Source: Bdellovibrionales bacterium GWA1_52_35 (GTDB lineage: Bacteria > Bdellovibrionota > UBA1018). From it: DNA of 64,000 bases. How positions within the stretch are numbered: position 1 is the first letter of the stretch; every line of letters starts with the position of its first letter. Shown here piece after piece: positions 1 through 64,000 of this stretch. Under the pieces are notes generated by a model, which saw nothing but the letters and a program-made list of their open reading frames with translations, was not told the origin of the DNA and did no database searches. Both the position numbers and the translations under genes were made by a program. The stretch covers positions 75,276 through 139,275 of the forward strand of contig MEPO01000027.1 in assembly GCA_001769805.1 (NCBI GenBank), read 5' to 3'.

Positions 1-15
1 CATATAATCTCCCGA

Positions 16-2160
16 TCAGGGTTTCGCGCCAAAAAGACTCCGCGAAATTCGCATACCTTTAGCTTCCATCTCTTCCACGAATTTCGGAATGAATCCGGTA
101 GGAACAAACCGGCCGATGATCTTCCGTTTTTTGTCCAGACTTTCCTGTTTGTACAGAAATATGTCCTGCAGACTGATCACATCCCCCTGCATCCCGACCA
201 CCTCGGTAATGTGCGTGACTTTCCGGGTGCCATCACTCAAACGGCTTTGCTGAATGATCAGGCCGACGGCGGAAGCGATATTTTCGCGAATGGCTTTGGC
301 GGGAATTCCCAGCCCGGCCATCATGACCAGCGTTTCCAGGCGGGCAATGCACTCACGCGGATTATTCGCATGAAGAGTGGTCAGCGATCCGGAATGTCCC
401 GTATTCATCGCCTGCAGCATATCCAGGGCTTCACCCCCGCGGCACTCGCCGACCACGATACGCTCAGGCCGCATCCGGAGACAGTTCTTGATCAGGTCGC
501 GGATACTGACCTCGCCCTCGCCTTCAATATTCTTCGTGCGCGACTCCAGACGAACGACATGGTCCTGTCCGAGCTGTAACTCTGCAGAATCTTCCACTGT
601 AATGATGCGTTCCGTGGCGGGAATGAAATTGGAAAGCACATTGAGCAGCGTCGTCTTGCCGGAACCGGTACCGCCGGAGACGACAATATTCAACTTGGCC
701 TCAACACAGGCCCGAAGGAAGTCTGCAATTTCGTCGGTCATCGAGCCAAAGCCCACCAGATCCTTGACTTCAATCCGCTTCTTGGGAAATTTACGGATGG
801 TAATGGTCGGTCCACGGAGCGCTAGTGGCGGAATAATCACATGGACGCGCGAACCATCGCGCAGACGCGCGTCGACATAAGGAACTTTTTCGTCCACCCG
901 GCGCCCCAAGGGGGTGACAATACGCTCAATCACGTTCATCATCTGATGCTCACTGCTGAAAGTCACCTTCGACATCTGCGGCTTCCCGTTGCGTTCCAGA
1001 TAGATCTGGTCGCGCGCGTTGACCATGATTTCCGTCACCGAATCATCCGCCAGAAAGTCCTCCAGCGGACCAAGACCGAGTGCCTCATCCAGGACTTCCT
1101 TCACCAGCTGGGCTTTGCTTTCACGCGTCGGACACAGAGAAGATGTGTCTTCGCCATTCAGAATATCGAGAACACCTTTCTGGGTTTTTTCCCTCAGAAT
1201 AGCCCGCTGCTTGGAGTCATTGGTATCCGTGGTCATCTTTTTGAGATCCATCTGCTCCACGAGCGCTTTATGAATGCGGAGTTTCATTGAAGTCCACGGA
1301 TCAATGGCACCGTTAATACTGCGGGCATTCTGGCCATTTTCCGTAGTAGTCAGGTTATTCGCCGCTGTCGCTTTTGCCGCCACCCCCGTGGGTTTCTTCA
1401 GCTTCACGAGGCTCTCAAAAAGATTGACCTGCTGAACCCTTCGGACGATTTCGTGATAGCCTTTGGCGGCCGGGGAATTGGGTGCCCCAATACACAAGGG
1501 AATACTCTTGGCCAGGGAGCTGTCACAGGAGGCCGCATCCTCCAGAATAGCCGCAAAAACCTGCCGATTCAGATTCTTCTGGATCATGGGAAGCGTGACC
1601 ACACTGGCGGGCTGATAGCGATTGACGACGAGCTGAACCATTTCCGGGGGGAACAGAAGTTCCTGGATCCTGGCCAGGACCCGCTTTGTCTGGTTGAGGA
1701 CAATCACGTCGGCCATGGTGACGACGAAAATCGCGGTCGCATATTCCAGTGTCTTCAAAGCCCAGGGTTCCGTTCCCGAACCACAATCCACGACGATCAG
1801 GTTGAACACGTTGGTAATCGCTTTCAGAAATCGCCCATACCCGTCCATGTCAAAATCCTGCACCATCACCGAGTCACGAGGCGCACCAATGAAGCTGAAG
1901 CCCGCCGGAGCGTTCACCATGAAGGGACCCAATGTTTTGGGATCGATGGAAGGTACCTGCAGCTTCGAAAGATCCACGATCGTTCGCTGCGGATTCAGGC
2001 CCAGAATGATATTCTGATCACCCAGGGAATTGAAATCGAGATCAACAATGAGCGGCCGCTGATGAAATTCCTGCTGATAGGCGATCGCGAGATTGGCCGC
2101 AAAAATGCTTTTGCCGACCCCGCCCTTTCCGCCTACCACTGCTACAATGTGTCCGGCCAT
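16..2160 (-). CDS. cpaF: Tad pilus secretion ATPase CpaF/TadA with an N-terminal CpaE/TadZ-like ParA/MinD domain (fusion protein)
   Basis: N-terminus has a deviant Walker A 'VVGGKGGVGKS' typical of MinD/ParA/CpaE proteins (~260 aa). C-terminal ~440 aa has the VirB11/CpaF-type Walker A 'VSGGTGSGKTTLLNVL' and downstream ATPase motifs. True ATG start at 2160; the gene sits last in the co-directional Tad array. Confidence 0.85.
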   Translation of the reverse strand: MAGHIVAVVGGKGGVGKSIFAANLAIAYQQEFHQRPLIVDLDFNSLGDQNIILGLNPQRTIVDLSKLQVPSIDPKTLGPFMVNAPAGFSFIGAPRDSVMVQDFDMDGYGRFLKAITNVFNLIVVDCGSGTEPWALKTLEYATAIFVVTMADVIVLNQTKRVLARIQELLFPPEMVQLVVNRYQPASVVTLPMIQKNLNRQVFAAILEDAASCDSSLAKSIPLCIGAPNSPAAKGYHEIVRRVQQVNLFESLVKLKKPTGVAAKATAANNLTTTENGQNARSINGAIDPWTSMKLRIHKALVEQMDLKKMTTDTNDSKQRAILREKTQKGVLDILNGEDTSSLCPTRESKAQLVKEVLDEALGLGPLEDFLADDSVTEIMVNARDQIYLERNGKPQMSKVTFSSEHQMMNVIERIVTPLGRRVDEKVPYVDARLRDGSRVHVIIPPLALRGPTITIRKFPKKRIEVKDLVGFGSMTDEIADFLRACVEAKLNIVVSGGTGSGKTTLLNVLSNFIPATERIITVEDSAELQLGQDHVVRLESRTKNIEGEGEVSIRDLIKNCLRMRPERIVVGECRGGEALDMLQAMNTGHSGSLTTLHANNPRECIARLETLVMMAGLGIPAKAIRENIASAVGLIIQQSRLSDGTRKVTHITEVVGMQGDVISLQDIFLYKQESLDKKRKIIGRFVPTGFIPKFVEEMEAKGMRISRSLFGAKP

Positions 2161-2175
2161 TCCCGATAATCCCCT

Positions 2176-3822
2176 TTATTTCACTTTCACACGGAAATTT
2201 TTGCGAAGATCCTCTGTGCCATCGGAGGCGTTGTCCACGATTTGCGGGGTGACAAAGATGACAAACTGGGACTTCGATCGATTATAACCCTTTGAACGGG
2301 TCAGGTTGAACAATTCTTCGGTATTCTGGGCAAACTGCCCGGTATCCGGAGTTTTATTGAATACCGTCTTCACGCGGGAAGAATTGATGGCCGCTACGGC
2401 GGCGCTTTCGTTGGATTTGACATAAAGCTTCGTGGTGACCTTGTGGGTCGCCACGATCGGCGCGCCCGAGGCGCCCTGGGATACGAGTTCATTTTCGAAC
2501 ATGTCCAGGTCCAGCTGAATGTCCTCGCTCGACCCCAGGATCATCGGTGTCGCAGAAACTTCAAGACCCACTTTTGCCGAGGCGGCAGCTGTTTGCGTAC
2601 CGCTTTGGACCAGATATGGAATTTCTGTGGTTTGATTGAGTTTTGCCTGCTGCCCGCTACGGACAATGATCGTTCCGGTGTTGAGGACCCGGGCATATCC
2701 GGCATCCTGCGCGCTCTTCAATTTCGGGAAGAGACTGGAAATGGTCGCACTGAAAGAAGCACCGGTGCCGCCGACACCACCAGTGCCGGTACCAATGGTA
2801 AATTGATCCGAACCGCTGGTGAAACCAGGGCGCCAAACAAAGCCGAAGGCTTTGCTGTAATCCTTTGAAAGCTCCACAAAATGAATGGTGACACGAACGA
2901 GCCGCTCTGCTTTCTTCGGAGGTGGAGGGCTGACCAGAATGAAATTCTGAATCATGGCTCCGGCTTTTCCCTCAAGCTTTTTTGCATCTCTTTCCACGGT
3001 CGTAAGAGGATCGGCGGGCTTGGGGTCGGGCAGATAAAGTTCCGCGACTCTTGTCGCACGCTGGGCCTTGTCCAGACTGTCTACCGTTCCTTCCAGAAAT
3101 ATTTTCCCGTTCACGACCCGGGTTTTCACATTCTCCGCGAAGACATTGATGTCTTCCTGGATTTTTCTCGCCAAAACCTGCATTGCCAGAGGTGAAAGCA
3201 CCATGAGATTGATCACCCAGGAACCGTAGGCGGAATCACTGATGACCCGAAGCACCCTTGTATAGTCACCTGGCACGAGCACTTCACCTTCAACGATTAC
3301 CTTCATGCCGACCACTCGGATTTCGACACCTTCGACATCCCGAACCAAATTGCGGATTTCTGCGGCAATCCGGTACACATTGGCTGCCGTCACCCGAACG
3401 GTGAAGATCACCTTGATCGTACCCTCCGGATCACGGACGGTCACGGTTGTGGTGCCTTCTTTCGCCGGTCGGAATACGATCTGGTATTTGCCGCCAATAT
3501 TACCCACAATCGGCACCACGACGTCCGGTTTGGCAACCGAGACCTGCAGTTTGGGATCAGGAATTTCGAAATCCAGATCAACCACTTTGTCTTCGACAAT
3601 ACTGAGCACCAGCAGTCGCCGATCGGCGGTTTTTTCTGATTCATCAGAGGTATGCCTGGAACGGCGAAATTTTTTCTTTTTGCGGGCGGACGCCGGTTTT
3701 TCATCGGCGGTTCCCGCTGCTGCACCGGGGCCCGTTGCCGAGGGGGGTGCGTCTTCAGCATAGGATGGCAGCGCTGCCATTACCAGCAGTGAAACCATGC
3801 CTGAAATCAGAAACCGCTTCAT
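2176..3822 (-). CDS. cpaC: Tad pilus outer-membrane secretin (CpaC/RcpA family)
   Basis: Signal peptide 'MKRFLISGMVSLLVMAALPSYA'. Lys/Arg-rich linker, then a secretin-type C-terminal domain (GxxxVPxL-like glycine-rich beta-rich region, '...LNTGTIIVRSGQQAKL...'). Start chosen at the internal ATG at 3822 (the ORF track starts at 3900). Confidence 0.8.
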   Translation of the reverse strand: MKRFLISGMVSLLVMAALPSYAEDAPPSATGPGAAAGTADEKPASARKKKKFRRSRHTSDESEKTADRRLLVLSIVEDKVVDLDFEIPDPKLQVSVAKPDVVVPIVGNIGGKYQIVFRPAKEGTTTVTVRDPEGTIKVIFTVRVTAANVYRIAAEIRNLVRDVEGVEIRVVGMKVIVEGEVLVPGDYTRVLRVISDSAYGSWVINLMVLSPLAMQVLARKIQEDINVFAENVKTRVVNGKIFLEGTVDSLDKAQRATRVAELYLPDPKPADPLTTVERDAKKLEGKAGAMIQNFILVSPPPPKKAERLVRVTIHFVELSKDYSKAFGFVWRPGFTSGSDQFTIGTGTGGVGGTGASFSATISSLFPKLKSAQDAGYARVLNTGTIIVRSGQQAKLNQTTEIPYLVQSGTQTAAASAKVGLEVSATPMILGSSEDIQLDLDMFENELVSQGASGAPIVATHKVTTKLYVKSNESAAVAAINSSRVKTVFNKTPDTGQFAQNTEELFNLTRSKGYNRSKSQFVIFVTPQIVDNASDGTEDLRKNFRVKVK

Positions 3823-3847
3823 TTGGATAAACATACGCTCCGTTTCA

Positions 3848-4690
3848 TCACCTTTTGGCCGGCACTCGTTGAACACGCCCGGCATCCGCACCCAGAACAT
3901 CCATCAGCATCACTCCTGGCAGATTAACCCGCTCGGTATCGTCATTATTCCGCAAAGAGAGCGTGAGCAGGTTTTCACCGCTGGCCGAGAGTAAGGCCAG
4001 CATCTGCACCTGCGCGGGCTCAACCTCAAGAGTGACGGAATTGAAAGTGAAGTCCTCCGCCAAAGGTCGGACCCGGTCCCTGCCTCCAGTGGGATCCGCT
4101 TCAATCACGCGCGGAACGTTATTCGTGACACTCCGACCGACAGCGAGCACCACAATATCCTGCAAAACTGTTTTGACGATCTTGGTATCCTTGCCGCCAC
4201 TGTCAATCACGGCAATCAGGTCGACCCGATCGCCCGGTTTGACGAGTTTGCCGATACTTGTGGTCTCACTGATACCGATCGAAACCGCGCGTCTCCCCGG
4301 CGCGACCTGGGGCGCCAGTCCGGTACGAATTCCTGGATGAGTCATTTTGTTCAATGTGATCTGCTCGCCCTTTTTGATCGGAACCATGGCGACACTTCCG
4401 GCCAGACTCTTGATGACCCGGGTCCCCTCGAGCTCAGATTCCTCCTGCTTTTCGCGTTTTGCGAACGAAACAGCGGAGGGCTCCAAGAACGCCCTGGGGA
4501 TGACCGAAAGCTCGATCATGGTCTCATCAATCGTCTCCGTATCCTTGATGTCGACCTTGGCTTTCAGGACATTGACTTCCGTTCCGAATTTCTTCTTCTG
4601 ACCCTCTTCCAGACTGCCGATGTAACTCTGCACAAAGAGCACTGCGAGAACACCCATAATGAGAGAGAGAGTCACTGCTCTGTTATTCAT
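3848..4690 (-). CDS. cpaB: Flp pilus assembly protein CpaB (RcpC) family
   Basis: N-terminal membrane anchor 'MNNRAVTLSLIMGVLAVLFVQSYIG' followed by a SAF/CpaB-like periplasmic domain. Located between the pseudopilin and secretin genes. Start set at the internal ATG at 4690. Confidence 0.7.
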   Translation of the reverse strand: MNNRAVTLSLIMGVLAVLFVQSYIGSLEEGQKKKFGTEVNVLKAKVDIKDTETIDETMIELSVIPRAFLEPSAVSFAKREKQEESELEGTRVIKSLAGSVAMVPIKKGEQITLNKMTHPGIRTGLAPQVAPGRRAVSIGISETTSIGKLVKPGDRVDLIAVIDSGGKDTKIVKTVLQDIVVLAVGRSVTNNVPRVIEADPTGGRDRVRPLAEDFTFNSVTLEVEPAQVQMLALLSASGENLLTLSLRNNDDTERVNLPGVMLMDVLGADAGRVQRVPAKR

Positions 4691-5228
4691 TGTATCTGCT
4701 CCTGCAAAGTTCAAATTTTGAAGCTTCTCCCAACCCGTAAGGACCGCTGGCCGTATAGACTTTTCTGTCCGGTGATTGAACCGGCAGGATGGGCCTGCCA
4801 TCCGCAAGAACGTTTTGCTGTGTACACATGGATACGGTACTGCGGACGCGGATCTTGGACCGTTCCGGCGGAGTCATCCGATCCTCACTGCCCTGAACGC
4901 CGGGGCGAGTAATCGAATAGTTCATGGACATAGGGGGGCTTCCATCGAGAATTTCAATCGCCGAAACTCCGATGATCATCTGGTTGTATCCGATGTTGGT
5001 GAGATCGTTTGTCCGCAGAGCCATGCCCGGGAAATAGGGACTGTTCATGGCCAAAGCAAGCGCGTGAGAGCGTGAATATTTTTGATTGACGAGCGAAATT
5101 TGAATCACCGTGTTGATCTTGATCATCAGCATGGTGAGGATCACCATCATGGGGAGCATCAGGATCAACTCCAGGACACTCTGTCCACGGGTACTCTGCT
5201 GTTTATGGCTATGCGACTTAACAGCCAT
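4683..5228 (-). CDS. TadE/TadF-like pseudopilin (Flp pilus assembly)
   Basis: N-terminal 'QQSTRGQSVLELILMLPMMVIL' matches the TadE-like motif (RGQxxVEFxL plus a hydrophobic helix). Third of three tandem paralogs. Start uncertain (5228 vs 5264). Confidence 0.6.
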   Translation of the reverse strand: MAVKSHSHKQQSTRGQSVLELILMLPMMVILTMLMIKINTVIQISLVNQKYSRSHALALAMNSPYFPGMALRTNDLTNIGYNQMIIGVSAIEILDGSPPMSMNYSITRPGVQGSEDRMTPPERSKIRVRSTVSMCTQQNVLADGRPILPVQSPDRKVYTASGPYGLGEASKFELCRSRYNE

Positions 5229-5757
5229 TATCGATGATCCCCTTTTTTGCTCCCATTTCCTCACTGCATTCCTGATAAGATGGTTCTCTCCCCAACCAGC
5301 TCTCTGAAGTTAAAGTCAGCTGATTCGCTGCATCACCTTTGGGCGTCAGGCCCGCAAACGGCAGCAGAAAAAGCTGGCTCTTGAATCTGTATCGGACTCC
5401 TTGCATCCAAACTGTATCGAAATTCGCCGGATCATAACGCGGATGGTTAATCTGGAAGCCTTTGATATCACTTCCCTCAAAGCCCTTTGCCACCCAGGGA
5501 TACCGGTCTGTGCCATTCCCTTTGTTCTTCACTGTCGCCAGGATGATTTCCTGGGCATTGGCGATCTGCTCGTCGGGTGTACTTCCTGCAGAGAGATAGG
5601 CCCGGGCCGACATGAAAGTGGCGTATTGCACATAATTACTGAACCCGAAGATCAGTCCGAGCCGCAGAAAAAACATCGAGAAACTCATGAGTAAAATCAA
5701 GACGAGCGCGAACTCCACCGTGGATTGTCCTGCCTGTCTTTCTTTTTTCAGACTCAT
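5218..5757 (-). CDS. TadE/TadF-like pseudopilin
   Basis: N-terminal 'MSLKKERQAGQSTVEFALVLILLMSF' is TadE-like. Start uncertain (5757 vs 5772). Confidence 0.6.
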   Translation of the reverse strand: MSLKKERQAGQSTVEFALVLILLMSFSMFFLRLGLIFGFSNYVQYATFMSARAYLSAGSTPDEQIANAQEIILATVKNKGNGTDRYPWVAKGFEGSDIKGFQINHPRYDPANFDTVWMQGVRYRFKSQLFLLPFAGLTPKGDAANQLTLTSESWLGREPSYQECSEEMGAKKGIIDNGC

Positions 5758-5768
5758 TTCACACCTTC

Positions 5769-6044
5769 TCACCGGGGATTGATAAACAGCCGAAAGCTAT
5801 TCATTCCGCCATCTTCCGCTCGCGGATGATTTTCGGAAGTACCCTCATCATTACTGCGACCTTTGGGATGCCCGACCTGATAGGCATTTTTGTAATCCTC
5901 CTGGATCGGTTTCAGCATTTTTTCGCCGAGCTGAAACGTCGTCAAGGAACGGACGAACGCGATGTAGGCAGAAAGCAGGATGATCAGCAGAAGGATGTAT
6001 TCGAAAGTAGCCTGACCGGCCTGTCTTCGTTTTTTCAAAACCAC
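5769..6044 (-). CDS. small TadE/pseudopilin-like protein
   Basis: N-terminal 'VLKKRRQAGQATFEYILLLIILLSAYIAF' has the same RQAGQxT(F/V)E(Y/F) motif as the two downstream paralogs. The start is probably a GTG/TTG near 6044 rather than the GTG at 6059 used by the ORF track. Confidence 0.5.
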   Translation of the reverse strand: MVLKKRRQAGQATFEYILLLIILLSAYIAFVRSLTTFQLGEKMLKPIQEDYKNAYQVGHPKGRSNDEGTSENHPRAEDGGMNSFRLFINPR

Positions 6045-6589
6045 GGAAACACCCCCCACTTCTGCAGAGGATGGTCAAACAGGACCCAGACTGCCGCAAT
6101 CGCGATCGGAATGCCGAAAGGCATCGTCAATTTGCGATCGACCACGGGAGCCTGGATTTCCAGTTCACGGATGAAAACCGAGAGAAGAAAACGGTATAGG
6201 CGGCGTGAAAAATCAGGCAATCGGCCCTTTGCGAGCAGAAGAAGCGCTGCCAGAACGCCTCCCAGCAGAATGGAAAGAATCGCTGTTTCAAAAACATATT
6301 TCGGATCCGTCCAGGCTCCGAGCGCCATCAGAAGTTTCACGTCACCGCCACCCATCACCCGAAGCGCAAAGAGCCAGCCGAAAAGCACGAGCCCGGCAAC
6401 TGCCCCCAGTAACCCCGTTCCCAGGCCACTGAAGCCAGAGACATAAAAGGAAGCGACCAATCCGAGGCAAAATACCGGCAGCGTGAACCAGTTGAAAATT
6501 CGGCCCCAGACCAGATCAGTAAACAGCGCCACCAGCGAAATCAGAGGAATCGCATAATAAATGACAAGCTCAGTTGTCCCGCCAGACAT
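6035..6589 (-). CDS. cpaA: A24-family prepilin peptidase (CpaA/TadV)
   Basis: Polytopic membrane protein, 184 aa, with acidic residues in cytoplasmic loops ('...TDLVWGRIFNW...', '...GGGDVKLLMALG...', a GGDVKL-type motif of A24 peptidases). Sits between the pilin and pseudopilin genes. Confidence 0.75.
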   Translation of the reverse strand: MSGGTTELVIYYAIPLISLVALFTDLVWGRIFNWFTLPVFCLGLVASFYVSGFSGLGTGLLGAVAGLVLFGWLFALRVMGGGDVKLLMALGAWTDPKYVFETAILSILLGGVLAALLLLAKGRLPDFSRRLYRFLLSVFIRELEIQAPVVDRKLTMPFGIPIAIAAVWVLFDHPLQKWGVFPWF

Positions 6590-6797
6590 TGACTGGAATC
6601 CTCCCGGTCTTGAGATCCTTCTCGAGTTGTGAACCCAGCTTCAGCATTCCACGGTCTGTCAATCGCATGATGATCCGAACCACGGCCATCACCGCGACAA
6701 TCGTTACGGTCAGAATGAGGATATACTCGACCGTCGTCTGACCTCTTTCGTCGTCAAACAAGGACCGAGAAAATTTTGGAATGGATGCTGTACCCAT
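6570..6797 (-). CDS. flp: Flp family type IVb/IVc pilin (Flp-2)
   Basis: '...DDERG|QTTVEYILILTVTIVAVMAVV' has the Flp G/xxxxEY processing motif followed by a hydrophobic helix. Start probably at the internal ATG at 6797 (the ORF track gives 6827). Confidence 0.7.
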   Translation of the reverse strand: MGTASIPKFSRSLFDDERGQTTVEYILILTVTIVAVMAVVRIIMRLTDRGMLKLGSQLEKDLKTGRIPVNVWRDN

Positions 6798-6862
6798 CGT
6801 TCTACCCGCAGTGGGCCCCAATCCCATTCTAGCAAATCATGAAAAAGTGTATGGAGAGCGGA

Positions 6863-7045
6863 TCAATTGATATCCTGCATGGCTTCGCCCATCTTGCCAT
6901 CCAGAACATTCAACATACCCGAAAGCTTACCGCCAAATTCCTTCTTGAATCGCAGCGCGACGAGAACCACCACGGAGAGAATGAGAATATACTCCGTCGT
7001 CGACTGTCCGCGATCGTCCCCCCACAAAGCTTTTAAAAAATTCAT
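6863..7045 (-). CDS. flp: Flp family pilin (Flp-1)
   Basis: 60 aa. 'MNFLKALWGDDRG|QSTTEYILILSVVVLVAL' has the Flp motif plus a hydrophobic helix. Good RBS (GAGGGAG) and an AT-rich promoter region upstream. Confidence 0.8.
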   Translation of the reverse strand: MNFLKALWGDDRGQSTTEYILILSVVVLVALRFKKEFGGKLSGMLNVLDGKMGEAMQDIN

Positions 7046-7211
7046 ACCCTAGCTCCCTCTCTCTCTACTTTCTGATCGGCTAAGAGCCCAAGAAGATGAG
7101 AGAAATTAAAGAATCCTCAAACCCCACAGGAATTCTACCTTAATTTTCTAACACTAAACAAAAACAGTCAAGAATAGAGTTTCTCATAAATATTTCTTTA
7201 ATTCTAAGCAC
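7046..7211 (-). promoter_or_regulatory. AT-rich intergenic region upstream of the flp pilin genes, containing the flp promoter/5'UTR
   Basis: This is the only sizeable non-coding gap (166 bp) in the 15 kb minus-strand array. On the transcribed strand it carries TTGACT-N17-GAAAAT and a purine-rich leader 'GTAGAGAGAGAGGGAG' before the ATG. Confidence 0.4.
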
Positions 7212-7961
7212 TTAAAAAAACATTACCATGCCGGTTGCGTTCTCCTCGAACTGGCACTCGCTCAGAACGGCAGTAATCTCGCGAGCAGGTTCCTGAACAC
7301 CGGAAATCTGCCTGGAAATCTGTATGGAACCGATCGTCTGTACTGCTTTTGATCCCAAACCATCGGTTTGCAGCAGTATCCAATCCCCTTTTTTAATACG
7401 ATACTCCATGATCTCCGGCTCAAGGTCCTCCGCCATTCCCAGCGCAGCCAACGGGATATTTAAGGCTGGACTCGCTTGCAGTGAAAGCGGATCGATCATT
7501 CGGGCATAAGTCCGAGGGAGGACGAGTTCAACTGGCTGTCCGTTCCGAAAGAGCCAGGCAGAACAGGATCCGACATTCGCCAGCGCCAGAAGATCGCCAT
7601 CGAGAAAAGCAGCGAGCACTGATGCGCCGCCGCGTTCATGAGTTCCTTTGTCGTGATTCATTTCCAGAATTTTGAGATTGGCGTGAATGAGTGCATTGAA
7701 CAGAACGTTTCCTGCCAATGAGAAATAGGACCGCAGAACGAAAGGCAGGGTGGCTTCCCGATCTCCGCCTTCTTTTTTCAGAAATCCCCGGACCGTCTCG
7801 CAGGCAAGCTTGGAGGCGCCCACCCCGGCGACCGGTCCCCCAAAACCATCCGCAATAACAAAAATTCCATTATCCTTCACCTCAAGCGCGTGGTCCTCCT
7901 GCAACTCGCGCCGGCCCCGATCCGAAAACATTGCGATTGCGTGCACAGGAAGTCTTCTCAT
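7212..7961 (-). CDS. PP2C-family Ser/Thr protein phosphatase
   Basis: Motifs 'RELQEDHAL', 'FVIADGFGG' and 'ILLQTDGLG' match PPM/PP2C metal-binding motifs. 249 aa. 4-bp overlap with the upstream FHA gene. Confidence 0.8.
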   Translation of the reverse strand: MRRLPVHAIAMFSDRGRRELQEDHALEVKDNGIFVIADGFGGPVAGVGASKLACETVRGFLKKEGGDREATLPFVLRSYFSLAGNVLFNALIHANLKILEMNHDKGTHERGGASVLAAFLDGDLLALANVGSCSAWLFRNGQPVELVLPRTYARMIDPLSLQASPALNIPLAALGMAEDLEPEIMEYRIKKGDWILLQTDGLGSKAVQTIGSIQISRQISGVQEPAREITAVLSECQFEENATGMVMFF

Positions 7962-10285
7962 TCCAGGTCACCTTTTTTCAGATAACGCGACAGCTTGCGC
8001 TTGGAGCGCTCATAGTAAATATCATCGACCGGTGCGACACTCAGGCATTCTTTGAATTTGTTCTTGGCAGTATCAAAATCGCTATAGCTTTCAGCAAGAA
8101 CGGCTTCGGTATAGATCACCTTCGCGCGATCGTGGAGCACGGCCCGCAGACGCTTCATTCCCAGATAGCCGGCCGGATGTTCCGGATCGACAAGCGTCGC
8201 TTTCCGGTAAAGCTGATATGCCCGCGCCAGATCACCCGATTCCTCCAGTTGTTTCGCTTCCTGCAGGAAGGGCTCCCGTACCGCCGCAATCGCGGCTTGC
8301 GCCCGCCTCATCAGAGCTGCGCGCGCTGGGTGCAGCTTCGGATCAGAGGCCCCCATTTCAGCCAGCTCTTTGAGAATATTGATGGCCTGCCGGTACTTGC
8401 CGGCCTTGAAACGGGCTTTCGCTTCCGCATAGACGCCCCAGGCATGCTTGTTGATTTGTGTGCGGGTCTGTTTTTGTATTTCCTTGATACGCTCGGACTC
8501 TTCCCATTCGCCGATCTCTTTGCGCCAGGCTCCCACCTCTGCGTTGTCAGGATCAATTTCCAAAATTCCCGGGAAGAGTTCGCTGGCTTTCCGATACTGC
8601 TTCTTCTCCATCAAGTCGCGGACCTCATCGGCCAGCTCGGCAACCCGGGCCTTGATCCGCGCTTCCTCTTCCTTCCTCTTCTTCTCTTCTTCCATGGCTT
8701 CACTGCGCCGCTTTCCCTGCTCTGCATAGTGCTTCAGCTCGATAGAATTATCGTAGTCCGAAACCAGTGAAAACAGCTGACTCAATTCGTAGAGAGCTTT
8801 ATCGAAATCCCCATTGGTGTAGTATTGGAAAGCCAAGGCGTGTTTTGCTTTTACAAATTTCTGTTCCTCGGGTTTCAACCGTTCAAAAGTTCTCAAGCTG
8901 CTTTTATCGAGAACCCCTGGACTCGGCTTGGACTGCGGTTTTCGCTGCAATTTGGGCGCATCCCCTTCTTCCATTCCCCACCAGAGCGCCAGCAGGCCGA
9001 GGGCTCCGACCAGGAATTTTTGTCGGGCAGGAAGTTTTGCGAAGAGACTCTTGCCCTTGTTTCCACCCATTCCGGCAATCCCGGTGACGCCGGTCATTCC
9101 CGGAATATGAGGACTCGGAGCGGAGGCGGAATTCCCGCCCGCTCCCACGCCCGGCAGAATATTGATCCGCGATTCCTTGGCATCCCAGGCATTGGACTCC
9201 CCACCGGAAGGAACAGGACTTGACTGGATCAGACTTGAAATTTCCGGAACAGGGAAAGAATAGCTTTTGTTCTCACTTTCAACGGGGAGCGCTGATTGGA
9301 CCTGCCGTGTATAATCAGCACTTTTGATAAGAAAATTGAAAATCACATCACCAATCTGGATCTGATCTTCGCCCGTGAGTTCCTGCTCACTAATTTTCAC
9401 ACCATTGACGAAAGTACCATTGGCTGAAGCAAGATCCTTGATCACATAACTCAAGCCAGCTTTGCGTATGATCGCGTTCTTGCGGGAAGCTCGTTTATCA
9501 TTCAATACGATGTCACAGGTTTTCGCACGGCCGATCGAAATTTCATCGCCACTGAAAACGTATTCTTCGACGTTCGCACTGCCCGGCTTGAAAATCAGGC
9601 GGACTGCAATTTTGCCGATCGGCGCGACTTTGGTCGCGGCATCACTTTCGGCAATTTCCATGAATTTAGTGGCCAGCGGCATAGGATCATCCAGCGCGGC
9701 TGGCAGCGCGGCGGGTTTTTCAGGATCGGACATGATAGGATGAACCGGTGCAGGAGTAGGGGCCGGCTCTGACTCTTCCCCCTGCGGCATTTCAATCGGA
9801 CTTTCGTTAATCGGTAAAACAGTTGCCGGCGCGGCATCACTCAAATCAGACAGGGGTTCTTCATATTGATCCGGCCCAGCCTTGGGTACGGACGGTACCA
9901 GAGCCGGCTTGATCGGAATGACAGGCACTTCCTGAGCGATCGGTGCAGCAGGAGCTGCGCGCAAGGGATTTGCCTCTGCTGGTGGAATCGAAACCTTCAC
10001 CAGGTAAGGACCCAGGGCTATGACATCGCCCTCGACCAGCATGCCGCTCGCGCAAAGCTTTCCGTTGATGCTCAAAGGAGCATATTCACTTTTCTTTTCG
10101 ACCTGTATGCCTTCAGGAGTCTGGGTAAATACGACATGACGTCGCGAAATAGCCCGATCTTCAAGCCGAATCACGCAGTCTTCGCCTCGGCCTACGACAA
10201 GCGGCCTGCTGTTGGGCGGGAGCTGGCAGGATTTGATCACCTCGCCATTTTTCAGAAAGGTGAGAAGTGGAGCAGCACCCATCAA
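7958..10285 (-). CDS. membrane protein with two N-terminal FHA domains and a C-terminal TPR-repeat domain
   Basis: FHA-1 '...LVVGRGEDCVIRLEDRAISRRHVVF...'. FHA-2 '...ISIGRAKTCDIVLNDKRASRKNAIIRKAGLSYVIKDLASANGTFVNG'. Pro-rich linkers, one TM helix 'FLVGALGLLALWWGM', then ~330 aa of TPR-like helical repeats. Confidence 0.75.
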   Translation of the reverse strand: MMGAAPLLTFLKNGEVIKSCQLPPNSRPLVVGRGEDCVIRLEDRAISRRHVVFTQTPEGIQVEKKSEYAPLSINGKLCASGMLVEGDVIALGPYLVKVSIPPAEANPLRAAPAAPIAQEVPVIPIKPALVPSVPKAGPDQYEEPLSDLSDAAPATVLPINESPIEMPQGEESEPAPTPAPVHPIMSDPEKPAALPAALDDPMPLATKFMEIAESDAATKVAPIGKIAVRLIFKPGSANVEEYVFSGDEISIGRAKTCDIVLNDKRASRKNAIIRKAGLSYVIKDLASANGTFVNGVKISEQELTGEDQIQIGDVIFNFLIKSADYTRQVQSALPVESENKSYSFPVPEISSLIQSSPVPSGGESNAWDAKESRINILPGVGAGGNSASAPSPHIPGMTGVTGIAGMGGNKGKSLFAKLPARQKFLVGALGLLALWWGMEEGDAPKLQRKPQSKPSPGVLDKSSLRTFERLKPEEQKFVKAKHALAFQYYTNGDFDKALYELSQLFSLVSDYDNSIELKHYAEQGKRRSEAMEEEKKRKEEEARIKARVAELADEVRDLMEKKQYRKASELFPGILEIDPDNAEVGAWRKEIGEWEESERIKEIQKQTRTQINKHAWGVYAEAKARFKAGKYRQAINILKELAEMGASDPKLHPARAALMRRAQAAIAAVREPFLQEAKQLEESGDLARAYQLYRKATLVDPEHPAGYLGMKRLRAVLHDRAKVIYTEAVLAESYSDFDTAKNKFKECLSVAPVDDIYYERSKRKLSRYLKKGDLE

Positions 10286-11283
10286 CGCACCCCTCCCTTC
10301 ATTTCTTTTCTGACGGAATCAAGCTGTTCTTTAGCAACGATATAGGACTCATCACTCTGTGCCCGGTGCAAGAGGCGCAGCACCGACTCAAAATGCCCGC
10401 GGGCATCTTTCAGCTTGCCGGCACTTTGTGACTTCTTGCCCACTTCCAGGTGAAACTTCACCTCTTGCGTGATTTCGCGATTACAGTTTTCAAGATAGAG
10501 TGTCGCAAGCCGGTGCCCCGGTGCGATCTGAAGAACGGTTTCGAATTGAACCCGCGCCCGCAAGTAATTTTTTTCCCGGAACTCCCGGAACCCGCTCCGG
10601 TAGAACATTTCAGCCGTTCTATTGACCGCGGCTTCAGCTCCTTTTGGAAGATACGAAGCAAGGTCTCTTTGGGCCTCAAGCTTCTCCGGCTTTTTCTGAC
10701 GAGGAGCCTGTTCATCCTTGCCCAGGAAAAGCACCAGCATCAAAACCGCTCCCGCTCCAAGATAAAGCTTGGTGCGGTTTCCGCCACTTCCGGCCGCACC
10801 CCTGACCCCAGCACCGCCCCCCAGAAGGGATCCGCTCGAATCAATGCCGCGCGCGCGTTTTCGCTGGGCCTCGAAAGCTGCTTGTTCTGCTTCGATCTGC
10901 TTTATATCCCGAGGAGGTGCGATCAGCATCATTGTGCCCGCTTCAGCGGCCACGAACTCGAAAGTCGTTTCTCCGATTTTGAAAGTATCCTTCAGCTTCA
11001 GGCGCCCGCCTCTGGTGGGCGCGCCGTTCAACAGCATTCCATTTGCACTGGCAAGATCCCGGATATTCCAAGTATCACCCGTGCCAACAATTTCGGCATG
11101 AATCCGCGATGCTTTCAGATCGGAAATTATGATGTCGTTTTCATCACCGCGACCAATCGTGGCACGACTTCGCAGAAGAACATAGACGCACCCATAATCA
11201 GGACCCTGGATCACCTTGAGCCGGGCCAGCTCACCTTGCTGTTTCGGAAGGGTGCTTTGTTTGAAACGGATTGCTGTGCCCAT
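10282..11283 (-). CDS. FHA-domain membrane protein with C-terminal TPR-like domain
   Basis: FHA '...ATIGRGDENDIIISDLKASRIHAEIVGTGDTWNIRDLASANGMLLNG'. TM helix 'LYLGAGAVLMLVLFLG'. C-terminal TPR-like region. 4-bp overlaps on both sides. Confidence 0.75.
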   Translation of the reverse strand: MGTAIRFKQSTLPKQQGELARLKVIQGPDYGCVYVLLRSRATIGRGDENDIIISDLKASRIHAEIVGTGDTWNIRDLASANGMLLNGAPTRGGRLKLKDTFKIGETTFEFVAAEAGTMMLIAPPRDIKQIEAEQAAFEAQRKRARGIDSSGSLLGGGAGVRGAAGSGGNRTKLYLGAGAVLMLVLFLGKDEQAPRQKKPEKLEAQRDLASYLPKGAEAAVNRTAEMFYRSGFREFREKNYLRARVQFETVLQIAPGHRLATLYLENCNREITQEVKFHLEVGKKSQSAGKLKDARGHFESVLRLLHRAQSDESYIVAKEQLDSVRKEMKGGVR

Positions 11284-12941
11284 CAGCTCTCCGATCTCAC
11301 GAATGTGATCACGAAACCCTTGATCTGGCCTCCCGGCATGGCGAATGCCGCAGCGTTGACTCTGTACGCGATGCCTTCAAATTCATAATCCTCGGAAATC
11401 GTTTCTCCAGAGCTTGCCGTCACCCGGTCAATCAGATCCCCGGCAAAGGAATCAAAGGCTTGATCCCGCGCCACGGCCGAAATGGTCTGTCCCACGGCCG
11501 TGTCGCCCCGAATTCCGCTGATTTCCTGAAAGATCGTGTTCAGATAGACAATCCGGCGTTCATGATCGCAGAGAACCAGGCCGAATTTCGACAACTCTCC
11601 CATCATTCGAACGGGGCCGGCAAAAATCTCCGTTGAAATGGCACCTTCCACAGACTGACTGTCCATCGTGGAGGCGCGAGGAATACGCTGCAGAGCTGAA
11701 TCGATCAGCTGCCAGAGTTGATTCGTGTCTTCCACTTTGTACTCATGCGTGACTTGGGCGATGTCGCCCTTCAAACCTTTTTCGAGATCTTCAGTCAGTA
11801 TCCGATAAGGTCGCAAGGTGAGCCGCCGGACAATTGCGAAGATGAGGATCGCGAATAGGCCTGTGAATATGAAAGTCTTTGAATAGATGACGCTGATTTC
11901 TCCGGTATCGAGTGTCACGAGTCCGGTATCGATGGACACGATCGACATTGCCGCCACCACATTCCGTCCTGCTCGCGAGCTGAAGACTTTGACCGGTTCG
12001 ATCGCGGTGATCGTTGATTCATCGAGTTCGGCCGCATATCCGGTCTCCCGACCCCTGTCGAACTGTTCTTTCATTTTCCGGGCAAAACGCGACTCGACAC
12101 CGGAAGTCAAAATATTTCCCGCTTTCGAAGGCGGCGCCAGTACGCGGTTATCGAGATCCACCAGCAGCGCCAGCTTCACTCCCTCAGCATCTTCCGCAAG
12201 TCCGATTTCAGTTTTAGAACTCGCACCAGCAGCCACGAATTGGACGTTCTGTTCCGCGATCTGCCGGGCCATGAAACGAGCTCGGCTGCTTGCTTCCTTT
12301 ACGACCGTCATCCGGCCGGACTCAATCAGCGGATAGACCGAAATAACCAGATTTCCCAGAGTCAGCACCGCGAGCAGTCCAAAGATCATCAGATGCCACT
12401 CGTGCTTCAGGTTCAGGGAATAGAATATCGGCATGATCTGCCGTTCAAAATACCAGAGCAATTTTTCCTTGAGGTCCTTGGGGGGCGTATTTGCATTCAT
12501 GGCATCAATCGCCATTTGCGATGAGCCACCTTGGGATCCGATACCGAATTCCGAAACTCCGGCAGGCAGTGATTTCGAAGATCCGACCGAAGCCAGAGCG
12601 ATCACGTTTCCTAAGCCTGCGACGTCTGGCGCTCTTCTCGGTGTTTTCGCTTTGGGATCGCTGATTTCGAAGACGTATTCTCCGACGCTGATCCGGTCGC
12701 CGAGATTCACTGTTTTTGTTTTCGCTAGGATTCCATTGATGAACGTACCGTTTGAACTGCCCTGGTCCTGGACAATGATTTCGTCCTTGCTGACCGAAAG
12801 CACACAGTGGTGCTTCGAAACCCGCGCAGATGGCAATACGACGACATTGTCGCCATGGCGACCTATCGAGGTACTTCCGTTTTCCTGCAGCACGTAACTG
12901 CTACCCGAATTGGGGCCAGCCACGATGGTCAGCTTATACAT
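11283..12941 (-). CDS. FHA-domain membrane protein with periplasmic loop and C-terminal PAS-like domain
   Basis: FHA 'TSIGRHGDNVVVLPSARVSKHHCVLSVSKDEIIVQDQGSSNGTFING'. Two TM helices ('WHLMIFGLLAVLTLGNLVISVYPLI', 'IFTGLFAILIFAIVRRL') flank a ~150-aa loop. C-terminal PAS-like segment '...GLVLCDHERRIVYLNTIFQEISGI...'. Confidence 0.7.
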   Translation of the reverse strand: MYKLTIVAGPNSGSSYVLQENGSTSIGRHGDNVVVLPSARVSKHHCVLSVSKDEIIVQDQGSSNGTFINGILAKTKTVNLGDRISVGEYVFEISDPKAKTPRRAPDVAGLGNVIALASVGSSKSLPAGVSEFGIGSQGGSSQMAIDAMNANTPPKDLKEKLLWYFERQIMPIFYSLNLKHEWHLMIFGLLAVLTLGNLVISVYPLIESGRMTVVKEASSRARFMARQIAEQNVQFVAAGASSKTEIGLAEDAEGVKLALLVDLDNRVLAPPSKAGNILTSGVESRFARKMKEQFDRGRETGYAAELDESTITAIEPVKVFSSRAGRNVVAAMSIVSIDTGLVTLDTGEISVIYSKTFIFTGLFAILIFAIVRRLTLRPYRILTEDLEKGLKGDIAQVTHEYKVEDTNQLWQLIDSALQRIPRASTMDSQSVEGAISTEIFAGPVRMMGELSKFGLVLCDHERRIVYLNTIFQEISGIRGDTAVGQTISAVARDQAFDSFAGDLIDRVTASSGETISEDYEFEGIAYRVNAAAFAMPGGQIKGFVITFVRSES

Positions 12942-13318
12942 AATTCGTCCCCTGCGCGTAGGGTGCAGCGTTCAATCGTTCCGTCCGGAAGCTCCAAGGT
13001 ATCGTCGGCTTGCCGATCAAAGAGCGGAAGAATCCGCCATGGCCTGACTCCGGGATGTACCGAGCTGATCTTCCAGGACGTTTTTCCCTGCGCAGTGACC
13101 TCCTTTCGAATAAATACGACATCAATCCGCATCGTCATGAACCAGGTGTGAATGTTGTTGCACTCCGGGAACAACATTCCTGCACCGTTTTCGAGGGAGG
13201 ATTTTCCGATCAGTCCACGAAGACGATCGAAAAAATGCTCCGCCTCATAACACTTATCGGCAATAAGGGCTTGATTTGTTAGGGACTGCACCTTTTTCAA
13301 TTGAGCATGGATTTTCAT
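12929..13318 (-). CDS. DUF192 (COG1430) domain protein
   Basis: 129 aa. 'RLRGLIGKSSLENGAGMLFPECNNIHTWFMTMRIDVVFI' matches the DUF192 core (RGLMxR...GMLF...M...iDv.Fi). Overlaps neighbouring genes by a few bp, so it is in the same operon. Confidence 0.6.
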   Translation of the reverse strand: MKIHAQLKKVQSLTNQALIADKCYEAEHFFDRLRGLIGKSSLENGAGMLFPECNNIHTWFMTMRIDVVFIRKEVTAQGKTSWKISSVHPGVRPWRILPLFDRQADDTLELPDGTIERCTLRAGDELCIS

Positions 13319-14031
13319 TCGGGTTTTCCACCCTGGGGGATAAAGGCCAGCGGCTGATTTTCTTGAATTTTCCTGATCAACTCCGAACGACCCGGCTCTT
13401 CGAGTGTCAATATTTCAACGCCCATTCCTTTCGGCAAAATATCCGCTCTGGGGCGAACCCATCGTACAACGCCGGTTCCAGAGAGCCGAATTGACGGATC
13501 ACTCAAATGGAGTTCAAGCCGGACTACTTCGTCCACGGTTGCTTCAACTATTCCAGGAACGAATATGCCGCCTCGCCCGACACATCGCCAGTCGATAGCC
13601 GTTTTTTGAAAAGCAAGCGTCTGCGGCTCCATCTGCTCAACTGCAGACCATCGCTCCGCCTGTGGCAACAGCAGGTTCGCGATCGTACTGATCACTTTTC
13701 GCATACTGAAGGGTTTCGGGAAAATGGCATCCGCACCCATATCGTAAAGTGACTCGGTGGTTACATCGGCAAAGCCGGAGATCAGCGAGAAAACCGATTC
13801 AGAGGTGCGCTCCCGTACTTTCCGGAGCAGTTCCGTACCATCCCCTCCCGACATGCGGACGTCTGAAATAATGACCTCTGGCGAAGACTTTAAGAATAGT
13901 TCAAAACCTTCGGTGCCATTCGCAGCTGCGAGGCTCTTGCTGCCACGTGCAGACAGGGCTTCGCAGATCAGTTCACGAATCAATGGCTCATCATCGACCA
14001 CAAGAATGGTCTTGCCCTCAAGAGGATTCAT
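13315..14031 (-). CDS. response regulator with N-terminal receiver and C-terminal PilZ-like domain
   Basis: REC 'KTILVVDDEPLIREL...EVIISDVRMSGGDGTELL...FPKPF'. C-terminal beta-rich domain ending 'GVVRWVRPRADILPKGMGVEIL' resembles PilZ. The canonical RxxxR/DxSxxG c-di-GMP motifs are not obvious. Confidence 0.65.
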   Translation of the reverse strand: MNPLEGKTILVVDDEPLIRELICEALSARGSKSLAAANGTEGFELFLKSSPEVIISDVRMSGGDGTELLRKVRERTSESVFSLISGFADVTTESLYDMGADAIFPKPFSMRKVISTIANLLLPQAERWSAVEQMEPQTLAFQKTAIDWRCVGRGGIFVPGIVEATVDEVVRLELHLSDPSIRLSGTGVVRWVRPRADILPKGMGVEILTLEEPGRSELIRKIQENQPLAFIPQGGKPE

Positions 14032-14819
14032 CAGGCCGCCTCCCTGACGTGAGTGTAAGCCAAAGGCATCCGGAGCAGAAAACAGGTCAATTCATCGCTC
14101 TTCAGCAGTAATTCTCCTTGATGGGCTTCCATGATTTGTTTTGAAATCGAAAGGCCCAGTCCTGTGCCCTGGGCCTTTGTGGTAAAGTGCGGCTCCATGA
14201 CCCTGCTGCGAATCGCCTCGGGAATTGCCGGACCACTGTTTGCAATCTGGAGCTCCAGACTGTTCTCATTTCGCGCTATTTCAATCGATATCCATTTTTT
14301 TCCGGAACGGCTGGTTTCATTTCCGATGGCTTCGATCGCCTCGACTGCGTTGAGCAGAAGATTGAGAAGCACTTGCGTGATCTGCGCGGGCCTGCAATCA
14401 ATCTTGAATTCCTGTTCCAGCGGTTCAATTCTGAGTTCGATCTGAAGTTGCAGCAATTTCGAACGCACCAGGCTGATTGTCATGCCTAGAATTTCGTCCA
14501 GACTGGCGCGCACAAAGGACTCTTCCTGAGTGTTGCGACTGAGCGCCTTAACACCCAGGACCACTTTTTCGATGTGGCGGGCAGTCAACTCGATCTGCTC
14601 GAGCGACTGCTCCAGCTGTTGCGGGTCCAGCTCACCCGTCTTCAAAAGTCCACGGAGATGAGTCGTTCTGGCTAAGATCACCGTCAGCGGACTGCAGACC
14701 TCATGCACAAGTCCGGCAGAGAGTTCTCCCAAAGCGCGCATTTTTTCGAAATGCTCCTGGTTGTTTTCCGCTTCGGAATACTGACTGGCCCAATTCCGGA
14801 TGTTTTTCCAGATACTCAT
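14031..14819 (-). CDS. cytoplasmic sensor histidine kinase (HisKA + HATPase_c, no obvious sensor/TM)
   Basis: H-box 'LSAGLVHEVCSPLTVI'. N-box 'LLNLLLNAVEAI'. G-boxes 'TGLGLSISKQIMEAHQGEL'. 1-bp stop/start overlap with the REC-PilZ gene. Confidence 0.8.
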   Translation of the reverse strand: MSIWKNIRNWASQYSEAENNQEHFEKMRALGELSAGLVHEVCSPLTVILARTTHLRGLLKTGELDPQQLEQSLEQIELTARHIEKVVLGVKALSRNTQEESFVRASLDEILGMTISLVRSKLLQLQIELRIEPLEQEFKIDCRPAQITQVLLNLLLNAVEAIEAIGNETSRSGKKWISIEIARNENSLELQIANSGPAIPEAIRSRVMEPHFTTKAQGTGLGLSISKQIMEAHQGELLLKSDELTCFLLRMPLAYTHVREAA

Positions 14820-14878
14820 TCAATTACGTATCGGTACTCAACCTAAAAATTTATAGGAAAAACAAAAGCTAAGCTGAA

Positions 14879-15841
14879 TCAGGATCGTGTGAATGCCACG
14901 AAGGCCCCACCGATCAGGCCGGCATTATTGTGAAGACTGGAAACTTTCAGATCAGGCATCAGGTCCACCCCAACTCTGCGCCTGACAAGGAGTTTCTCAA
15001 GATGCGTTTTGGTTTTTTTCATAAAGAGATCAGCGGTTTGGGCGAAGCTGCCCGTTAAAATTACGAGTTCCGGAGCGTAAACCACGGCATAATTGTGAAT
15101 AGCCACGGCCATCAGGAATGAATACTCATCGAACATCGCTCTGGCATTCAAATCGCCCGATCTGGCCATGTCCGCAATTTCCTTGGCATCCAACTTTTCG
15201 TTGCCCAATTTCACGCGGGCTCGGCGGGTGAAATTTCGTCCCGAAAGATAAGCTTCGGCGCAACCATGATTCCCGCAGCCACAAGGCGCGGATTCGTCAT
15301 TGTACTGCAGAATCAGATGCCCCGCCTCGGGATGGAGATCCCGCCCGGCGCGAACCAATTCACCGTTGACGATAATTCCGGTTCCCAAGCCAGTGCCAAG
15401 AGTCAAAATCATGGCGTTTTGGGATTTGCGGGCAGCCCCGACCCAATGTTCGGCCAGGATCGCTGCGGCCGCATCATTTTCCATCACGACTGGAAGTTTC
15501 AGTTTTCGGGAAAGCAATTGTGCGAGAGGCGTCTTGCCCCAGGCGCCTTCAGGTCCCGAAAAATTCGTCGGGTCCAGCAAAACTCCTGTTTTCGGTTCCA
15601 AAGGACCTGCCGAAGCGATCCCGATGCGTTTGATCTTCGGATACTCGGCAATCATTTCCTGGCCCAAGTCAGCCAGTTGACGGATGACTGCCTGCTTTCC
15701 CTGCCTGAAGACAACCGGAACACGCTTGCACTTGAGCACTTTCCCGCTCGAATCCACCACTCCGACCTCGACCTTGGTTCCTCCAAGATCGTAAGCCAAA
15801 ACATAAGGAATTTTCGTCAACAGACCTTTCTGACTCATCAA
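14879..15841 (-). CDS. ROK-family glucokinase
   Basis: N-terminal 'LAYDLGGTKVEVGVVD' (ATPase fold) and the ROK zinc motif 'CGCGNHGCAEAYLSG'. Confidence 0.8.
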   Translation of the reverse strand: MMSQKGLLTKIPYVLAYDLGGTKVEVGVVDSSGKVLKCKRVPVVFRQGKQAVIRQLADLGQEMIAEYPKIKRIGIASAGPLEPKTGVLLDPTNFSGPEGAWGKTPLAQLLSRKLKLPVVMENDAAAAILAEHWVGAARKSQNAMILTLGTGLGTGIIVNGELVRAGRDLHPEAGHLILQYNDESAPCGCGNHGCAEAYLSGRNFTRRARVKLGNEKLDAKEIADMARSGDLNARAMFDEYSFLMAVAIHNYAVVYAPELVILTGSFAQTADLFMKKTKTHLEKLLVRRRVGVDLMPDLKVSSLHNNAGLIGGAFVAFTRS

Positions 15842-15862
15842 TCAACATGTACCATAAGAGTT

Positions 15863-18466
15863 ATGGAAAACAGACATGGAAGTTCTCGTTATTCCTCCCG
15901 GGGCCCTGTTGCTCCGCGAGAAAGCTCGACCAAAAACCCGCTGGTGGAAGTTTCAAGCATTCTGATTTTTGCGCTGAGCATCTTCACTCTTTGCGCACTT
16001 CTGACGTATGCGCCCAATGATCCCTCAATGTTCAGCAACTCCAAGGCAATCGCACAGAATTCGTGTGGTCCGGCAGGGGGATTTTTATCGGCGCTGCTGC
16101 TCCAGTGGTTTGGAATGGGTTCATTCGTGGTACCTGCCGCATTCCTGTTCATCGCGGCAACCATTTACCGGCGCGAAGGTTTGCACCGCGTGATCGGGAC
16201 GCTGGCCGGAATGACTGTCGCCGTGGTTTCACTTACCGTATTCCTGACTCTTCAATGGAAGTACTGGCCGTTTTCCGGCACCTTGCTTCTGACCGGCGGA
16301 GCCTTTGGTGCCTGGATCAGTGAACTGCTGATCCGGCAGTTCAACCCACTCGGATCCTCGATCGTTTCCCTGGTCTTCTTTTTTACGGCGCTCGCGATTT
16401 CAACTCCCGTGAGTGTCGCGAAGATGGGGGCCTACCTGATCACAGCCACGACCCGGGCGCTTTGGAAGCTTACGATCGTCGTTGGCACCTATCTTATCTA
16501 TCTTCTGGGACTGCTTGCCATGAGAACGGCTCATACCTTGGGTGATCTGGTGCAAACCCTCATCGAAGGCGCAATCCGCCGGGCCAAAGAACGAGCGAAG
16601 ATGGCCAAAGTGGTGGCGATCGCGACGGCAACCAGTGGCTCTGAACCCAAAATAGCGGCGCTTTCAACCGAACCCGCCCCGCAGCTTCCCATTACAGCGA
16701 CACAAGTATACATGTCCGACAGCTCACAACTTCCCTCGGAAGCACCTAACGCCCTGCCGGAGCTGGAACCCGGAGAACAACTTCCGCTGAAGCTCACAAG
16801 TGAACCGAGGATCCTTTCCCGCGAGCCGGTAACCGGATCGTTGAATGAAGAGAGTGATGAAACGGAACATGGGGACTCGCGCAAGGCCAGTGCGATGGCC
16901 AAAGCCGCCGCACGGCTTGCTCGCGCGGCAAGGGCCAAACGCGGGCACTGGAAGTTACCGACGGTCGACTTTCTTTGCAAGCCCCCCCGGATCGAGTCCT
17001 CTGTTGATCGCGAAAAACTCATCACCAATTCACTGGTTTTGAAGCAGAAATTTGCTGATTTCGGGATTGAAGGCGAAGTCATGGCTGTACGACCGGGCCC
17101 GGTGATCACGCTTTACGAATTCAAGCCTGGACCAGGAATAAAGGTGTCACGAATTGCCGCCCTTGCTGATGACCTGTCCATGGCGCTTTCGGCCCAAAGT
17201 GTACGTATTCTCGCGCCCCTGCCTGGCAAATCCGTGGTAGGTATTGAAATTCCGAGTGATCAGCGCGAAACGGTTTACTTGCGCGAATTCATGCAAAACA
17301 CGGACTTCTTCGGTCCGCGCCACACAATCCCCGTTGCGATGGGGAAGGATATTGGTGGTCAGACCTATATTTCGGATCTCGCGCGAATGCCGCACCTTCT
17401 TTGCGCCGGTCAGACGGGCTCTGGAAAATCCGTGTTCATGAACGGGCTGATCTGCTCACTTCTCTATCGTTTTACGCCGGATGAACTGCGCATGATCATG
17501 GTCGATCCCAAAGGCAACGAGTTCACACCTTACCAGGATATTCCGCACCTTCTTCTGCCCGTCGTGTCTGACCCCAAACATGCCAATACCGCTCTGAAGT
17601 GGACCGTCCGGGAAATGGAAAGGCGCTATCGTATTCTGGGCAAGCTCAGCGCGAGAAATCTGGCCGCATTTAACCAAAAGGTCGATGACATGGGTGCTGA
17701 TGTGATCCATGATCTTCTCTTTTCTGAAGAGAACCAGAATGATGCCGGAGGCTTGTTGTCCTCGGGTGGGAACGACTGGATCGAAGCGTTTGATCCGGAT
17801 GAATCCGGCTCGCCCAAAGTCGGCAAGCTCCCTTACATGGTCGTGATCATTGACGAGCTTGCGGATTTGATGATGACCGCCAAAAAAGAAGTCGAAATTT
17901 CGATCGCCCGTCTCGCCCAGAAAGCACGCGCGGCCGGAATTCATCTGGTTGCCGCCACCCAGCGGCCCTCGACTGATGTCATCACCGGCTTGATCAAAGC
18001 CAATCTCCCGTCGCGGGTCTCTTTTCAGCTCGCGAGCTTTGTTGATTCCAAAACCATCATTGACCGCGCGGGTGCAGAACGCCTGCTGGGTTCAGGCGAT
18101 ATGCTTTTCATACCTCCCGGCATCAACCAGACGGTTCGTCTGCACGCTGCCTATGTGAATGATGACGAGATTTCCAAGATTACCTCTTTCCTTAAATCCC
18201 AGGGCAAGCCGGCCTATCGCGAGGAGATCCTGGTCGAGCAGGATGATGAAATGGCGGAGGATGGCGAAGGAAGCGATGACCGCGACGAGATGTTTGACGA
18301 TGCGGTGGATCTGGTCAAGAGAGCCGGACACGCTTCGGCAAGCTTTCTGCAGCGTCATTTGAAAATCGGTTACAACCGGGCGGCTCGGATGATCGAAACC
18401 ATGGAAGAACGAGGAATCGTGGGCCCCGCTGATGGCGCCCGCCCTCGGGACGTACTGGTCCGTTGA
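15863..18466 (+). CDS. ftsK: DNA translocase FtsK
   Basis: N-terminal polytopic membrane domain, Pro/Ala/Glu-rich linker, C-terminal motor with Walker A 'CAGQTGSGKSV' and 'MVVIIDELADLMM', and a winged-helix gamma domain. Start at the in-frame ATG at 15863 (the track ORF from 15266 overlaps the glucokinase gene). Confidence 0.9.
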   Translation: MENRHGSSRYSSRGPVAPRESSTKNPLVEVSSILIFALSIFTLCALLTYAPNDPSMFSNSKAIAQNSCGPAGGFLSALLLQWFGMGSFVVPAAFLFIAATIYRREGLHRVIGTLAGMTVAVVSLTVFLTLQWKYWPFSGTLLLTGGAFGAWISELLIRQFNPLGSSIVSLVFFFTALAISTPVSVAKMGAYLITATTRALWKLTIVVGTYLIYLLGLLAMRTAHTLGDLVQTLIEGAIRRAKERAKMAKVVAIATATSGSEPKIAALSTEPAPQLPITATQVYMSDSSQLPSEAPNALPELEPGEQLPLKLTSEPRILSREPVTGSLNEESDETEHGDSRKASAMAKAAARLARAARAKRGHWKLPTVDFLCKPPRIESSVDREKLITNSLVLKQKFADFGIEGEVMAVRPGPVITLYEFKPGPGIKVSRIAALADDLSMALSAQSVRILAPLPGKSVVGIEIPSDQRETVYLREFMQNTDFFGPRHTIPVAMGKDIGGQTYISDLARMPHLLCAGQTGSGKSVFMNGLICSLLYRFTPDELRMIMVDPKGNEFTPYQDIPHLLLPVVSDPKHANTALKWTVREMERRYRILGKLSARNLAAFNQKVDDMGADVIHDLLFSEENQNDAGGLLSSGGNDWIEAFDPDESGSPKVGKLPYMVVIIDELADLMMTAKKEVEISIARLAQKARAAGIHLVAATQRPSTDVITGLIKANLPSRVSFQLASFVDSKTIIDRAGAERLLGSGDMLFIPPGINQTVRLHAAYVNDDEISKITSFLKSQGKPAYREEILVEQDDEMAEDGEGSDDRDEMFDDAVDLVKRAGHASASFLQRHLKIGYNRAARMIETMEERGIVGPADGARPRDVLVR

Positions 18467-18492
18467 CCTGGAGATAAATTTGGGGTTAGCCT

Positions 18493-18783
18493 TTGATAGT
18501 GGCACGCATCAACAAATATTCCCTGATTTTTTCCGCTGTTTGCGTTCTGAACCTCGTGCAGAGTCATGCGACAGAGCCGCAAAGTACCCCGAGCCCGGCA
18601 GCTCCCGCGGTTGTCCAGACAGCTCCGTTGGAAACAAAAGCGAAAAGCCCGAAAGGCGGCAAGAAGTCCCGTGAAAAAGAAGCCACAGAAGGTACGGAAG
18701 CCCTCGACCGCTTCGAAGCGAACACCATCATCAAAAGCCGGTACAATCTCGACGGCCAGCAGCTCGAAGTGGACCCGGATTGA
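18493..18783 (+). CDS. small secreted hypothetical protein (Pro/Ala/Lys-rich)
   Basis: Plausible signal peptide 'MIVARINKYSLIFSAVCVLNLVQSHA|TEP'. It competes with an alternative frame (a Lys-rich N-terminal extension of the cca ORF). Neither can be confirmed from sequence alone. Confidence 0.35.
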   Translation: MIVARINKYSLIFSAVCVLNLVQSHATEPQSTPSPAAPAVVQTAPLETKAKSPKGGKKSREKEATEGTEALDRFEANTIIKSRYNLDGQQLEVDPD

Positions 18784-18820
18784 CCGGCCATTCCCACTAC
18801 CGGGCTATGTCAAAGAGGCA

Positions 18821-20125
18821 ATGGAACGCCTCGACCGTGCGGGTCACGCCGCTTTCATCGTAGGTGGAAGTGTTCGAGACTTCTTCCTGGGGCGTATAAA
18901 CAAGGATCATGACATCGCAACGAGCGCCAGCCCCGAGGAACTCTGCCGGATTTTCCCGGAAGCAATCACCGTAGGCAAGGCCTTCGGGGTGCTTAAAATT
19001 CCGCTGGCCGAAGGAAACGGCGCCTTGTTTCTGGAAGTTGCCACTTTTCGAGAAGATCTCGAGTACGAGGACCACCGTCATCCCAAGCGGGTCCGTTTTG
19101 CCGGACCGGATGAAGACGCAAGCCGGCGCGACTTCACGATTAACGCCATGTACTTTGATCCCAAGACTTCGCGCCTTCTGGACCCGACAGGGGGAATGGC
19201 CGACCTGAAGGCCAGGACTGTTCGGGCGATCGGGACACCTTCGCTGCGCTTCAAAGAAGATGCGCTCCGGCTCCTGCGCGCGATCCGCTTCACCGCTGGT
19301 CTGGATTTCATGCTGGAAGAGAATACTTCCGCGGCTATTCGCGAAAAAGCCCGGTTGATCAAACATGTCAGTGCCGAGCGGATCAGGGACGAACTAACCC
19401 TGATTCTGACCGGACCACATCCGGAGTTTGCGCTGGAGTTGATGATGAAACTGGATCTACTCCGGTTTGTTCTTCCGGAACTGGAGGCTTTGAAGGGTGT
19501 CCGCCAGTCGCCACTTTATCATCCTGAAGGAGACGCCTGGGTACATACGCTCAAAGCCATGCAATTTTTGAAAGTGCAGAACACAAGCCGTTCCAGCACC
19601 CTGGCGTGGGGAACACTGCTTCACGATATCGGGAAAGCAACTGCTGCTGAACGCAACAATGGTGAGAACTTCAACGGGCACGAACTGGACGGGGCCAAGC
19701 TCGCTCTTGGAATCACGTTGCGGCTGAAGATGTCCGGCGAGGATTCCGAGCGCATACGGATGCTGGTTCTCGAGCACCTGAAGTTCAAAGACGTTTTTGC
19801 GATGCGCGAGTCCACCTTGCAGCGGTTCATAAGACAACCTCATTTTCCGGAACTGCTTGCACTCCACAAGGCCGATTCAGCCGCCTCCGATGGTAATCTC
19901 GCGTTCTATGAATTCTGCCGAAGCCGTCTGGAAGCCAATCTGAAAAACCAGGGGCATAACTTTCTTCCAAAGCTCGTGGACGGCAACGATCTGATTCAGC
20001 TTGGATTGAAGCCCGGACCGGAATTTACGGCAATTCTGCGGACTATTGAGGATCTTGCCCTTGAACACAAGATTCACACCAAAGAAGAGGCGCTCGAATA
20101 CGTCATCAGACAATTCGTCACTTGA
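18821..20125 (+). CDS. cca: CCA tRNA nucleotidyltransferase / poly(A) polymerase family protein with HD domain
   Basis: 'AGHAAFIVGGSVRDFFLGRINKDHDIAT' (class II nucleotidyltransferase head) and the HD motif 'GTLLHDIGK'. Start placed at ATG 18821 ('MERLDRAGH...'). Confidence 0.75.
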   Translation: MERLDRAGHAAFIVGGSVRDFFLGRINKDHDIATSASPEELCRIFPEAITVGKAFGVLKIPLAEGNGALFLEVATFREDLEYEDHRHPKRVRFAGPDEDASRRDFTINAMYFDPKTSRLLDPTGGMADLKARTVRAIGTPSLRFKEDALRLLRAIRFTAGLDFMLEENTSAAIREKARLIKHVSAERIRDELTLILTGPHPEFALELMMKLDLLRFVLPELEALKGVRQSPLYHPEGDAWVHTLKAMQFLKVQNTSRSSTLAWGTLLHDIGKATAAERNNGENFNGHELDGAKLALGITLRLKMSGEDSERIRMLVLEHLKFKDVFAMRESTLQRFIRQPHFPELLALHKADSAASDGNLAFYEFCRSRLEANLKNQGHNFLPKLVDGNDLIQLGLKPGPEFTAILRTIEDLALEHKIHTKEEALEYVIRQFVT

Positions 20126-20435
20126 CGACGGTGAGCAGCGATCGGGCGGCCTCCTCCGAAAGCTCGACACAGAACACATCTTTGATTTTGGAACCCTCAC
20201 CCCGGAGGATCTGGATTCGAGAAAGAGGAATTGAAAGCATCTTCTTCAAAAACCGGCAGAGTTCTTCGTTCGCGGCGCCCTCCACGGGTGGGGCGGCGAT
20301 TCTGATTTTCAGCCGCGGCGGATCGCCGTGCGTTCCCACCACTTCGGTCCGGGAAGCTTTGGGCTGAATCTGCAGTTTCAGGATCACGCCGTTTCCGACC
20401 ACCTCATACCAACTGGACAAATCAGCCATCTTCAC
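20118..20435 (-). CDS. DUF167/YggU-family protein (UPF0235)
   Basis: '...LKIRIAAPPVEGAANEELCRFLKKMLS...' matches the YggU signature. 105 aa. Confidence 0.7.
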   Translation of the reverse strand: MKMADLSSWYEVVGNGVILKLQIQPKASRTEVVGTHGDPPRLKIRIAAPPVEGAANEELCRFLKKMLSIPLSRIQILRGEGSKIKDVFCVELSEEAARSLLTVVK

Positions 20436-21966
20436 TCTCCAACAGGCGTTTGATCCGGTTACGATCAGGCTCGATCATCAAAGTTTTGTTATGGGTGTAA
20501 GAGGCTTCCGTCGAATCTTTAATCCTTTTGACGTATTTTTTGAAGGTGTAATCGACTTCCGTTTTGCCCCAGTCTTCTCCGCCGCTGTAATGAACCACCA
20601 AATTGGCGGCATCCAACAAGGTTTCAAGGGGGGCCGATTTTCCGGGCTGCAATTGGATCAGAACATGTGCACCGGGCCGACCCCGCAGATGAAGCCAAAG
20701 ATCATTTCCCCGGGCGACCTTGAAGGTGAGTTCCAGATTCTCCGCCCGGCTCCGTCCCACGAGAATCTGAACCCCGTCTTTGGAAACAAAATTGCGCCCG
20801 GCCCAGAACTCCTTTTTTTTACCGGTAGAACTCTGCTTTTCCGCAACCGGTATCGTCCCTTGCGTGGCAATTCTCTCAAGTTGTTCCAGCCCTTCCCAGT
20901 TTTCTGTATCCGGAGGAGAAGCCAGGGCGCGCAAATAACCTTCCTTCATCTGCGTGAATCTTTGAATCCGGCTCTGCGCCTCTTCAATCCTGCGCGTTTT
21001 CCTTTTGGCGTTCTGATAGAATTTTGCAACCTGCTGCTGTGGATTCAGCTTCGGATCACACGGAATTTCCCGGGGTGTCTCTGTGGCGTAATCGATAAGA
21101 ACCCGGACATTGCTGGAATTGAGGGCCGGCGGCTCGGGAAGATGGACTTTCAGAAGATCTCCGTACGCCTGCCAGTCCGGTTCTGCATTGGCCTGACTGA
21201 CAGCGGCCTCGGATTGGCGGATCCGGTCGCTGAGCTGCGCAGTATTTTCACTTAAGGTCTTGTGGGCCAGGCGCAATCGATCAAGAAATGCTTCTGCTTT
21301 CAAACCAGCTTCAATCACTCCCGTCCAACTCTCGAGCGGGTGGGTTGCTTCGCTCAGCTCCGGGCGAACTGGGGGATGGACCGGTGCCCCGACGCCATCC
21401 GGGACAAAATACAGACCCAGTGCTTCCGGTTTAAGCTGGCGGGAACGCGCGAGAATCTGCCAGCCAGGCTTCCGCCTCCCATCGGGAAGCACTTCGGCCT
21501 GGACCAGAAGAGCTTCCGGCGCTGCCGGAATCAAGATCAAGACAAGACCCAACTGAGATCCTTCACTGGAGGCCTCCACTTTGCCAAACCAGAACGAACA
21601 GACCCGCTCCCGTTCGATCACTTCCACGGATTGGATTTTAACTCCGCGCAGATACTTGGACAGGCTCAGATCAAAAACCGAATGCGTTGCACGCGCCGAA
21701 GCTTTCGGTCCCTTGCCCGGGACCCAAGCCACGTAAGGATGCCGGGCCCGCACACTGAAGAGGACGCCACCTTCCGTGCGTTTTCCAGAAAGCCGCAAAA
21801 ACCATTCTCCCTTGATGAATTCCGCGGGGAAATACTTCCGCTCGGGAACAATCAGCTTTTCTACAAACAGGCCCGTAGCCAGGGGTGCCATTTTACTGAT
21901 CAAAAGCGCAAGCTCCCGCCAATTCAGAACAGGTGGTTTGAGGGTGGGAAGGTCAGGCGGTACCAT
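20422..21966 (-). CDS. rqcH: NFACT-family protein (RqcH/FbpA homolog; ribosome-associated quality control)
   Basis: C-terminal NFACT-R/DUF814 'NFVSKDGVQILVGRSRAENLELTFKVARGNDLWLHLRGRPGAHVLIQ'. N-terminal NFACT-N-like region and a coiled-coil middle. Start at ATG 21966 or 21990. Confidence 0.7.
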   Translation of the reverse strand: MVPPDLPTLKPPVLNWRELALLISKMAPLATGLFVEKLIVPERKYFPAEFIKGEWFLRLSGKRTEGGVLFSVRARHPYVAWVPGKGPKASARATHSVFDLSLSKYLRGVKIQSVEVIERERVCSFWFGKVEASSEGSQLGLVLILIPAAPEALLVQAEVLPDGRRKPGWQILARSRQLKPEALGLYFVPDGVGAPVHPPVRPELSEATHPLESWTGVIEAGLKAEAFLDRLRLAHKTLSENTAQLSDRIRQSEAAVSQANAEPDWQAYGDLLKVHLPEPPALNSSNVRVLIDYATETPREIPCDPKLNPQQQVAKFYQNAKRKTRRIEEAQSRIQRFTQMKEGYLRALASPPDTENWEGLEQLERIATQGTIPVAEKQSSTGKKKEFWAGRNFVSKDGVQILVGRSRAENLELTFKVARGNDLWLHLRGRPGAHVLIQLQPGKSAPLETLLDAANLVVHYSGGEDWGKTEVDYTFKKYVKRIKDSTEASYTHNKTLMIEPDRNRIKRLLESEDG

Positions 21967-22020
21967 TAGTGGGATTCTATGCGGTCCCATGCTAAGCTGA
22001 AAGGCCAAATGCCAACACCC

Positions 22021-23307
22021 ATGACACAGAAGAAAAAAGTCTGGCGATTGAAATCTGGTGCAGACCGACGCTTTCGCGCAGGTCACCCCTGGATTTATTC
22101 CAATGAACTACTGGAAAGTCCCAAGGGGATTGCCCCCGGGGAGGAAATTGAGCTGCAAGATGCTGGAGGAAAATTCCTGGCCCATGGCTATGGAAATCCA
22201 AGTTCTTTGATTGCCTTCCGCACCGTGACGCGCGATTCAACGAATTCCGAACCTCTTTCGGCGGCGGCGCTTGCACAAACTTTCACAAACGCCAAAGCCT
22301 TGCGCATCCTGGCCGGACTCAAAGACGCAAGCCATCGTCTGTGCTTCGGCGAGGCCGATCGTCTTCCGGGCCTCATTATTGACCGGTACTTGCTGAGCGG
22401 TGGCGAACAGCTTTTCGCTGTTCAGGCGCATACCGCCGGAATGGATCGCAGCCTACCCAATATCTATAAAGCCCTGGAGGCTCTCGCGATCGCGGGAGAC
22501 GCCTGGGACCGGACCGGAATCGTCCTGCGCAACGATATCAACATCCGAAAGCTTGAAGGACTTGAACCCGAGCCAGCCCGCACGGTTCGGCCTCTTGCGG
22601 GTATCGACCTGACCAAAGCCCGGATTTTGATTCTCGGCGCGTTAAGTGGAACCATCGAATTTGAAACAGATCTGCTTGAGGGCCAGAAAACCGGCTTTTT
22701 TCTGGATCAGGGATCAAACATCCAACTCGCCACACGAAAACTTTCGAACCTCTTGCCCGAAAAACCCAAGGAACCGCTAAAAATCCTCGATCTCTGCTGT
22801 TACGTCGGACAATGGAGCACCCAGTTGACCCACGCTTTCCGTCAAAGAGGACTCCAGGTGGATGTCACCCTGGTGGATGCGTCTGCCGCAGCCCTGGAAC
22901 GTGCAACAAAGAATGTCGAATCCCAAGGTGCTCAGTCCAAAGTGATGAAAGCCAACGTACTGGATGGCCTCACCGGGCTCCCCGATCGGAGTTTTGACCT
23001 GATTATTTGTGACCCCCCCGCCCTGATCAAAGGTCGCAAAGACCTGCACGCGGGCGCGCATGCTTATTTGCAATTGAACACACAGGTGTTTCGACTAATT
23101 CGCGCAGGAGGCGCTGTTGTCTCGTGCTCCTGTTCGGCGCTTTTTGAAGAAGCGCATTTTCAGCAGGTTCTTGCGAAGGCGGCCAATCGCAATCATAGAC
23201 GCGCTCAGTGGATTGCACGCGGCAGCCAGGGGCCAGATCATCCGATGCTGACGGAATTCCCGGAAGGCCAGTACCTGAAATGCTGGATCAGCGGCGTGGA
23301 TTGCTGA
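22021..23307 (+). CDS. rlmI: RlmI/RlmK-like class I SAM-dependent 23S rRNA methyltransferase (PUA + MTase)
   Basis: '...RRFRAGHPWIYSNEL' (PUA-like N-terminus). SAM motif 'ILDLCCYVGQWS'. Catalytic 'ICDPPALIK'. Start uncertain (21979, 22009 or 22021). Confidence 0.75.
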   Translation: MTQKKKVWRLKSGADRRFRAGHPWIYSNELLESPKGIAPGEEIELQDAGGKFLAHGYGNPSSLIAFRTVTRDSTNSEPLSAAALAQTFTNAKALRILAGLKDASHRLCFGEADRLPGLIIDRYLLSGGEQLFAVQAHTAGMDRSLPNIYKALEALAIAGDAWDRTGIVLRNDINIRKLEGLEPEPARTVRPLAGIDLTKARILILGALSGTIEFETDLLEGQKTGFFLDQGSNIQLATRKLSNLLPEKPKEPLKILDLCCYVGQWSTQLTHAFRQRGLQVDVTLVDASAAALERATKNVESQGAQSKVMKANVLDGLTGLPDRSFDLIICDPPALIKGRKDLHAGAHAYLQLNTQVFRLIRAGGAVVSCSCSALFEEAHFQQVLAKAANRNHRRAQWIARGSQGPDHPMLTEFPEGQYLKCWISGVDC

Positions 23308-23485
23308 AGCGCTGTACGTCCGCAATACGAGCCTTTCAAAAAGCAAAGTTTCCCGGAAAAGTCCGGCCCCGTCGTTGTTCTAACTCCTCATATTACACGC
23401 ATATTTTGCTGTGCAGCGATGGCATGCCGATTGCTCTTCACTCAACCGGCTTTCCAATCATTTGCTTCTCGGGGGAGATATATTC

Positions 23486-24322
23486 ATGTTGAAGTCAGCT
23501 TTTGTTTTCTGCATCGCCGTCTTGGGAATTACCGCTCTGGCCTCAGAGGCCTATCAGAACGAAGGGGCCGATATCCAGCTCACTCAAATCATTAGCGGTA
23601 AAACTGTATTCGAAAAAAGAACAACCGTCGTGCCAATGGCCCTTTGCACCAGGGAACCCTGCCGCAAGCCCGAGATTTACTGGAGTCTGGTCGTTTACAA
23701 TCAGGAAACCCACTACGAAGTGAATCAGATATTCGGAATCGGCAGTCGCACTCCTCCAGCGAAAGTCGCCTTGGCTGGTGCAGAAATTCACGAGGGAACT
23801 CTTGTGGAAATCGAAGGCCGGGTGAACCCGATCAGCCGTGAATACGCCATCGTCTCTGAAATCAGTCGTGCCGAGGTCATTGATGGTTCAGAACCGATGG
23901 ATCCTGCCGCCTCGAACATCCTGTCCGATGCCTACAGCTGGATGTGCCAGAGCCCCTCCGGAGAAAGCCCCCGGATCTATGCGAATGTCCGTTATCTCCG
24001 TGATCAGAAGCAGACTCGCCCCGACGAGAAGAATTACTACATGGCCATTTCGATGTGCAAAAATCCGGATGGACTCTCCTTTCTGCCCATTGCGGAACTT
24101 GAAAACGTGAAATCTTCTCATGATGATCTCCAGATCACCTATACCGGTGGTGACCAGGGCGATGGCCAAGGCCATGGGATGATGGTCGAACTGACGATCG
24201 AAAAAAATCCAGATCGGATGTTTGATTTGCCTGCCAAGCTGACCCTCACCCACACCCGGAGAGCCGCCGTGGAAGATGCGCTTCAGATATATCCACTGAC
24301 CTGCACCCGTACCCGACTTTAA
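23486..24322 (+). CDS. secreted hypothetical protein
   Basis: RBS GGGGAG then ATG. Signal peptide 'MLKSAFVFCIAVLGITALASEA'. No recognisable domain. Confidence 0.5.
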   Translation: MLKSAFVFCIAVLGITALASEAYQNEGADIQLTQIISGKTVFEKRTTVVPMALCTREPCRKPEIYWSLVVYNQETHYEVNQIFGIGSRTPPAKVALAGAEIHEGTLVEIEGRVNPISREYAIVSEISRAEVIDGSEPMDPAASNILSDAYSWMCQSPSGESPRIYANVRYLRDQKQTRPDEKNYYMAISMCKNPDGLSFLPIAELENVKSSHDDLQITYTGGDQGDGQGHGMMVELTIEKNPDRMFDLPAKLTLTHTRRAAVEDALQIYPLTCTRTRL

Positions 24323-24368
24323 CTGAGTTCACTGGACGGGCCTGTAAAAAACTGGTAGCCCCTCTGTC

Positions 24369-25517
24369 ATGTCAGAGCAGTACGAGTTTTTTGCAACTAC
24401 CGCTAAAGGAATTGAACCCCTGCTTTCAGCCGAACTTGCGCAAATGGGGGCAACCCAGGTTGAGCCGGCTCGCGCCGGAGCCAAATTTCGAGGCAGCCTG
24501 GCAACCGCTTACCGCGCCTGTCTCTGGTCTCGGACCGCCAATCGGGTACTTCTGCCTGTGAAATCCTTTCCTGCTCCCAATCCCGAGAAGCTTTACGGCG
24601 GCGTGAAGTCCATCCGTTGGTCCGATCACATTTCATCCAAGGGGACCCTCGCCGTCGATTTTGCCTCAAACGAGTCACAGATCACCCACACGCATTTTGG
24701 CGCCTTGAAAGTCAAAGATGCCATTGTCGATCAACTCCGGAGCACAGAGGGCGAAAGACCTTCTATCGATACCACTATACCTGACGTGCGGGTCAACGTT
24801 TACCTGCATAAAGATATCGCCACCGTCAATATCGATCTCTCCGGAGAAAGTCTGCACCGCCGCGGTTATCGGCAACAGGGCGTCTTTGCACCGCTGAAGG
24901 AAAATCTGGCGGCGGCGATTCTCGCCATTACCGGCTGGAAAGATCCTTCGGAAGAAACGTGCTTTCTGGACCCCATGTGCGGTTCGGGCACGCTTCCCAT
25001 AGAAGCCGCTCTCATCGCCTGCAAAATTGCTCCTGGACTTCGCCGTGACTATTACGGGTTCAACAAATGGAAAGGCCATGTTCCAAAAATCTGGAGCGAG
25101 CTGATGGAGGAAGCCAGGGATCTTGTGATCCGGGACCCCAAGAAGCTGCCTAAAATTCTGGGCTATGATCTGGATGCCCGCGCAATCAAAATTTCGATCG
25201 GAAACGCGGAACGCGCGGGACTTCGGGATTTAATTCGCTTCGAAAGAATGGATCTGCTTGAGGTTCAATCACAGGGCCCCAAAGGCGTGATTGTCGTCAA
25301 CCCACCCTACGGTGAACGCCTCGGAGAAGAGGAAGCCCTCAAGCCACTTTACCGTTCCATTGGTGATCTTTTCAAACAAAAGTTCAAAGGCTGGAATGGT
25401 TTCGTTTTTACCGGGAATCCTCAACTTGCCAAAAATGTCGGCTTGAAGGCGTCCAGAAGGCATGTCCTGTACAACGGCGCGCTGGAATGCAGATTGCTCC
25501 AGTACGATCTTTACTGA
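24369..25517 (+). CDS. THUMP-domain class I SAM-dependent RNA methyltransferase (RlmL N-domain-like, m2G)
   Basis: N-terminal THUMP-like region. 'LDPMCGSGTLPIEAAL' (SAM binding). 'VVNPPYGERLG' (N6/N2-MTase DPPY-type motif). Confidence 0.8.
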   Translation: MSEQYEFFATTAKGIEPLLSAELAQMGATQVEPARAGAKFRGSLATAYRACLWSRTANRVLLPVKSFPAPNPEKLYGGVKSIRWSDHISSKGTLAVDFASNESQITHTHFGALKVKDAIVDQLRSTEGERPSIDTTIPDVRVNVYLHKDIATVNIDLSGESLHRRGYRQQGVFAPLKENLAAAILAITGWKDPSEETCFLDPMCGSGTLPIEAALIACKIAPGLRRDYYGFNKWKGHVPKIWSELMEEARDLVIRDPKKLPKILGYDLDARAIKISIGNAERAGLRDLIRFERMDLLEVQSQGPKGVIVVNPPYGERLGEEEALKPLYRSIGDLFKQKFKGWNGFVFTGNPQLAKNVGLKASRRHVLYNGALECRLLQYDLY

Positions 25518-26170
25518 ACGACCCGCTCGACGACTTTGCGAATACCTTCAAAAATTTGAAAAAGCGGCGCCCCCTCGCACATGTAGGCCGGTGTCGAGGC
25601 GATTTTATTTCGGGCATCATAATGACACTCGTCGGCTTTGCAGACAAAATGCTCATGCCCCAGCTTCTCGATTTCCACTGAAGCGTCCCCCTGCTCTCCC
25701 AACGTTAATTCCAGCGGATGGCACTTGAACGCGAGAGCAAGAATTGCGGGCGCAATGCAAATCGCGCCAATCGGTTTTCCCGCTTTATGAAAATCAATCA
25801 AAATGGCTTTCAGATCGGGGCGAACCTCTCCCTGGGCCCCTTGAAACGCAAACGAACATAAGTTTTTAGCAGCACCATACCCGCCAGGCAAAACAATGCC
25901 CGCGTAATGCGACGCATCCGTGACGAGTTGTTTCAACGGCAAAACGTCACCTCGCGCAATTCTCGAGGATTCGATCAACATATTGCGTCGCTCGCCAGTA
26001 ACCGCTTGTCCAGTCATGCAGTTGACCACATCCACCTGGTCACCGTCCGGGGCAAAACATTGAACGGAAACGGGGAATTGACTAAGGGCCCAGAGAACCG
26101 CCACAGATTCCCGAATTTCGCTCCCGTCCCGATAGCCACTCCCGCACAAGACAACGGCAATTTTTTTCAT
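25511..26170 (-). CDS. elbB: ElbB/DJ-1/PfpI-family protein (glyoxalase ElbB-like)
   Basis: 'MKKIAVVLCGSGYRDGSEIRESVAVL...VQCFAPDGDQVDVVNCMTG...GAAKNL...AGKPIGAICIAPA' is nearly collinear with E. coli ElbB. Start at the internal ATG at 26170. Confidence 0.75.
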   Translation of the reverse strand: MKKIAVVLCGSGYRDGSEIRESVAVLWALSQFPVSVQCFAPDGDQVDVVNCMTGQAVTGERRNMLIESSRIARGDVLPLKQLVTDASHYAGIVLPGGYGAAKNLCSFAFQGAQGEVRPDLKAILIDFHKAGKPIGAICIAPAILALAFKCHPLELTLGEQGDASVEIEKLGHEHFVCKADECHYDARNKIASTPAYMCEGAPLFQIFEGIRKVVERVVQ

Positions 26171-26211
26171 AACCAAAGGATACTTCATTTGCTGACGGAA
26201 CAAAATGACTC

Positions 26212-26826
26212 TTGCGCGCAACCTCTTGTCCAGAGGATAAAGGTAGTTTGGGTATGTGGCGGTATGAAGGAGAACTCGTGGGAATTGACGCAGAATCTAA
26301 AGAATGTCTCGAGAACATAATGAAGCTGACTTGGGCCAAGCAGCACAAAATTGCGGGGGTCCGTACCGTACTGATTGTCCTTTCCGAGTCTTTTTTGCCC
26401 TTTGATACCGACTCGCTTCGACAAAAAGTCCTCAACTCGTATCCGGATGCCACCGTTTTCTTTTACAGCACCCGGGGCAAACCCCTGGGCGTGCATCCTC
26501 CCGAAAAGATCGACCTGTTGATCGACTTTACTGGACCCCACCAATACCAACCATTTCTCCTGCCTAGAATGTTTCGGAAGATGGCACGCGTAGCCGTTGG
26601 ACGGAAGACCGGCTGGCTCCGCAATAAATTTTACGACACGGTTCTGGATGAAAACGCGGAACCCAATCTTTCTCCCGATCCGCAGATTCGGGAGCTGGAA
26701 ACCCAGAAGAAGTTACTCGGGCTTGCCGGCGTTCTGAACAATCACTCCGGCATCGCCTTACCGGACCGGGGGACGATCACGCCTCGCGAACTGCCGCCGC
26801 TGCAGCGCTCACCTTCGCTGCTTTAG
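26212..26826 (+). CDS. hypothetical protein
   Basis: ORF with coding-like composition and no confident domain. 'KIDLLIDFTG' faintly resembles a GT9 (heptosyltransferase) N-domain. Start may be the internal M at 26254. Confidence 0.4.
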   Translation: MRATSCPEDKGSLGMWRYEGELVGIDAESKECLENIMKLTWAKQHKIAGVRTVLIVLSESFLPFDTDSLRQKVLNSYPDATVFFYSTRGKPLGVHPPEKIDLLIDFTGPHQYQPFLLPRMFRKMARVAVGRKTGWLRNKFYDTVLDENAEPNLSPDPQIRELETQKKLLGLAGVLNNHSGIALPDRGTITPRELPPLQRSPSLL

Positions 26827-27255
26827 GAGCTGATCGATTTCAGAAGCATCCACAGAAGGCCGGGCTCCGCCCATTGCTTTCAATGTCGCTTCCAACCGGT
26901 GCACCAGAATATCCTGCTCTTCAGTCGTTTTTTCCGTGTAGTGCTCCAGAAGATATTTGATCGTGGTCAGGGCATCCCAAAGGGAGCCGACGCATTTGCG
27001 GATCTGGGGACGGGTCTCGGCAGTCCTCGCCTTGACCGAAATTTCTTCACCGAGTTTCGCAATCTGGGCCACGGCTGGAAGATTCAACTGCTGTGCGGTC
27101 CCGCGAATTGCAACCATGCGTTCAAAAAATACGGAAAATTTTTCTTTATTGCCCAAAAGATCTTTTTCAATCTCGGCCAGCGTGCGCTCAGCGGTTTCCG
27201 CAAAGCCCCCCAGCTCCTCGATGAATTCTTTGATCTTGAGATCGAACTCGCTCAT
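26809..27255 (-). CDS. helical hypothetical protein, possibly Hpt-like but lacking the phosphorylatable His
   Basis: 148 aa, all-helical pattern. 'FFERMVAIRGTAQQLNLPAVAQIAKLGEEI' resembles the Hpt/CheA-P1 'RxAHxLKGxA..G...L..LA..LE' block with no His. 4-bp overlap with the CheY-like gene. Confidence 0.35.
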   Translation of the reverse strand: MSEFDLKIKEFIEELGGFAETAERTLAEIEKDLLGNKEKFSVFFERMVAIRGTAQQLNLPAVAQIAKLGEEISVKARTAETRPQIRKCVGSLWDALTTIKYLLEHYTEKTTEEQDILVHRLEATLKAMGGARPSVDASEIDQLLKQRR

Positions 27256-27650
27256 TCTAACACCCTTTTTTTCAATAAAACGCCGTAAACCTTGCTCTCG
27301 ATCTGCTCCAACGTGAGAGGTTTGATAAGGTAGTCATCCACACCTGATTTGATCGCCTCAATCACGCTCTCGCGGGTACTCTCGGCAGTAACCATGATAA
27401 ACCCGACATCTTTGAAAGTGGGATGCTCACGAACGAACCTCAGGAAGTCGAGCCCGGAAACATCTGTCCCCAGGTGCCAATCACAGAGGACCAGATTGAA
27501 CTGTTCCGCATCCATGAGACGAACGGCGTCGGTCGCACTTTCACAGAGCGTTATTCTTTTAAACCCAAAGCTTTTGAGAATCATTCTGATCTGAGTCCGC
27601 ATGGAGCTGACGTCCTCAATGACCAGGATATTCACTTCGTCTCGAAGCAT
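27252..27650 (-). CDS. single-domain CheY-like response regulator
   Basis: 'NILVIEDVSSMR', phospho-acceptor 'LVLCDWHLG', 'FIMVTAES', 'YLIKPL'. All conserved REC positions are present. Confidence 0.85.
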   Translation of the reverse strand: MLRDEVNILVIEDVSSMRTQIRMILKSFGFKRITLCESATDAVRLMDAEQFNLVLCDWHLGTDVSGLDFLRFVREHPTFKDVGFIMVTAESTRESVIEAIKSGVDDYLIKPLTLEQIESKVYGVLLKKRVLE

Positions 27651-27694
27651 TCATCCATTCTACTTGCCAATCGGAAGGCAGCAAACGGCAATTT

Positions 27695-29035
27695 TTAACG
27701 GACTACTTTTTTGACCGATTCAACTCTTTTACTCGCTGAATCCCCCCGGATCCTGGCATCTGCAAGGATATCCCCCCGTCCGAGCCCACCCTCGAGGTCT
27801 CCGGCAAGCTTTTCTTTAAAGCGAGCCCGGCTTTTTCCTTCTTTGCCACAAAGGTAGAATTCAAGATCCTGACCCACACCGTGGCAGGGACTGACCAATC
27901 GATGCAAAGAACAAGGTGTCGCCCCCTGCTTAAGAGCGCTCAAGATTTCTTCCTGAGGCCTGGAATCCCGGGTAATTACGAGATAACTGAATGGCAGATT
28001 GCGTCGATCAAGGCCCGCCATTTTATCGATAATCCTGAAGTAAGGAGGACGCCACCAGCTCACGTCCTCGTGACACCAGTCCTCGTCCGCCTTCAAAGCC
28101 CCGCATTCCTGATGCCCGAGGCAAGGAAGCAGGATTTTCAACCAGTCACAGCCCCGGCGCCCTGCCAGCAGCAAAAGCTCCTGCCGGAGCTGCAGCAGCT
28201 TTCTTGATTGATATTTCAAAGCAGGTTCCACGAGAATCACGACACCTCTCTCCGTAAGATGGCGCTCCCAGGCATCCAGCAAGACCTTTGCAGCAGCCGC
28301 AGGATCGCTCCAGATCTCATTCAGAAAATAGCTCATGACCCACAGATTGAAAGACGGTGCATTCCTCGGAAGTAGTCCTTTCGTCAGATCTACTTTCCGG
28401 TGAAAAGGACGTATGCCCCAATCCCGGTCGCCCGAGGGAAAATATTTTTCCGCCCAAGCGCACCCGAGCTGCAGCACTGCCTTATCCTGCTCGATTAGAG
28501 CCCAGGAGCCGCTCTTCGGCAGTCCCAGCGGTGAAAACCGTTCAGCTGCCGCAATTCCACAGGCACCCGTAGCGGGACCTGCGCCGAACTCAATGGCACG
28601 AAGTTCGTTCTGATTTTCGGGCCAGCGGAATCCCAACCGCGCCAATTCAGCCCAAACGGAAGCCACACGAAAGAGATTGCTCGGCATGAAATAGAGGAAA
28701 TATGCCAAACGTAAATGAGCCGGATTGGAACTCTCCTTCCAGTAGGGATCCAGCCCCTTGGCCTGCGTTTCCGAGCGGTCCAATGCTTCCCTCTCCTTTT
28801 TGACAGCCTTGGCCGGTCTGGCTGTTTCAGCTTCCTTCTGATCAAGCACTTCTTCCCGGTTGAAAAGCGCCGAAAGTTTTTTGACATGAGGAACAACCGA
28901 ACGGGCCATGAATCTCTCAGAACGGGTGGAACCCGCATCAGGGATCAAGCCCCGCTCGGCAGCAAGGGCACCGATCAGCTCCTGAAATTCATCACCGAAG
29001 GCTTTTTGTAAATTTTCGGGAACATGCATAGTCCC
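27695..29035 (-). CDS. putative SAM-dependent methyltransferase, Rsm22-like (COG5459), with C-terminal Cys cluster
   Basis: 'AIEFGAGPATG' glycine-rich SAM loop. 'YFLNEIWS'. C-terminal Cys pairs ('CLGHQECGALKADEDWCHEDV', 'CSLHRLVSPCHG...YLC'). Start placed at ATG 29035 (or 28915). The track ORF to 29725 is an artefactual extension overlapping the divergent gene. Confidence 0.45.
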   Translation of the reverse strand, partial: GTMHVPENLQKAFGDEFQELIGALAAERGLIPDAGSTRSERFMARSVVPHVKKLSALFNREEVLDQKEAETARPAKAVKKEREALDRSETQAKGLDPYWKESSNPAHLRLAYFLYFMPSNLFRVASVWAELARLGFRWPENQNELRAIEFGAGPATGACGIAAAERFSPLGLPKSGSWALIEQDKAVLQLGCAWAEKYFPSGDRDWGIRPFHRKVDLTKGLLPRNAPSFNLWVMSYFLNEIWSDPAAAAKVLLDAWERHLTERGVVILVEPALKYQSRKLLQLRQELLLLAGRRGCDWLKILLPCLGHQECGALKADEDWCHEDVSWWRPPYFRIIDKMAGLDRRNLPFSYLVITRDSRPQEEILSALKQGATPCSLHRLVSPCHGVGQDLEFYLCGKEGKSRARFKEKLAGDLEGGLGRGDILADARIRGDSASKRVESVKKVVR

Positions 29036-29092
29036 CCACCTGAGCAAACACCGTGGCCTTTGTCCAGAGGCTGCGTTACCCTTTATTAAAGA

Positions 29093-31054
29093 ATGTGTAC
29101 GATTCCTGAGGAAACAGGTCAGGCTGCTCGGCTGAATGCCTATATTTTGGGACCACCCAGTTGTGCCCGTGCGCTCGGGACGGAAATGGAAAAGCACGGT
29201 TTCACCCCGATCATCGTTGAGGAGATCGTCGAACTGCCCTCGCCTTCGGAACCAGATGCAATCACCCGCATGAAACAGGCCTTGACGGAAGCTCTCCAAA
29301 TCTCCCAGCCCTCCCGCTCCAATGCCGCCGATCAACCAGACTATCTGCACCCGGGAATCAGCCGCTGGGGAGAACGCTCTGAGCTTCCCATCATCGCGCA
29401 GGAGCTTGGACTCTTGACAGTCTGCCCACCGGCCGTTGCTCTTGCACTTTTCGCCAACAAACTGAACCTGCTCAGTGAGGCCGAACGCCTCGGAATACCA
29501 AATCTGGTCCTGAGTTTCGATCCGCTGCATGGGGTACGGGAAGTGGAGCGGTTTCTGATTCATAGCCGGCTCAGCTTCCCGATCGTTTTCCGCTCCGTGC
29601 ACTCCGCGGGATATTTCGGGAAATATATTGTCCGGGATTACGATGACTTCGAGAAGAAACTCGGGCTTTGGATCGAGCAGCTCAACCGGAACACCGGGGA
29701 AGATCTGGTCTTTGCCGAAAGCCATCTGGATGGTGCCCGCCAGCTCTCCTTGCCGTTCGCCCGCTCCCGAGCCGGTGAGCTGATTTTTTTTCCTCCGATT
29801 GACTGTTCACTCCAGGCCCGCTCACGGAAAATCGTCGAAATCTGCCCCGCTCACCACGTGGCCGGCGGCCTTGATCCTGAGGTTGAGTTCAAAATCAAAA
29901 AATGGGCACAGCTCCTCTTGGAACATTCCCGCTTTACCGGACTGGGTTCTCTGGAGTTCCTGATTGACGGCAGCAGAGCCTATCTCACCGATGGTAAAGC
30001 CCGGCTCGCCAGCAGTTACCACCTTTGGGAACGAGTCAGCGGCAACAGCGCGGTCCATTGGCAACTCGCAATGTTGAAAAACGCTTCCATTGAATCGGTT
30101 GTCTCTGAAAAAAAAGCTGACCCCTGGCCCACCGGCGTAGCAGTCCATCTTCTGGCAGAGGACTCTTTGCTGCAGTTGCCGCAGTCCGGCTTTGTTGCTG
30201 AAATTTCCGACAGGCGAAATTGGTCGTTTCCCGGCTCAGAGGCCGAACTCTGGCTCAATATCGCAAAAAATACGGAATTATCCAGCCCCCAGCACGGCAA
30301 ACTGGGTTCGCTCTATGTCGTTGGTCAGGACCTTCTGCAAACCCTCTCGATTGCGCGCGGAATCATGAATACAGATATCTGGATCGCCGGCGCGCTGCAA
30401 ACAAACGAACGTTTCGTTTCCGAGCTGCTCGAACATCCGTGGGTGCGTGCGGGGATTTTTCATACCGGTTTTGTCGATCAGGAATTCACTCCCCGGTTAA
30501 GACCGGAATGGGTCAATCTTTTTGCCTCCCTCTGCGCTTCGCATCCCGATGTCGCGCGCGCGGTCCTGCCCGGCACCCGCTGGATTGTTGGGGATCAGTG
30601 GGCCAAGCCTGACCCTGCAGCCATTCAATGGATCGGAGAGCCCCGTCAGTTCCGTAAAAGTCTGGGCTTTCCCGGGGTCTCCGGGCAAATTCTTCTCCCG
30701 GATGGTCAACAGGTCTCCGTCTGCGCGTACCCGATCGCTCCGATCGCGCTGAGACGCTGGCAGGTACGGATTGGCCCGTGGGTGCTGAATACAAAACTCA
30801 TCCCGCCGTCCACACCCGGCGTCAGTCGCGTCCCAAAACTCCTGGCCCTCGTCCCCGGACGAATTCACTCCCTGCTCTATCGACCAGGCTCCGTAGTAGG
30901 AGCTCATGACACTTCTTTGATCATTGAATCCCTGGGCTACCTGGTCCCCCACGCCTCGCCGAAGGACTTCCGGGTTTTGCACTGGAAAGTCGAGACAGAT
31001 CAAATTGTATGCAGCGGCCAGGAATTGGCAGAAATAGAATTTACGGAACTTTAG
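29093..31054 (+). CDS. biotin carboxylase (ATP-grasp) homolog fused to a biotinyl/lipoyl-like C-terminal domain; catalytic residues appear degenerate
   Basis: 'PIDCSLQARSRKIVEICPA' aligns to the biotin carboxylase 'ERDCSxQRRxQKxxEEAPA' block, with the first E changed to P and an R changed to A. The glycine loop 'SAGYFGKYIV' aligns to 'SAGGGGKGMRVV'. 'GSLEFLIDGSRAYLTDGKARL' aligns to 'GTVEFL...FyFlEMNtRLQVEH'. The C-terminal '...VPGRIHSLLYRPGSVVGAHDTSLIIESLGYLVPHASPKDFRVLHWKVETDQIVCSGQELAEIE' has the biotinyl-domain pattern but carries 'ESLGY' in place of 'EAMKM'. Confidence 0.6.
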   Translation: MCTIPEETGQAARLNAYILGPPSCARALGTEMEKHGFTPIIVEEIVELPSPSEPDAITRMKQALTEALQISQPSRSNAADQPDYLHPGISRWGERSELPIIAQELGLLTVCPPAVALALFANKLNLLSEAERLGIPNLVLSFDPLHGVREVERFLIHSRLSFPIVFRSVHSAGYFGKYIVRDYDDFEKKLGLWIEQLNRNTGEDLVFAESHLDGARQLSLPFARSRAGELIFFPPIDCSLQARSRKIVEICPAHHVAGGLDPEVEFKIKKWAQLLLEHSRFTGLGSLEFLIDGSRAYLTDGKARLASSYHLWERVSGNSAVHWQLAMLKNASIESVVSEKKADPWPTGVAVHLLAEDSLLQLPQSGFVAEISDRRNWSFPGSEAELWLNIAKNTELSSPQHGKLGSLYVVGQDLLQTLSIARGIMNTDIWIAGALQTNERFVSELLEHPWVRAGIFHTGFVDQEFTPRLRPEWVNLFASLCASHPDVARAVLPGTRWIVGDQWAKPDPAAIQWIGEPRQFRKSLGFPGVSGQILLPDGQQVSVCAYPIAPIALRRWQVRIGPWVLNTKLIPPSTPGVSRVPKLLALVPGRIHSLLYRPGSVVGAHDTSLIIESLGYLVPHASPKDFRVLHWKVETDQIVCSGQELAEIEFTEL

Positions 31055-31073
31055 CGTGAAAGAGGAAATGAAG

Positions 31074-31376
31074 ATGCCCGCCTATAGAAGGAAAGTGGAA
31101 ATTCCAGGTAAAAACGCTCAGGAGCTTTACGACAAAATTGCCGGAGATATTGACGATTTTCTCGCAAAAACAACTCTTGGGAATTTCGATTTGAAGCGTT
31201 CTCCTGAAAAAAAACAGATTCAATTGAAGTCCTCTATGTTTTCGGCCACCCTCACCTGCTCCAAGGGTTCGATTTCCCTGGAAGGCCAGCTCAGCTTTTT
31301 AGCCGCGCCCTTTAAATCCAGATTGGACGATGGAATTGATCAATGGCTCAAACGATCTTTCGAATCCCAGGCCTGA
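31074..31376 (+). CDS. small protein resembling the 'polyhydroxyalkanoic acid system' family (PF09650/TIGR02610-like)
   Basis: ~100 aa. 'MPAYRRKVEI...GNFDLKRSPEKKQIQLKSSMFSATLTCSKGSISLEGQLSFLAA' has the pattern of that family (MPxIxIEh...W.gd.l.f.G.gv.g.l.v...v.ve..Lgfll). Tentative. Confidence 0.4.
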   Translation: MPAYRRKVEIPGKNAQELYDKIAGDIDDFLAKTTLGNFDLKRSPEKKQIQLKSSMFSATLTCSKGSISLEGQLSFLAAPFKSRLDDGIDQWLKRSFESQA

Positions 31377-31377
31377 C

Positions 31378-33066
31378 ATGATGAAAGAGGTTTCAGACAC
31401 TCGGGGCCATTCTATTTTGAGAGCGGCAAGCTTTATGGGCGTGGCCACCTTGATGAGCCGGGTCCTGGGCCTGATTCGGGAACAGGTTTTCGCAATCATG
31501 TTCGGCGCCGGAAATTTCATGGACGCCTTCAACGTCGCATTCAGGATTCCGAACCTTCTGCGCGATCTTTTTGCAGAAGGGGCAATGAGCGCGTCTCTCG
31601 TTCCTACTTTTACGCGGGCCTGTGCCGAAGAAGGCGAACGCCGGGGCTGGAGGGTTGCCGGACTGGTCTTTCGCGTTCTTTTTCTTTCAGTAAGCCTGCT
31701 GGCGGTCATTGGGATATTTTTCGCACCGGAACTCGTTTCGCTCTATGCCTCCGCTTTCAAGCAGATTCCCGGAAAATTCGAACTGACCGTGCGGATGACG
31801 CGAATAATTTTTCCGTTTTTCCCGCTTGTAGCCCTAGCCGCGGCCTTTATGGGTATTTTGAACGCGCGCGGCAAATTTTTCATGCCGGCCTTTTCCTCCG
31901 CCCTCTTTAACATGGCTTCGATCATCGTTGGGGTGGGATGCGCAAAACTTTTCTACACTTACGGACAAAGCTGGGGCATTCAGCCCATCGAGGGCATGGC
32001 TTATGGGGTACTGGCGGGAGGTCTCGTGCAAGCACTCTCTCAACTCCCCCTGCTCTATCGCACAGGTTACCACTGGGAACCCGCCCGACCGGAAGACCCG
32101 GTATGGCATCGGGATCCCCACCTCCGGAAAATGCTGCTCATGATGGTGCCGGGAACGATCGGACTGGCCGCGACTCAGATTAATATTCTAGTGAACACGG
32201 TTTTGGCCACGTCCCAGGGAACCGGTGCGGTTTCCTGGCTGAACTATTCCTTTCGACTCATGCAGTTCCCAATCGGGATCTTCGGAGTATCTCTGGCCGC
32301 GGCGACCCTGCCGAAGGTTTCCCAACTCTGGGTTCACAAAGACGTGAATGGGATTCGAGATACACTCACCCAAAGCCTGAAACATGTCTTCGCCATCAAT
32401 TTGCCCGCATCTGCGGGACTGGCCTTTCTGGGTTACCCGATTATTGAATTGATTTTTCAGTATGGACGGTTCTACCCGGAAGATACCCGCGCCACGGCAA
32501 TGGCCCTGGCCATGTATTCCGTGGGACTAGCCGCCTATTCCAGCGTCAAGGTTCTGGTGCCCGCGTGTTATGCGGTGGGGAACACCAGGGTTCCCGTGGT
32601 CTCAAGCGCATTATCAGTCGGTCTGACCATCTGTCTGAATCTTGTCATGATCGGGCCTTTCGGTTTCTGGGGATTGGCCCTGGGCACCTCAATTGCGGCA
32701 CTTTTCAACGCGACGTATCTGCTTTTCGCACTTCGAAAAATTCTGCACGCAGCCGAAGGAAACCTGCCTTTTCAGCCCATTATTAAGGCTTTTGGTCAAC
32801 AGCTCCTGCTAGCAATGGCCATGGGCATTGGCTGCTGGTTCAGTTATAACGCCTTAAACACTCTGCTGCCCGACAGGATCCTTGTGGATGCCTTCGGACG
32901 TCACGCAATTCCTTTCAGCCGGGGCCTGAAGGTCACGCTTCTGGTCATTGAGGGCATAATCATAGTTGCCTTGCTGGCCAGAATCTTTCGCGTTCGTGAC
33001 ACAACAGACGCTATTGAACTATTTTCAAGAAAATTCAAAAAAAAGCTGAGCCGGGGACAGACTTGA
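31378..33066 (+). CDS. murJ: lipid II flippase MurJ (MviN)
   Basis: 'MSRVLGLIREQVFAIMFGAGNFMDAFNVAFRIPNLLRDLFAEGAMSASLVPTF' is the MurJ N-terminal signature. 14 predicted TM helices. Start at ATG 31378. Confidence 0.9.
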   Translation: MMKEVSDTRGHSILRAASFMGVATLMSRVLGLIREQVFAIMFGAGNFMDAFNVAFRIPNLLRDLFAEGAMSASLVPTFTRACAEEGERRGWRVAGLVFRVLFLSVSLLAVIGIFFAPELVSLYASAFKQIPGKFELTVRMTRIIFPFFPLVALAAAFMGILNARGKFFMPAFSSALFNMASIIVGVGCAKLFYTYGQSWGIQPIEGMAYGVLAGGLVQALSQLPLLYRTGYHWEPARPEDPVWHRDPHLRKMLLMMVPGTIGLAATQINILVNTVLATSQGTGAVSWLNYSFRLMQFPIGIFGVSLAAATLPKVSQLWVHKDVNGIRDTLTQSLKHVFAINLPASAGLAFLGYPIIELIFQYGRFYPEDTRATAMALAMYSVGLAAYSSVKVLVPACYAVGNTRVPVVSSALSVGLTICLNLVMIGPFGFWGLALGTSIAALFNATYLLFALRKILHAAEGNLPFQPIIKAFGQQLLLAMAMGIGCWFSYNALNTLLPDRILVDAFGRHAIPFSRGLKVTLLVIEGIIIVALLARIFRVRDTTDAIELFSRKFKKKLSRGQT

Positions 33067-33132
33067 GCTAATCTGTCAATAGGGCTGAACCCGCTTGGCT
33101 CTACTCAAGGACCCTCAAGGAGATGAGACGCG

Positions 33133-33579
33133 ATGTCGACTACCCGCGAAACTGTTCGTCTGTTATGCAAGAGCATTATCAATCGGCTCGAGAATCAAAA
33201 GGCAATTAGTTTCCCGCCGCGACTCCGCCAAGTAATCCAGGACGAAATATTTGGGCTCGTCGGGCCTTCGATCCTGAGTGAACAAGATCTTCGGGAGCGT
33301 ACGCTGGCTCGCATGGGAGCAAAAGCCGACCTGCTGCAAGACACCCAATTTACTGAAAGCGAACAATACAAAGCAGCGCGCGCCGTGATCCGCGGTACGT
33401 TTGGCGACGATATTCTGAACGGGCTCTTCTTTCAGAAGCCGCTCAAAATCATCGCCCATACGCTGGCTGAATACTTCATGCGCTCATCGCACATCGATGA
33501 TGTCTACGAAACAGATGAAGACATTGAACAGCACATCGTCGAAGTGATCCAGAAATTCGACGAAAGCCAGGCCCACTGA
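33133..33579 (+). CDS. hypothetical protein (possibly DUF507 family)
   Basis: 148 aa, acidic and helical. N-terminal 'VRLLCKSIINRLENQKAISFP' resembles DUF507 N-termini seen in delta-proteobacteria-type genomes. Tentative. Confidence 0.4.
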   Translation: MSTTRETVRLLCKSIINRLENQKAISFPPRLRQVIQDEIFGLVGPSILSEQDLRERTLARMGAKADLLQDTQFTESEQYKAARAVIRGTFGDDILNGLFFQKPLKIIAHTLAEYFMRSSHIDDVYETDEDIEQHIVEVIQKFDESQAH

Positions 33580-33644
33580 AAAGCAAAAGGGATCTGATGG
33601 ACATTTCCACCAGACCCCTCCTGCAAGCTCCCCTGCTTACGTAA

Positions 33645-35195
33645 TTACAACCCTACTTGCCGAAGTGATTTTTGAACCTGAGTACAGGTCACTGCATCAT
33701 AAAGCTGCCGGCAGGCCTTCACCGTTGACGTGCTGAAGGTCTTGAAATTCGAACTTTCAGACATGAAATGTGTCAGGACGAGAAAGAACAGTCTTTCAGC
33801 CTTGGCTTTAGTGATTGCCTCGGACACTAAATACATCGCGTGCCCCGGAACTGTGGAATTGATGTGCACCCAGCAATTGTCGTTAGCTGAGCCGCAGGAT
33901 TTCTGCTTCGGGAACATCTGATTGACGTGTGCCGGATAAGGAAGGTGCTTCATGCAGGTCCCCATGTAATCCCGCTCCGCACAGGCAGAGTGCACCCCGG
34001 GATGAGCAAGATCACGGATGCCGTTTGATCCGGATTTCAGGAAAAGTTTCTTTCCGATAATCCAATCTGAGTCGTTTGCGATCATCTTTCCGAAAAAATC
34101 CGAGAAAGCCTCATTGAGCGCGCCGGATTGATCCATATAGATCAGCTTGGCCGTTTCACTCGTCAGACCATGAGTCATTTCATGACCTGCGACATCCAAG
34201 GCGCGGGTGAAGTCACCAAAATTAACACCGTCTCCATCTCCGTAGGCCATGATTTTGAGTTCAGAACTCCAGAACGCGTTATCAAACTGTTTGCCGATAT
34301 GAACTACGCTGGTGGAAGCCCCTCCGCGCCCATCATAACTATCGCGACCATGCTTGCGCATGTAGTAGTTCAAGACGGCTTTGGAATTCCCAGCAGCCTG
34401 ACGGGCAGACTGATCAGCCTTGGCTGAAATCACGCCGTTCGCGACCACTCTTGGACAGGCTTTCAGGCTCAAGCTTTGCGGGCGGCCTACCTCATCAAGC
34501 ACCTGGCAACCGTGAGAATCAATACCGTTCAGCCGGGTGGTCAAGACATTGACTGGGGCAATTTCGATATGCCGGGACATCACTGAAAGCACATCTCCCG
34601 TATTCGCATCAATCAAGATGTCCTGGCCGACGCTGGTCTCTCCGCCGTCAAAGCCCACCCAATAGATCAAACGTGCCGTGTGGTCCTCAAAGGACGGGAA
34701 AATTTTGAGGATCGGCACCGCGCCAAGAATAGTATCACCGCTTTGTGCGCCCATCGCGGAGCGAGCAATCGCAACGGCTTCGCCGGCACTGAGCGCGGGC
34801 TGGGTATCCAGGTCGAAGGAAGCGATTTCGGCGGTGATCTCAGTTTTATCACTCGCCCGGTGATGAAAAACTCTGGCTCCGACAACTTCGATGCCTTTGA
34901 AGAATTGCTGAAATTTCGTGGTTTCGAGTTCCGGGTCCGTTACGCGATCGGTGATGCTCAGAGCATTCGCCACACTCTGGTGAAGCATCGCCCGTACAGC
35001 TGTGTCCGCGAGGACTGAGCGATGGGCGTCCTGGAGCCTTGCAAATGAATCCAAAGCCGCCGGATTGAATTTCGTGAAGGAAAAGACCGCGTCGTCTGCT
35101 GTTTCCTTGGCCCAAGCCTGTGGTACCAATGAAGAAAGTGCCGAAGTGCCTAAGATCGCGACCCAGATGAATAAGCTTCTCTTGAGATTCTTCAC
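33645..35195 (-). CDS. secreted M4 (thermolysin-family) zinc metallopeptidase
   Basis: Signal peptide 'MKNLKRSLFIWVAILGTSALSSLVPQAWA'. Zinc motif 'VAGHEMTHGLT' followed by 'GALNEAFSDFFG' (third ligand Glu), diagnostic of M4. Confidence 0.85.
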   Translation of the reverse strand: MKNLKRSLFIWVAILGTSALSSLVPQAWAKETADDAVFSFTKFNPAALDSFARLQDAHRSVLADTAVRAMLHQSVANALSITDRVTDPELETTKFQQFFKGIEVVGARVFHHRASDKTEITAEIASFDLDTQPALSAGEAVAIARSAMGAQSGDTILGAVPILKIFPSFEDHTARLIYWVGFDGGETSVGQDILIDANTGDVLSVMSRHIEIAPVNVLTTRLNGIDSHGCQVLDEVGRPQSLSLKACPRVVANGVISAKADQSARQAAGNSKAVLNYYMRKHGRDSYDGRGGASTSVVHIGKQFDNAFWSSELKIMAYGDGDGVNFGDFTRALDVAGHEMTHGLTSETAKLIYMDQSGALNEAFSDFFGKMIANDSDWIIGKKLFLKSGSNGIRDLAHPGVHSACAERDYMGTCMKHLPYPAHVNQMFPKQKSCGSANDNCWVHINSTVPGHAMYLVSEAITKAKAERLFFLVLTHFMSESSNFKTFSTSTVKACRQLYDAVTCTQVQKSLRQVGL

Positions 35196-35478
35196 ATTTC
35201 CCCCATATTTCCTAAGACTTAACGCAGCCAGTCTTCACAGGGAGCGACATCAGCAAGAAATAGTCCAATACAGCTTTAGCTGAAATTACAATAGTTTGAA
35301 ATTTTAAAGGCGGACTTAAACGGCCTTGGTTCATCCTTTTTTCCTAATGTAACGCACCACACCATGAAAATATTACGCACCCAGTCTAGTTTTAGAATAG
35401 GAAGACCTTATCCTTGAGTAAAAAAAGACCGATTAATCAAAGGATGAGCGAAACAAAATTCCTCCGAATGAAAGCTCC

Positions 35479-37677
35479 ATGATTTCAACAAAACTTTTTC
35501 AACATTACAAAACCCTCCTCACTGCAATTCTGTTTGCGATTGCTCCGGCTGTCTTTGCGGAAACTTCTCTTGAGCGCGGAATGGAAATGCGCGCCCTGCT
35601 GAGTGATCTGATCCGTGGCAGCGGTCAGGCGGGCTCAACTCAAGCAGCCTCTATTCGCAGTGTTTTCGCAACTCATCCGAAGGTGCTCCAATGGGTTGCC
35701 CAGGGAGAGGATTTTGAGGCACTCCTGAAAGACGCCAATCTCGGAGGTGTTCGCCCCTCAGTCGCAACTGACAAGGAAATCGCAAAGCAGGTTCAGGTAC
35801 TCGCCCAATCACATGCGGACAAGTTACTGAAGCAAGCGGGGTTTCGTGATGAGGTGAGGAATGCCCTCAAGGATCGCCTGGCCAGACTTTCGCCGGCAGA
35901 CATTCCACAGGAGCTGCGGAATGATCCTGAACTGCGCAGTCTGGCCCAGGATCAGAGCAAGGCTGCCGCCAAATATTTCGGTCACCTTACGCCAGAAGAA
36001 CGACTCAAAACGCTTCAGCTGATTCCTGACGATGCTTTCAAAGTAATGGCTAAAGAGGTGAACCAATCCATTGAGACCACAAAGATCTCGGAATCTGAAG
36101 CCATTCGCGAACTCACAAGCAAAAACGCTTTTTCGCTCAATGAAGACCTCCTCAATGCGCAGGAAATGAGCGATTATCTCAATAAGTATTTTGACAAACT
36201 CCCCCTGGAAAATCGGCGGGAAATGTTCATAGCCTTCCTGAAGCTCTCGCCTGATGCCTCCAAGGAAAAACAGCTCGCCGCCGTCCTGAATGAAACCGGC
36301 CCAGCCATGCAGAAGCTGCTGCAGCTGATTGGGGAGAGCGCAAAAAGCCCGACACTCGAAGCCGTTCTCAACGAACTCAAGGAGAACGTCAAACAGGTCC
36401 CGTTCGAGCAGATCAGGTCCGCCATCGAGAAATCTCTGGGCGGTACGATCGAGTCTAAATTCAAAAGCTTCAATCCCAATCCTCTTGCGGCGGGAACAAT
36501 CGGCCAGACTTATCTCGCAACCCTGCCTGACGGCCGGGAAGTCGTCGTGAAAGTCCGACGCCCCGGAATCCAAAAAGAATTGATCGAAGAGATGAATCAT
36601 CTTCGCACCATCGCGCAGGGCACTCCTCTGGAAAAATTGGTTGATCAGCTTGAAGAAAATCTGATGCGTGAAACAGATTTTAGAATCGAAGCGAAGAACC
36701 TGCTCTTTGCTAAACAGGCTTACACTGACGCGAAGAAGGGTCTTTTTGTCGCGGGCCTAGTGGATGATTTCCCGATCATGGAGGACCTCCTGATTCAAGA
36801 GCGAGCCGATGGAAGAAGCATCGTTTCGCTCAAAAAAGGCCTCGCCAACAAAAATTCAAAATCCGCGTTCACCAAACGACGACTCGCCTGGATGCGCGAC
36901 ATTACTGAATCCGTGTATGAAAAATGGATTGATAATGCGGTTTTTGGCAGTGGACATTTTGCGGTTCCGGAGGGTTTCTTTCATGGAGACCTGCACGGCG
37001 GGAATTATTTCGTGAAACGAGTCCGGGGCGCGAGCCCGGACGCAAGCGTCCTCGCCAATTTTTTCAGCTCCGTAAAAGGCCCGAACTACAAGACCACGTT
37101 GATCGACCTGGGGAACGCGGGGACGCTGACCATCGAACAGCGCCGCGCATTCCTGCACCTGGGTATGGCCGCTGCGACAGGCTCACAGGAAGAAATGGTG
37201 GAAGCCCTGGGAAGAGTTGCCATTCTCACCTCTGAACAGAAGGCAAAGATTCTGGAAGCGCTGCAGATTACCGAGTGGAAAGAGCTCTCCGCCTCGGAAC
37301 GCATCACCCTTGCCTTGAAGGACGGCGCACTGAAAGCAGATGCAAAGTTCCCGAGGGACTTTCTGGGTTTCAAACGGGGCCAGAAATTCCTCGAAGTGGC
37401 GGCAAAAGAAGTGAATGAACTCCTCGACCAATTTGATCCGGGCAATAGCATTCGCCGCGCAGATTTGAATAATATCATGATCAAAGTAAGCGGCAAGCGC
37501 CTTGGAATGGAAATACCAGCCCAGCTGGTAAGCTCAAAAATTCGTGAACACACCGTGCTGCCGGCAACTGACGCCGTTCGCCTCAGCTATCGACTGGCCA
37601 GAGAAAAAATCGATGCCTATTTCTCCGGCATCCGTGGTTGTGGGGCCAAAAAACTGAAAAGTACGATTAAGCCTTGA
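35479..37677 (+). CDS. ABC1/UbiB-family atypical protein kinase domain protein with N-terminal signal peptide and long N-terminal extension
   Basis: Kinase-like core 'NPLAAGTIGQTYLATLPDGREVVVKVRRPGI' (ABC1 'PlAAASIGQVHrA.L.dG..VAvKVqrPgi') and 'FHGDLHGGNYFV' (HxDxHPGN). N-terminal 'MISTKLFQHYKTLLTAILFAIAPAVFA|ET' looks like a Sec signal peptide. No C-terminal TM helix. Confidence 0.7.
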   Translation: MISTKLFQHYKTLLTAILFAIAPAVFAETSLERGMEMRALLSDLIRGSGQAGSTQAASIRSVFATHPKVLQWVAQGEDFEALLKDANLGGVRPSVATDKEIAKQVQVLAQSHADKLLKQAGFRDEVRNALKDRLARLSPADIPQELRNDPELRSLAQDQSKAAAKYFGHLTPEERLKTLQLIPDDAFKVMAKEVNQSIETTKISESEAIRELTSKNAFSLNEDLLNAQEMSDYLNKYFDKLPLENRREMFIAFLKLSPDASKEKQLAAVLNETGPAMQKLLQLIGESAKSPTLEAVLNELKENVKQVPFEQIRSAIEKSLGGTIESKFKSFNPNPLAAGTIGQTYLATLPDGREVVVKVRRPGIQKELIEEMNHLRTIAQGTPLEKLVDQLEENLMRETDFRIEAKNLLFAKQAYTDAKKGLFVAGLVDDFPIMEDLLIQERADGRSIVSLKKGLANKNSKSAFTKRRLAWMRDITESVYEKWIDNAVFGSGHFAVPEGFFHGDLHGGNYFVKRVRGASPDASVLANFFSSVKGPNYKTTLIDLGNAGTLTIEQRRAFLHLGMAAATGSQEEMVEALGRVAILTSEQKAKILEALQITEWKELSASERITLALKDGALKADAKFPRDFLGFKRGQKFLEVAAKEVNELLDQFDPGNSIRRADLNNIMIKVSGKRLGMEIPAQLVSSKIREHTVLPATDAVRLSYRLAREKIDAYFSGIRGCGAKKLKSTIKP

Positions 37678-37734
37678 GACGTCTGCCATAAAACCCACTT
37701 GCAAGTGCCCCCAAGCAGACATAGAACCGGGGGT

Positions 37735-38499
37735 ATGAAACTCATTACCTGGAACGTGAATGGAATCCGGGCCGCTCAAAGACACGGCTTTATAAAATGG
37801 TTTGAAGAACAGGCCGCCGATGTGGTCTGTCTCCAGGAAATCAAAGCCACGCCCGAGCAACTGGATGACGAGCTCAAGAACCCGGTGAATTACCACTCCT
37901 ACTGGAACCCCGCCCAGAAACCCGGCTACAGTGGAACCGCGATTTTTTCCAAGCGCGAACCCCTGTCGGTGACAACCGAAGGCCTCGGGATTCCCAAATT
38001 CGATTCAGAAGGCCGGGTGATGATTGCGGAATATCCCACGGTCAATCTGGTCAATGCCTATTTCCCCAACAGCCAGCGCGACCATGCCCGGCTGGATTAC
38101 AAAATAGATTTTTGCGCAGCCATGCTGAAGCTTTTGGAGAAATTGAGAAAATCCGGCAAACCGGTCGTTTTATGCGGTGACTTCAACATTGCCCACAAGC
38201 CCATTGATTTGCGTAATCCCAAGGCCAATGAAGAATGCGCCGGCTATCTTCCGGAAGAGCGGGCCTGGATGGATGAGCTGACAGGAAAAGGGTACGTAGA
38301 TACTTTCAGGCACTTCACCCCCGACCCCCATCACTACACCTGGTGGAGTTATCGCCCGGGAGTTCGCACCAAGAACATCGGATGGCGCCTCGACTATTTT
38401 GTCATCAACCAGGAGAGCCAGGACCGGCTCAAGAATACTTTGCACCAGCCCGAGGTAAAAGGCTCCGACCACTGTCCCGTACTACTTCAGTTGAAATAG
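37735..38499 (+). CDS. xth: exodeoxyribonuclease III (ExoIII/APE family AP endonuclease)
   Basis: 'MKLITWNVNGIRA', 'VVCLQEIK', 'LCGDFNIAH', 'WRLDYFV', '...GSDHCPV' are canonical EEP/ExoIII motifs. Confidence 0.85.
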   Translation: MKLITWNVNGIRAAQRHGFIKWFEEQAADVVCLQEIKATPEQLDDELKNPVNYHSYWNPAQKPGYSGTAIFSKREPLSVTTEGLGIPKFDSEGRVMIAEYPTVNLVNAYFPNSQRDHARLDYKIDFCAAMLKLLEKLRKSGKPVVLCGDFNIAHKPIDLRNPKANEECAGYLPEERAWMDELTGKGYVDTFRHFTPDPHHYTWWSYRPGVRTKNIGWRLDYFVINQESQDRLKNTLHQPEVKGSDHCPVLLQLK

Positions 38500-40728
38500 T
38501 CGCGCCGCCTCTTTGGCGAGTTCCGGAGAGGCAAGAACCTGGGGTGGGGCTTTCAGCAGTTTCTCGCGCCATATCGCGTGCAATTCGCTGCCGGATGCGG
38601 TCGCTTTGTAACTCCTGAGCAGGAAAGTCCCCAGCCTGGAAAATTCCGCAGGACCAAAGGAGTTCAGCAGGGGTCCCGCAGCTTCCGGTCCCGCCAGGGT
38701 TTCCAAAGTCCAATCGACAAGCCCAGGATCTTTTTCTTCCCTCAAAAATGCCATCGCAAAATCAAAATACTGAGCCGCGGACAATTGCTTGTCGATGAAG
38801 GAGTCCCAGAGTGTAGTCAGCAGCAGTTGGCGCATCAGCGGCTCTGCGAATCTGGAAACATTCTGCTGTGCAAAATTGAGCGCCCTCGGCTCCAACTCAA
38901 CGCGCACGTAATCGTGATCATTGTAGTTCGGGAAAATAAAATCCGGACATTTTTTGCCCACAAGGGCACGTACCTGAGTCTCGGCGCCTGAATAACTGAT
39001 GGCTAAAGTCTCTCTGGGTCTCAACTTTCGTGCTCCCGAATCCAGATCAAACAAGGCGATCTCGGTCCGATGCGGTCGCAAAACAACTCCTCCGGACTGT
39101 AGCAGACGGAATTCTGAAATTTTTGAGATGATCTTTGTCTTCCGCTTCCAGGTCACCTCCTGCTGTTCACATTTCCAATCCGCCCGAAGAGTATTCACTC
39201 CTGTCGTTTGCAGCCAGGCTCTCTGCCATCCCGCCAGACCCTCGCCTGAAGCCTCTCCCATTGCTTTCAGAAATTCCGCAATCCCGGCATTCCGGATCGC
39301 AGATTTAATGAAAAACCGCTGCAAGCCATCTCGAAACTCATCCTCTCCCATGTAAAACCGCAATTGTTTTAAAATAGCAGTGATTTTTCCGGTATCGCCC
39401 GATCCCAGGCCAGCCCGCGGACCGTCGGCTTCGGCTACCGGGATCTCAAGCGGCTTCTGGCCCTCGATCCGGTCGTGATCGTAAGCCTTGCGCTTCTTTT
39501 CGCGCAGAAAACGGGCCCAGATCTGCTCAGCATTGCCGCTCATCACGGCACCTTCCCCTGATTGCGCCCACGTGGCCATGAAGTCCGCGATACCTTCGTA
39601 CAACCAGAGGGAATTCCACCACCGCGGGGTCACGAGATTTCCGAACCACATGTGTGAAAGCTGGTGAAAAATCAGGTCCGCCCGCTCCTGATCAAGAGCC
39701 CGCGCCTTGGGCAGCGCTGCGGGCTGACCGCCAAAAAGATATTTTTCACTGAAGGCAACAGCGCCTGCACCCGCGATCGTGCCCGTTTCCAGTTCCGGCA
39801 GAAACACCTGATCGTACTTTGAGTATGGATAGGGATAGGCAAAATTAAGGTCGAAAAACTCCAGCCCTCTTCTCGTGAGTTCAAACCACTCTTTAGCATT
39901 GGTGAGCAGACTCAAGCGCGCCTGTTCCGATTTTCGGATGAAAATCCGGAGAGGGATGCCATCAGCGTCGCTTTTTTTGAAACTATAAGGGCCAGCGTGG
40001 AGAGCGAAAACAGAGGTGCTCAATTTCGAAGAGGGAGGAAAAGCCCAGCTCATCCTTCCGTCAACCCGCACATTTTCCCGCTCTTTGGTATTTGTAATAA
40101 CGGTCCAGTTGTCCGGTGTTTCAACCGTCAGTTCAAAGGACGCCCGCAGATCTGGTTGATCAAAACACGGGAAAACAAATTGGGCCCCCTGCGCGTCGAT
40201 ATTGGAAAAAATATAGACATTTTGGTCCTGGGGATCGACAAAGCGGTTCAACCCGAGCTCGGTCGTGCCGTACGAATGCCCAAAGGAGATCTCAGCCCGG
40301 TTCATGCCTGGCTGAATTTCGCTGCCTTTAAAAAAAACGCGCCTGCCATTGTACCGTTCCGGCCCGATCTCCAGCGCATTCCCATTCAGCTTGAGCGAGT
40401 GGATCCGGCCGCCATCGAAATCAATGAAGAGTCCATGGGCCAGATCTTTCGGCCGGTTCCGTAATTCAAAAATCGCTACCAGCCTGCCTTCAAAATCAGG
40501 ATTATCGCGATCTAGGCCAAACCAGAGCGTGTAAGACACCCCTGCGATCTGCTTGGCTCTCAGGATTGCCTCTTCGCGGGTGAGCACTGGGGGCTTCACC
40601 TTCGCACTGCCCGCCGTCTCGGGTCGCGGCACCGCACCAGGGGGAACTTTGCTCTTCAAACCCGCGCAGCCGACGAAAATCAAGACTGAGAGTGCTGCGA
40701 CAATGACGTGGGCCCAGATTTTTTTCAT
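38482..40728 (-). CDS. M1-family (aminopeptidase N-like) lipoprotein; catalytic glutamates substituted (probable pseudo-peptidase)
   Basis: Lipobox 'LIFVGC'. M1 fold with 'FHQLSHMWFGNLVT...LWLYEGIADF' in place of 'HELAHQWFGNLVT...LWLNEGFA' (HExxH Glu changed to Gln). 'GAGAV' in place of 'GAMEN'. Both His and the distal Glu zinc ligands are retained. Confidence 0.75.
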   Translation of the reverse strand: MKKIWAHVIVAALSVLIFVGCAGLKSKVPPGAVPRPETAGSAKVKPPVLTREEAILRAKQIAGVSYTLWFGLDRDNPDFEGRLVAIFELRNRPKDLAHGLFIDFDGGRIHSLKLNGNALEIGPERYNGRRVFFKGSEIQPGMNRAEISFGHSYGTTELGLNRFVDPQDQNVYIFSNIDAQGAQFVFPCFDQPDLRASFELTVETPDNWTVITNTKERENVRVDGRMSWAFPPSSKLSTSVFALHAGPYSFKKSDADGIPLRIFIRKSEQARLSLLTNAKEWFELTRRGLEFFDLNFAYPYPYSKYDQVFLPELETGTIAGAGAVAFSEKYLFGGQPAALPKARALDQERADLIFHQLSHMWFGNLVTPRWWNSLWLYEGIADFMATWAQSGEGAVMSGNAEQIWARFLREKKRKAYDHDRIEGQKPLEIPVAEADGPRAGLGSGDTGKITAILKQLRFYMGEDEFRDGLQRFFIKSAIRNAGIAEFLKAMGEASGEGLAGWQRAWLQTTGVNTLRADWKCEQQEVTWKRKTKIISKISEFRLLQSGGVVLRPHRTEIALFDLDSGARKLRPRETLAISYSGAETQVRALVGKKCPDFIFPNYNDHDYVRVELEPRALNFAQQNVSRFAEPLMRQLLLTTLWDSFIDKQLSAAQYFDFAMAFLREEKDPGLVDWTLETLAGPEAAGPLLNSFGPAEFSRLGTFLLRSYKATASGSELHAIWREKLLKAPPQVLASPELAKEAARLFQLK

Positions 40729-41159
40729 ATGGAAAGCTGCTCGACCTGAATACCGACGGAGTTGAGCAAGGCAATCGAATCCTGAATCCGGTAGCTCTGC
40801 CCGAAATAAACCCGCTTCACATTTCCAAGATTGATGAGCCGCTTGGCGCAGCCCACGCAGGGCAGGTGGGTGACGAAGACGTACTTTTCAATATGCCTGG
40901 GCGCATCGCAGTTAATCACTGCATTCTCTTCGGAGTGGAGGCATCCGCAATTTCCGGGTTCCGCCCGATCACAGCCGTTCGGCAGGCCCGTGGCGTTGCC
41001 ATTATAGCCGACCGCAAGCACCTTCCGGAAATCCGTGCTCGTAATGACCGTTCCGACCTTGAGTCGATGACAGGTGGATCGCGCAGCCAACGTGGTGGCC
41101 AGCTGCAGATAAATGGCTTCAAAGGACGGTCGAGGATTTTCCTGCTTTTCCGTGCTCAT
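40725..41159 (-). CDS. dCMP/cytidine deaminase family (ComEB-like deoxycytidylate deaminase)
   Basis: Zinc motifs 'CLHSEENAV' (H/CxE) and 'PCVGCAKRL' (PCxxC). Confidence 0.8.
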   Translation of the reverse strand: MSTEKQENPRPSFEAIYLQLATTLAARSTCHRLKVGTVITSTDFRKVLAVGYNGNATGLPNGCDRAEPGNCGCLHSEENAVINCDAPRHIEKYVFVTHLPCVGCAKRLINLGNVKRVYFGQSYRIQDSIALLNSVGIQVEQLSI

Positions 41160-41716
41160 TTCTTTGCTCCCGGTCCGGCGTCCGGCTTTGGCGGAATCAC
41201 AACATGCGAAAGGAAGAAGACGAGTTCATTAATTGATTCGTAGATGTCACCGAGGGCGCGATGCTTGTCGCTTTTCCGGAATTCCAGCCCGTATTTCTCA
41301 CGAAATATTTCTTTGAAAGAGCTGACATCCACCAAGCGGTAATGCAGATGCGCCGCCACTTTGGGGAGATATTGATCGATGAATCGGCGATCGTTGCCGA
41401 CGGAGTTGCCGGCCAGGACAACCCGGTCTTTCGGGCCGTAATGGCGGCCGATCAGGGCCAGCAACTCGTCCTCCACTACATTCAATGGAGTGCCCTGGGG
41501 CACCGCAGCAGTTAGACCGCTCTCACCATGGGTTTTCTTGCACCAGTCATTCATATCGGCCAAAACCGTTTCGGGTTGAAATACAATGCGGTGGTACTCC
41601 TCCAAGGGCTTGAAATCCATGTCAGTAATGACCACAGCGACTTCCAGTATGGAGTCGGTTTTCTCATCCAGACCGGTCATTTCGAGATCAATCCAGAAAA
41701 TCGGTTTTTTTTTCAT
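41156..41716 (-). CDS. orn: oligoribonuclease
   Basis: 'IFWIDLEMTGLDEKTDSILEVAVVITD' DEDDh exonuclease motif I, and 'ALGDIYESI' motif III. 186 aa. Confidence 0.9.
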   Translation of the reverse strand: MKKKPIFWIDLEMTGLDEKTDSILEVAVVITDMDFKPLEEYHRIVFQPETVLADMNDWCKKTHGESGLTAAVPQGTPLNVVEDELLALIGRHYGPKDRVVLAGNSVGNDRRFIDQYLPKVAAHLHYRLVDVSSFKEIFREKYGLEFRKSDKHRALGDIYESINELVFFLSHVVIPPKPDAGPGAKK

Positions 41717-41937
41717 AAAAAAGGTGCCCCTCAGAGTGGCTCAACAAGTCCTGATTGCGTATGTAAGGCTTAATGGATTCCGTAACTCGCGTCAATTCAG
41801 GTTCGCTATCCTGGCAGAAATCCAAAACGACCCGCTGGTCGAGGCTTGCCAGTTGCAGTTGCCGAGAACTTTTTGACAATTCACTTGATTAAAACTGTCA
41901 TTTTTGGTTAAAAACATCGGTCTATTTATTTCATTGC

Positions 41938-41975
41938 AGGTACCCCTGCGCCTTTGGCGCACTTGGGGCTTTTTT
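41938..41975 (+). promoter_or_regulatory. GC-rich imperfect hairpin followed by a T7 run in the fusA 5' leader (attenuator/terminator-like)
   Basis: 'CCCCTGCGCC-TTT-GGCGCActtGGGG' followed by 'CTTTTTTT', about 20 nt upstream of the fusA RBS (GGAGA). Upstream on the same strand there is a possible -35 TTGACA at ~41876. Confidence 0.3.
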
Positions 41976-41995
41976 TACTCAGGAGATCGAGAAAC

Positions 41996-44101
41996 ATGGC
42001 TACGCGCGTAACAATGGATATGATTCGTAATATCGGTATTTCGGCCCACATCGATTCGGGCAAGACTACCCTTTCTGAACGAGTCCTCTTCTACACCAAG
42101 AAAATTCACGCCATTCACGAAGTGAAGGGCAAAGACCAAGTTGGCGCGACCATGGACTTCATGGACCTCGAACGTGAAAAAGGCATTACGATTCAGTCTG
42201 CAGCCACCTATTGCATCTGGAAGGGCTACAACATCAATCTGATCGACACCCCGGGACACGTGGATTTCACCATCGAAGTGGAACGCGCTCTCCGCGTGCT
42301 TGACGGCGCCGTTCTGGTTCTGTGCTCTGTTGCGGGCGTTCAGTCCCAATCGATCACGGTCGATCGCCAGATGAAACGCTACAAAGTTCCCCGCATCACC
42401 TTCATCAACAAAATGGATCGCGCTGGCGCAAACCCGTTCCGCGGCCTTAAAATGCTCCGCGAGAAACTGGGCCATAACGCCCACCTCATCACCTATCCCA
42501 TCGGTGCTGAAGACCAGTTCAAAGGCATCGTGGACCTGGTCCAGATGAAAGCCTTCTACTACGACGGCGATAACGGTGAATTCATCCGCGAAGAAGAAAT
42601 TCCGGCTGATATCCTTGCCGATTGCAAAAAATACCGTGAAGACCTGATCGCAGCAGTCGGAGAGTACGACGAGCACATTGGTGAGATGTATCTCAACGGC
42701 AAGGATCCGAATGTGGAAGAATTCCGCGCCGGAATCCGCAAAGCAACCATGTCCCTCAATTTCATTCCGGTCATGATGGGCTCGGCTTACAAAAACAAAG
42801 GCGTTCAGCATCTTCTTGATGCAGTCACCTATTATCTCCCAAGCCCGAACCAGAAAGAAAACATTGCTCTCGACCAGCGGAACAATGAAGCCAAACTGGC
42901 CTTGGACTCCGATCCTGCGAAGCCGTTTGTCGGTCTGGCATTCAAATTGGATGACGGCCGTTACGGTCAGCTCACGTATATGCGCATTTACCAGGGCACT
43001 GTGAAGAAGGGCGATGTCATCTTCAATTCGTCCAATGACCGGAAGGTCAAAGTACCGAGACTGGTCCAGATGCATGCGGACGAAATGCATGATTGCGAAG
43101 AAGCCTGCGCAGGCGACATTGTCGCCCTCTTCGGCGTGGACTGCGCCTCCGGTGATACCTTCACCGACGGCCAGATCAAATATACGATGACCTCTATGTT
43201 TGTACCCAACGCCGTGATCTCGCTTGCGATCGCACCCAAGGACAAATCAAGCCTGGCGAACTTCTCAAAAGCCCTCAATAAATTCACCAAGGAAGACCCG
43301 ACCCTTCGCGTGCATCGTGATGAAGAATCTGCTCAGACGATCATCAGCGGCATGGGCGAACTTCACCTGGAAATTTACTGCGAACGAATCAAACGCGAAT
43401 ACAATTGCGAAGTGATCGTAGGTAAACCGCAGGTCGCTTTCCGTGAAACGATCACCAAACGCGGCGAGTTCAACTATCTCCATAAGAAGCAAACCGGTGG
43501 TTCCGGCCAATACGCCAAAGTTCTTGGTTATATTGAGCCCCTTCCTTCTGATGCAACTGCTGCATATGAATTTGTGGACGATATCGTCGGGGGATCGATT
43601 CCTCGTGAATTCATTCCTGCCTGCGACAAGGGTTTCCGCGATGCTATTAAAGAAGGTCGCCTGATCGGCTTCCCGATTGTGGGTGTTCGTGCTGTCATCA
43701 ATGACGGCGATAGCCATGATGTTGACTCTTCCGAAATGGCATTCAAGACCGCCTCTCTCATGGGCTTCCGTGAAGCTTACGAGAAAGCCGGGCCCGTGGT
43801 CCTTGAGCCGATCATGAAGCTCGAGACCTCTGCACCTGAAGAATTTCAGGGCTCCGTCATGGGTCAGATCAATCAACGCCGTGGCATGATTGCCAACAGC
43901 ACGACCAACGAAGGTTATGCTGTTATTGAAGCCGAAGTTCCGTTGAACGAAATGTTCGGATATTCAACAGATCTTCGCTCTGCGACGCAGGGCAAGGGAG
44001 AATTCACGATGGAATTCTTGAAATATTCCGCAGTTCCTCGTAACGTTCAGGAAGACATGGTAAAGAAGTATCAGGAAAAACGGGCTAAAGAAAACAAGTA
44101 G
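41996..44101 (+). CDS. fusA: translation elongation factor G
   Basis: '[17 protein letters not shown]' G1. 'DTPGHVDF' G3. 'NKMDR' G4. Full five-domain length (701 aa). Start at ATG 41996 after a GGAGA RBS. It is not embedded in an rpsL-rpsG str operon here. Confidence 0.95.
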
Positions 44102-44139
44102 CCTGAGTTTGCGCCTCATTTGAACGAAGGGATTTCATA

Positions 44140-44499
44140 ATGTCGAATTTGGTCAGTGTTGTTCACATTATCGCGTGTGTTCTTCTGGTTTTGGTCGTTC
44201 TGATCCAATCAGGGAAAGGCGCCGAAATCAGCGCTTCGTTCGCAGGTTCGAGTCAAACGGTATTTGGCAGCAGCGGCGGTGCAAACTTCTTCACGAGGTT
44301 CACTGCCGCAACTGCAACTATCTTTATGATTACCTCAATTGTTCTGACCATCCTCAGCGGGCAGGCCAAGAAGAGCATTTTTGAGACCGGTGCCCAAAGT
44401 GCTCCAATCACTGCTCCGGCACAGCCCACCACGCCAGCGCAACCAGCCGCCCCTGGTCAGCCACAGAACGCAGCGCCAGCGCAAGCACCCCAGCAATAA
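44140..44499 (+). CDS. secG: preprotein translocase subunit SecG
   Basis: Two TM helices with the 'LIQSGKGAEISASFAG...FGSSGGANFFTR' SecG signature. Pro/Ala/Gln-rich tail. Confidence 0.85.
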   Translation: MSNLVSVVHIIACVLLVLVVLIQSGKGAEISASFAGSSQTVFGSSGGANFFTRFTAATATIFMITSIVLTILSGQAKKSIFETGAQSAPITAPAQPTTPAQPAAPGQPQNAAPAQAPQQ

Positions 44500-44569
44500 G
44501 TTTCGTTTTTCCTTGCTCGCCTTCCACAGATTACGCGGCGTGCGGCATGTAAATCGCTAGTAAGAATCC

Positions 44570-45634
44570 ATGAGGGTGGCTCTGATCTCGCCTTTGTTCG
44601 AGAGTGTTCCTCCCCGTCTGTATGGGGGCACGGAGCGCGTCGTGTACAATCTTTGCTGCGGCCTTAAAAAGGCTGGCATTGACGTCACCCTTTTTGCCTC
44701 AGCTGACTCCAATGCGCCTTGCCGGGTCATCCCGGTCGTATCAGAGTCCCTCAGGCTCTCAGATCCTCCGCCTTTCGATCCACATGTTTACAACTTCAAA
44801 ATGCTAGCGACAGTTCGCAAGCACTTATCAGAATTCGACATCATCCATAATAATCATGATTACTGGATGCTACCTTTGACTCATGGCAGCCACATTCCGG
44901 TTTTGACAACATTACACGGCCGTCTGGACCTTCCAGTGCTGCCTGAATTGCTTCCGGGCTTCCCAAACGCTCATTACATCTCCATTTCGAACTCACAACG
45001 GAAGCCCATTCCGGATTTGCGCTGGACGCGAACGATTTACCACGGAATCGATTTGGCTAATTTCAAATTCAAGGAAGAACCCGGGAAGTATCTGGCATTC
45101 CTCGGCAGGATCCATGCTGAAAAGCGGCCGGAATGGGCTATTGAAATCGCAAAAAAAGCCGGAATTCCGCTTAAAATAGCTGCGAAGATCGAAGGACAGG
45201 CAGGACGCGAGTATTTTGATTCCTTTGTGAAACCGGAACTCCAGAACCCATTGATTGAATACGTGGGCGAAATCGGAGAACACGAAAAGTCTGATTTTCT
45301 GGGAAATGCCCTGGCACTCCTGTTTCCAATAGATTGGCCGGAGCCGTTTGGCCTTGTCATGGTCGAGGCTCTTGCCTGCGGAACCCCGGTGCTGGCACGA
45401 CCTTATGGCTCAGTTCCCGAAATTTTACGTGACGGCGTGACTGGCTTCATACGGCAGGACATCAGCGAGCTGGCAGCACTCGTTCCACAGATCGGAAAGC
45501 TCAGCAGGAAGACCTGTCATGAGTGGGCTGTTCGTCACTTCTCAGTGAAAAGAATGACGGAGGACTATATTCATGTCTATCGATCCCTCAGTGGGTCCCC
45601 CGCCGGAGTCCAGCACCGCTCCGATCACGATTGA
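44570..45634 (+). CDS. GT4-family (group 1) glycosyltransferase
   Basis: N-terminal 'MRVALISPLFESVPPRLYGGTERVVYNL' and C-terminal 'EPFGLVMVEALACGTPVLA' (EX7E motif region). Confidence 0.75.
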   Translation: MRVALISPLFESVPPRLYGGTERVVYNLCCGLKKAGIDVTLFASADSNAPCRVIPVVSESLRLSDPPPFDPHVYNFKMLATVRKHLSEFDIIHNNHDYWMLPLTHGSHIPVLTTLHGRLDLPVLPELLPGFPNAHYISISNSQRKPIPDLRWTRTIYHGIDLANFKFKEEPGKYLAFLGRIHAEKRPEWAIEIAKKAGIPLKIAAKIEGQAGREYFDSFVKPELQNPLIEYVGEIGEHEKSDFLGNALALLFPIDWPEPFGLVMVEALACGTPVLARPYGSVPEILRDGVTGFIRQDISELAALVPQIGKLSRKTCHEWAVRHFSVKRMTEDYIHVYRSLSGSPAGVQHRSDHD

Positions 45635-47882
45635 CGGAATTTCTTACATCCCGTCGAACGTTGTTCTGACCGGAATTCCAAAAATTTCGTTCAAAGATGA
45701 TCGCGCTTTTGGGGTTCTTGATGCAAAGGGGGAATCTCCCCGACTTTATGCCGGGGCTTCAGAACTTGGATTCTATTTCAACGATACGCGATTTCTCGAA
45801 ATCTGGGAGATGACATTCAACGGTGAAGCGCCCCTCCCTCTGGCAAAGGAGGTGAGGTTTTCAGGAAACACCGTGGTGTTTTCGATGACCAACCGGGACC
45901 TGCCGCAATCCGGGGGTACGGGAAGGATAAGAAGGGACTCCCTCCTGATCCGAAGAATCATCAGTCTGGTGGGCGATCGGATTTACGAGACCGTTGATAT
46001 CAAGAATTTTGATCAGCTATCGCATACTTTGCAGGTGGAGCAATGGACGGGAGGTCGCTTTGAAGATGTATTCGAGGTTCGCGGGTTCGTGCGTCTGAAA
46101 CGCGGCAAGGTTCTTCCTACTCTTGAAGAAGAATACAACGGGAATAGATGCTCGACTCTTCAGTACGAAGGTCTCGACGGGCAGCTTCGGCGGACCCATA
46201 TATTCCGGCTATTTCGCGCTGAAAAAATCAGGCTTTCACCTGGTATTGCAGGCTATTTTTCGAGAATCACCATAGCCCCCGGGGAGACGATCGCGCTCAA
46301 AACTGTCGTTTCCTTTAATGACCCCTTCGATTGTTCTTTCCTCGGGAAGCCCTATGCGGAGTTAAGTGCCTCGGAGCAAATGGCGCTGCTGGGAGAAAGA
46401 CACCTGACAAACCCCTTTGCACCACTTGAAATCGAATCGGATAACGCCTTGATCAATCGAGCGATCACCAGCGCCCGAAAGGACATTTTCACCCTGCTGA
46501 CCCGTGAGGAGAATGGCTTGCTTTATCCTTACGCTGGCATTCCCTGGTTTTCAGCCCCCTTCGGGCGAGACGGCCTGATCACCGCCTATCAAATGCTTCC
46601 CTGGAATACGCAGCTGGCCTGCGGAGTACTGGACTATGCCTTTCAACTCCTGGGAACGAAGGACGATCCGTTTACCGATGAGCAGATCGGAAAGGTTTTT
46701 CATGAAATGCGCCGAGGTGAGATGAGCATCACCCGGGAGGTGCCCTTTATCCCCTATTATGGCTCTGTTGATTCCACCCCTCTCGCATTGATTCTTCTCC
46801 ACGAGTACATCCGATGGACGTTGGACCTTCGAAGACTGAAAACCTGGTGGCCCTCAGCACTCAAAGCCCTCCACTGGATTGACCGGGCGATCAATTCGGA
46901 TCGGGATGGCTTTGTGGGATACGAAAAACTTTCGCCAACCGGTTTAGTGAACCAGGGATGGAAGGACTCCCATGACTCGGTCATGCATAATAACGGGAAG
47001 CTTGCCACTTCTCCCATCCGACTATGCGAAGTTCAAGGTTACACATTCCGTGCAAAAATGGGCATGTCTGCTCTCGCCCAGCTCCTGGGGGATTCGTCGC
47101 TCGCGGAAAGGCTGCGTATTGAGGCACTAAACCTTCGCTCCAGATTCATGGAGCGGTTTTGGGATAGTGAGTCCTCCTACTTGTATCTGGCACTCGACGG
47201 AGCAGACCAACCCTGCAAGGTGCGAAGCTCCAACATGGGCCATTGTCTTTGGACTCAGATTTTACCGCGAGAACATGCGCGAAAAGTTTCGAAACTCCTG
47301 ATGTCAGACGCGATGTTCAGTGGCTATGGAATTCGAACTCTGAGCGACACCGAGAAAATGTACAACCCGCTCAGCTATCACAATGGATCGGTCTGGCCGC
47401 ATGATAATTCCATGATCATGGAGGGGTTCAGGCTCTACAATCATCGCCCAGAACTCGAAAATCTGGCCCTCGCTTTGATCGGTGTCTTGGATTCCAGTGA
47501 CGACTTCCGCCTGCCAGAACTTTACTGTGGTTTCAGGAAAAGAGGCAGCGAACCACCAGTCCCTTATGAGGTTGCCTGTAAGCCGCAAGCCTGGGCTGCG
47601 GGATCAGTATTTCTCATGTTAAAATCACTGATCGGCATCAGCATGGATGCCGATCAGAGCTACCTTGTATTCTCGTCACCGACGCTGACCCATAAAATGG
47701 ACCACCTCTCAATCCGCGGTTTACGCGGTAGAGACTGGGAGCTGGACCTGTCGCTCCACAGAACGGCCCACAATGAGACTGTCGTGGAAGTGACCAAAAA
47801 AACAGGCTCAGTAAAGGTGCTTACCGTCCGGCAGCAGCGTGAACCCCTGCAACCAGAAGGGCCAAATAACTTTCCGGCTTGA
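45573..47882 (+). CDS. amylo-alpha-1,6-glucosidase / glycogen-debranching-enzyme family protein (GDE N-domain + (alpha/alpha)6 barrel)
   Basis: N-terminal bacterial GDE-N-like domain. C-terminal 'GIPWFSAPFGRDGLITAYQML' and 'GYGIRTLSDTEKMYNPLSYHNGSVWPHDN' match the amylo-alpha-1,6-glucosidase (GH133-like) catalytic domain. Overlaps the preceding GT4 gene by 62 bp. Confidence 0.75.
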   Translation: MSIDPSVGPPPESSTAPITIDGISYIPSNVVLTGIPKISFKDDRAFGVLDAKGESPRLYAGASELGFYFNDTRFLEIWEMTFNGEAPLPLAKEVRFSGNTVVFSMTNRDLPQSGGTGRIRRDSLLIRRIISLVGDRIYETVDIKNFDQLSHTLQVEQWTGGRFEDVFEVRGFVRLKRGKVLPTLEEEYNGNRCSTLQYEGLDGQLRRTHIFRLFRAEKIRLSPGIAGYFSRITIAPGETIALKTVVSFNDPFDCSFLGKPYAELSASEQMALLGERHLTNPFAPLEIESDNALINRAITSARKDIFTLLTREENGLLYPYAGIPWFSAPFGRDGLITAYQMLPWNTQLACGVLDYAFQLLGTKDDPFTDEQIGKVFHEMRRGEMSITREVPFIPYYGSVDSTPLALILLHEYIRWTLDLRRLKTWWPSALKALHWIDRAINSDRDGFVGYEKLSPTGLVNQGWKDSHDSVMHNNGKLATSPIRLCEVQGYTFRAKMGMSALAQLLGDSSLAERLRIEALNLRSRFMERFWDSESSYLYLALDGADQPCKVRSSNMGHCLWTQILPREHARKVSKLLMSDAMFSGYGIRTLSDTEKMYNPLSYHNGSVWPHDNSMIMEGFRLYNHRPELENLALALIGVLDSSDDFRLPELYCGFRKRGSEPPVPYEVACKPQAWAAGSVFLMLKSLIGISMDADQSYLVFSSPTLTHKMDHLSIRGLRGRDWELDLSLHRTAHNETVVEVTKKTGSVKVLTVRQQREPLQPEGPNNFPA

Positions 47883-48663
47883 GGCTCGCTCCGCCCACGA
47901 GTGCCCCATCCACGTTTGGACAGGCCAAAAGGGAGTTGACGTTCTCTGGTGTCACACTCCCCCCATAGAGGACCTGAGCCTTCTCTGCCGCGCTGGTATC
48001 AACCTGCTCAGACAGGAACCGGCGCACGATCCTGTGAGCTTCTTCCGCCTGCTCAGGAGTCGCCGTCAATCCCGTACCGATCGCCCAGACAGGTTCGTAT
48101 GCCAGCACAAGCCGTCCATCCAGATAAACCGAGGCGCCCGATTCGGCTGAGGGAAACAGCCCCCTCAATTGCCTCGTCAGCACCTGCTCTGTCTGTCCCG
48201 CTTCTCTTTCTGCCCGGGTCTCCCCAATACATGCGATGACTTTGAAATTCTGGGTCAAAAGACTTTCCGTACGCTTGCGCACGGTTTCGTCCGTATCCCC
48301 AAAAAACTGGCGACGCTCAGAATGGCCCGTCAGCACCCAGCTCAAGCCAAGCTCCGCGAGCAATTGTCCCGAGACTTCTCCCGTAAAAGCGCCGCTTTTC
48401 TCCCAATGGGCATTTTGCGCCGCGATTTCAACGGGAAAAGAGAGCATTTTTGCCGCCTCTAGGGCCCGACTCAGACTGAGATACGGAGGAATGATACAGG
48501 CCTTGAGCTTTCCGTTCCGGAACAGTTCAAGAGATTCTCCAGGCATCGCCTGTGCTGCTCGTTCCTTCAGCTCCGAAAAAAACTTTCCAGTGGCTGCGGG
48601 TCCGTTATTCATCTTCCAGTTGCCAGCAATCAATATTCCACGACTATTCATGGCCATGCTCAA
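47821..48663 (-). CDS. tpiA: triosephosphate isomerase
   Basis: 'ILIAGNWKMN', 'CIGETRAEREAG', 'AYEPVWAIGTG' and 'GGS' motifs. Confidence 0.9.
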   Translation of the reverse strand: MSMAMNSRGILIAGNWKMNNGPAATGKFFSELKERAAQAMPGESLELFRNGKLKACIIPPYLSLSRALEAAKMLSFPVEIAAQNAHWEKSGAFTGEVSGQLLAELGLSWVLTGHSERRQFFGDTDETVRKRTESLLTQNFKVIACIGETRAEREAGQTEQVLTRQLRGLFPSAESGASVYLDGRLVLAYEPVWAIGTGLTATPEQAEEAHRIVRRFLSEQVDTSAAEKAQVLYGGSVTPENVNSLLACPNVDGALVGGASLKPESYLALLVAGVHAAAGR

Positions 48664-49859
48664 AGGTGCTTCTGTTCGGTTGCGAGCTGCCGGGTGGTTT
48701 GCTTCAGAATCTCAATGCCGGGAAGGCCATGCCCTTCGAGGTATTCGAGCACGGCGCCGCCACCGGTGGACAGGTGATCAAACTTGTCCGCGACTCCCGA
48801 ATTCTTGATTGCCGAGACAGTGTCTCCACCTCCCACGACTTTCAGTGCCGAAAAATTCGCAACGGCCTTGGCAATATCAAAAGTTCCTGCAGAATATTCG
48901 GGTTTCTCGAACCAGCCCATGGGACCGTTCCAGAAAATCGTCTTCGCGGAACCCAGGAAATCGATATACTTCTTTATGGTCTCCTCGCCGATATCGAAGC
49001 CGAGATTGGTATCATCCGGAATCAGGATTTTCATTTCCTTCTTTTCCGCCTCGCGCATGATATTGCGGGCAGCTTCAACATCATCGGGTTTCGGTTGCTT
49101 CGCACCCTGGGGAACCGTGATTCCTTTGGCCGCCCAGAAGGCATGGGCCATCGCTCCTCCGATCAGGAAGGCATCCACGCTGCGCATCAGAGATTCGATG
49201 GTCTTGATTTTGTCCGTTACCTTCGCCCCACCCAGAACCGCATAAAACGGCTTTTTCGGATTATGTAAAAGCGGGTCGAGGAACTTCAGTTCCTTTTCGA
49301 TCAAAAAGCCCATGCCTTTGACCGGAACAAGCACCGGAACTCCATACGTCGAGGCATGTTTGCGATGAGCGGTACCGAAAGCATCGTTGATATAAACCTG
49401 GGCGAGCCGTGCAAGGCGTCCGGCGAAAGCCGTTTCATTTTCTTCTTCTTCGGCGTGAAAACGAAGATTTTCGAGCAGGAGCACCTGGCCATTTTTAAGA
49501 CTCTTGGCCATGAGTTCGATTCCATCGCCCACGCAATCATCAGCCAGAGTCACGTCCTGACCCAGCAACACCTGAAGACGGCGGGCAACGGGTGCCAGGG
49601 AAAATTCCGGCTTGCGCTTTCCGTCAGGTCTTCCGAGATGCGAAGCCAATATGAGCTTTGCGCCCTTTTCAATCGCATACTTGATGGTGGGCAGGGCTTC
49701 GACAATTCGGTTGTCGTCTTCAACATGGCACTCGCCATTTGCATCCGGCTTGCTCGTGGGAACATTGAAATCCACGCGTATAAAAACAGTTTTGCCAGTG
49801 ATCTCGAGGTCGCGGATGCTCTTGATTGATCCAGTGTTTTGAGTCGATGTCGTTGCCAT
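48660..49859 (-). CDS. pgk: phosphoglycerate kinase
   Basis: 'VFIRVDFNVP', 'ILASHLGRP', 'GGGDT', 'STGGGA' motifs. 399 aa. 4-bp overlap with tpiA. Confidence 0.95.
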   Translation of the reverse strand: MATTSTQNTGSIKSIRDLEITGKTVFIRVDFNVPTSKPDANGECHVEDDNRIVEALPTIKYAIEKGAKLILASHLGRPDGKRKPEFSLAPVARRLQVLLGQDVTLADDCVGDGIELMAKSLKNGQVLLLENLRFHAEEEENETAFAGRLARLAQVYINDAFGTAHRKHASTYGVPVLVPVKGMGFLIEKELKFLDPLLHNPKKPFYAVLGGAKVTDKIKTIESLMRSVDAFLIGGAMAHAFWAAKGITVPQGAKQPKPDDVEAARNIMREAEKKEMKILIPDDTNLGFDIGEETIKKYIDFLGSAKTIFWNGPMGWFEKPEYSAGTFDIAKAVANFSALKVVGGGDTVSAIKNSGVADKFDHLSTGGGAVLEYLEGHGLPGIEILKQTTRQLATEQKHL

Positions 49860-50872
49860 TAGAGTCCCTTTCTTGCCATAAAGGCTGTGAGATCGAGCAT
49901 TCTTGCTGAAAAACCCGTCTCGTTGTCATACCATGCGAGAACTTTCACAAAGTTCCCATGAATTACACTCGTTTGCTCAGCATCTAGAGTCGCACTGAAG
50001 AGTGATCCGTTGAAATCGACCGAAACCAGAGGTTCCGTCGAATATCCTAAAATTCCCTGAAACGCTCCCGTGGCTGCGCTTTCGAAAACCCTGTTCAGAG
50101 CCTCTTTATCCGTCGATCGGGCAAGCTCGCAGGTGAAATCAAGAATCGAAACATTGGGTGTTGGAACCCGGACGGAGGTCCCGGTGATCTTGCCTTGCAG
50201 TTGCGGCAAAACCAGACCGACGGCCTTCGTTGCGCCTGTGGTGGTCGGAATCATCGAGAGGGCTGCGGCCCGGGAGCGGCGTAAATCTTTGTGCGGGAAA
50301 TCGAGAACATTCTGATCATTCGTGTAACTGTGAATTGTCAGCATGGCTCCGCGGATAATTCCAAAATGCTCGTCCAGAACTTTACATACGGGGGCGAGAC
50401 AATTGGTCGTGCAGGAGGAATTGGAAATAATGCTGTGTCGGACAGGATCGTAAGTCTGCTCATTCACACCCATGCAAACAGTGAGATCGGCATCCTTGGA
50501 AGGGGCTGAAATAATGACTCGCTTCGCCCCCGATTGAAGGTGCAAGGCGCATTTTTCTTTTTCGGTAAATACGCCGGTGCACTCATGCACAAGTTCCGCG
50601 CCGAGAGAAGACCAGGGCAAGCGGGAAGGATCTCTTTCTGCTGTGAGCCTGATTTTCCTGGAGCCCAGCAGAATCGTATCCCCCTCAAGCTGGACACCCT
50701 CTCTTAGTGTGCCGTGAACCGAGTCATATTTAAGAAGATGAATGATCTGCTCGGGCCGGCAAAGGTCGTTGATCCCCACGATTTCAATATCATCTCGTTG
50801 GAGAGCCAGTCGCGTGATCACCCGACCAATACGACCGAAGCCATTTATAGCGACCCTTGTTCTAGGGGACAT
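49859..50872 (-). CDS. gap: type I glyceraldehyde-3-phosphate dehydrogenase
   Basis: 'RVAINGFGRIGR' and the active-site 'SNSSCTTNCLAP'. 337 aa. Forms a gap-pgk-tpiA operon. Confidence 0.95.
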   Translation of the reverse strand: MSPRTRVAINGFGRIGRVITRLALQRDDIEIVGINDLCRPEQIIHLLKYDSVHGTLREGVQLEGDTILLGSRKIRLTAERDPSRLPWSSLGAELVHECTGVFTEKEKCALHLQSGAKRVIISAPSKDADLTVCMGVNEQTYDPVRHSIISNSSCTTNCLAPVCKVLDEHFGIIRGAMLTIHSYTNDQNVLDFPHKDLRRSRAAALSMIPTTTGATKAVGLVLPQLQGKITGTSVRVPTPNVSILDFTCELARSTDKEALNRVFESAATGAFQGILGYSTEPLVSVDFNGSLFSATLDAEQTSVIHGNFVKVLAWYDNETGFSARMLDLTAFMARKGL

Positions 50873-50949
50873 GGATGATGGTTATACCTGCCGAGTATTT
50901 TGATTTCAATCAAGCAACCATGACTAAGGGTGCCATTTTGTTGGAAAGT

Positions 50950-51597
50950 TCAGCGCCCGACCAATCGCAAGGCATTCCGGGATTTGAGAGAAGAGCCAAT
51001 CTCTTCCCGGAGGTGGGCTATCGATTCTTCGAGTTTGGTCTCGGCGACCACTTCCTTCATAAACTGCAAAGCGCGTTGTGCCTCAGCCTGGGAAATCGGT
51101 CCGGGTGGGATTTGATTTTCTGCCGCGATGTATCGATCCCGGGTTTTCTGAAGCAAGCCTTCCATGGAATCAATCAGGCCCGAGTAACGGGTCAACAGAG
51201 TTTCTGTCAGGCGGAGGAGTTCCGAATGAGCAACGGCTTTTTTGATCGTATGCCGGAATTCCGTGGGGTGAAAAGGTTTGTCCAATAGCGCAAAAACTCC
51301 CAAATCCAGCGCTTTTACTGCATGACTTTTGTCGGCATAACCAGAAACCACGATCACAGGTGATTCAATTTTCAAGTTTCTCACATGCTCGGTGAGCTGC
51401 AGGCCGTCCATTCCCGGCATTTTGATGTCCGTTACAAAAACAGCGGGAGGACTCCCCGTCTGTAAAGCCGCGATCACCTCCGTCGCAGATGAAAAGGTCC
51501 GTACATCAAAATACTGATTGAGCAACTCCGTACAGGTCTCCAATAAGTCCGCTTCGTCGTCGATGAGCCAGACTGTCGTTTTGGTACTCTCGTTCAT
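50950..51597 (-). CDS. response regulator (REC + ~90-aa helical C-terminal domain of unknown function)
   Basis: 'VWLIDDEADLLE', 'VFVTDIKMPGMDG', 'VIVVSGY', 'LLDKPF'. The C-terminal domain has no recognisable DNA-binding motif. Confidence 0.75.
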   Translation of the reverse strand: MNESTKTTVWLIDDEADLLETCTELLNQYFDVRTFSSATEVIAALQTGSPPAVFVTDIKMPGMDGLQLTEHVRNLKIESPVIVVSGYADKSHAVKALDLGVFALLDKPFHPTEFRHTIKKAVAHSELLRLTETLLTRYSGLIDSMEGLLQKTRDRYIAAENQIPPGPISQAEAQRALQFMKEVVAETKLEESIAHLREEIGSSLKSRNALRLVGR

Positions 51598-51733
51598 GGG
51601 ATCCCCTCTTGATAACTTGTCTTAGTGTGTCGACTTTTTCACTTTAAGAAATGAACTATTTTTTTCAAACTTTTTGTCAAGAACATGACACAGCACAATA
51701 CTCAAGGTTACAGAGCGTCATGACGAAACATAG

Positions 51734-52711
51734 ATGATGAGTACCGATCACCCGGCACGCAAATGCCAACTGGCAAATTACGACGACCTGTTCCTCCGGC
51801 TGAGGGACGCAGCATTGCTGGTCGGTACGGAAGAATTCGAGATCCTCGACTGCAACGATGTTTGTGAGACCCTTCTCGGACAATCCTCCAGCGAACTCCT
51901 GGGCCAGAGCATTCAACGCTGGTCTCCGGAACCGCGGAGAGAGGAACTGTTGAAAACACTGCGCGTGACCCGAAGGCGCTATCACCCGCGGGAATGGGCG
52001 ACAGAGCTGCTGAGGCGGGACGGAACTCCGATGCCCGTCCGCATCAATGCCTGCATGCTCAAACTGAACAATGGACAAGAAGCAATTCAACTCATGTTTC
52101 GAGACATCACCGATGAGATCGAGGCTCAGACTAAAATTCAACTTTATATCGGACAACTTGAGGTTTTGAACAAAAAGCTGGAAGCACTCTCCACAACTGA
52201 CGAGATGACCCAACTGCCAAACTTCCGCGAATTCCAGAACCAGCTCCGGGCCGAACATAGCCGTTCGAGCCGCTATGAAAGCGTGTATTCGATCCTGTTT
52301 TTTGACGTCGATCATTTCAAAAACTACAACGACAGGAACGGACACCCGGCAGGCGATGAGGTTTTACGTCAAATCGCGAAAATTCTGAGAAATAGCTGTC
52401 GAGATACGGATTTTCCTGCCCGTTACGGCGGCGAGGAATTTGTGATCCTGTGTCCCGAAGTCCCCTGGCAGAAAGCTCAGGTCGTAGCGCAAAGAGTGGC
52501 TAAAAAGATCGCGGAGTTTGCATTTCCCTTCGGCGAATTCCAACCGCTAGGACAGGTATCCGTCAGTATCGGAATAGCTAGCTACCCGCAGGACGGCAGC
52601 ACCGCAGAACAAGTGCTGGAAGCCTCCGATAAAGCCGTCTATCAGTCCAAAAAGGACGGGCGAAACCGGATCACTGCTTTCAGCGAGCATAAAAGCCCCC
52701 CCCCCAGCTGA
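51734..52711 (+). CDS. PAS-GGDEF diguanylate cyclase
   Basis: N-terminal PAS-like 'LLVGTEEFEILDCNDVCETLLG'. Coiled-coil. GGDEF domain with 'RYGGEEFVIL' and an I-site-like 'RNSCRD' (RxxD) five residues upstream. Confidence 0.85.
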   Translation: MMSTDHPARKCQLANYDDLFLRLRDAALLVGTEEFEILDCNDVCETLLGQSSSELLGQSIQRWSPEPRREELLKTLRVTRRRYHPREWATELLRRDGTPMPVRINACMLKLNNGQEAIQLMFRDITDEIEAQTKIQLYIGQLEVLNKKLEALSTTDEMTQLPNFREFQNQLRAEHSRSSRYESVYSILFFDVDHFKNYNDRNGHPAGDEVLRQIAKILRNSCRDTDFPARYGGEEFVILCPEVPWQKAQVVAQRVAKKIAEFAFPFGEFQPLGQVSVSIGIASYPQDGSTAEQVLEASDKAVYQSKKDGRNRITAFSEHKSPPPS

Positions 52712-52755
52712 GTCTTTCACCATCGTTTTGTGTATGTTAGGATCCCAGACGAACC

Positions 52756-53184
52756 ATGAACCGGATCTATTTGCTCATTATTATTGTTTTTACGTGCTGC
52801 ATGCCCTTGGGTTGCGGCAGCCCCAAAGCTTTGCAACCGGAAACCAGCACCTGCGTTCAGGGGCAGGCCATCATAGCCGTTTTCGACGGTCTCCTTCAGA
52901 ACCTCTGCGGGTGCCAGGAAACTCCGGGGACTTATGGTACCCTGGATACACCTCTGACCTGTACAGTTTCAGCCGGTTCACGGGTGGCCTTTTTCTACTC
53001 CAATACCCAGCTCATTCATCAACTGATCCCAGCCGAAAATTCGACGTTCGTAGCAAGTCCCGTTTCCGACCCGAATGGGGTATTGAAAGTTCCTGCGCAT
53101 GAAATGATTTTTGATACCCAGGGGATTTATCGTTTCCGGGATGCCTTCAATACCGGCATTCGGGGCCAAATCATTGTTCAGTAA
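52756..53184 (+). CDS. small lipoprotein of unknown function
   Basis: Lipobox 'CMPLGCGS'. Beta-rich 142 aa. The C-terminus 'GIYRFRDAFNTGIRGQIIVQ' is cupredoxin-like in pattern but lacks Cys/His/Met copper ligands. Confidence 0.45.
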   Translation: MNRIYLLIIIVFTCCMPLGCGSPKALQPETSTCVQGQAIIAVFDGLLQNLCGCQETPGTYGTLDTPLTCTVSAGSRVAFFYSNTQLIHQLIPAENSTFVASPVSDPNGVLKVPAHEMIFDTQGIYRFRDAFNTGIRGQIIVQ

Positions 53185-53295
53185 GCCCACTTCGGTCAGT
53201 AATTCCTTAATGTTGGGCAAATTTTTCCCTGTTAAGTACGCCGTCCCTCTCTCCGATAGAGCTATTGAAGAATCACATTATCCAGGAGGGATACC

Positions 53296-53499
53296 ATGCA
53301 GAAGAATTCAAACCAGAATACCCGAAATGAAGAGACCACCACCGAAGTCCTTTATCAGCGTCTGGGATCTCGTTGGTATGCATTCTCTCTGATTGACGAT
53401 GAAGTATTTGTTGGTTCGATTTCAGAAGATGAAGTGGAAGGTCTTTGGCTGGACGCCATTCCAAACAACTCCCTGCAAGCTCCTCATCTGAACCGGTGA
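53296..53499 (+). CDS. small acidic hypothetical protein
   Basis: Strong RBS 'CAGGAGGGATACC-ATG'. 67 aa. 'RWYAFSLIDDEVFVGSI' beta-hairpin-like core. Confidence 0.4.
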   Translation: MQKNSNQNTRNEETTTEVLYQRLGSRWYAFSLIDDEVFVGSISEDEVEGLWLDAIPNNSLQAPHLNR

Positions 53500-53853
53500 T
53501 TGCATGCCTGCAAATATAAAGGCTCCGGAAGATGCGCGGCTGGTTCGCATACTCCAGGAGAAAATTTCTGAACTCGTTTCAACCCATCCGCAAAAAGCTG
53601 CCATTATTTTGACAGCGTGGCTCAATCAGGCCTCCTCCCGCACGTACAAAAAGAAAGTCGGCTAGCTCCCTGACGTGATATTCTTGATTCAGAACGAATC
53701 GGGGGAAGCCATGCTGAAGTACTGCATTCCACTCGCAGCACTACTCATCTCAACAAGCCTGTCGCCGCTCGGCACGCTGTCCAGAGCAAACAGAAGCCCG
53801 GCGATCATTGCGCCGGCCATGGTGGATTATTCGATGCCCGGCAGAGCCGGGAA

Positions 53854-54372
53854 TCAGAGATAGAAAACCGTCACATCGCCCAGATCCTTGTGGGCATGCT
53901 CGGAATAGGTTTCCAAAAATCTTACAAACTGCTGATAAGCCGTATAAGAGCCCAACTTTTGATCCACCGAGCAACCAAAGCGCATGTAGGAAGCATTGCG
54001 ATCGATGGCGGGTCTTGAGTTCTGAATTTTTACGTGGATCTCAAGGTACGTGTCTTGGCTGAAATAGAGCCGTAAGGGAATTTCGTCGGCATCTTTGGGC
54101 CAGGACTGGGAGGCTTCGTAGGGAACCTGGAAAGAGATTCCGTCTTCGCTGACGTCCACGATTTCAATCGGCTTCATCTGGGATTGACCCATGACTGAAT
54201 ATACGCTGAGCAGCTGTTTGAAGAAGATACGTTCTGTTTTACGCCGCTTCTCGTCCAGGCGTTTGGCCCGTACCTCGCTGAAATCGATGACGCGCTTTGT
54301 TTCCGTTCCCTGGCCTGAATTACCTGTTCCTTGGGGCATTGCGAAATCCTCCAAGGGACCTATCGGAAGCAA
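53854..54372 (-). CDS. PilZ-domain c-di-GMP-binding protein
   Basis: 'EKRRKTERIF' (RxxxR) and 'DVSEDGISF' (DxSxxG) motifs. 172 aa. Confidence 0.7.
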   Translation of the reverse strand: MLPIGPLEDFAMPQGTGNSGQGTETKRVIDFSEVRAKRLDEKRRKTERIFFKQLLSVYSVMGQSQMKPIEIVDVSEDGISFQVPYEASQSWPKDADEIPLRLYFSQDTYLEIHVKIQNSRPAIDRNASYMRFGCSVDQKLGSYTAYQQFVRFLETYSEHAHKDLGDVTVFYL

Positions 54373-54424
54373 ATTGAAGGCCCTAAATGAGAAACTTTTG
54401 CTCGCTAATTATTGCCCAGCAAGA

Positions 54425-54823
54425 TCAGACGGGCGGCTGTGCCTCAATCTCAGCAATATCAACGATACTGTCGAGCATCTGTATGAAAGTATTGAATGCC
54501 CGGTAGCTTTTGGACATTTTGTCAGGAAATTCAGCGCCGATTTTACGGGTGGTGCGGTTCTCATCGACGCGCATCACCTGAACAGTGAGCGGCAGGAAAA
54601 GCGATTGATTCAAGTACAGGCGAATATCCAGCGTGTCACCGGGAACTGCCGGAAAAGTCTCTTGTGACTCACCCTCTGTATCCAGCTCGAAGCCGATCCC
54701 TGATTCGCTGACGTCGAGAACCTGCAGGCGATGCACACCCTTTCTGGGTACAACCACAAAAAACGAGAATGTACTTAAAATGGGGCGTCTTTTTGAACGA
54801 CGTCGGTCGATATTACTCGTCAT
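54425..54823 (-). CDS. PilZ-domain c-di-GMP-binding protein
   Basis: 'DRRRSKRRPI' (RxxxR-rich) and 'DVSESGIGF' (DxSxxG). 132 aa. 4-bp overlap with the upstream DUF4339 gene. Confidence 0.7.
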   Translation of the reverse strand: MTSNIDRRRSKRRPILSTFSFFVVVPRKGVHRLQVLDVSESGIGFELDTEGESQETFPAVPGDTLDIRLYLNQSLFLPLTVQVMRVDENRTTRKIGAEFPDKMSKSYRAFNTFIQMLDSIVDIAEIEAQPPV

Positions 54824-56418
54824 AACCCTTCTCTCCGCGGCATGCCATTCGCTGTGGAAGCCAAAGCCTCCGCCTGTTTAATCTTGGCTGTAAGTGCAGC
54901 CAGGGCGTTTCTTGCGCTGGATACAGATTCTTCCACCTGGGTGGCATGCCCCTGCAACGGGACAGTGGTGGTGAAATAAGCGTGATGAAATTTATGCGCC
55001 CTCTGGGTGGCCTGTCCGGCATCCACTGTGGATTTGTAAAGAGCTCCGTAAAAATATTCTTTATCCAGAATGCTGGGAGACCAGCGAAGGAAAGACTGAT
55101 TCAGGTTTCCGTCAAAAGCACTCCACTGTTTCGAAAAGGCGGCCCAAAGTTTTTTTTGGGCGGGATTCAGTTTCCCTTTTTTCAGTGCATTGTATTTGGA
55201 TATCGAAAGATTCAGATGGTCTTCGATTGTCTTCGCGAAAAGTCTGACTTCAGTCAGCTCAGTCTGGGCTTTTTCGCGCAAACGATCATGATACTCCTTC
55301 AGCCTGGCCGAGTAGCTTGCATCTTTTGCCCCCCCCAGAAAGTACTGCTTCACCGCAATGACCTTGCGTCCTTGTGGCAGAGAGGTCTGGGTTTCTGTCA
55401 GGCGATTCACTGTATCTGCCGTGGCTTTGCCGATCACGTCCCGGATTGCATCCATTTGCTGTTCGGCTTCCATTGCATAAACGATGTACTGCCCTCGCGG
55501 GATCATTTGTCCCTCCGAAAGCCGGAGGGGCTCTGTTTTCCCCAAACGCTTCAGCACGGTTCCCGTAGTCATCGCGAAAAACGATGTCTGGTTCAGCAGC
55601 GTGTCGGCTAAACCCACCACGAAAATATCAAATCTGGCCCCGTCCGGGAGATTGGAACTCAGATAAAAGGTTGGGGAAGAGGTATTTGTTTTGGAGAGTG
55701 CCAGAGCCACTTTCAAGGAATCCGGCTCCAACTTGGCAAGCGCGGCATTTTTCAGCTGCTCATAATCATCGGGACTGACATCGTTCAAAGAGGGTATGGG
55801 AGAAATCCATTGTCCCAACGCGGGAACTGTTTCAATGGCCTTCAGTAAATAGGGCTGTGCCGTCTCGGTCACCGTATTCATTCCGGCTCGCACTCCCGGG
55901 GAATTCAGAAAAGGATCAAGATAACCGAGGGTATAACCCAAAAATGTTCCCGTAATCCCAAGAAGAACCAGCAAAACCATGACAAGCCCGACAAAAGATC
56001 CCTTTTTTCTTGCATGCTTTGGCTCTTCATCCTGCTTGTATTTTGCTGACTCCGGGGACTCCGGGCGCTCCGGGGCTGCGGCAAGGACAATCTGAGGTTC
56101 CGGTTGTTGAGCCACAACGTTCTGAACGGGTTCCAAGACGATCGATCTGGAAATGGAAGGCTCGGCCAACTCTGCAGAACTTTGCGAATTAGCCTCGGTG
56201 AATGACTCTGGACCTGCCGTGGTGGCGAGCTTCACCAGCATTGAGAATGCAGGAATTTCAGCCATTGCCTTCCAATCCGGCATCCCGTCACACCAGACAA
56301 AATTCGTCGAGGTAATCTGGTGACCTTTTATCTTCGCTTCAATCTCAGCAAGCGCAAAAGGACCCTCGTGATGGTCACCGATGTAGACAAACCATTTCTT
56401 TTCATTATAGCCGTCCAT
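54820..56418 (-). CDS. DUF4339 (GYF-like) domain membrane protein with large C-terminal extracytoplasmic domain
   Basis: N-terminal 'WFVYIGDHHEGPFALAEIEAKIKGHQITSTNFVWCDGMPDWKAMAEIPAF' matches DUF4339. Pro/Glu-rich linker. One TM helix 'FVGLVMVLLVLLGITGTFLGY'. ~350-aa C-terminal domain. Start at the internal ATG at 56418. Confidence 0.65.
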   Translation of the reverse strand: MDGYNEKKWFVYIGDHHEGPFALAEIEAKIKGHQITSTNFVWCDGMPDWKAMAEIPAFSMLVKLATTAGPESFTEANSQSSAELAEPSISRSIVLEPVQNVVAQQPEPQIVLAAAPERPESPESAKYKQDEEPKHARKKGSFVGLVMVLLVLLGITGTFLGYTLGYLDPFLNSPGVRAGMNTVTETAQPYLLKAIETVPALGQWISPIPSLNDVSPDDYEQLKNAALAKLEPDSLKVALALSKTNTSSPTFYLSSNLPDGARFDIFVVGLADTLLNQTSFFAMTTGTVLKRLGKTEPLRLSEGQMIPRGQYIVYAMEAEQQMDAIRDVIGKATADTVNRLTETQTSLPQGRKVIAVKQYFLGGAKDASYSARLKEYHDRLREKAQTELTEVRLFAKTIEDHLNLSISKYNALKKGKLNPAQKKLWAAFSKQWSAFDGNLNQSFLRWSPSILDKEYFYGALYKSTVDAGQATQRAHKFHHAYFTTTVPLQGHATQVEESVSSARNALAALTAKIKQAEALASTANGMPRREGL

Positions 56419-56490
56419 TTTAAGCCACTTCTCCTGCCCATAGAGTGTAAGTGAAAAATTTCCGTGAATCAAATGTTAGCGCACGAAATA

Positions 56491-58347
56491 TCAGGCTTTT
56501 TTCGACTTGCTGATCATCTCAAGAATGCGCGCATCAATAAACGAGCCCCCTTCGCTCAAAGTCGCTTCGGCCTTCCTCAAAAGGACCTCAACCCGGCTCT
56601 GCATCTCCGAAACGTAAGCGGGGTCCCGAATATCTTTCAGATTGATGGAAACATTCCAGAGTGCGCCCCGAATACCGGCAAAAGCCATTTGCATCCCGAC
56701 CGCTGCATCCGTAATGGAATTGGGATTGCCCAAAGCAGAAACCTCTTTGGCCAGCAGCATGGCTTCAAAGCTCGCCTGAGCCGTACGCCAGGGAACATCG
56801 ATGGCGATCTTCATGCCCTGCTGCATCTGCAGAAGACGTCGCGCCTTTTCCTCGGGAGTACCCTGGGGCAGGCGTCGCGCTTCCATAAAGGCATTAAAAG
56901 CATTCGTATCGTCATCCACACCGGACAGAAGCTGATCCTTGAGGACCTGAGCCCGCTCAGCGATTCGGTTCAAGGCTGGATCCTTCTCTTCGGTTCCTTC
57001 CTTCCCATGGGTCAGATTTGCGACCATTGAGGCGAGCGAGGCACCCAGTGCTCCCGCCAAAGCGGCAATAGAACCTCCGCCCGGTGCTGGAGTATCCCTG
57101 GAAACCTCGTCGGCCAAAGCGCGAACGGGCATTTGGACGAGTGCGTTTTGCGCATCAACCGGGAGACCAATGAGTTTTTTCTGCATGTCGAAAGGAGCGA
57201 TATCCGCCAGACCCATGGAAAACACGGCGGTGCGGAGGATGTCCTCAACAGGAATGCCCAATGCCCGCCCTTGCTTCTGGAGATAGAATTTTCCCGACTC
57301 CAGCAAAGCCGGATACGGAACCAAGCCGACGATTTCACTTCCGGTGACCACCAGCCCACGTTCAGCCGCAAGCTTCCGGGCTTCTTCCAGAACGGCATGA
57401 GCAGGGGTGATTTTGTAGTTCGTCAGATTGATTGAAATTTGTGCTCTTTTGAATTCGTCGACATACCAGCCAATGGCTTTACATTCCTTGAATTTGCCTG
57501 GGCGAAATACGTTTTTGCCGGAGAGCTGAGCAGGATCGATTTCGTTCGCCTGCAGAAGCGCCCCAAGGTCATAGGAATGGCTCTGGGTGCAATGATCTGA
57601 AATTTCCGGATAGGTTTTGCCAACGAAGGAACACGAACCACAGGGAAAGGCCCCGGGTGCATAGGCCAATTTCGTGCCTTTGAAGTAGTAAGGATGAATG
57701 CGGCCGGCTCGAGCCACTCTGCCTTTTTCGCGGAGTTCAAAGGCAATATCGGTTGCATGTTGCTTGTCACTGGAATTCAGGGTGATGTTGTAGGCAATCA
57801 GGAACTCCCGTGCGCCGATTACGGTTGCACCGGAGCGGGAATTCAGCTTTGCAGGTCCGAAATCGGGATGCCAATGCGGATCGCTTAATTTTTTATCCAA
57901 GCCTTCGTATTCACCGCGACGGATATCCGCCAGATTTTTTCGTTCAGGATTCGAAGCCGCAGCCTCATACAGATAAACAGGAATTCCAAGCTCCTCACCG
58001 ACTCTCGCACCCACCTGCCGCGCGATTTCCGCGCATTCAGCCATGGTAATGCCTTGAACCGGGACAAAAGGGCATACATCGGTGGCGCCCATTCGGGGAT
58101 GCGCACCTTTATGCTGGGACATATCGATCACCTGAGCGGCGCGCGCGATGCCTCGAAAGGCCGCTTCCGCGACTGCGTCGGGATTTCCGACAAAGGTCAC
58201 CACTGTACGATGAGTATCCGCACCCGGTTCAACACTCAAAAGACGGATACCCGGAACCGAGGTGATCGCATCGGTAATTTGTTGGATTTTAAAGGAGTCG
58301 CGACCTTCTGAAAAGTTGGGGACGCATTCGACTATACGCTGGGACAT
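56491..58347 (-). CDS. ftcD: bifunctional glutamate formimidoyltransferase / formimidoyltetrahydrofolate cyclodeaminase (FtcD-like)
   Basis: N-terminal 'IVECVPNFSEGRD' (formiminotransferase N-subdomain signature). C-terminal all-helical cyclodeaminase domain ('...GGGSIAALAGALGASLASMV...'). Confidence 0.8.
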   Translation of the reverse strand: MSQRIVECVPNFSEGRDSFKIQQITDAITSVPGIRLLSVEPGADTHRTVVTFVGNPDAVAEAAFRGIARAAQVIDMSQHKGAHPRMGATDVCPFVPVQGITMAECAEIARQVGARVGEELGIPVYLYEAAASNPERKNLADIRRGEYEGLDKKLSDPHWHPDFGPAKLNSRSGATVIGAREFLIAYNITLNSSDKQHATDIAFELREKGRVARAGRIHPYYFKGTKLAYAPGAFPCGSCSFVGKTYPEISDHCTQSHSYDLGALLQANEIDPAQLSGKNVFRPGKFKECKAIGWYVDEFKRAQISINLTNYKITPAHAVLEEARKLAAERGLVVTGSEIVGLVPYPALLESGKFYLQKQGRALGIPVEDILRTAVFSMGLADIAPFDMQKKLIGLPVDAQNALVQMPVRALADEVSRDTPAPGGGSIAALAGALGASLASMVANLTHGKEGTEEKDPALNRIAERAQVLKDQLLSGVDDDTNAFNAFMEARRLPQGTPEEKARRLLQMQQGMKIAIDVPWRTAQASFEAMLLAKEVSALGNPNSITDAAVGMQMAFAGIRGALWNVSINLKDIRDPAYVSEMQSRVEVLLRKAEATLSEGGSFIDARILEMISKSKKA

Positions 58348-58421
58348 AGATTCATTCTCCGAGAAATGATCCTATTCCCCGCCAGAACCTGCGTCAAAGC
58401 CGTTCTTTTTGCCAGCCCGGG

Positions 58422-59426
58422 TCAAGCCGTTTTTTTTTCGCTTTGCCCTGAGTCATTTTGATTTTCGAGCTGCTCTTTCAGCTTCTGCATCAGACCGAGA
58501 TGAGCGATGACACTCGTCTTCAGCACTGTCACATCCGCATTGAACTTGCGCGCCAGGTCTGGAAATATCCGAGTACCCTCGCCGCCTTTTCCGTCTGAGC
58601 ACAAGGGGTCCAGCATGACTTCAATATCAGAGAGCTGCTCCTCAAAAAGCCGAAACCCATTCAGCTTCAACCCGGCTCCTTCACCCGCGGAGGCTTGCTC
58701 CATCTGTTCTGCCTGGGAGCAAACGGCAAGTCTGAGCGATTTCACGGTGGCCCGAACATCATAGAGGTGCTCACGGAGATAGATCAGTTCTTCCCGTGTT
58801 TGCACCGTGTGAGTTGCCAGCCCGTGAGCATCTTTCACCAAGTCCCGGAGTGCGCCTCCAAGCTGGGTAATGGCCACCTTGGATTCAGTAAGCCATTCCC
58901 CGTATTCGGGGCCGACAGCCGTCCTTTCCTTGGGTTTCGGAAGGACAGAAGGGGCGAACAAATACAGGCAAATGAAAAAAATCGAAAACAGGATAAAGAC
59001 GCTCAGATCATTTCCAAACTCAGAATTCGAGCCCAGAAAACCGCGGTATCCCAAGTTGATGCGCACCCGAAAACCCTCTCCGTTTTCAGGCTGGGCAACT
59101 TTTCCGTAATCCAAAATCCGGTTCTCTGCCCGAAAAGTCTCTATCGGCCCACCGGGTGCCCGCTGATATTTTGAGATTTTCATGGTGCGGGGTTCAACCG
59201 CCTGACTGAGAAATCCGATGGCCCAGCCCGCAGGGTCCGGTTTCCCTTGAGAGCGCCCATCAATCGCGAGTCCTTCAGCCTGCACGGCGATTTGGCGAGC
59301 CCACTGGAGCGCCTCATTATTCTGGTGCTCCAGGCTTCTGGAAAGATCCCAGGAATAAACCCCGGCCGTCATGACGGTCGCAAGTATCAGGCTGGCAATG
59401 ATCTTAAAGCGGGTAATCACACTCAT
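58422..59426 (-). CDS. hypothetical membrane protein (N-terminal TM, central TM, coiled-coil C-terminus)
   Basis: TM helices 'IIASLILATVMTAGVY' and 'LSVFILFSIFFICLYLFAPSV'. No recognisable domain. Confidence 0.5.
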   Translation of the reverse strand: MSVITRFKIIASLILATVMTAGVYSWDLSRSLEHQNNEALQWARQIAVQAEGLAIDGRSQGKPDPAGWAIGFLSQAVEPRTMKISKYQRAPGGPIETFRAENRILDYGKVAQPENGEGFRVRINLGYRGFLGSNSEFGNDLSVFILFSIFFICLYLFAPSVLPKPKERTAVGPEYGEWLTESKVAITQLGGALRDLVKDAHGLATHTVQTREELIYLREHLYDVRATVKSLRLAVCSQAEQMEQASAGEGAGLKLNGFRLFEEQLSDIEVMLDPLCSDGKGGEGTRIFPDLARKFNADVTVLKTSVIAHLGLMQKLKEQLENQNDSGQSEKKTA

Positions 59427-59525
59427 CCAGTGGACCTATCGGTTAAACCCTTGATTTACTTAAGGACCCTTAAATGCGGCGCATCAGGTAATTGACTCTG
59501 GCTTTTATGCGTAGCGGCATGTAGG

Positions 59526-59765
59526 TTGACCCCAATTATGGCCGATTTATTTCACAAAAGCCCGTCAGTCGGGAGCGTAATTAAGAAGCTTCTCGCCATC
59601 AACCCGGACTTAGACACTTCTCAGCTGATCGATATGGTCAGGCGGTCGACCTATAAATTGGGCGGAGATAATAATGAATTCGCAAATTCCGAATTGATCA
59701 ATGAAGAACAGGTGCTGAGCCTGGCTCGCGCAACGCTACGGCGAGAGAACAACGCTAATCTTTAA
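59526..59765 (+). CDS. small hypothetical protein
   Basis: 79-aa ORF. Coding potential plausible but unsupported by motifs. The 3' end overlaps lolA convergently. Confidence 0.3.
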   Translation: MTPIMADLFHKSPSVGSVIKKLLAINPDLDTSQLIDMVRRSTYKLGGDNNEFANSELINEEQVLSLARATLRRENNANL

Positions 59766-60393
59766 TCCGGTCCGTATTCGGTGGCGGGTTGAACGTAAAA
59801 TATTCATCCCCCAGGGGTTTACCCAATTCGATATTGCTCAGCGTGATCTCAGACCGGTTACCGCCTTCATTCTCAAGGGTCACTTTCGTGATCAACTTCT
59901 GGTCGGCATCCACCTGGATCTGAGCTTTGCGGACGGTTCCGGCGGTGCCCTTCTTGGGTACGAGCGTGAACCGCGTTTCGGATTCCTGCTTGATCGACAT
60001 CCCTTTGGCTTTGGAAAAAGAACCCGAAAGCAAAGCCTGTGCGAGCTGGGATTGGACCTGCGCTGATTTGCGCTCAATCACCTGACCATGCTCACCTTCA
60101 TCAAAAGGCGGCGTATAGAACCAGAATTTGCGCCCATCGCTGATCATCAGATTCATATCCGAACTGGGCTTCAAAGTTTCCCAGCGCACTTTGTTTGGAC
60201 GCCGGATGCGAATGAAACCGGAGGTGGTCGTCTTCTTGCCGAAAGTTGCTGACGTGTTTTCCTGAACGAACTCCACTTCAAGAGTAGCCTTCTGGGTGTA
60301 CTTTCGCTCAATTTCCTGCAGAAGCTTCGGTAATTCCGCCGCAAACACGTTTTGCAAAAAGCAGGCAATGAAGAAAAAGATTATCGTTCTCAA
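59755..60393 (-). CDS. lolA: outer-membrane lipoprotein carrier protein LolA
   Basis: Signal peptide 'MRTIIFFFIACFLQNVFA'. 'LEVEFVQE...RPNKVRWE...DG...WFYTPP' LolA beta-barrel pattern. Confidence 0.8.
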   Translation of the reverse strand: MRTIIFFFIACFLQNVFAAELPKLLQEIERKYTQKATLEVEFVQENTSATFGKKTTTSGFIRIRRPNKVRWETLKPSSDMNLMISDGRKFWFYTPPFDEGEHGQVIERKSAQVQSQLAQALLSGSFSKAKGMSIKQESETRFTLVPKKGTAGTVRKAQIQVDADQKLITKVTLENEGGNRSEITLSNIELGKPLGDEYFTFNPPPNTDRIKD

Positions 60394-60399
60394 TCTACC

Positions 60400-63300
60400 T
60401 CAGCGCATCTCGATGGAGATCATTTTTGAAACTCCCGGTTCTTCCATTGTAACACCGTAAAGGGTGTCATTGAGTTCCATTGTCTTTTTGTTGTGAGTGA
60501 TCAGAATAAACTGACTCTTAGCCGCCATCTCGCGTAGAAGCGCGTTGAATTTGCCGATATTCGCGTCATCCAAAGGCGCATCGACCTCGTCCAACACGCA
60601 AAATGGTGAGGGCTTGACCATGAAGATCGCAAAAATCAGGGAAACCGCGGTCAACGCTTTTTCGCCGCCCGAGAGCAAACCGATGTTCACGATTTTTTTG
60701 CCCGGAGGTTGGGCCAGAATGTCCACGCCTGCTTCGAGAATATCATGGCTTCCTTCGGGGTAGACGAGTGAAAGCTCAGCATAGCCGCCGCCAAAGATGA
60801 TCGGGAAGAGACGCTTGAAGCGATCCGCAATGGCTTCGAAGGCTTTGCGAAAGCGCTCTTCGGATGTTTTGTTGATGTGCTCGATCGCGGCTTGGAGATT
60901 TTCCAGGGACTTGTCCAGATCCGCTTTTTCCGTCAAGAGGCTGTCATACCGGACCTTCAGCTCTTCGTACTCTTCGATTGCCATGACGTTCACTTCGCCC
61001 AGCTTGCGAATACGATCACGAAGCCATTCGACTTCCTGACCCAGCGCCTGTTCTTCCTCAGCTGTCATTTCAGCCGTGATCACTGGTTCAGTCATTTCCT
61101 CCTGAACCGGGACAATGGTCGTCTGATCAAGGCAGCCTTGGCCGTATTTCTCCTCAAGATTCTGAACCAGGTGCGAAAGGTCGGAAGACAGCTTTTCGAC
61201 TTCGAGAGCGATCTGATTGGCGTTGGTGGACTTTTCGTCACCGGTTTTATGAAGTTCCTTGATGAGATCCAGGGCAGCATTCACTTTTGCGCTCGCGGTT
61301 TCAATCCGGTTTTTCACAACCGCAAGGTCCCCGCGCCCGCTGGCCAGTGCCAGGGAAAGCTCTTCAATCTTGACTGCCAACTCCTCTTCGCCACCGGTGA
61401 ACTGCTCTTTTTCCTGGGTCGCGCGTTCCAAGGTGCGCTGAATATCCGCCAGTCGTCGCTGACGATCAGATACGACGGTACGGCCGGTTTCCAGTTCACG
61501 CTTCAGGGAAGTTGCGCGTTCACGGATAGAGGCTTCTTCAACCCGAAGGGTCTGCTGTGCGCCTTCCTGCACCTGTACCTCAGAATCACGCGTCACCAGT
61601 TCGGTTTCACCCGCTTCGATGGCCGCTTCCAGAGCGCCGCGAGCCGCTGTGATCTCGTTCAAGCGATCTTCAATTTTAGCGCGTTCTTCGCGGGCCCGGA
61701 GTTCTTCGGATCGGGCTTCGTCCATCTCGGATTCAAGGTTCCTGAGCTGCTGCTCAAGATCTCGCTGTGTGCGCGCATTCTGGTGCACATCGCGCTCATA
61801 GCCTGCGGTCTGGACCTGAACTTCCTGAAGCTCGGTTTGGAGAGACTGGCAGGTACTGCGGATTTGCTCCAGCTTGCCGTGGGCAGTCGTATAAAGTGCC
61901 TCGGCTTCACCCTGCAATTGTTCCGCTTCGAGGACTTCTTCCTGCAGACTGGTGATAGCGCGCTTGCGGGTAATGAGCATGGCGCTGCTGTCGTTTTCGG
62001 TGCTGCCGCCACGCATGACGTAACCGGATTCCACGATGTCCAGCGTGCTTCCATCCATGCTGACCATGGACCAGATTCCCAGATTCAGGGCGCCGCCTTC
62101 TTCGATGAATTTTGCGATCTGGTCAAAAGAGCGGACGACCACGACATTCGCGATGATCGCGCCGGCCATTTCCTGCAAACCCTTGCTCAATGCAGTGTTG
62201 ATCTTGGCGAACTCAGAAAGTTCTCCCACGATTTCGAAACCGGCATTGTCCAGAAGATCGCAAACCTGCTTGAAAGCACCTTTTAAAGATGGATTAGTCC
62301 CACCAACTTGAATGGCAACCCGGCCCTGCTTGTTTTCCCGGATCTGACTGAGAGCCTCAGACGCGATCGAAGCATCTTCGGCGAGCAGGCTTTCGAGACG
62401 ACTTTCGAGCCAACCCTGAATGGCTGAATCAAAGCCTTCTTTCACTTCAAGGGTATCTGCAAGAGTCAGAAGCTGCTTGCTCTTTCCATTATTCCTGGCC
62501 CATTCAAGTGCGGCCTTGGGTCCGTCAGCCAGACCTTCATAGGCAGCAGCAAGTTCTTCCAGGCTCTGCAGCTTTGACTTGAGCTGGAGGGTGCGGTTCA
62601 TGGCTTCTTCGCGACCGTCTGCCAGTTCACGAATGGCAGAGTCGTTTTCGCGGAGTAAAGCGGTTTGCTCGTCCAACTCACCTTTCAACCGCTCACGCTT
62701 TCGCTTGAGCTCTTCAAAAATAGAGAGGGTCTTTTCGGATTCTTCGCGAGTCTCCGCGATCCTTTCTCCCAGCTGTTGAGACTGCTGAAGAAGACGTTCG
62801 ACCTGGGCATGTGCGGATTCCGTCCGACTCAGGAGAGAGGCGGCACGGGAGGTAAGATCCGAGCTCTGGGTGACCCCGTTCATGAGATCACGTTTGGTTG
62901 CTTCAAGTTGCTGACGGGTCGCCTGGGCTTCCTGGCGCAAACGCCGGACGAGTTCGTCCTGTTTCTGAACTTTATGGGCAGCCTCCTGGAAGACACGGCC
63001 CGAATCTTCGACTTCAGCCTCATGACCGGCAAGCCGTTCACGCTCCACTTCAATGGATTCTTCCAGCTGCTGCTTCTCAGAATCCAGGGCAGAAAGCTGA
63101 GAAGACAGGTCACCTTGGCGACGCCTGGAGAGATCCAGTGCACTCTGTTCACGGGTCAATTCATCCGAGAGCTGCTGCAACTTGGTCTGAAGTTCTTCTG
63201 CAAGCTTTGTATTATGGAGCTGCTCAATGCGGTCTACTTCGATCGCGTTCTCGGCAGTTTGTAGTTCCGCGCGCAAGCCTACAAGTTCCTGCTCCAGCGC

Positions 63301-64000
63301 CTGCTTATGCTGCAGAATGCCCTCGAGCTTCTGGCGAAGAACCTGGCTCTTGCGCCGACCCCAGGTCATTTCTTTGTCGAGAAGTTCATCCTTATATTTT
63401 TTGTAAAGACGTGCTTTCTGGGCCTGACGCTCGAGTGAACCAAGGTTCCTTTCGATTTCCTGAATGACATCATTCAGGCGCGACATGTTGGTCTGCGTGG
63501 CTTCGATTTTCCTGAGGGATTCTTTTTTGCGGGCTTTGTATTTGGCGATCCCGGCGGCTTCTTCAATCAGGAGCCGGCGCTCTTCAGGTTTGGCGTTGAC
63601 GATTTTTCCGATCTGTCCCTGCTCAATAACGGAGTAACCTTTGGCACCGACGCCGGTGTCCATGAAGAGTTCCTGGATATCTTTTAGACGGGCGGTAACA
63701 CCGTTAATGAAGTACTCACCTTCGCCACCGCGATAGAGCCGCCGGGTGACGGAAATTTCTTTGGTCTTCAGATGAATGGGAACATCTGTCGCCGTAGCGC
63801 CGGAAGGTAGCGCATCAGGATCGATGACATCGGTTTCCATGACCATGGTCGCTTCGGCCATGCCCAGAGGGGAGTACTTGGAGCTGCCGTTGAAGATGAG
63901 ATCTTCACTGCCGCTTCCGCGCATGTGCTTGTAGGACTGCTCTCCCATGACCCAGAAGAAGGCATCGACAATATTGGATTTTCCGCAACCGTTGGGTCCA
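60400..64000 (-). CDS. smc: chromosome segregation protein SMC (5' end of gene lies beyond the window end)
   Basis: C-terminal 'LSGGEKALTAVSLIFAIF...PFCVLDEVDAPLD' (ABC signature/Walker B). Long coiled coils. Hinge 'GYVMRGGS'. Reading past the track ORF's first M gives the Walker A 'GPNGCGKSNIVDAFFWV' at 63949-64000, so the N-terminus is truncated by the window. Confidence 0.9.
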   Translation of the reverse strand, partial: GPNGCGKSNIVDAFFWVMGEQSYKHMRGSGSEDLIFNGSSKYSPLGMAEATMVMETDVIDPDALPSGATATDVPIHLKTKEISVTRRLYRGGEGEYFINGVTARLKDIQELFMDTGVGAKGYSVIEQGQIGKIVNAKPEERRLLIEEAAGIAKYKARKKESLRKIEATQTNMSRLNDVIQEIERNLGSLERQAQKARLYKKYKDELLDKEMTWGRRKSQVLRQKLEGILQHKQALEQELVGLRAELQTAENAIEVDRIEQLHNTKLAEELQTKLQQLSDELTREQSALDLSRRRQGDLSSQLSALDSEKQQLEESIEVERERLAGHEAEVEDSGRVFQEAAHKVQKQDELVRRLRQEAQATRQQLEATKRDLMNGVTQSSDLTSRAASLLSRTESAHAQVERLLQQSQQLGERIAETREESEKTLSIFEELKRKRERLKGELDEQTALLRENDSAIRELADGREEAMNRTLQLKSKLQSLEELAAAYEGLADGPKAALEWARNNGKSKQLLTLADTLEVKEGFDSAIQGWLESRLESLLAEDASIASEALSQIRENKQGRVAIQVGGTNPSLKGAFKQVCDLLDNAGFEIVGELSEFAKINTALSKGLQEMAGAIIANVVVVRSFDQIAKFIEEGGALNLGIWSMVSMDGSTLDIVESGYVMRGGSTENDSSAMLITRKRAITSLQEEVLEAEQLQGEAEALYTTAHGKLEQIRSTCQSLQTELQEVQVQTAGYERDVHQNARTQRDLEQQLRNLESEMDEARSEELRAREERAKIEDRLNEITAARGALEAAIEAGETELVTRDSEVQVQEGAQQTLRVEEASIRERATSLKRELETGRTVVSDRQRRLADIQRTLERATQEKEQFTGGEEELAVKIEELSLALASGRGDLAVVKNRIETASAKVNAALDLIKELHKTGDEKSTNANQIALEVEKLSSDLSHLVQNLEEKYGQGCLDQTTIVPVQEEMTEPVITAEMTAEEEQALGQEVEWLRDRIRKLGEVNVMAIEEYEELKVRYDSLLTEKADLDKSLENLQAAIEHINKTSEERFRKAFEAIADRFKRLFPIIFGGGYAELSLVYPEGSHDILEAGVDILAQPPGKKIVNIGLLSGGEKALTAVSLIFAIFMVKPSPFCVLDEVDAPLDDANIGKFNALLREMAAKSQFILITHNKKTMELNDTLYGVTMEEPGVSKMISIEMR

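Follow-up and report, generated by a model that had tools for sequence, protein, structure and literature searches.

A Tad/Flp (Kil-like) pilus locus and its FHA/PP2C accessory block in an uncultured Bdellovibrionota bacterium, probably two juxtaposed transcription units

An uncultured member of the Bdellovibrionota from Rifle groundwater carries a long run of genes on one strand in which regulatory proteins are followed by the parts of a Tad pilus. Does this run form one operon with a built-in regulator, or two units placed side by side? The first-pass annotation of the window (the whole stretch of DNA analysed, 64,000 nucleotides of contig MEPO01000027.1) favoured a single 14.8-kb super-operon joining a two-component, c-di-GMP and FHA/PP2C module to a Kil-like machine. 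The gene set itself is sound: all 16 genes across 16-14819 lie on the minus strand where they had been placed, and every domain call was confirmed by Pfam and NCBIfam (Table 1). The locus probably encodes a Kil-like Tad/Flp pilus of the type found in Bdellovibrio-and-like organisms, together with a dedicated accessory block, the whole arranged as two juxtaposed transcription units.

Table 1. Features of the locus, from the highest position downwards
Feature	Position	Strand	Support
ROK-family kinase gene	14879-15841	minus	
Soluble histidine kinase (HK)	14031..14819	minus	HATPase_c 1.6e-19, HisKA 9.5e-5 (Pfam)
Response regulator with C-terminal PilZ-like domain (REC-PilZ)	13315..14031	minus	Response_reg 6e-18, PilZ 6.5e-5
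Small cytoplasmic DUF192 protein; opens the conserved accessory block	12929..13318	minus	DUF192 2.8e-13 (Pfam)
FHA-TM-loop-TM-PAS membrane protein	11283..12941	minus	FHA 2e-14, PAS weak (Pfam)
FHA, single TM, periplasmic TPR protein	10282..11283	minus	FHA 9e-13, Yop-YscD_cpl 4e-16
FHA-FHA-single TM-periplasmic TPR/coiled-coil protein	about 7958..10282	minus	two FHA, TPR (Pfam)
PP2C-type Ser/Thr phosphatase; closes the accessory block	7212..7961	minus	PP2C_2 1.8e-6, Stp1/IreP 2.6e-20 (NCBIfam)
Intergenic gap with promoter elements	7046..7211	minus	166 bp
Sigma70-like site in gap	TTGACT 7171-7166, GAAAAT 7148-7143		17 nt spacing
Sigma28-like -10 element in gap	7080-7073		GCCGATCA
Flp-type prepilin 1	6863..7045	minus	60 aa, G/QSTTEY; Flp1_like 2e-4
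Flp-type prepilin 2	6570..6827	minus	up to 85 aa, G/QTTVEY; Class_IIIsignal 1e-4
Prepilin peptidase (TadV/CpaA type)	6035..6589	minus	Peptidase_A24 7e-18, GGGDVK motif
Minor pilin	5769..6044	minus	91 aa, G/QATFEY; L001 gene call, Class III signal 0.026, N-terminal TM
TadE-like minor pilin	5218..5757	minus	179 aa; TadE 5e-5
Minor pilin-like protein	4683..5228	minus	181 aa, G/QSVLEL; gene call, N-terminal TM; no Pfam match
CpaB/RcpC	3848..4690	minus	RcpC 1.5e-22, TIGR03177 2.8e-40
Secretin with BON domain	2176..3900 (3834 with 552-aa start)	minus	Secretin 2.8e-16, BON 1.8e-5
CpaE-like (ParA/MinD)-CpaF (TadA) fusion ATPase	16..2160	minus	CbiA 3e-12, T2SSE 1e-64
TadB start codon; gene runs off window	1..3	minus	289 aa, T2SSF 5e-18

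The junctions measure -1, -4, -13, -1, -1 and -4 bp from the HK down to the PP2C gene, +166 bp from there to flp1, and +35, -20, -10, +11, -11, -8, +13, +15 and +12 bp from flp1 down to TadB. The description of a tight run broken only by the 166-bp gap is therefore right in outline; the flp1-flp2 gap (35 bp) exceeds the 25 bp allowed for, and several overlaps are of 8-20 bp and not 1-4 bp. Nor does the run end at 14819, since a ROK-family gene on the same strand lies 59 bp upstream of the HK and extends the co-directional series.

A promoter had been suspected in the gap before flp, and promoter elements of two kinds were found there, the sigma28-like site being represented in the window by its -10 element alone. 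The comparison set consisted of 80 related loci from about 78 Bdellovibrionota species. TTGAC[TA] is found in 31 of 46 relatives' gaps (shuffle mean 4.6) and CCGA[TA]A in 22 of 46 (2.6); the full sigma70-like site occurs in 15 of 46 (0.5) and the full sigma28-like site in 11 of 46 (0.1). The conservation of both elements points to two transcription units, probably, instead of one super-operon. The single super-operon becomes doubtful when these promoters are taken together with the arrangement in B. bacteriovorus, where the halves are at separate loci.

From DUF192 through three FHA genes, PP2C, the gap and flp to TadB and RHS, the gene order is the same in about 45-60 Bdellovibrionota genomes counted at species level. 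Among the 80 loci, synteny from DUF192 to RHS on one strand was seen in essentially every one with enough flank, and it was independently confirmed in L087 by gene calls and Pfam. In most relatives the accessory block has tadC on one side and flp on the other, its gene order strictly kept, and the PP2C gene is always collinear with the FHA genes.

On the pilus side, a hydrophobic helix comes after a G/Q-x-T-x-E-[YFL] motif in each of the three prepilin-like proteins, and one alone is recognised by Pfam TadE. The prepilin peptidase gene is missing in one sub-clade of relatives. The 552-aa start of the secretin is the one used in L003, and no N0, Secretin_N or pil_N domain was detected in this protein. 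The best 120 of 7,995 homologs of the fusion ATPase (E <= 1e-30) are full-length, 75-91% identical and of the same CbiA plus T2SSE composition; every source name given among them is Bdellovibrionota/Oligoflexia. The ATPase groups with BALO sequences, with block identities of 55% to B. stolpii, 54% to H. marinus, 48% to B. bacteriovorus (a 118-aa block), 44% to M. xanthus and 31% to Caulobacter. TadB and TadC had been expected immediately left of position 1. TadB is indeed there, followed on the contig (L001 12158-16123) by an RHS/YD protein of 561 aa (RHS_repeat 6e-22, DUF6531 2e-12), a secreted protein of 86 aa and a signal-peptide protein of 315 aa; no TadC ortholog was found in 74 kb (window plus L001), so the Tad machine is incomplete here if no other part of the genome carries tadC. 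Profile searches of the Tad locus and its leftward flank did not find TadD, TadG or RcpB.

Directly upstream of DUF192, tadC is present in 44 of 50 loci, and it is this slot that the HK and REC-PilZ genes fill here. The claim that the pair is a hard-wired part of the system does not survive the comparison. Homologs of the HK, which has no TM segment and no sensor domain, are restricted to the two closest relatives (L005 and L006, 37% identity), while L016 keeps a 103-aa HisKA-only remnant; the REC-PilZ gene has no tblastn match in any of the 80 loci. The HK is lineage-specific and the REC-PilZ gene unique to its own species-level lineage. The PilZ-like domain retains RxxxR but not the [D/N]xSxxG motif, that position reading RLSGTG, and its best PDB matches are Xanthomonas PilZ chains (3DSG, 3CNR and 4F48, at a marginal E of about 0.06). 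Binding of c-di-GMP, and with it the c-di-GMP module first proposed, is thus unproven. This Xanthomonas PilZ, named as a type IV fimbriae assembly protein, is not known to bind c-di-GMP and regulates a pilus ATPase. The likeness is to the XAC1133/XC1028-FimX-PilB system, although the domain here is fused to a receiver. The genome does have c-di-GMP signalling, as shown by one PAS-GGDEF gene and two PilZ genes elsewhere in the window.

Regarding the accessory block, DUF192 orthologs occur in 63 loci, without a signal peptide, and the family profile matches PDB 3PJY and 3M7A. The FHA-PAS protein is predicted to span the membrane at 184-202 and 352-370 with a periplasmic loop of ~150 aa between; its PAS domain, weak in the window protein, is present in 26 of 36 orthologs. 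In the FHA-TPR family a hydrophobic segment holds a conserved position (40/40 orthologs checked). The AF2 model of the FHA-FHA-TPR protein, which has full-length matches from >150 50%-identity clusters, places FHA domains at 1-100 and 220-330, a TM helix at 419-438 and a helical repeat at 471-771. The phosphothreonine-pocket residues (G-R, S-x-x-H, N-G) are invariant in 36/36 FHA-PAS orthologs and, for both FHA domains, in 33/33 FHA-FHA-TPR orthologs. The core acidic residues of the PP2C are largely conserved: E22, D23, D38, G39 and D193 are invariant in 31-32 of 32 orthologs, and the later motifs vary more (D200 in 22/32, D/E240 in 24/32). None of the ~80 related loci has a Hanks kinase gene close to the module, so we infer the phospho-dependence of the FHA block from conserved residues only.

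In B. bacteriovorus HD100 the TAD/hit operon Bd0119-Bd0108 has the same order of flp, minor pilins, CpaB, BON-secretin, P-loop/CpaF ATPase and TadB, then a periplasmic YD/RHS protein of about 62-65 kDa and a small secreted protein, with a sigma28-type element before flp as here. This operon (bd0109-0119) is needed for predation; its flp promoter is FliA-dependent, an flp knock-out has a phenotype, and bd0109, which shares a transcript with bd0110/0111 and bd0108, encodes a periplasmic YD protein (PF05593) of ~65 kDa. The accessory block corresponds in order to the later genes of Bd0470-0475, which encode TadC, a DUF192-fold protein, three FHA proteins (Bd0472-0474) and a 'serine phosphatase' (Bd0475). 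In a Tn-seq supplement all six have very low predation fitness and are needed for predation, listed without characterisation; Bd0471-0475 share the operon of tadC (Bd0470) and its predation phenotype, and a Bd0474 mutant attaches to prey and neither kills nor rounds it. Bd0471 has a Phyre match named 'hypothetical signal peptide protein', as is the molecule in PDB 3PJY, a structure that the DUF192 profile also matches; this supports the correspondence. This gene order bears out the earlier view of a predation-type machine with an FHA/PP2C set. The same supplement and the conservation across the phylum contradict the idea that the DUF192 and triple-FHA part of the proposed set was undescribed for such a system; the block, its PP2C included, is already known and not new to the present locus. 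Unlike in B. bacteriovorus, the two halves are contiguous here, there is a TadV gene, as Bacteriovorax and Halobacteriovorax also have, and tadC is missing, with the two-component pair in its place. The case for orthology with the model organisms is built from gene order, domain content, size and published annotations, and direct sequence comparison with HD100 covered the 118-aa ATPase block. The protein at the Bd0108 position showed no detectable sequence similarity.

Several other systems share part of this design. The Kil system of M. xanthus (MXAN_3102-3108 and MXAN_4648-4661) assembles on prey contact and resembles the locus in its Tad core, single ATPase, BON-secretin without detectable N0 and lack of TadD, TadG and RcpB. 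Its two clusters are rich in FHA proteins, for which its authors propose signalling, among them FHA+TPR proteins (KilD, MXAN_4648) and a PrgH-like one beside the platform genes, accessory proteins here being likened to these by description only. However, KilF has an N-terminal FHA domain where the present ATPase carries a ParA/MinD-like one, and the Kil clusters are listed without a PP2C, DUF192 or RHS gene, all three being present here. The canonical Tad/Cpa loci (Aggregatibacter tad, Caulobacter cpa) share the Flp prepilin, A24 peptidase, TadE-like minor pilins, CpaB, secretin, CpaF ATPase and T2SSF platform; they differ in that CpaE is here fused to CpaF, the ATPase block is only 31% identical to that of Caulobacter, the locus has a single T2SSF gene, TadD, TadG and RcpB are absent, and the FHA/PP2C/DUF192 block and YD protein are added. 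An FHA scaffold with a PP2C eraser on a contact-triggered envelope machine recalls PpkA-PppA-Fha1 of the P. aeruginosa T6SS, an analogy in threonine phosphorylation also drawn by the Kil authors, although the machine is different, the cluster has no kinase, and the FHA proteins are membrane-anchored with periplasmic TPR or sensor-like domains. In DgcB (FHA-GGDEF) of B. bacteriovorus, FHA phospho-gating by a kinase without assigned identity is established, through a pThr peptide written upon prey encounter. The FHA fold is similar (Foldseek matches 6HBZ/6HC0/6HC1), but DgcB synthesizes c-di-GMP and the present proteins have no enzymatic output domain.

A working model is as follows. Unit 1, the counterpart of Bd0471-Bd0475, would supply the DUF192 protein, three inner-membrane FHA proteins acting as a trans-envelope scaffold or sensor, and the PP2C. 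The cytoplasmic FHA domains would dock Thr-phosphorylated partners of a kinase encoded elsewhere, thereby licensing platform and ATPase, and the PP2C would reset the phospho-switch. Unit 2, the gene-for-gene counterpart of Bd0119-Bd0108, builds the pilus, running from its two Flp prepilins through to TadB; off-window it continues with the YD/RHS protein, which is periplasmic, and with a small secreted protein of low complexity. By analogy with Xanthomonas PilZ on PilB, the pair in the tadC slot might be a lineage-specific input, possibly onto the ATPase.

Could the FHA proteins instead be phosphorylation-independent structural parts, forming a ring or alignment complex in the inner membrane as YscD/PrgH do in the T3SS and replacing TadD, TadG and RcpB, with the PP2C acting on another substrate or in a minor role? 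All FHA domains of the block also match Yop-YscD_cpl, the FHA-TM-periplasmic topology is that of YscD, no locus has a kinase in cis, the three replaced proteins are absent, and the Phyre assignment of Bd0472 is T3SS or protein transport. Against this stand the invariant pocket, the collinear PP2C gene and the nearest solved FHA domains, which are pThr readers (GarA, OdhI, FhaA, EmbR, DgcB); the structural reading is rather unlikely. An ordinary surface-adhesion or biofilm pilus, possibly in a non-predatory host and resembling predation loci by shared ancestry only, seems unlikely. Tad pili serve adhesion in most bacteria, and the host is an uncultured groundwater MAG; yet B. bacteriovorus depends on these same genes for predation, the full block is kept down to the Bd0109-like YD and Bd0108-like small secreted proteins, the ATPase clusters with BALO sequences, and the canonical TadD, TadG and RcpB are absent.

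That a single operon spans all 14.8 kb, with the HK and REC-PilZ pair as built-in c-di-GMP master regulator, is quite improbable. The overlaps of 1 and 4 bp joining HK, response regulator and DUF192 agree with it, as do the c-di-GMP genes elsewhere in the window, but the pair's near absence from relatives, the incomplete PilZ motif, the conserved promoters after PP2C and the unlinked halves in B. bacteriovorus do not. These same promoters and separate loci might suggest an unrelated signalling operon adjoining the tad genes by chance; this reading is effectively refuted already by the synteny across about 45-60 species, and in B. bacteriovorus the block shares tadC's operon and predation phenotype.

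With a Tad/Flp apparatus and dedicated accessory block as the preferred reading, novelty is confined to the joined layout and the added two-component gene pair. The predatory lifestyle of the source organism is assumed from phylogeny because it is uncultured. The locus would present a Flp/Tad cluster of the kind that Bdellovibrio-type predators need for prey invasion, here in an uncultured groundwater relative.

Sixteen ORFs follow one another in unbroken succession on the minus strand of window positions 16-14819, and every domain named in them by the first-pass annotation was recovered with Pfam and NCBIfam (see the table). The tight junctions described there were found too: with the most plausible starts, neighboring genes are spaced by -20 to +15 bp, and to the exception already noted, PP2C-flp1 (+166 bp), flp1-flp2 (+35 bp) has to be added. 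A ROK-family gene, 59 bp away, extends the co-directional run upstream of the histidine kinase (HK), and at the opposite end bases 1-3 of the window are the ATG of the following gene, tadB. A long plus-strand FtsK ORF overlaps the ROK gene; a gene call puts the FtsK start at ~15863, and ROK and FtsK are then divergent and ~20 bp apart. The database protein corresponding to the 775-aa FHA-FHA-TPR ORF begins one residue later.

Features of the locus, of the contig extension to its left (L001) and of related loci (L016, L062)
Feature	Location	Strand	Remarks
ParA/MinD-like + T2SSE fusion ATPase; BON-secretin; CpaB	window 16-14819	minus	Pfam/NCBIfam; fusion ATPase at 16-2160
Three prepilin-like minor pilins; A24 prepilin peptidase; two Flp-type prepilins	window 16-14819	minus	Pfam/NCBIfam; 1/3 minor pilins passes Pfam TadE
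PP2C phosphatase; FHA-FHA-TPR; FHA-TPR; FHA-PAS; DUF192	window 16-14819	minus	Pfam/NCBIfam
REC-PilZ regulator; HisKA/HATPase kinase without sensor	window 16-14819	minus	Pfam/NCBIfam
Sigma70-like TTGACT-17-GAAAAT	window 7171-7143	minus	gap sequence
Sigma28: -10-like GCCGATCA only	window 7080-7073	minus	gap sequence
FtsK, long ORF	window 15266-18466	plus	
Stand-alone receiver	window 50950-51597	minus	second-messenger cluster, 50950-56472
PAS-GGDEF	window 51734-52711	plus	same cluster
Two small PilZ-domain genes	window ~53854-54339 and 54425-54823	minus	same cluster
GYF_2 protein	window 54820-56472	minus	same cluster
TadB, one T2SSF gene, 289 aa	L001, directly left of window, after ATPase	minus	contig extension
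DUF6531 + RHS/YD-repeat signal-peptide protein, 561 aa, ...FAFA|NVS	L001, after TadB		contig extension
86-aa secreted Ala/Pro/Ser/Lys-rich low-complexity protein	L001:14876-16123 stretch, beyond RHS		
315-aa signal-peptide protein ending ...YLSYDF	L001:14876-16123 stretch, after 86-aa gene		closes cluster
103-aa ORF, HisKA-type H-box only	L016:7499-7810		between ROK gene and DUF192
Post-RHS secreted low-complexity protein	L062:22875-23090		example of four loci
TTGAC[TA]	PP2C-flp gaps		31/46 loci; shuffled mean 4.6
Full sigma70-like site	PP2C-flp gaps		15/46 loci; shuffled mean 0.5
CCGA[TA]A (sigma28-like -10)	PP2C-flp gaps		22/46 loci; shuffled mean 2.6
TCA(A/G)GTTT-N11-CCGATA-like full sigma28 site	PP2C-flp gaps		11/46 loci; shuffled mean 0.1

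The Tad half comprises a CpaF/TadA-type ATPase (T2SSE, 1.2e-64; TIGR03819, 5.5e-98), two Flp-like genes carrying G|Q(S/T)T(T/V)EY, a Peptidase_A24 protein (7e-18), CpaB/RcpC (RcpC, 1.5e-22), and a secretin (2.8e-16) in which BON and Secretin are the sole domains detected by Pfam; no ORF of the locus gave a Pfam match to the TadD pilotin, TadG, or RcpB. Contigs from Rifle groundwater metagenomes and GCA_001769475.1 carry the identical fusion ATPase sequence; its best 120 homologs share 75-91% identity with the window protein, and the homologs of both this ATPase and the FHA-FHA-TPR protein are labelled Bdellovibrionota, Bdellovibrionales, or Oligoflexia. Both platform genes, tadB and tadC, had been expected immediately left of position 1; tadB is indeed there, while other genes occupy the place foreseen for tadC, of which no ortholog was found in the window plus 10 kb of L001. 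The RHS protein consists of DUF6531 and RHS repeats only, with NCBIfam RHS_core covering 130 of 1261 positions, and its interpretation as a delivered toxin was rejected because it is too short, lacks a toxin domain, and fits Bd0109 in size and features. The 86-aa and 315-aa proteins have neither a Pfam match nor a homolog across the other 80 loci; given its aromatic C-terminus, the latter is suspected to be an outer-membrane beta-barrel. Beyond it lie convergent acyl-CoA carboxylase genes.

In Bdellovibrio bacteriovorus, the corresponding genes belong to two operons, ~350 genes apart, that have been discussed separately. The TAD operon (bd0109-0119) is FliA-dependent, and its flp mutants attach and are unable to prey; TadV is missing from Bdellovibrio and present in Bacteriovorax and Halobacteriovorax (Avidan et al., 2017). 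Bd0109, a ~65-kDa periplasmic YD-repeat protein (PF05593), has an AFA signal-peptidase site and binds the small secreted protein Bd0108; its gene is transcribed together with bd0110/0111 and bd0108 (Capeness et al., 2013). The second operon starts with tadC (Bd0470) and includes the FHA protein Bd0474, whose mutant attaches and neither kills nor rounds prey; the supplementary tables of the same study list Bd0471 as a conserved protein (Phyre match "hypothetical signal peptide protein"), Bd0472-0474 as FHA proteins, and Bd0475 as a probable serine phosphatase, with very low predation fitness for Bd0471-0475 (Duncan et al., 2019). In the literature, this FHA/phosphatase operon appears only in that Tn-seq supplement. 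The comparison with the hit/tad locus proposed in the first-pass annotation gave a match in gene order. From flp through CpaB, secretin, ATPase, and TadB to the periplasmic YD/RHS protein and a small secreted protein, the order of the predator TAD/hit locus is likewise that of the window and L001, the RHS and 86-aa proteins sitting at the positions of Bd0109 and Bd0108 (the hit gene). The order of Bd0470-0475 (TadC, a DUF192-fold protein, three FHA proteins, Ser phosphatase) is matched save for TadC. By gene order, domains, and published annotations, the window corresponds to Bd0470-0475 and Bd0119-0108 placed end to end, minus tadC and plus the HK and REC-PilZ genes. A homology search with the TadC of a related locus (L066) returned no named B. 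bacteriovorus protein among the matches listed. The accessory set had been thought undescribed; model predators already have both the machine and every class of accessory gene.

Regarding the Kil system of Myxococcus xanthus, the B. bacteriovorus counterparts have been given as Bd0110-0119, with TadC at Bd0470, and the Myxococcus clusters are enriched in FHA domains: MXAN_3104, the KilF N-terminus, KilD (FHA+TPR), MXAN_4648 (FHA+TPR), and MXAN_4649 (PrgH-like FHA) (Seef et al., 2021). Kil assembly is triggered by contact according to the literature, and FHA-based signalling has already been proposed for it. The Kil-like character attributed to the window machine stands as regards this enrichment, with three proteins carrying four FHA domains, but fails for the ATPase: KilF has an N-terminal FHA domain, whereas the window ATPase begins with a ParA/MinD-like domain without FHA, as do its best 120 homologs. 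In pairwise identity over a 118-aa ATPase block, block 1 only of a published supermatrix, the window protein is closest to B. stolpii (55%) and H. marinus (54%), followed by B. bacteriovorus (48%), M. xanthus (44%), and Caulobacter and Agrobacterium (both 31%).

A profile built from 33 FHA-FHA-TPR homologs was scanned over one genome per species, yielding 80 loci, ~78 of them from Bdellovibrionota MAGs, against which all 21 proteins were compared by tblastn. The family itself is large, an exhaustive profile search giving more than 150 clusters (50% identity) that match over the full length. Essentially every locus with sufficient flank (~45 are complete) has the same one-strand order: DUF192, FHA-PAS, FHA-TPR, FHA-FHA-TPR, PP2C, flp, (peptidase), minor pilins, CpaB, secretin, fusion ATPase, TadB, RHS. 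A distant member, L087, shows the identical order in a separate, independent gene call annotated with precomputed Pfam domains. Immediately before DUF192, 44 of the 50 loci with upstream sequence encode a second T2SSF protein of ~305 aa (TadC; 25% identity to TadB, E 4e-12), so that the full order from TadC through the Ser phosphatase is met in these 44/50 relatives and in L087. That the FHA/PP2C/DUF192 and TAD/hit operons are joined throughout the phylum in a single conserved, contiguous cluster is new. Dozens of uncultured relatives keep them adjacent and in an invariant order, which speaks for one functional unit. A sub-clade (L050, L053, L055-L066, L070, L087) has no A24 prepilin peptidase and a single small flp-like gene, and keeps the contiguous tadC ... 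RHS arrangement; true Bdellovibrio, similarly, is reported to lack TadV. In a distant sub-clade, four loci (L056, L058, L062, L064) encode, ~40-75 bp past the RHS stop, a secreted low-complexity protein of 71-82 aa. It has a signal peptide, a CCKTC...GGC motif, and a tail that looks disordered, and represents a second family, seemingly unrelated to the first, at the position of Bd0108.

The HK and REC-PilZ genes, regarded in the first-pass annotation as a hard-wired part of the system, proved to be confined to the window lineage and, for HK, its closest relatives. Among the 80 loci, tblastn detected HK homologs only in the closest two, L005 and L006 (37% identity, directly abutting DUF192), and no match to REC-PilZ in any. 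Given this distribution, and the presence of tadC before DUF192 elsewhere, the conserved unit starts at tadC/DUF192, and the HK/REC-PilZ pair is best read as a recent, labile replacement of tadC in a small sub-lineage, also new here; such a replacement shows an evolutionarily plastic input side. A 103-aa ORF of Bdellovibrionales bacterium GWB1_55_8 (L016) looks like a decayed remnant of a window-type HK. The receiver of REC-PilZ carries the acidic pocket typical of its kind. Pfam PilZ recognizes the C-terminal domain only marginally; of that domain's motifs, RxxxR is present (R-CVG-R) and RLSGTG stands in for [D/N]xSxxG. Its nearest solved relatives are Xanthomonas "type IV fimbriae assembly protein" PilZ chains (E ~0.06). 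This Xanthomonas protein acts on the PilB ATPase and is not known to bind c-di-GMP. The marginal match, the incomplete motif, and these relatives leave the c-di-GMP label given earlier to the regulator not established. Elsewhere, the window holds a second-messenger gene cluster (see the table).

Every locus retains a gap between PP2C and flp, and promoter elements are overrepresented there relative to shuffled sequences, a measure that superseded an early strict sigma28 regex matching few loci. A generic terminator/promoter scan over 16.5 kb stayed at background level and therefore cannot alone define transcription units. Rfam gave no riboswitch or sRNA match, whether the window and L001 were scanned at the gathering threshold or the PP2C-flp gap at a permissive one, and no tRNAs were found. 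The conserved promoter elements of the gap, together with the unlinked halves in B. bacteriovorus, argue for two probable transcription units instead of the single 14.8-kb super-operon originally proposed; read-through across the gap may nonetheless join them. In several loci (L049, L034, L054, L013, L029, L033), an inverted repeat TTGAC-N(3-11)-GTCAA overlaps the sigma70-like -35 element; a strict regex finds it in 3/46 loci (shuffled mean 0.08), and inspection by eye reveals looser palindromes. This repeat may be an operator for a regulator.

All three FHA families are membrane proteins. FHA-PAS has two TM segments flanking a ~150-residue loop (PAS is supported in 26 of 36 orthologs), and both FHA-TPR families have one hydrophobic segment at a conserved position in every ortholog. 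In an AlphaFold model of FHA-FHA-TPR (pLDDT 75.9), both FHA domains are predicted confidently, the linkers are disordered, and a TM helix and a helical repeat domain of 300 residues are also present; Foldseek with this model returned generic FHA and TPR matches only and no pilotin-like match. A single-sequence model of FHA-PAS (pLDDT 35.9) was discarded. The TM segments and the modelled topology place the FHA domains in the cytoplasm and the TPR and loop domains in the periplasm. The DUF192 orthologs lack signal peptides. A single-sequence PDB search of DUF192 found no match and the literature gave no functional lead; its family profile matches PDB 3PJY, whose molecule name, "hypothetical signal peptide protein", is identical to the Phyre phrase for Bd0471, and on this ground Bd0471 is very probably a DUF192 member.

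What the FHA proteins do admits two main answers. They may be phospho-independent structural parts of the YscD/PrgH kind, the main rival, or components of a phosphothreonine switch. The pocket residues G-R, S-x-x-H, and N-G are invariant in all orthologs, and the nearest FHA domains of solved structure come from proteins that read phosphothreonine (GarA, OdhI, FhaA, EmbR, the archaellum regulator ArnA, and B. bacteriovorus DgcB). In PP2C, E22, D23, D38, and D193 are invariant and D200 and D/E240-N241 mostly conserved; the window protein itself carries D200 and E240-N241. Intact FHA pockets and PP2C acidic residues are shared with the PpkA/PppA/Fha-type phospho-switch, but the kinase present in that cluster is lacking here. 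No Hanks-type kinase ORF (HRDxKxxN...DFG) was found in the 1.47 Mb of window and loci, bar one unrelated Chloroflexi locus; around the module, up to 10 kb away, the motif scan was negative in every Bdellovibrionota locus, and no Pkinase occurs among the Pfam-annotated genes covering most of the remainder of the window. That the module is always without a kinase, in the window and loci scanned, is likewise new. A pThr peptide gates DgcB by way of the FHA domain of that protein, and the kinase responsible is presumed to be a prey-encounter sensor with several substrates (Meek et al., 2019). The consistent lack of a kinase in cis points to such a shared, trans-acting prey-encounter kinase. In the fusion ATPase, the interdomain linker (residues 255-295) is variable and Ala/Gly-rich, with flanks conserved in the best 120 homologs as LKKP(T/S)G (S/T 97%) and DPWT (T 100%); T258 and T290, checked as FHA docking sites, are conserved but show no FHA-type +3 signature, and as candidate phospho-sites the conserved S/T are only an idea.

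Under the phospho-switch reading, the three membrane FHA proteins would form a trans-envelope scaffold or sensor that recruits or licenses the platform and ATPase once a kinase encoded elsewhere has phosphorylated a partner on Thr; PP2C would reset the switch, and HK to REC-PilZ signalling would add an extra input in the window lineage. A wider proposal, tentative and on balance rather doubtful, is that tadC/DUF192, the three membrane FHA proteins, and PP2C are an ancestral, phylum-wide, always kinase-less pThr switch that forms a physical part of the predatory Tad/Kil machine and supplies the missing connection from the prey-encounter kinase, which also gates DgcB, to pilus assembly, and that the window lineage was rewired, with tadC swapped for an HK and a receiver-PilZ adaptor acting on the fusion ATPase. 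For the specialist, the result is not very surprising, and its use lies in giving a vague hypothesis particular residues and genes on which it can be tested: the FHA pocket residues, the PP2C active site, DUF192, and the periplasmic TPR and sensor-like domains are targets for studying how prey contact triggers the predatory pilus.

Follow-up and report, generated by a model that had tools for sequence, protein, structure and literature searches.

The gene analyzed here, tadZA, encodes a single polypeptide in which a TadZ/CpaE-like ATPase module is joined through a linker to a TadA/CpaF motor. It is very probably the ortholog, in an uncultured groundwater Bdellovibrionales lineage, of the fused positioning-plus-motor ATPase that serves the Tad (Flp, type IVc) pilus machine of Bdellovibrionota. 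The TadZ-TadA fusion is already published: it was described as "TadZA" of Bdellovibrio bacteriovorus in a July 2026 preprint (bioRxiv 10.64898/2026.07.08.737194). The statement in the first-pass annotation that CpaE/TadZ and CpaF/TadA are separate proteins in characterized Tad systems is therefore outdated, as the B. bacteriovorus fusion has been studied experimentally. A CpaE domain in the CpaF of predatory Bdellovibrionota was also reported in a March 2026 genome paper (PMC13147790), and a mention of the fusion from 2012 is given through citation 13 of the preprint.

Architecture of tadZA and its tad locus

The tadZA reading frame crosses the domain junction uninterrupted, with neither a stop nor a change of frame (Table 1; the window is the whole 64,000-nt stretch of DNA that was analyzed). 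The junction of the two domains lies at aa ~263-287 (window 1300-1374), which matches the interval of 1300-1400 given in the first-pass annotation; the strand, which that annotation did not state, is minus. Both of the motifs that it quoted are found in the 714-aa product (GGKGGVGKS at aa 10-18 and SGGTGSGKTT at aa 495-504), and its reading of the gene as a covalent fusion of a ParA-type domain to a complete CpaF is borne out by one ORF with Pfam and NCBIfam matches to both domains. The MinD/ParA-type P-loop domain is matched over aa 4-263 (CbiA 3e-12, minD_arch 2e-18, minD_bact 4e-17, CpaE_hom_Actino 1e-12), and the T2SSE/TadA ATPase over aa ~348-652 (T2SSE 1.2e-64, TIGR03819 5.5e-98). The NCBI label for the tadZA product (Bdellovibrionales bacterium GWC1_52_8 / GWB1_52_6) is 'hypothetical protein'. 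In public annotation this protein is named 'hypothetical protein', 'MinD' or 'CpaF', and the fusion is missed.

Table 1. Features of the tadZA gene and the surrounding tad locus (window coordinates)
Feature	Position	Strand	Remarks
tadB ATG	1..3	-	Downstream gene runs off the window; GGGAG RBS at 9-13
tadZA	16..2160	-	One 714-aa ORF, TadZ-linker-TadA fusion; ATG start, stop TGA at 18-16
TadA/CpaF NTD2 and catalytic CTD, aa 361-714	19..1080	-	Walker A, Asp box, Walker B and His box intact
TadA Walker A SGGTGSGKTT, aa 495-504	649..678	-	Sequence motif
CpaF NTD1-like three-helix region, aa 288-360	1081..1299	-	Conserved DPWT.MKLRIHK.LVE.MDLKK
Low-complexity, length-variable linker, aa 263-287 (~25 aa)	1300..1374	-	Counterpart of the disordered CpaF NTD0
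TadZ/CpaE-like ParA/MinD ATPase module, aa 1-262	1375..2160	-	Pfam CbiA/ParA/AAA_31; NCBIfam MinD/BcsQ/Ssd
L-x-x-L-x-K-L-K-K-P motif, aa 247-257	1390..1422	-	Conserved; at the TadZ/linker border
Deviant Walker A G10-G-K12-G-G-V-G-K17-S18	2107..2133	-	Signature lysine and P-loop lysine both present
rcpA/cpaC secretin	2176..3900	-	Pfam Secretin 2.8e-16, BON
rcpC/cpaB	3848..4807	-	Pfam RcpC 1.5e-22
Three TadE/F-like minor pilin genes	4683-5264, 5218-5772, 5769-6059	-	Pfam TadE on 5218-5772; pilin-like N-termini ...GQ(A/S)T(F/V)E(Y/F)
tadV/cpaA prepilin peptidase	6035..6589	-	Pfam Peptidase_A24 7e-18
Two Flp-type pilin genes	6570-6827, 6863-7045	-	Flp motif RGQ(T/S)T(V/T)EYILIL in the translations
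Regulatory block: PP2C phosphatase, FHA-FHA-TPR, FHA, FHA-PAS, REC-PilZ, histidine kinase	7212..14819	-	Same order in L001

The C-terminal part (aa ~288-714) is 48% identical to Caulobacter crescentus CpaF (8RJF), which it also matches in fold, and the conserved motor motifs SGGTGSGKTT, IITVEDSAEL, RPERIVVGECR and AMNTGHSGSLTTLHAN are present in it. The CpaF of C. crescentus begins with a disordered NTD0 and a three-helix NTD1 (PMC11300603); tadZA differs from this canonical form in having the TadZ module in place of the NTD0, while NTD1-like helices are predicted by AF2 with moderate confidence (pLDDT 55-75) at residues 288-303, 316-336 and 346-360. An internal start at M292, which would release a free TadA, was considered and rejected: M292 is kept in close relatives only and is without a clear RBS, and in divergent fused proteins the position is occupied by L, F or V.

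Prediction of the full-length structure, which the first-pass annotation had proposed as a check, was informative for one half of the protein. The N-terminal module was modeled with confidence (pLDDT ~70-92), its best match being 3EA0 (TM 0.88-0.90, rmsd 2.2 Å), and its fold agrees with those of 3EA0, FlhG and MinD at TM 0.73-0.90. The linker appears disordered, with pLDDT below 50 at aa 266-286, and its alignment columns are gapped and variable. The CpaF half was modeled poorly (pLDDT 35-70, pTM 0.43) because the input alignment was shallow (75-91% identity), and the model is uninformative on the packing between the domains.

The genes around tadZA form a tad locus in the order flp, flp, tadV, three tadE/F-like genes, rcpC, rcpA, tadZA and tadB, so that the Flp pilins, the prepilin peptidase, rcpC/cpaB, rcpA/cpaC and tadB that mark such a locus are all there. 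Regulators of the FHA, PP2C, PilZ and histidine-kinase types lie upstream of these genes. The source contig, L081, has a T2SSF gene of 289 aa that begins 12 nt past the tadZA stop; L001 has the same layout, and its 12-gene synteny is identical to that of the window locus. Only one T2SSF gene occurs in the tad locus. Neither RomR nor a second tadZ or tadA was recognized elsewhere in the window, where the remaining genes are housekeeping genes. The tadV gene sits within the tad locus of the window; some lineages thus keep tadV there.

Conservation of the fusion

The first-pass annotation judged it unlikely that a frameshift had merged two genes, and the conservation of the fusion rules this out on three levels. 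Fourteen separately assembled contigs, which represent different samples and assemblers, carry the 714-aa sequence in identical form. More than 120 homologs of 713-746 aa, at 75-91% identity, align to tadZA over 100% of its length. The same architecture is found in at least 11 further divergent 50%-identity clusters, in which the N-domain is only 22-43% identical to that of tadZA; all ten of the divergent fused representatives that were checked with Pfam carry both MinD/ParA and T2SSE. Sources are named for six of these ten, five being Bacteriovoracia, Bdellovibrionales, Pseudobdellovibrionaceae or Bdellovibrionota and one being labeled 'bacterium'. The search for fused orthologs in related genomes that had been recommended thus found the fusion throughout Bdellovibrio-like bacteria. 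One of these orthologs, from Bdellovibrio sp. HCB288, has 740 aa and 47% identity over aa 18-714, and the order tadE-rcpC-rcpA-tadZA is the same. Judged from the sequences compared, the TadZ-TadA architecture is ancient and phylum-wide.

A rival explanation is an artefact in one assembly, tadZ and tadA having been merged by the loss of a stop or by a frameshift that arose in sequencing or assembly. The tadZ and cpaF genes of many phyla adjoin, often in the same frame with one stop between them, so that one error could mimic a fusion, and tblastn reads through the pair as one HSP. Indeed, full-length genome-scan matches in Chloroflexota, Actinomycetota, Acidobacteriota, Firmicutes and Proteobacteria were recognized by ORF and frame checks as adjacent tadZ and cpaF genes and discarded as fusions, and seeming long ORFs in the high-GC or N-masked loci L013, L077 and L073 were left out. 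For tadZA, however, the 14 identical copies, the end-to-end alignment of the homologs and the existence of fused clusters at 22-43% N-domain identity make an artefact exceedingly improbable. It would also fail to explain the systematic loss of the N-terminal receiver domain in fused proteins (see below), and the full-length TadZA protein has been detected in B. bacteriovorus (bioRxiv 10.64898/2026.07.08.737194).

Affiliation of the N-terminal module and loss of the receiver domain

Sequence comparisons support the placement of the N-terminal module nearer to TadZ/CpaE than to MinD, in keeping with the CpaE/TadZ-like character ascribed to it in the first-pass annotation. The module combines a ParA/MinD fold with the K/RGGxGx[ST] signature of TadZ/CpaE, in the form KGGVGKS at aa 12-18. 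A TadZ profile was made from 41 tadZ genes that stand alone directly upstream of cpaF and are in this way verified by context. It gave the module 176 bits and an archaeal MinD control 130, although the score of the module is biased upward because the loci were retrieved by similarity to tadZA. In the reciprocal test, a profile of the fused N-domains gave stand-alone TadZ a median of 168 bits and MinD 99. In a library of 1.84 billion proteins the closest stand-alone relatives of the module are receiver+ATPase proteins of ~380-420 aa, and the loci in which the N-domain is matched by the gene next upstream of cpaF number about 45 and span many phyla.

The rival explanation is that a MinD-, FlhG- or ParA-type ATPase was captured separately, which would place the motor under some other means of positioning, for example a membrane or nucleoid gradient. 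Curated models lend this some color. None of the NCBIfam models assigned the N-domain to the TadZ family; the best matches were the archaeal and bacterial MinD models, and Ssd (TIGR03815), the one CpaE-related model, scored 47-50 bits and ranked under them. In the PDB profile search, Eubacterium rectale TadZ (3FKQ) was a weak match (5e-10) ranked after MinD and FlhG, and the full KGGxGK[ST] motif is MinD-like, many TadZ having swapped the second lysine. Yet KGGVGKT is also present in many bona fide TadZ, and the MinD models gave the module 62-68 bits, under their curated cutoffs of 202-213. The C-terminal end of the module runs into the linker, and the LxxLxKLKKP motif located there was rejected as a MinD-type membrane-targeting amphipathic helix, with a hydrophobic moment of ~0.5 that is far below the top of the protein; a strongly amphipathic MinD-type C-terminal helix is thus absent. 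Together with the advantage of 46 bits over the MinD control, the outcome of the reciprocal test and the REC+ATPase architecture of the nearest stand-alone relatives, this leaves a separate capture with a very small probability, particularly as the adjacency of tadZ and tadA is ancestral and the fusing of neighbors is the simplest route.

The TadZ-like module of tadZA differs from stand-alone TadZ in one consistent respect. [quoted passage not shown] In tadZA the Walker A begins at residue 10. Two upstream features pin the start codon, an RBS-like AGGGG at a distance of 10 nt and, at 15 nt, the stop codon of the preceding secretin gene, and they leave no space for an upstream receiver-domain exon. 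In every fused protein the residues ahead of the Walker A number 0-15, versus 123-192 in the 41 TadZ that stand alone. The fusion and the loss of the ARD coincide without exception.

The nucleotide-binding machinery of the module is intact, including Walker A, Walker A', Walker B and the NR motif. The deviant Walker A is unchanged in 71 close homologs, and K12 is kept at 90% or more among the divergent fused proteins. None of the nucleotide-binding and catalytic motifs of the module varies across the same 71 homologs, and the ATPase motifs of both modules of tadZA are conserved.

Proposed function and relation to known systems

By homology, the C-terminal two-thirds of tadZA, with their intact TadA/CpaF motifs, would assemble as a hexamer on the inner-membrane platform of TadB/TadC and would power the extension and retraction of the Flp pilus. 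The N-terminal third would act as a TadZ/CpaE-type ParA/MinD ATPase, tethered through the disordered linker of ~25 residues where CpaF has its NTD0, and this module and the linker may together serve as an address label for the motor. The module is predicted to dimerize in an ATP-dependent manner, given its full set of intact motifs (deviant Walker A, Walker A', Walker B and NR). It may bind a polarity hub, which in B. bacteriovorus is RomR, and thereby deliver the motor to the site where secretin and platform are assembled, and the fusion would set the stoichiometry of TadZ to motor at 1:1. Hexamer formation, polar targeting and a RomR partner are ascribed to tadZA by analogy with the characterized proteins. 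B. bacteriovorus cannot prey without its TadZA. This protein lacks the ARD, binds RomR by way of TadZ and linker, and has a localization that is dynamic, polar and biased to the invasive pole; polar localization and recruitment of Tad components are shared by CpaE, AaTadZ and B. bacteriovorus TadZA (bioRxiv 10.64898/2026.07.08.737194).

Alternatively, the TadZ module could be a structural adaptor without catalysis, a docking domain held permanently as monomer or dimer and not a switch driven by nucleotide, with the fusion replacing an ARD-mediated tether of TadZ to the machine. TadZ proteins bind ATP and have low ATPase activity (PMC6668835), the P-loop lysine is replaced in some divergent fused clusters (GVGTS, GSGTT, GVGQT), and the strict coincidence of ARD loss with fusion would fit such a replacement. 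Nevertheless, the invariance of the nucleotide-binding and catalytic motifs in the 71 homologs points to selection on nucleotide handling, and the sub-second pole-to-pole dynamics of B. bacteriovorus TadZA are more typical of nucleotide-cycling ParA/MinD proteins (bioRxiv 10.64898/2026.07.08.737194). We therefore regard a silent adaptor as unlikely and prefer an ATPase module that handles nucleotide.

Among known systems, TadZA of B. bacteriovorus HD100, from the same phylum, resembles tadZA most fully: an ARD-less TadZ, a flexible linker and TadA, placed in the order rcpC-rcpA-tadZA-tadB, with a single T2SSF gene and a neighborhood of FHA, TPR, PilZ and histidine-kinase genes. The window locus differs in having its own tadV, whereas the tad loci of HD100 are reportedly without it, and in its host, an uncultured groundwater Bdellovibrionales MAG. 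The 47% identity given above is to the nearest Bdellovibrio retrieved, and the comparator is sp. HCB288 and not HD100. With the canonical TadZ/CpaE and TadA/CpaF pair (C. crescentus, Aggregatibacter actinomycetemcomitans and the 41 loci) tadZA shares homologous ATPase domains, the order of tadZ then tadA and the tad context; it is, however, a single polypeptide, and the ARD found in 41/41 stand-alone examples is absent. KilF of Myxococcus xanthus, from the Kil Tad-like predation system, is likewise a predator's Tad-type CpaF ATPase with an extra N-terminal domain in an FHA-rich locus, but this extra domain is an FHA and not a ParA/MinD ATPase, and Kil assembles at sites of prey contact, not at a pole (PMC8460266). 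3EA0, a ParA-family ATPase of Chlorobium tepidum (245 aa), is the best profile match to the N-terminal module (1e-41), also lacks the ARD and has a TadZ-like score on the TadZ profile (179 bits); it differs in being a stand-alone protein, and its identity to the module is 23%.

Similar ARD-less fusions were observed in MAGs labeled Omnitrophota, Elusimicrobiales and WOR-3. Nearest-neighbor BLAST gave a divided picture on one or several fusion origins, the N-modules of L010 being nearest to stand-alone TadZ and the C-modules nearest to other fused proteins. If the fusions arose independently, then the pairing of fused proteins without ARD and separate proteins with ARD would suggest that the covalent link made the tethering role of the ARD redundant. 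One could accordingly speculate, and we give this a low probability, that TadZ-TadA fusion with ARD loss is a recurrent solution beyond Bdellovibrionota, that the ARD normally tethers TadZ to the motor or machine rather than reading a polar landmark, and that the fusion could mark lineages that employ Tad machines in cell-cell attack or attachment.

The window itself adds little beyond one more ortholog, from an uncultured groundwater lineage. The biological interest lies in the fusion, which joins the siting of the pilus machine to its power source; in B. bacteriovorus, TadZA may be what connects RomR, the polarity hub, with the Tad nanomachine on which prey invasion depends.

The tadZA reading frame and its conservation

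The gene tadZA is a single ATG-started ORF of 714 aa on the minus strand (window 16..2160); the plus-strand translation of this interval yields only stop-ridden sequence. Its product begins with MAGHIVAVVGGKGGVGKS and carries SGGTGSGKTT at residues 495-504. The first-pass annotation had described a ParA-type domain fused in frame to CpaF/TadA, with the junction at 1300-1400. The ORF list, the translation, and the Pfam and NCBIfam matches (see table) bear out one ORF joining the two, and the junction between the modules falls at residues ~263-287 (window 1300-1374). The observation is confirmed, and the minus strand is our sole addition to it. The secretin gene ends 15 nt 5' of the tadZA ATG, with AGGGG 10 nt before this start; 12 nt past the TGA the next ATG, with a GGGAG ribosome-binding site, opens a gene that exits the window. 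Publicly, the exact protein is a "hypothetical protein" (OFZ00328.1 and others; Bdellovibrionales bacterium GWC1_52_8 / GWB1_52_6, NCBI), and the names given to its homologues are "septum site-determining protein MinD", "pilus assembly protein CpaF" or "ATPase, T2SS/T4P/T4SS family"; in no case does the name convey a TadZ-TadA fusion.

The annotation had also raised a sequencing frameshift as a caveat and proposed looking for fused orthologues in relatives. The exact 714-aa sequence is found on 14 contigs from separate assemblies (groundwater metagenomes and MAGs). Against 5.8 billion protein clusters, the search gave more than 120 fused homologues (713-746 aa, 75-91% identity, 100% query coverage), every named one among them from a Bdellovibrionota or Oligoflexia MAG. 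When the N-domain alone (aa 1-262) was the query against 1.84 billion 50%-identity representatives, at least 11 further fused clusters of 711-777 aa were recovered, whose N-domains are just 22-43% identical to that of the window. MinD/ParA and T2SSE domains are both present in the ten divergent clusters checked by Pfam (10/10), and the named clusters belong to Bacteriovoracia, Bdellovibrionales, Pseudobdellovibrionaceae or Bdellovibrionota, with one exception labelled only "bacterium". A one-off frameshift cannot yield such a conservation pattern and is therefore ruled out as the source of the fusion.

Coordinates of the features discussed (window positions unless stated otherwise)
Feature	Position	Strand	Source or remark
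Flp pilins (two)	6863-7045, 6570-6827	-	motif RGQ[ST]T[VT]EY
Peptidase_A24 prepilin peptidase (tadV/cpaA)	6035-6589	-	
TadE/F-like pseudopilins (three)	5769-6059, 5218-5772, 4683-5264	-	
RcpC/CpaB	3848-4807	-	
Secretin	2176-3900	-	
Regulatory block	7212-14819	-	directly upstream of pilin genes
CobQ/MinD/ParA nucleotide-binding domain	aa 4-215		Pfam
MinD models	aa 4-263		NCBIfam
LxxLxKLKKP motif	aa 247-257; 1390-1422	-	TadZ module/linker border
TadA-family model TIGR03819	aa 348-652		NCBIfam
T2SSE ATPase	aa 361-638		Pfam
TadZ-TadA fusion	L010 2368-4545		Omnitrophota label
TadZ-TadA fusion	L031 2038-4470		WOR-3 label
TadZ-TadA fusion	L061 9983-12199		Elusimicrobiales label
TadZ-TadA fusion	L056 4794-7001		unclassified bin, "uncultured bacterium"
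TadZ-TadA fusion	L006 4068-6176		unclassified bin, "uncultured bacterium"

Identity of the N-terminal module

The N-terminal module carries a deviant Walker A (K12, K17), Walker A' (D40, D42), Walker B (D125) and NR motif (N180), all invariant in 71 close homologues. Structure prediction, which the first-pass annotation had proposed, gives a confident ParA/MinD-type fold for this module (AF2, pLDDT about 70-92). The best superposition of the N-module is on PDB 3EA0 (TM 0.88-0.90, rmsd 2.2 Å), followed by FlhG, FleN, MinD and Soj. The curated libraries do not decide whether the module is TadZ/CpaE: the best NCBIfam matches are MinD models (62-68 bits, far below cutoffs), and the Ssd/CpaE-like model reaches 47-50 bits. 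With a profile of fused N-domains, 3EA0 comes out on top and MinD next, and Eubacterium rectale TadZ (3FKQ) follows at just 5e-10.

The nearest non-fused relatives are stand-alone proteins of ~380-420 aa that match at residues ~130-380, and some of them bear an N-terminal Response_reg domain (Pfam), i.e., the canonical CpaE/TadZ architecture. Across 185,579 scanned species genomes, about 45 loci have a match to the N-domain in a separate gene that directly precedes cpaF (Chloroflexota, Actinomycetota, Acidobacteriota, Firmicutes, Proteobacteria and others); by position this gene is tadZ/cpaE. An HMM built from 41 context-verified TadZ ATPase domains out of these loci scores the window N-domain at 176 bits, 3EA0 at 179 and the P. 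furiosus MinD control at 130, a profile somewhat biased by the way the loci were retrieved, though the direction of the scores is consistent; the reciprocal HMM of fused N-domains gives stand-alone TadZ a median of 168 bits, 3EA0 140 and MinD 99. Because of the architecture of the stand-alone relatives, the position upstream of cpaF and the reciprocal scores, the N-module is of the TadZ type, in agreement with the CpaE/TadZ-like character first assigned to it.

It is not, however, a complete TadZ. In every fused protein examined 0-15 residues precede the Walker A strand, whereas 123-192 do so in 41 of 41 stand-alone TadZ proteins; the atypical receiver domain (ARD), the N-terminal part of ordinary TadZ/CpaE, is therefore missing. 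PDB 3EA0, a structural-genomics entry for a Chlorobium tepidum ParA-family ATPase, is TadZ-like by its 179-bit score and, like the fused module, has no ARD.

The TadA module, the linker and the tad locus

In the TadA/CpaF part the Walker A, Asp box, Walker B with catalytic Glu, and His box are intact and conserved family-wide, and the best solved relative is Caulobacter crescentus CpaF (8RJF, 9E24, 8RKD; 47-48% identity, Foldseek). CpaF contains a three-helix NTD1 and a disordered NTD0 (PMC11300603). Residues 288-360, modelled as three helices (AF2), appear to correspond to NTD1 by position and conservation, and the variable segment 263-287 (pLDDT <50) sits where CpaF has NTD0. A conserved LxxLxKLKKP motif marks the passage from the TadZ module to the linker; the 71 close homologues have it with little or no change, and most divergent Bdellovibrionota fusions still show it as LxxLxxLxxP. 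The segment is only weakly amphipathic. It falls inside the region mapped in Bdellovibrio bacteriovorus as needed for binding RomR (10.64898/2026.07.08.737194), and is a possible partner-binding site.

The genes upstream of tadZA share its strand and encode, in this order, two Flp pilins, the prepilin peptidase, three TadE/F-like proteins, RcpC/CpaB and the secretin. The regulatory block encodes a PP2C phosphatase, FHA-FHA-TPR (775 aa), FHA (333 aa), FHA-PAS (552 aa) and REC-PilZ proteins, and a histidine kinase; no Ser/Thr kinase adjoins it. The block resembles the FHA-rich Kil loci of Myxococcus xanthus, where the ATPase KilF offers a parallel, carrying an FHA domain in place of TadZ (PMC8460266). 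Beyond the window edge, on the source contig (L081 12158-16123), tadB (T2SSF, 289 aa) directly follows tadZA, and after it come a DUF6531/RHS/YD-shell protein (561 aa) and two further ORFs, small or unknown (86 and 315 aa), as also in the closest species genome (L001 12166-14888). The tad locus, source contig included, contains no second T2SSF gene, and tadC must therefore be elsewhere. In L001 tadZA is 77% identical, and the 12-gene order and that of the regulatory block are the same; Bdellovibrio sp. HCB288 has a 740-aa ORF (47% identity) and tadE-rcpC-rcpA-tadZA in common, with no match to tadV near its tadZA. The remainder of the window consists of housekeeping genes.

Related fusions and the proposed mechanism

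True single-ORF fusions without an ARD are also present in MAGs bearing the labels Omnitrophota, WOR-3 and Elusimicrobiales and in two unclassified bins, with N-modules just 24-26% identical to that of the window. Judged by nearest-neighbour comparisons, these may be either independent fusions or transfers. The reading in which several phyla repeatedly arrived at fusion plus ARD loss, which would reveal what the ARD is for, seems unlikely. Stand-alone tadZ and cpaF lie in the same frame in many phyla, separated by a stop and a few codons, and tblastn therefore reads through them as one HSP (about 45 loci, L008-L078; the retrieval ranking favours such pairs, and their frequency among these loci is not meaningful). 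Such pairs are one mutation short of fusion.

The premise that CpaE/TadZ and CpaF/TadA are always separate is contradicted by B. bacteriovorus HD100, in which a July 2026 preprint describes a protein of exactly the TadZ-TadA type, crediting the existence of the fusion to earlier work (its reference 13). HD100 TadZA lacks an ARD, binds the polarity hub RomR via TadZ and the linker, shifts rapidly from pole to pole, favouring the invasive one, and is both essential and needed for prolonged prey attachment and invasion. In tad locus 1, tadZA and tadB form an operon close to FHA, TPR, PilZ and histidine-kinase genes, and tadC is elsewhere (10.64898/2026.07.08.737194), as expected for the window locus. 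The window locus has its own tadV, whereas the HD100 tad loci are reported to have no canonical TadV, PilD processing Flp (10.64898/2026.07.08.737194). The TadZ-TadA fusion is thus real, correctly read and biologically meaningful; it is not new, because within this phylum it has been described and experiments on it are under way.

What the analysis establishes is a single covalent polypeptide that has intact motifs in both ATPases and a predicted disordered tether, has lost the ARD and is encoded in a tad-operon context. The TadZ module may be a static adaptor for which nucleotide turnover is irrelevant, as the loss of the P-loop lysine in some divergent fused clusters would suggest; however, the tadZA lineage of the window keeps every motif. 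Because the ParA/MinD dimerisation motifs are intact, the TadZ modules probably cycle via ATP-dependent dimers. TadA would be a hexameric motor on TadB/C, and its six tethered TadZ modules would form an address label that binds a polarity factor, which in B. bacteriovorus is RomR.

Follow-up and report, generated by a model that had tools for sequence, protein, structure and literature searches.

A block of membrane-anchored FHA proteins and a PP2C-like protein within the Tad pilus operon of Bdellovibrionota

The locus lies in a 64-kb stretch of DNA from Bdellovibrionales bacterium GWA1_52_35, the whole of which was analysed and is called the window here. Positions 7212-12941 of the minus strand are filled exactly by four consecutive genes, in the 5'->3' order D, C, B, A (Table 1). 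Neighbouring genes overlap at their start and stop codons by 1-13 nt, and such overlaps are also found in the three genes upstream of D, which encode a DUF192 protein, a response regulator with a PilZ domain (REC-PilZ) and a soluble histidine kinase (HK). The four genes are translationally coupled, as is the REC-PilZ gene to DUF192. Judged by gene order, the D-C-B-A set does not stand alone as a signalling operon but is part of a Tad pilus operon. Between 6500 and 15400, scans for promoters and terminators gave counts no higher than those in shuffled sequence. Domains were called by a Pfam scan of the window genes, the precomputed Pfam annotation of the public contig, and NCBIfam. In Pfam and NCBIfam, the TadZ-TadA fusion ATPase has no FHA domain. 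The DUF192 protein has neither a signal peptide nor a transmembrane (TM) helix, and a sequence search found no solved relative of it. Elsewhere in the window, the region at 50.9-56.5 kb holds a GltJ-like GYF-TM protein together with PilZ and GGDEF neighbours, and an SMC ORF is cut short by the right edge.

Table 1. Genes and protein features of the block and its operon neighbours, in the direction of transcription
Feature	Position (nt)	Strand	Residues (aa)	Basis or remark
Soluble histidine kinase (HisKA + HATPase_c)	14031-14819	-		Pfam; NCBIfam AtoS/ZraS-like
Response regulator with C-terminal PilZ domain (REC-PilZ)	13315-14031	-		Pfam
DUF192 (COG1430) protein	12929-13318	-	129	Pfam DUF192 E 3e-13
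Protein D, FHA-TM-periplasmic domain-TM-HAMP-like-PAS	11283-12941	-	552	Pfam FHA E 2e-14
D, FHA	12941-12660		1-94	followed by disordered linker
D, TM1	12392-12336		184-202	
D, periplasmic alpha/beta PDC/Cache-like domain			~205-340	~150 aa between TM helices
D, TM2	11888-11832		352-370	followed by HAMP-like helices
D, cytoplasmic PAS	11630-11295		438-549	
Protein C, FHA-TM-TPR-like	10282-11283	-	333	Pfam FHA E 9e-13
C, FHA	11217-10945		23-113	followed by Gly-rich linker
C, single TM helix	10767-10723		173-187	
C, periplasmic TPR-like helical domain			~200-333	TPR_2 match weak (E 0.004)
Protein B, FHA-FHA-TM-TPR	7958-10285	-	775	Pfam two FHA stretches E 1e-25, TPR_19, TPR_14, TPR_2
B, FHA1	10264-9986		~8-100	followed by Pro/Ala-rich linker
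B, FHA2	9613-9326		~225-320	followed by linker
B, single TM helix	9016-8972		424-438	
B, periplasmic coiled-coil + TPR domain			~470-775	
Protein A, cytoplasmic, PP2C/PPM fold	7212-7961	-	249	Pfam PP2C_2 28.1 bits, cut-off 24
Flp-type prepilin (G/QSTTEY motif)	6863-7045	-	60	sequence and hydropathy; called as gene in public contig
Flp-type prepilin	6570-6827	-	85	Pfam Class_IIIsignal / Flp1_like, weak; conserved in 57 loci
TadV/CpaA prepilin peptidase	6035-6589	-		Pfam Peptidase_A24 E 7e-18
Two TadE/F-like minor pilins (5218-5772, 4683-5264)	4683-5772	-		conserved synteny and gene calls
RcpC/CpaB	3848-4690	-		precomputed Pfam RcpC
RcpA/CpaC secretin	2176-3900	-		precomputed Pfam Secretin
TadZ-TadA (CpaE-CpaF) fusion ATPase	16-2160	-		precomputed Pfam CbiA/ParA and T2SSE; NCBIfam TadA family and MinD

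The first-pass annotation described four FHA domains in three consecutive TM-anchored proteins beside a PP2C phosphatase, and Pfam, the hydrophobic helices and the fold of A confirm this. The Pfam FHA (PF00498) scores are 90.3 bits for B (in two stretches), 48.9 for C and 54.0 for D, against a cut-off of 20.7. B has 774 residues if the start is taken at ATG 10282. One hydrophobic helix is found in B, one in C and two in D, at positions conserved across all orthologues; the TM peak of C is kept in 69 of 69 family members. The same annotation placed the FHA domains in the cytoplasm and the TPR and PAS domains on the opposite side of the membrane. That topology is supported for B and C, in which a single helix separates cytoplasmic FHA from periplasmic TPR. 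It does not hold for the PAS domain of D, which comes after the second TM helix and is therefore expected on the cytoplasmic side, together with the FHA domain. The PAS_4 and PAS Pfam scores of D fall slightly under their cut-offs. The predicted layout of D is that of a transmembrane sensor in which an FHA domain takes the place of the usual output enzyme, and D is likely to be the sensor of the module.

The FHA domains differ in how completely they keep the phosphothreonine (pThr) pocket, to which the first-pass annotation had tied its reading. C and D have the full Gly-Arg...Ser-x-x-His...Asn-Gly pocket, invariant or at least 90% conserved over 64-69 orthologues; in C (69 sequences) this applies to the GR, SxxH and S-x-N-G positions. 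In an alignment of 33 homologues, B-FHA2 has invariant R253, S267 and N289, but its His position is occupied by N, H or S. In the same alignment, B-FHA1 has invariant G32, R33, S47 and H50, but E-F/Y replaces the Asn. Two of the four domains are thus canonical (C, D), one is near-canonical (B-FHA2) and one is atypical (B-FHA1). The absence of the pocket residues would have refuted the first-pass reading, but Arg, Ser and Asn are invariant in C, D and B-FHA2, and it stands in this respect. With no kinase found in the window, in its flanks or at any related locus, the case for C, D and B-FHA2 as candidate phosphothreonine-binding domains comes from residue conservation.

Such phospho-dependent binding has as its main rival a structural scaffold that works independently of phosphorylation. 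In it, the FHA domains would be plain adaptors, like those of SctD/YscD and modelled GltG, tying the Tad platform (TadB/TadC/TadZA) to periplasmic TPR connectors; A would be a pseudo-phosphatase and no kinase would be needed. We regard this as somewhat unlikely. It gains from the atypical B-FHA1 and from Pfam Yop-YscD_cpl scores that equal the FHA scores in height on these proteins. The best NCBIfam match of B, GltG (NF033760, equivalog), points the same way, at 79.7 bits (E 2e-22) against a cut-off of 650 and covering the two FHA domains only. Myxococcus xanthus GltG resembles B in its N-terminal FHA, second FHA, single TM helix and long periplasmic part, and the modelled partners of its FHA domains are not phosphoproteins (PMC11761067). 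However, the periplasmic part of B is a coiled coil with TPR and not TonB-C-like, and B is encoded in a Tad operon and not with glt/agl genes. Against adaptors of this kind stands the Arg/Ser/Asn triad, which is invariant in C, D and B-FHA2 over ~65-70 orthologues at 30-50% identity. Furthermore, the nearest solved relatives are the pThr readers GarA, OdhI, FhaA, EmbR, Rv1747 and DgcB, and not YscD: OdhI, GarA and DgcB are best for the C FHA, and EmbR, GarA, FhaA and DgcB are the PDB relatives of B. The combination that marks T3SS SctD/YscD, a score above the TIGR02500 cut-off together with periplasmic ring-building domains, was not found in these proteins.

Protein A has the PP2C fold. A profile of its family aligns with tPphA, a bacterial PP2C, along the full length (E 7e-21), and its AlphaFold2 model (pLDDT 92.3) matches tPphA in Foldseek with E 4e-18 and a TM score of 0.79-0.85. 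The model superposes on tPphA, MspP, PppA and PstP at TM ~0.8, and Stp1 was also matched. The window copy carries R18, E22-D23, D38-G-F-G-G, D200 and E240-N241, so that motif XI has Glu (E240) for Asp. In an alignment of 44 orthologues, D38 is present in all, D23 in 42, D200 in 30 and the phosphate-binding Arg in 24; motif XI has Asp in 25 and Glu in 5. The third-metal Asp (tPphA D119, 'GDSR' motif) is found in none of the 44, its position being A, S, G, V, C or T. The full DDD[D/E] binuclear-metal ligand set is kept by 34 of 56 orthologues, of which the window copy is one; one or both C-terminal metal-binding Asp are gone in ~20 of the 56. These losses were independent and repeated.

The adjacent phosphatase had been taken to imply reversible Thr phosphorylation. 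The fold supports that view, but the lost Asp residues, the missing third-metal Asp and E240 weaken it. For the scaffold, the same record counts in both directions: the catalytic Asp was lost repeatedly while the gene and the T71 loop were kept, yet more than half of the orthologues retain every binuclear-metal ligand. The T71 loop belongs to a family-specific insert (aa 66-90) that bears T71-x-x-F74, with T71 in 56 of 56 orthologues and F74 in 55 of 56. Both residues sit in a low-confidence loop of the model, with the sequence E-A-T71-L-P-F74.

Order and orientation of the genes TadC-DUF192-D-C-B-A-Flp-TadV-TadE/F-RcpC-RcpA-TadZA-TadB are conserved over 78 Bdellovibrionota loci. Of these loci, 71 each have C and B, 68 each have A and D, and 64 have DUF192 immediately before D; identities range from 57% to 30%. 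The conserved block has five genes and begins with DUF192 (DUF192-D-C-B-A). In more than 45 related loci, TadC immediately precedes DUF192 and the block is followed by the Flp/TadV genes; in the window itself, HK and REC-PilZ fill the TadC position. Among the matches listed in profile searches of 5.8 billion proteins, there are close MAG homologues only. The FHA/PP2C block is no chance neighbour but an integral and ancestral component of the Tad operon in Bdellovibrionota. The tie to the Tad pilus machine proposed in the first-pass annotation is strongly backed by this phylum-wide synteny. The position of the genes among structural genes of the operon also suits the scaffold.

Synteny bears as well on whether the module is a signalling pathway that only neighbours the Tad genes and controls, for example, Glt-like gliding or c-di-GMP output via REC-PilZ. 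The likeness of B to GltG, the GltJ-like protein with its PilZ and GGDEF neighbours, and the co-transcription of HK and REC-PilZ with the module in the window would fit such a role. However, the HK and REC-PilZ genes are lineage-specific, no agl or glt genes are present in the operon, and the block keeps its place beside Tad genes in the related loci and stays with TadC in B. bacteriovorus, although the locus there is split (PMC6561027). We consider a merely neighbouring pathway quite unlikely.

The arrangement is not new, as it matches a module already noticed in B. bacteriovorus. We infer from published domain maps and gene order that the module is the counterpart of Bd0470-Bd0475, the five-gene block corresponding to Bd0471-Bd0475. 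In HD100, TadC (Bd0470) is followed by two genes, a single-FHA protein, a 2xFHA-TM-TPR protein (Bd0474) and a small cytoplasmic protein (PMC6561027, PMC12034629), with FHA cytoplasmic and TPR extracytoplasmic as in the window, and Bd0470-Bd0475 form a single operon (PMC6561027). Both systems are linked to a Tad system with a TadZ-TadA fusion ATPase (PMC6561027, PMC12034629, preprint 10.64898/2026.07.08.737194). In HD100 the block lies apart from the main Tad operon, whereas the window and most related MAGs have the two contiguous. The window further differs in having HK and REC-PilZ upstream instead of TadC, and in the presence of the TadV peptidase. Bd0475 is described as hypothetical, whereas its window counterpart A has a PP2C fold. 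A Bd0474 Tn mutant is able to attach to prey, yet it neither kills nor rounds it (PMC6561027). The TPR domain of Bd0474 binds the TPR domain of Bd0075 in BACTH, and an interaction of Bd0473 (FHA) with Bd0475 is predicted (PMC12034629).

A Hanks-type kinase had been reported missing from the window, and the search agrees: the catalytic-loop motif occurs in none of the six frames of the 64 kb, and Pkinase is absent from the Pfam scans of window genes and from the precomputed annotation. In the same annotation, no Hanks kinase is listed for the flanks either, over 10 kb on the left and 5.4 kb on the right of the window, which disposes of a kinase gene just beyond the edges over those distances. 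The result extends to the 78 related loci (1.27 Mb), in which no Hanks kinase was found; locus L083, the positive control for the scan, gave three kinases. Two window proteins were considered as the missing partner and rejected. The H-box of the soluble HK is canonical, the protein has a cognate REC partner, and a homologue is present in only 2 related loci. The ABC1 protein (35479-37677) lies 22 kb off, is not conserved with the module and, as stated in the first-pass annotation and confirmed by the Pfam scan, is of a different class. The absence of a cis kinase is in favour of the scaffold. It also implies that a search should target trans-encoded kinases, since the kinase is never encoded nearby. 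Bdellovibrio has such a trans-encoded Hanks kinase, Bd3148, which is implicated in predation (PMC6733907).

Gene content also speaks to a T6SS-style PpkA-PppA-Fha1 pathway or an RsbU/RsbW-type partner switch with its own kinase in the cluster. The adjacency of PP2C-fold and FHA proteins and the presence of P. aeruginosa PppA among the structural matches of A are in keeping with it, and in the P. aeruginosa T6SS an FHA protein together with a PP2C phosphatase gates the assembly of an envelope machine. However, the cluster has no Hanks kinase, no T6SS genes are present, and no STAS domain or RsbW-type kinase is found in the window or any related locus. In addition, the window has three membrane-anchored FHA proteins instead of one soluble protein, and a Tad pilus. 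Contradicted by the gene content, a pathway of this type is highly improbable.

The reading we favour, with moderate confidence, is that the module serves a predatory Tad ('Kil-like') machine as a phospho-regulated platform for assembly and sensing at the inner membrane, with its kinase encoded elsewhere. The predatory lifestyle of GWA1_52_35 is assumed, because the organism is uncultured. B, C and D would form an inner-membrane and periplasmic platform that nucleates or licenses Tad assembly and activity at the prey-contact pole. Their periplasmic TPR domains may bind other envelope components, as in the Bd0474-Bd0075 pair. The canonical FHA pockets (C, D and B-FHA2) would dock on phosphothreonine epitopes written by the trans-encoded Hanks-type kinase. 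Candidate epitopes are the T71-x-x-F74 loop of A and T218 of B, which is invariant in 64 of 64 sequences inside a variable linker. Invariant Thr residues of TadZA and RcpC were also considered and set aside; all lie in well-conserved folded segments, and none is convincing. A with an intact metal centre, as in the window, would reset the phosphorylation, and with a decayed centre it would act mainly as a binding partner. The HK/REC-PilZ pair fused to the operon may provide an extra input in this lineage. Prey-contact signals, as the first-pass annotation suggested, may in this way be transmitted to the pilus motor.

A bolder version, which we hold to be rather improbable, makes A not mainly an eraser but the protein that carries the conserved phospho-epitope, or else a pseudo-phosphatase that binds phosphate. 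One of the membrane FHA domains would read its invariant, flexible T71 loop, and the five-gene block would be a self-contained Tad assembly checkpoint served by a single promiscuous trans kinase, or by none where binding is phospho-independent. If true, a type IV filament machine would carry a kinase-less FHA/pseudo-PP2C switch as an integral part.

In Myxococcus and Bdellovibrio, the FHA proteins of these loci are the named but uncharacterised suspects for the coupling of prey contact to the assembly and firing of the Tad/Kil machines of predatory bacteria. The conserved positions named here can be mutated in the genetically tractable B. bacteriovorus, and the last gene of the block, so far 'hypothetical', turns out to have a PP2C fold in which catalytic residues decay repeatedly around an invariant Thr-x-x-Phe loop.

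A further parallel is the Kil system of Myxococcus (KilD = MXAN_3108, MXAN_4648, MXAN_4649, MXAN_3104), a Tad-derived machine with several FHA or FHA+TPR proteins in its clusters. In M. xanthus, killing requires KilD (FHA+TPR), which gathers at the sites of prey contact, upstream of the Tad core (PMC8460266). The FHA genes MXAN_4648 and MXAN_4649 adjoin the gene of the TadC orthologue KilH, which is an orthologue of Bd0470 (PMC8460266 and supplements); the likeness to the window is one of shared domains. The ATPase KilF carries its own N-terminal FHA domain, unlike the TadZ-TadA fusion of the window. KilD is annotated as cytoplasmic, in contrast to the membrane FHA proteins described here, and the Kil clusters list no PP2C-like gene (PMC8460266). 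The GarA/OdhI/DgcB switches, the closest solved FHA relatives in sequence and fold, combine a conserved Thr in a flexible segment with an FHA domain. DgcB is also an orphan in Bdellovibrio, as its kinase is not identified (PMC6733907). GarA, OdhI and DgcB are soluble enzyme regulators, whereas the FHA domains of the window are tethered to the inner membrane and encoded in a pilus operon.

Four minus-strand genes, termed D, C, B and A, occupy the whole of 7212-12941 and encode three membrane proteins with FHA domains (D, C and B) and a PP2C-like protein (A). The FHA matches, two in B and one each in C and D, have Pfam E-values from about 1e-13 to 1e-25. The four genes overlap at their start and stop codons by 1-13 nt, as do the upstream genes for a DUF192 protein, a REC-PilZ response regulator and a histidine kinase (HK). 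These overlaps indicate that HK, REC-PilZ, DUF192, D, C, B and A probably form one transcription unit. Downstream of A, the same strand encodes two Flp pilins, TadV, TadE/F-like pilins, RcpC, the RcpA secretin and a TadZ-TadA fusion ATPase, and TadB and an RHS/YD-repeat protein lie just past the left edge of the window. The contig comes from a groundwater (Rifle) metagenome and is also present in NCBI assembly GCA_001769475.1. The nearest homologues are all from Bdellovibrionota MAGs.

Positions of genes, protein domains and residues (the L001 positions lie just left of the window)
Feature	Position	Strand	Annotation
HK	14031-14819	minus	Soluble histidine kinase, upstream of REC-PilZ
REC-PilZ	13315-14031	minus	Response regulator, upstream of DUF192
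DUF192 protein	12929-13318	minus	COG1430; invariant first gene of the module; no signal peptide
D	11283-12941	minus	552 aa; FHA, near-threshold PAS (Pfam)
D, FHA	aa 1-94		Followed by disordered linker and long TM helix (AlphaFold2 model)
D, periplasmic alpha/beta domain	aa ~233-338		AlphaFold2 model
D, second TM helix			Runs on into HAMP-like helices (AlphaFold2 model)
D, PAS	aa 438-549		AlphaFold2 model
C	10282-11283	minus	333 aa; FHA, weak TPR (Pfam)
B	7958-10285	minus	775 aa (public gene call: 774 aa); 2 FHA and TPR repeats (Pfam)
B, T218	9632-9634		Invariant Thr
A	7212-7961	minus	249 aa; PP2C_2 just over threshold (Pfam)
A, T71	7749-7751		Invariant Thr
Flp-type prepilin	6863-7045	minus	60 aa; G/QSTTEY motif; shorter than usual ORF-length cut-offs
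Flp-type prepilin	6570-6827	minus	85 aa; in tandem with the 60-aa prepilin gene
TadV/CpaA	6035-6589	minus	Prepilin peptidase; part of the window's Tad operon
ABC1 protein	35479-37677		Pfam
GYF protein	54820-56472		GYF domain-TM-periplasmic
M4 peptidase	33645-35195	minus	Thermolysin-type, PepSY propeptide
M1 aminopeptidase	38482-40728	minus	
RHS/YD-repeat protein	L001 13063-14748		561 aa; DUF6531, TEN_YD-shell

A degenerate-pattern scan with the B family over 185,579 species genomes yielded 80 loci, 78 of them in Bdellovibrionota-type MAGs. When the window proteins were compared by BLAST with every ORF in the loci, a single conserved order and orientation emerged, DUF192-D-C-B-A-Flp-TadV-TadE-TadE-RcpC-RcpA-TadZA, at identities down to about 30%. 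C and B each occur in 71 loci, A and D in 68, DUF192 in 64 and TadZA in 45, with contig ends as the main limit. In over 45 loci the gene immediately upstream of DUF192 encodes TadC, a T2SSF paralogue with about 25% identity to TadB. TadB followed by the RHS/YD protein lies downstream of TadZA. The window and its two closest relatives differ in having HK and REC-PilZ in place of TadC. Since neither the 64-kb window nor its flanks contain a second T2SSF gene, TadC has probably moved elsewhere in this lineage. The HK and REC-PilZ pair (13315-14819) is translationally coupled to the module exactly at the site that TadC occupies in those other loci. The DUF192 protein has no solved relative by sequence, and no description of a role for DUF192 in Tad systems was found in the literature. 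More than 40 of the loci have the RHS/YD-repeat protein after TadB in conserved synteny, and a role as pilus-associated toxin or as tip component of the predatory Tad system is possible.

Parts of this module have been described in predatory relatives. In B. bacteriovorus HD100, Bd0470 (TadC) is the first gene of an operon with Bd0471-Bd0475 (PMC6561027). Bd0473 is an FHA protein, Bd0475 is annotated as 'hypothetical', and in Bd0474 a TM helix separates two cytoplasmic FHA domains from an extracytoplasmic TPR domain (PMC6561027, PMC12034629). A transposon mutant of Bd0474 attaches to prey and neither kills nor rounds it (PMC6561027). The Bd0474 TPR domain bound the TPR of Bd0075 in a two-hybrid assay, and AlphaFold-Multimer predicted a Bd0473-Bd0475 contact (PMC12034629). 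Because architecture and gene order agree, we infer that the window module is the counterpart of Bd0471-Bd0475. In HD100, the module is split from the main Tad operon, whereas in most related lineages the block is contiguous with it; the split therefore looks derived. The HD100 tad loci also lack TadV and borrow PilD instead (2026 preprint, 10.64898/2026.07.08.737194), in contrast to the window's Tad operon; among the related loci, the most divergent clade (L051, L054, L056-L066) yielded no TadV homologue. The same preprint found the Tad machine essential for prolonged attachment and invasion; it noted without analysis that FHA, TPR, PAS, PilZ and HK genes adjoin tad genes, 'notably tadC', and mentions no phosphatase. 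FHA proteins are likewise enriched in the Tad-like Kil killing clusters of M. xanthus, where the FHA proteins MXAN_4648 and MXAN_4649 adjoin KilH, which is orthologous to Bd0470 (PMC8460266 and supplements). Killing depends on KilD (FHA and TPR), whose foci at prey contacts form even when the Tad core is missing (PMC8460266). Elsewhere in the window, the GYF protein recalls the architecture of Bd0075, whose N-terminal domain is described as GYF-like. Its only NCBIfam match is the GYF region of the gliding protein GltJ, and downstream of it (within 50950-56472) lie two PilZ proteins, a PAS-GGDEF protein and a response regulator.

The first-pass annotation had reported that no Hanks-type kinase lies in the window, and this is correct. 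The Hanks catalytic-loop motif is absent from all six reading frames of the window, Pfam scans gave no Pkinase match among its larger genes, and in the precomputed Pfam annotation of the public contig the flanking 10 kb on the left and 5.4 kb on the right are free of kinases. The ABC1 protein was confirmed. Searching all ORFs of the 78 Bdellovibrionota loci (1.27 Mb) by phmmer, with a Hanks kinase domain as query, and by a motif scan gave no Hanks kinase; the sole matches were three kinases in an unrelated Chloroflexota locus (L083), a positive control. As nothing was found in the 78 loci, the missing cis kinase characterizes the family as a whole and not just the window. A module of T6SS-like or partner-switching type that brings its own kinase is contradicted by the gene content and can be regarded as very improbable. 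The universal absence of a cis kinase favors the main rival explanation, that the module is a phospho-independent scaffold resembling GltG or SctD.

The FHA pockets bear on this scaffold in both directions. In C and D, Gly-Arg, Ser-x-x-His and Asn-Gly are invariant or nearly so across 64-69 orthologues. The second FHA domain of B (B-FHA2) keeps R253, S267 and N289, with N, H or S at the His position. The first (B-FHA1) keeps R33, S47 and H50 and carries a conserved K-K-S-E-F/Y segment in place of the Asn. The pattern of pThr-pocket residues is canonical in C and D, nearly so in B-FHA2 and atypical in B-FHA1. The atypical B-FHA1 suits a scaffold; pThr triads that never vary and FHA relatives of the GarA type argue against it.

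The match of A's family profile to tPphA is full-length (E 7e-21), and the profile matches the T6SS phosphatase PppA too. The model of A (pLDDT 92) superposes on tPphA, MspP, PppA and PstP with a TM-score of about 0.8. The window copy has R18, E22-D23, D38-GFGG, D200 and E240-N241. Across orthologues, the Asp residues of motifs I and II are essentially invariant, the motif VIII Asp is present in 30/44, the motif XI position is Asp in 25/44 and Glu in 5, the phosphate-binding Arg is present in 24/44, and the third-metal Asp in 0/44. The full DDD[D/E] set occurs in 34 of 56 sequences. Metal ligands have been lost at scattered points of the family, among them L005 and L006, the closest relatives of the window, and the losses therefore occurred repeatedly. 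This decay of the active site is a further point in favor of a scaffold. The pockets of C and D are canonical even where A lacks metal ligands. It follows both that A cannot be the sole cause of pocket conservation and that A has a role beyond catalysis.

The most conserved part of A is a family-specific insert (aa 66-90, G-D-x-E-A-T-L-P-F-V-L-R-x-Y-F-S-L-A-G-N). T71 is present in 56/56 sequences and F74 in 55/56, and segment 72-76 has a pLDDT below 50. Many FHA domains prefer pT-x-x-hydrophobic. T71-x-x-F74 fits this preference and is a candidate FHA-binding phospho-epitope, not a finding; the loop is consistent with the published Bd0473-Bd0475 prediction. A second candidate phospho-site is the isolated T218 of B, invariant (64/64) in a linker whose sequence otherwise varies, and located about 8 residues ahead of FHA2.

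By hydropathy, B and C each contain one conserved TM helix, at aa 424-438 and aa 173-187 respectively. In both, net positive charge is found N-terminal to the helix, which puts the FHA domains inside and the TPR outside in the predicted topology. D has TM helices at aa 184-202 and 352-370, the second with a strongly basic C-terminal flank, and its AlphaFold2 model has a pLDDT of 82. The best curated family of B is the gliding protein GltG, which shares its FHA-FHA-TM-periplasmic layout, although the score (79.7 bits) is far under the cut-off of 650; TagH and SctD score lower.

A phospho-independent scaffold is unlikely, if still the strongest competitor, and it is quite improbable that the module belongs to a neighboring pathway steering gliding or c-di-GMP output. 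The block is probably an integral accessory module of the Bdellovibrionota Tad/Kil-like machine, whose partners, phospho-dependence and signaling direction we infer as follows. The block would form an inner-membrane and periplasmic platform with B and C as connectors and D as sensor. The FHA pockets would read phosphothreonine written by a kinase encoded elsewhere, and A would act as eraser where intact and as a binding subunit in all lineages.

The module is real and makes biological sense, its gene content, topology, synteny, residue conservation and folds being shown here, and its kind has already been flagged in B. bacteriovorus and M. xanthus. The present analysis adds its operon integration across the phylum, the consistent lack of a cis kinase, the PP2C fold, repeated catalytic decay and invariant Thr loop of the last gene, the sensor-like build of D and the GltG-like relationship of B. 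It replaces the vague statement that FHA proteins may signal with specific mutations and searches, and will be no great surprise to the specialist. The M4 peptidase and M1 aminopeptidase also encoded in the window could plausibly contribute to a predatory or proteolytic way of life.
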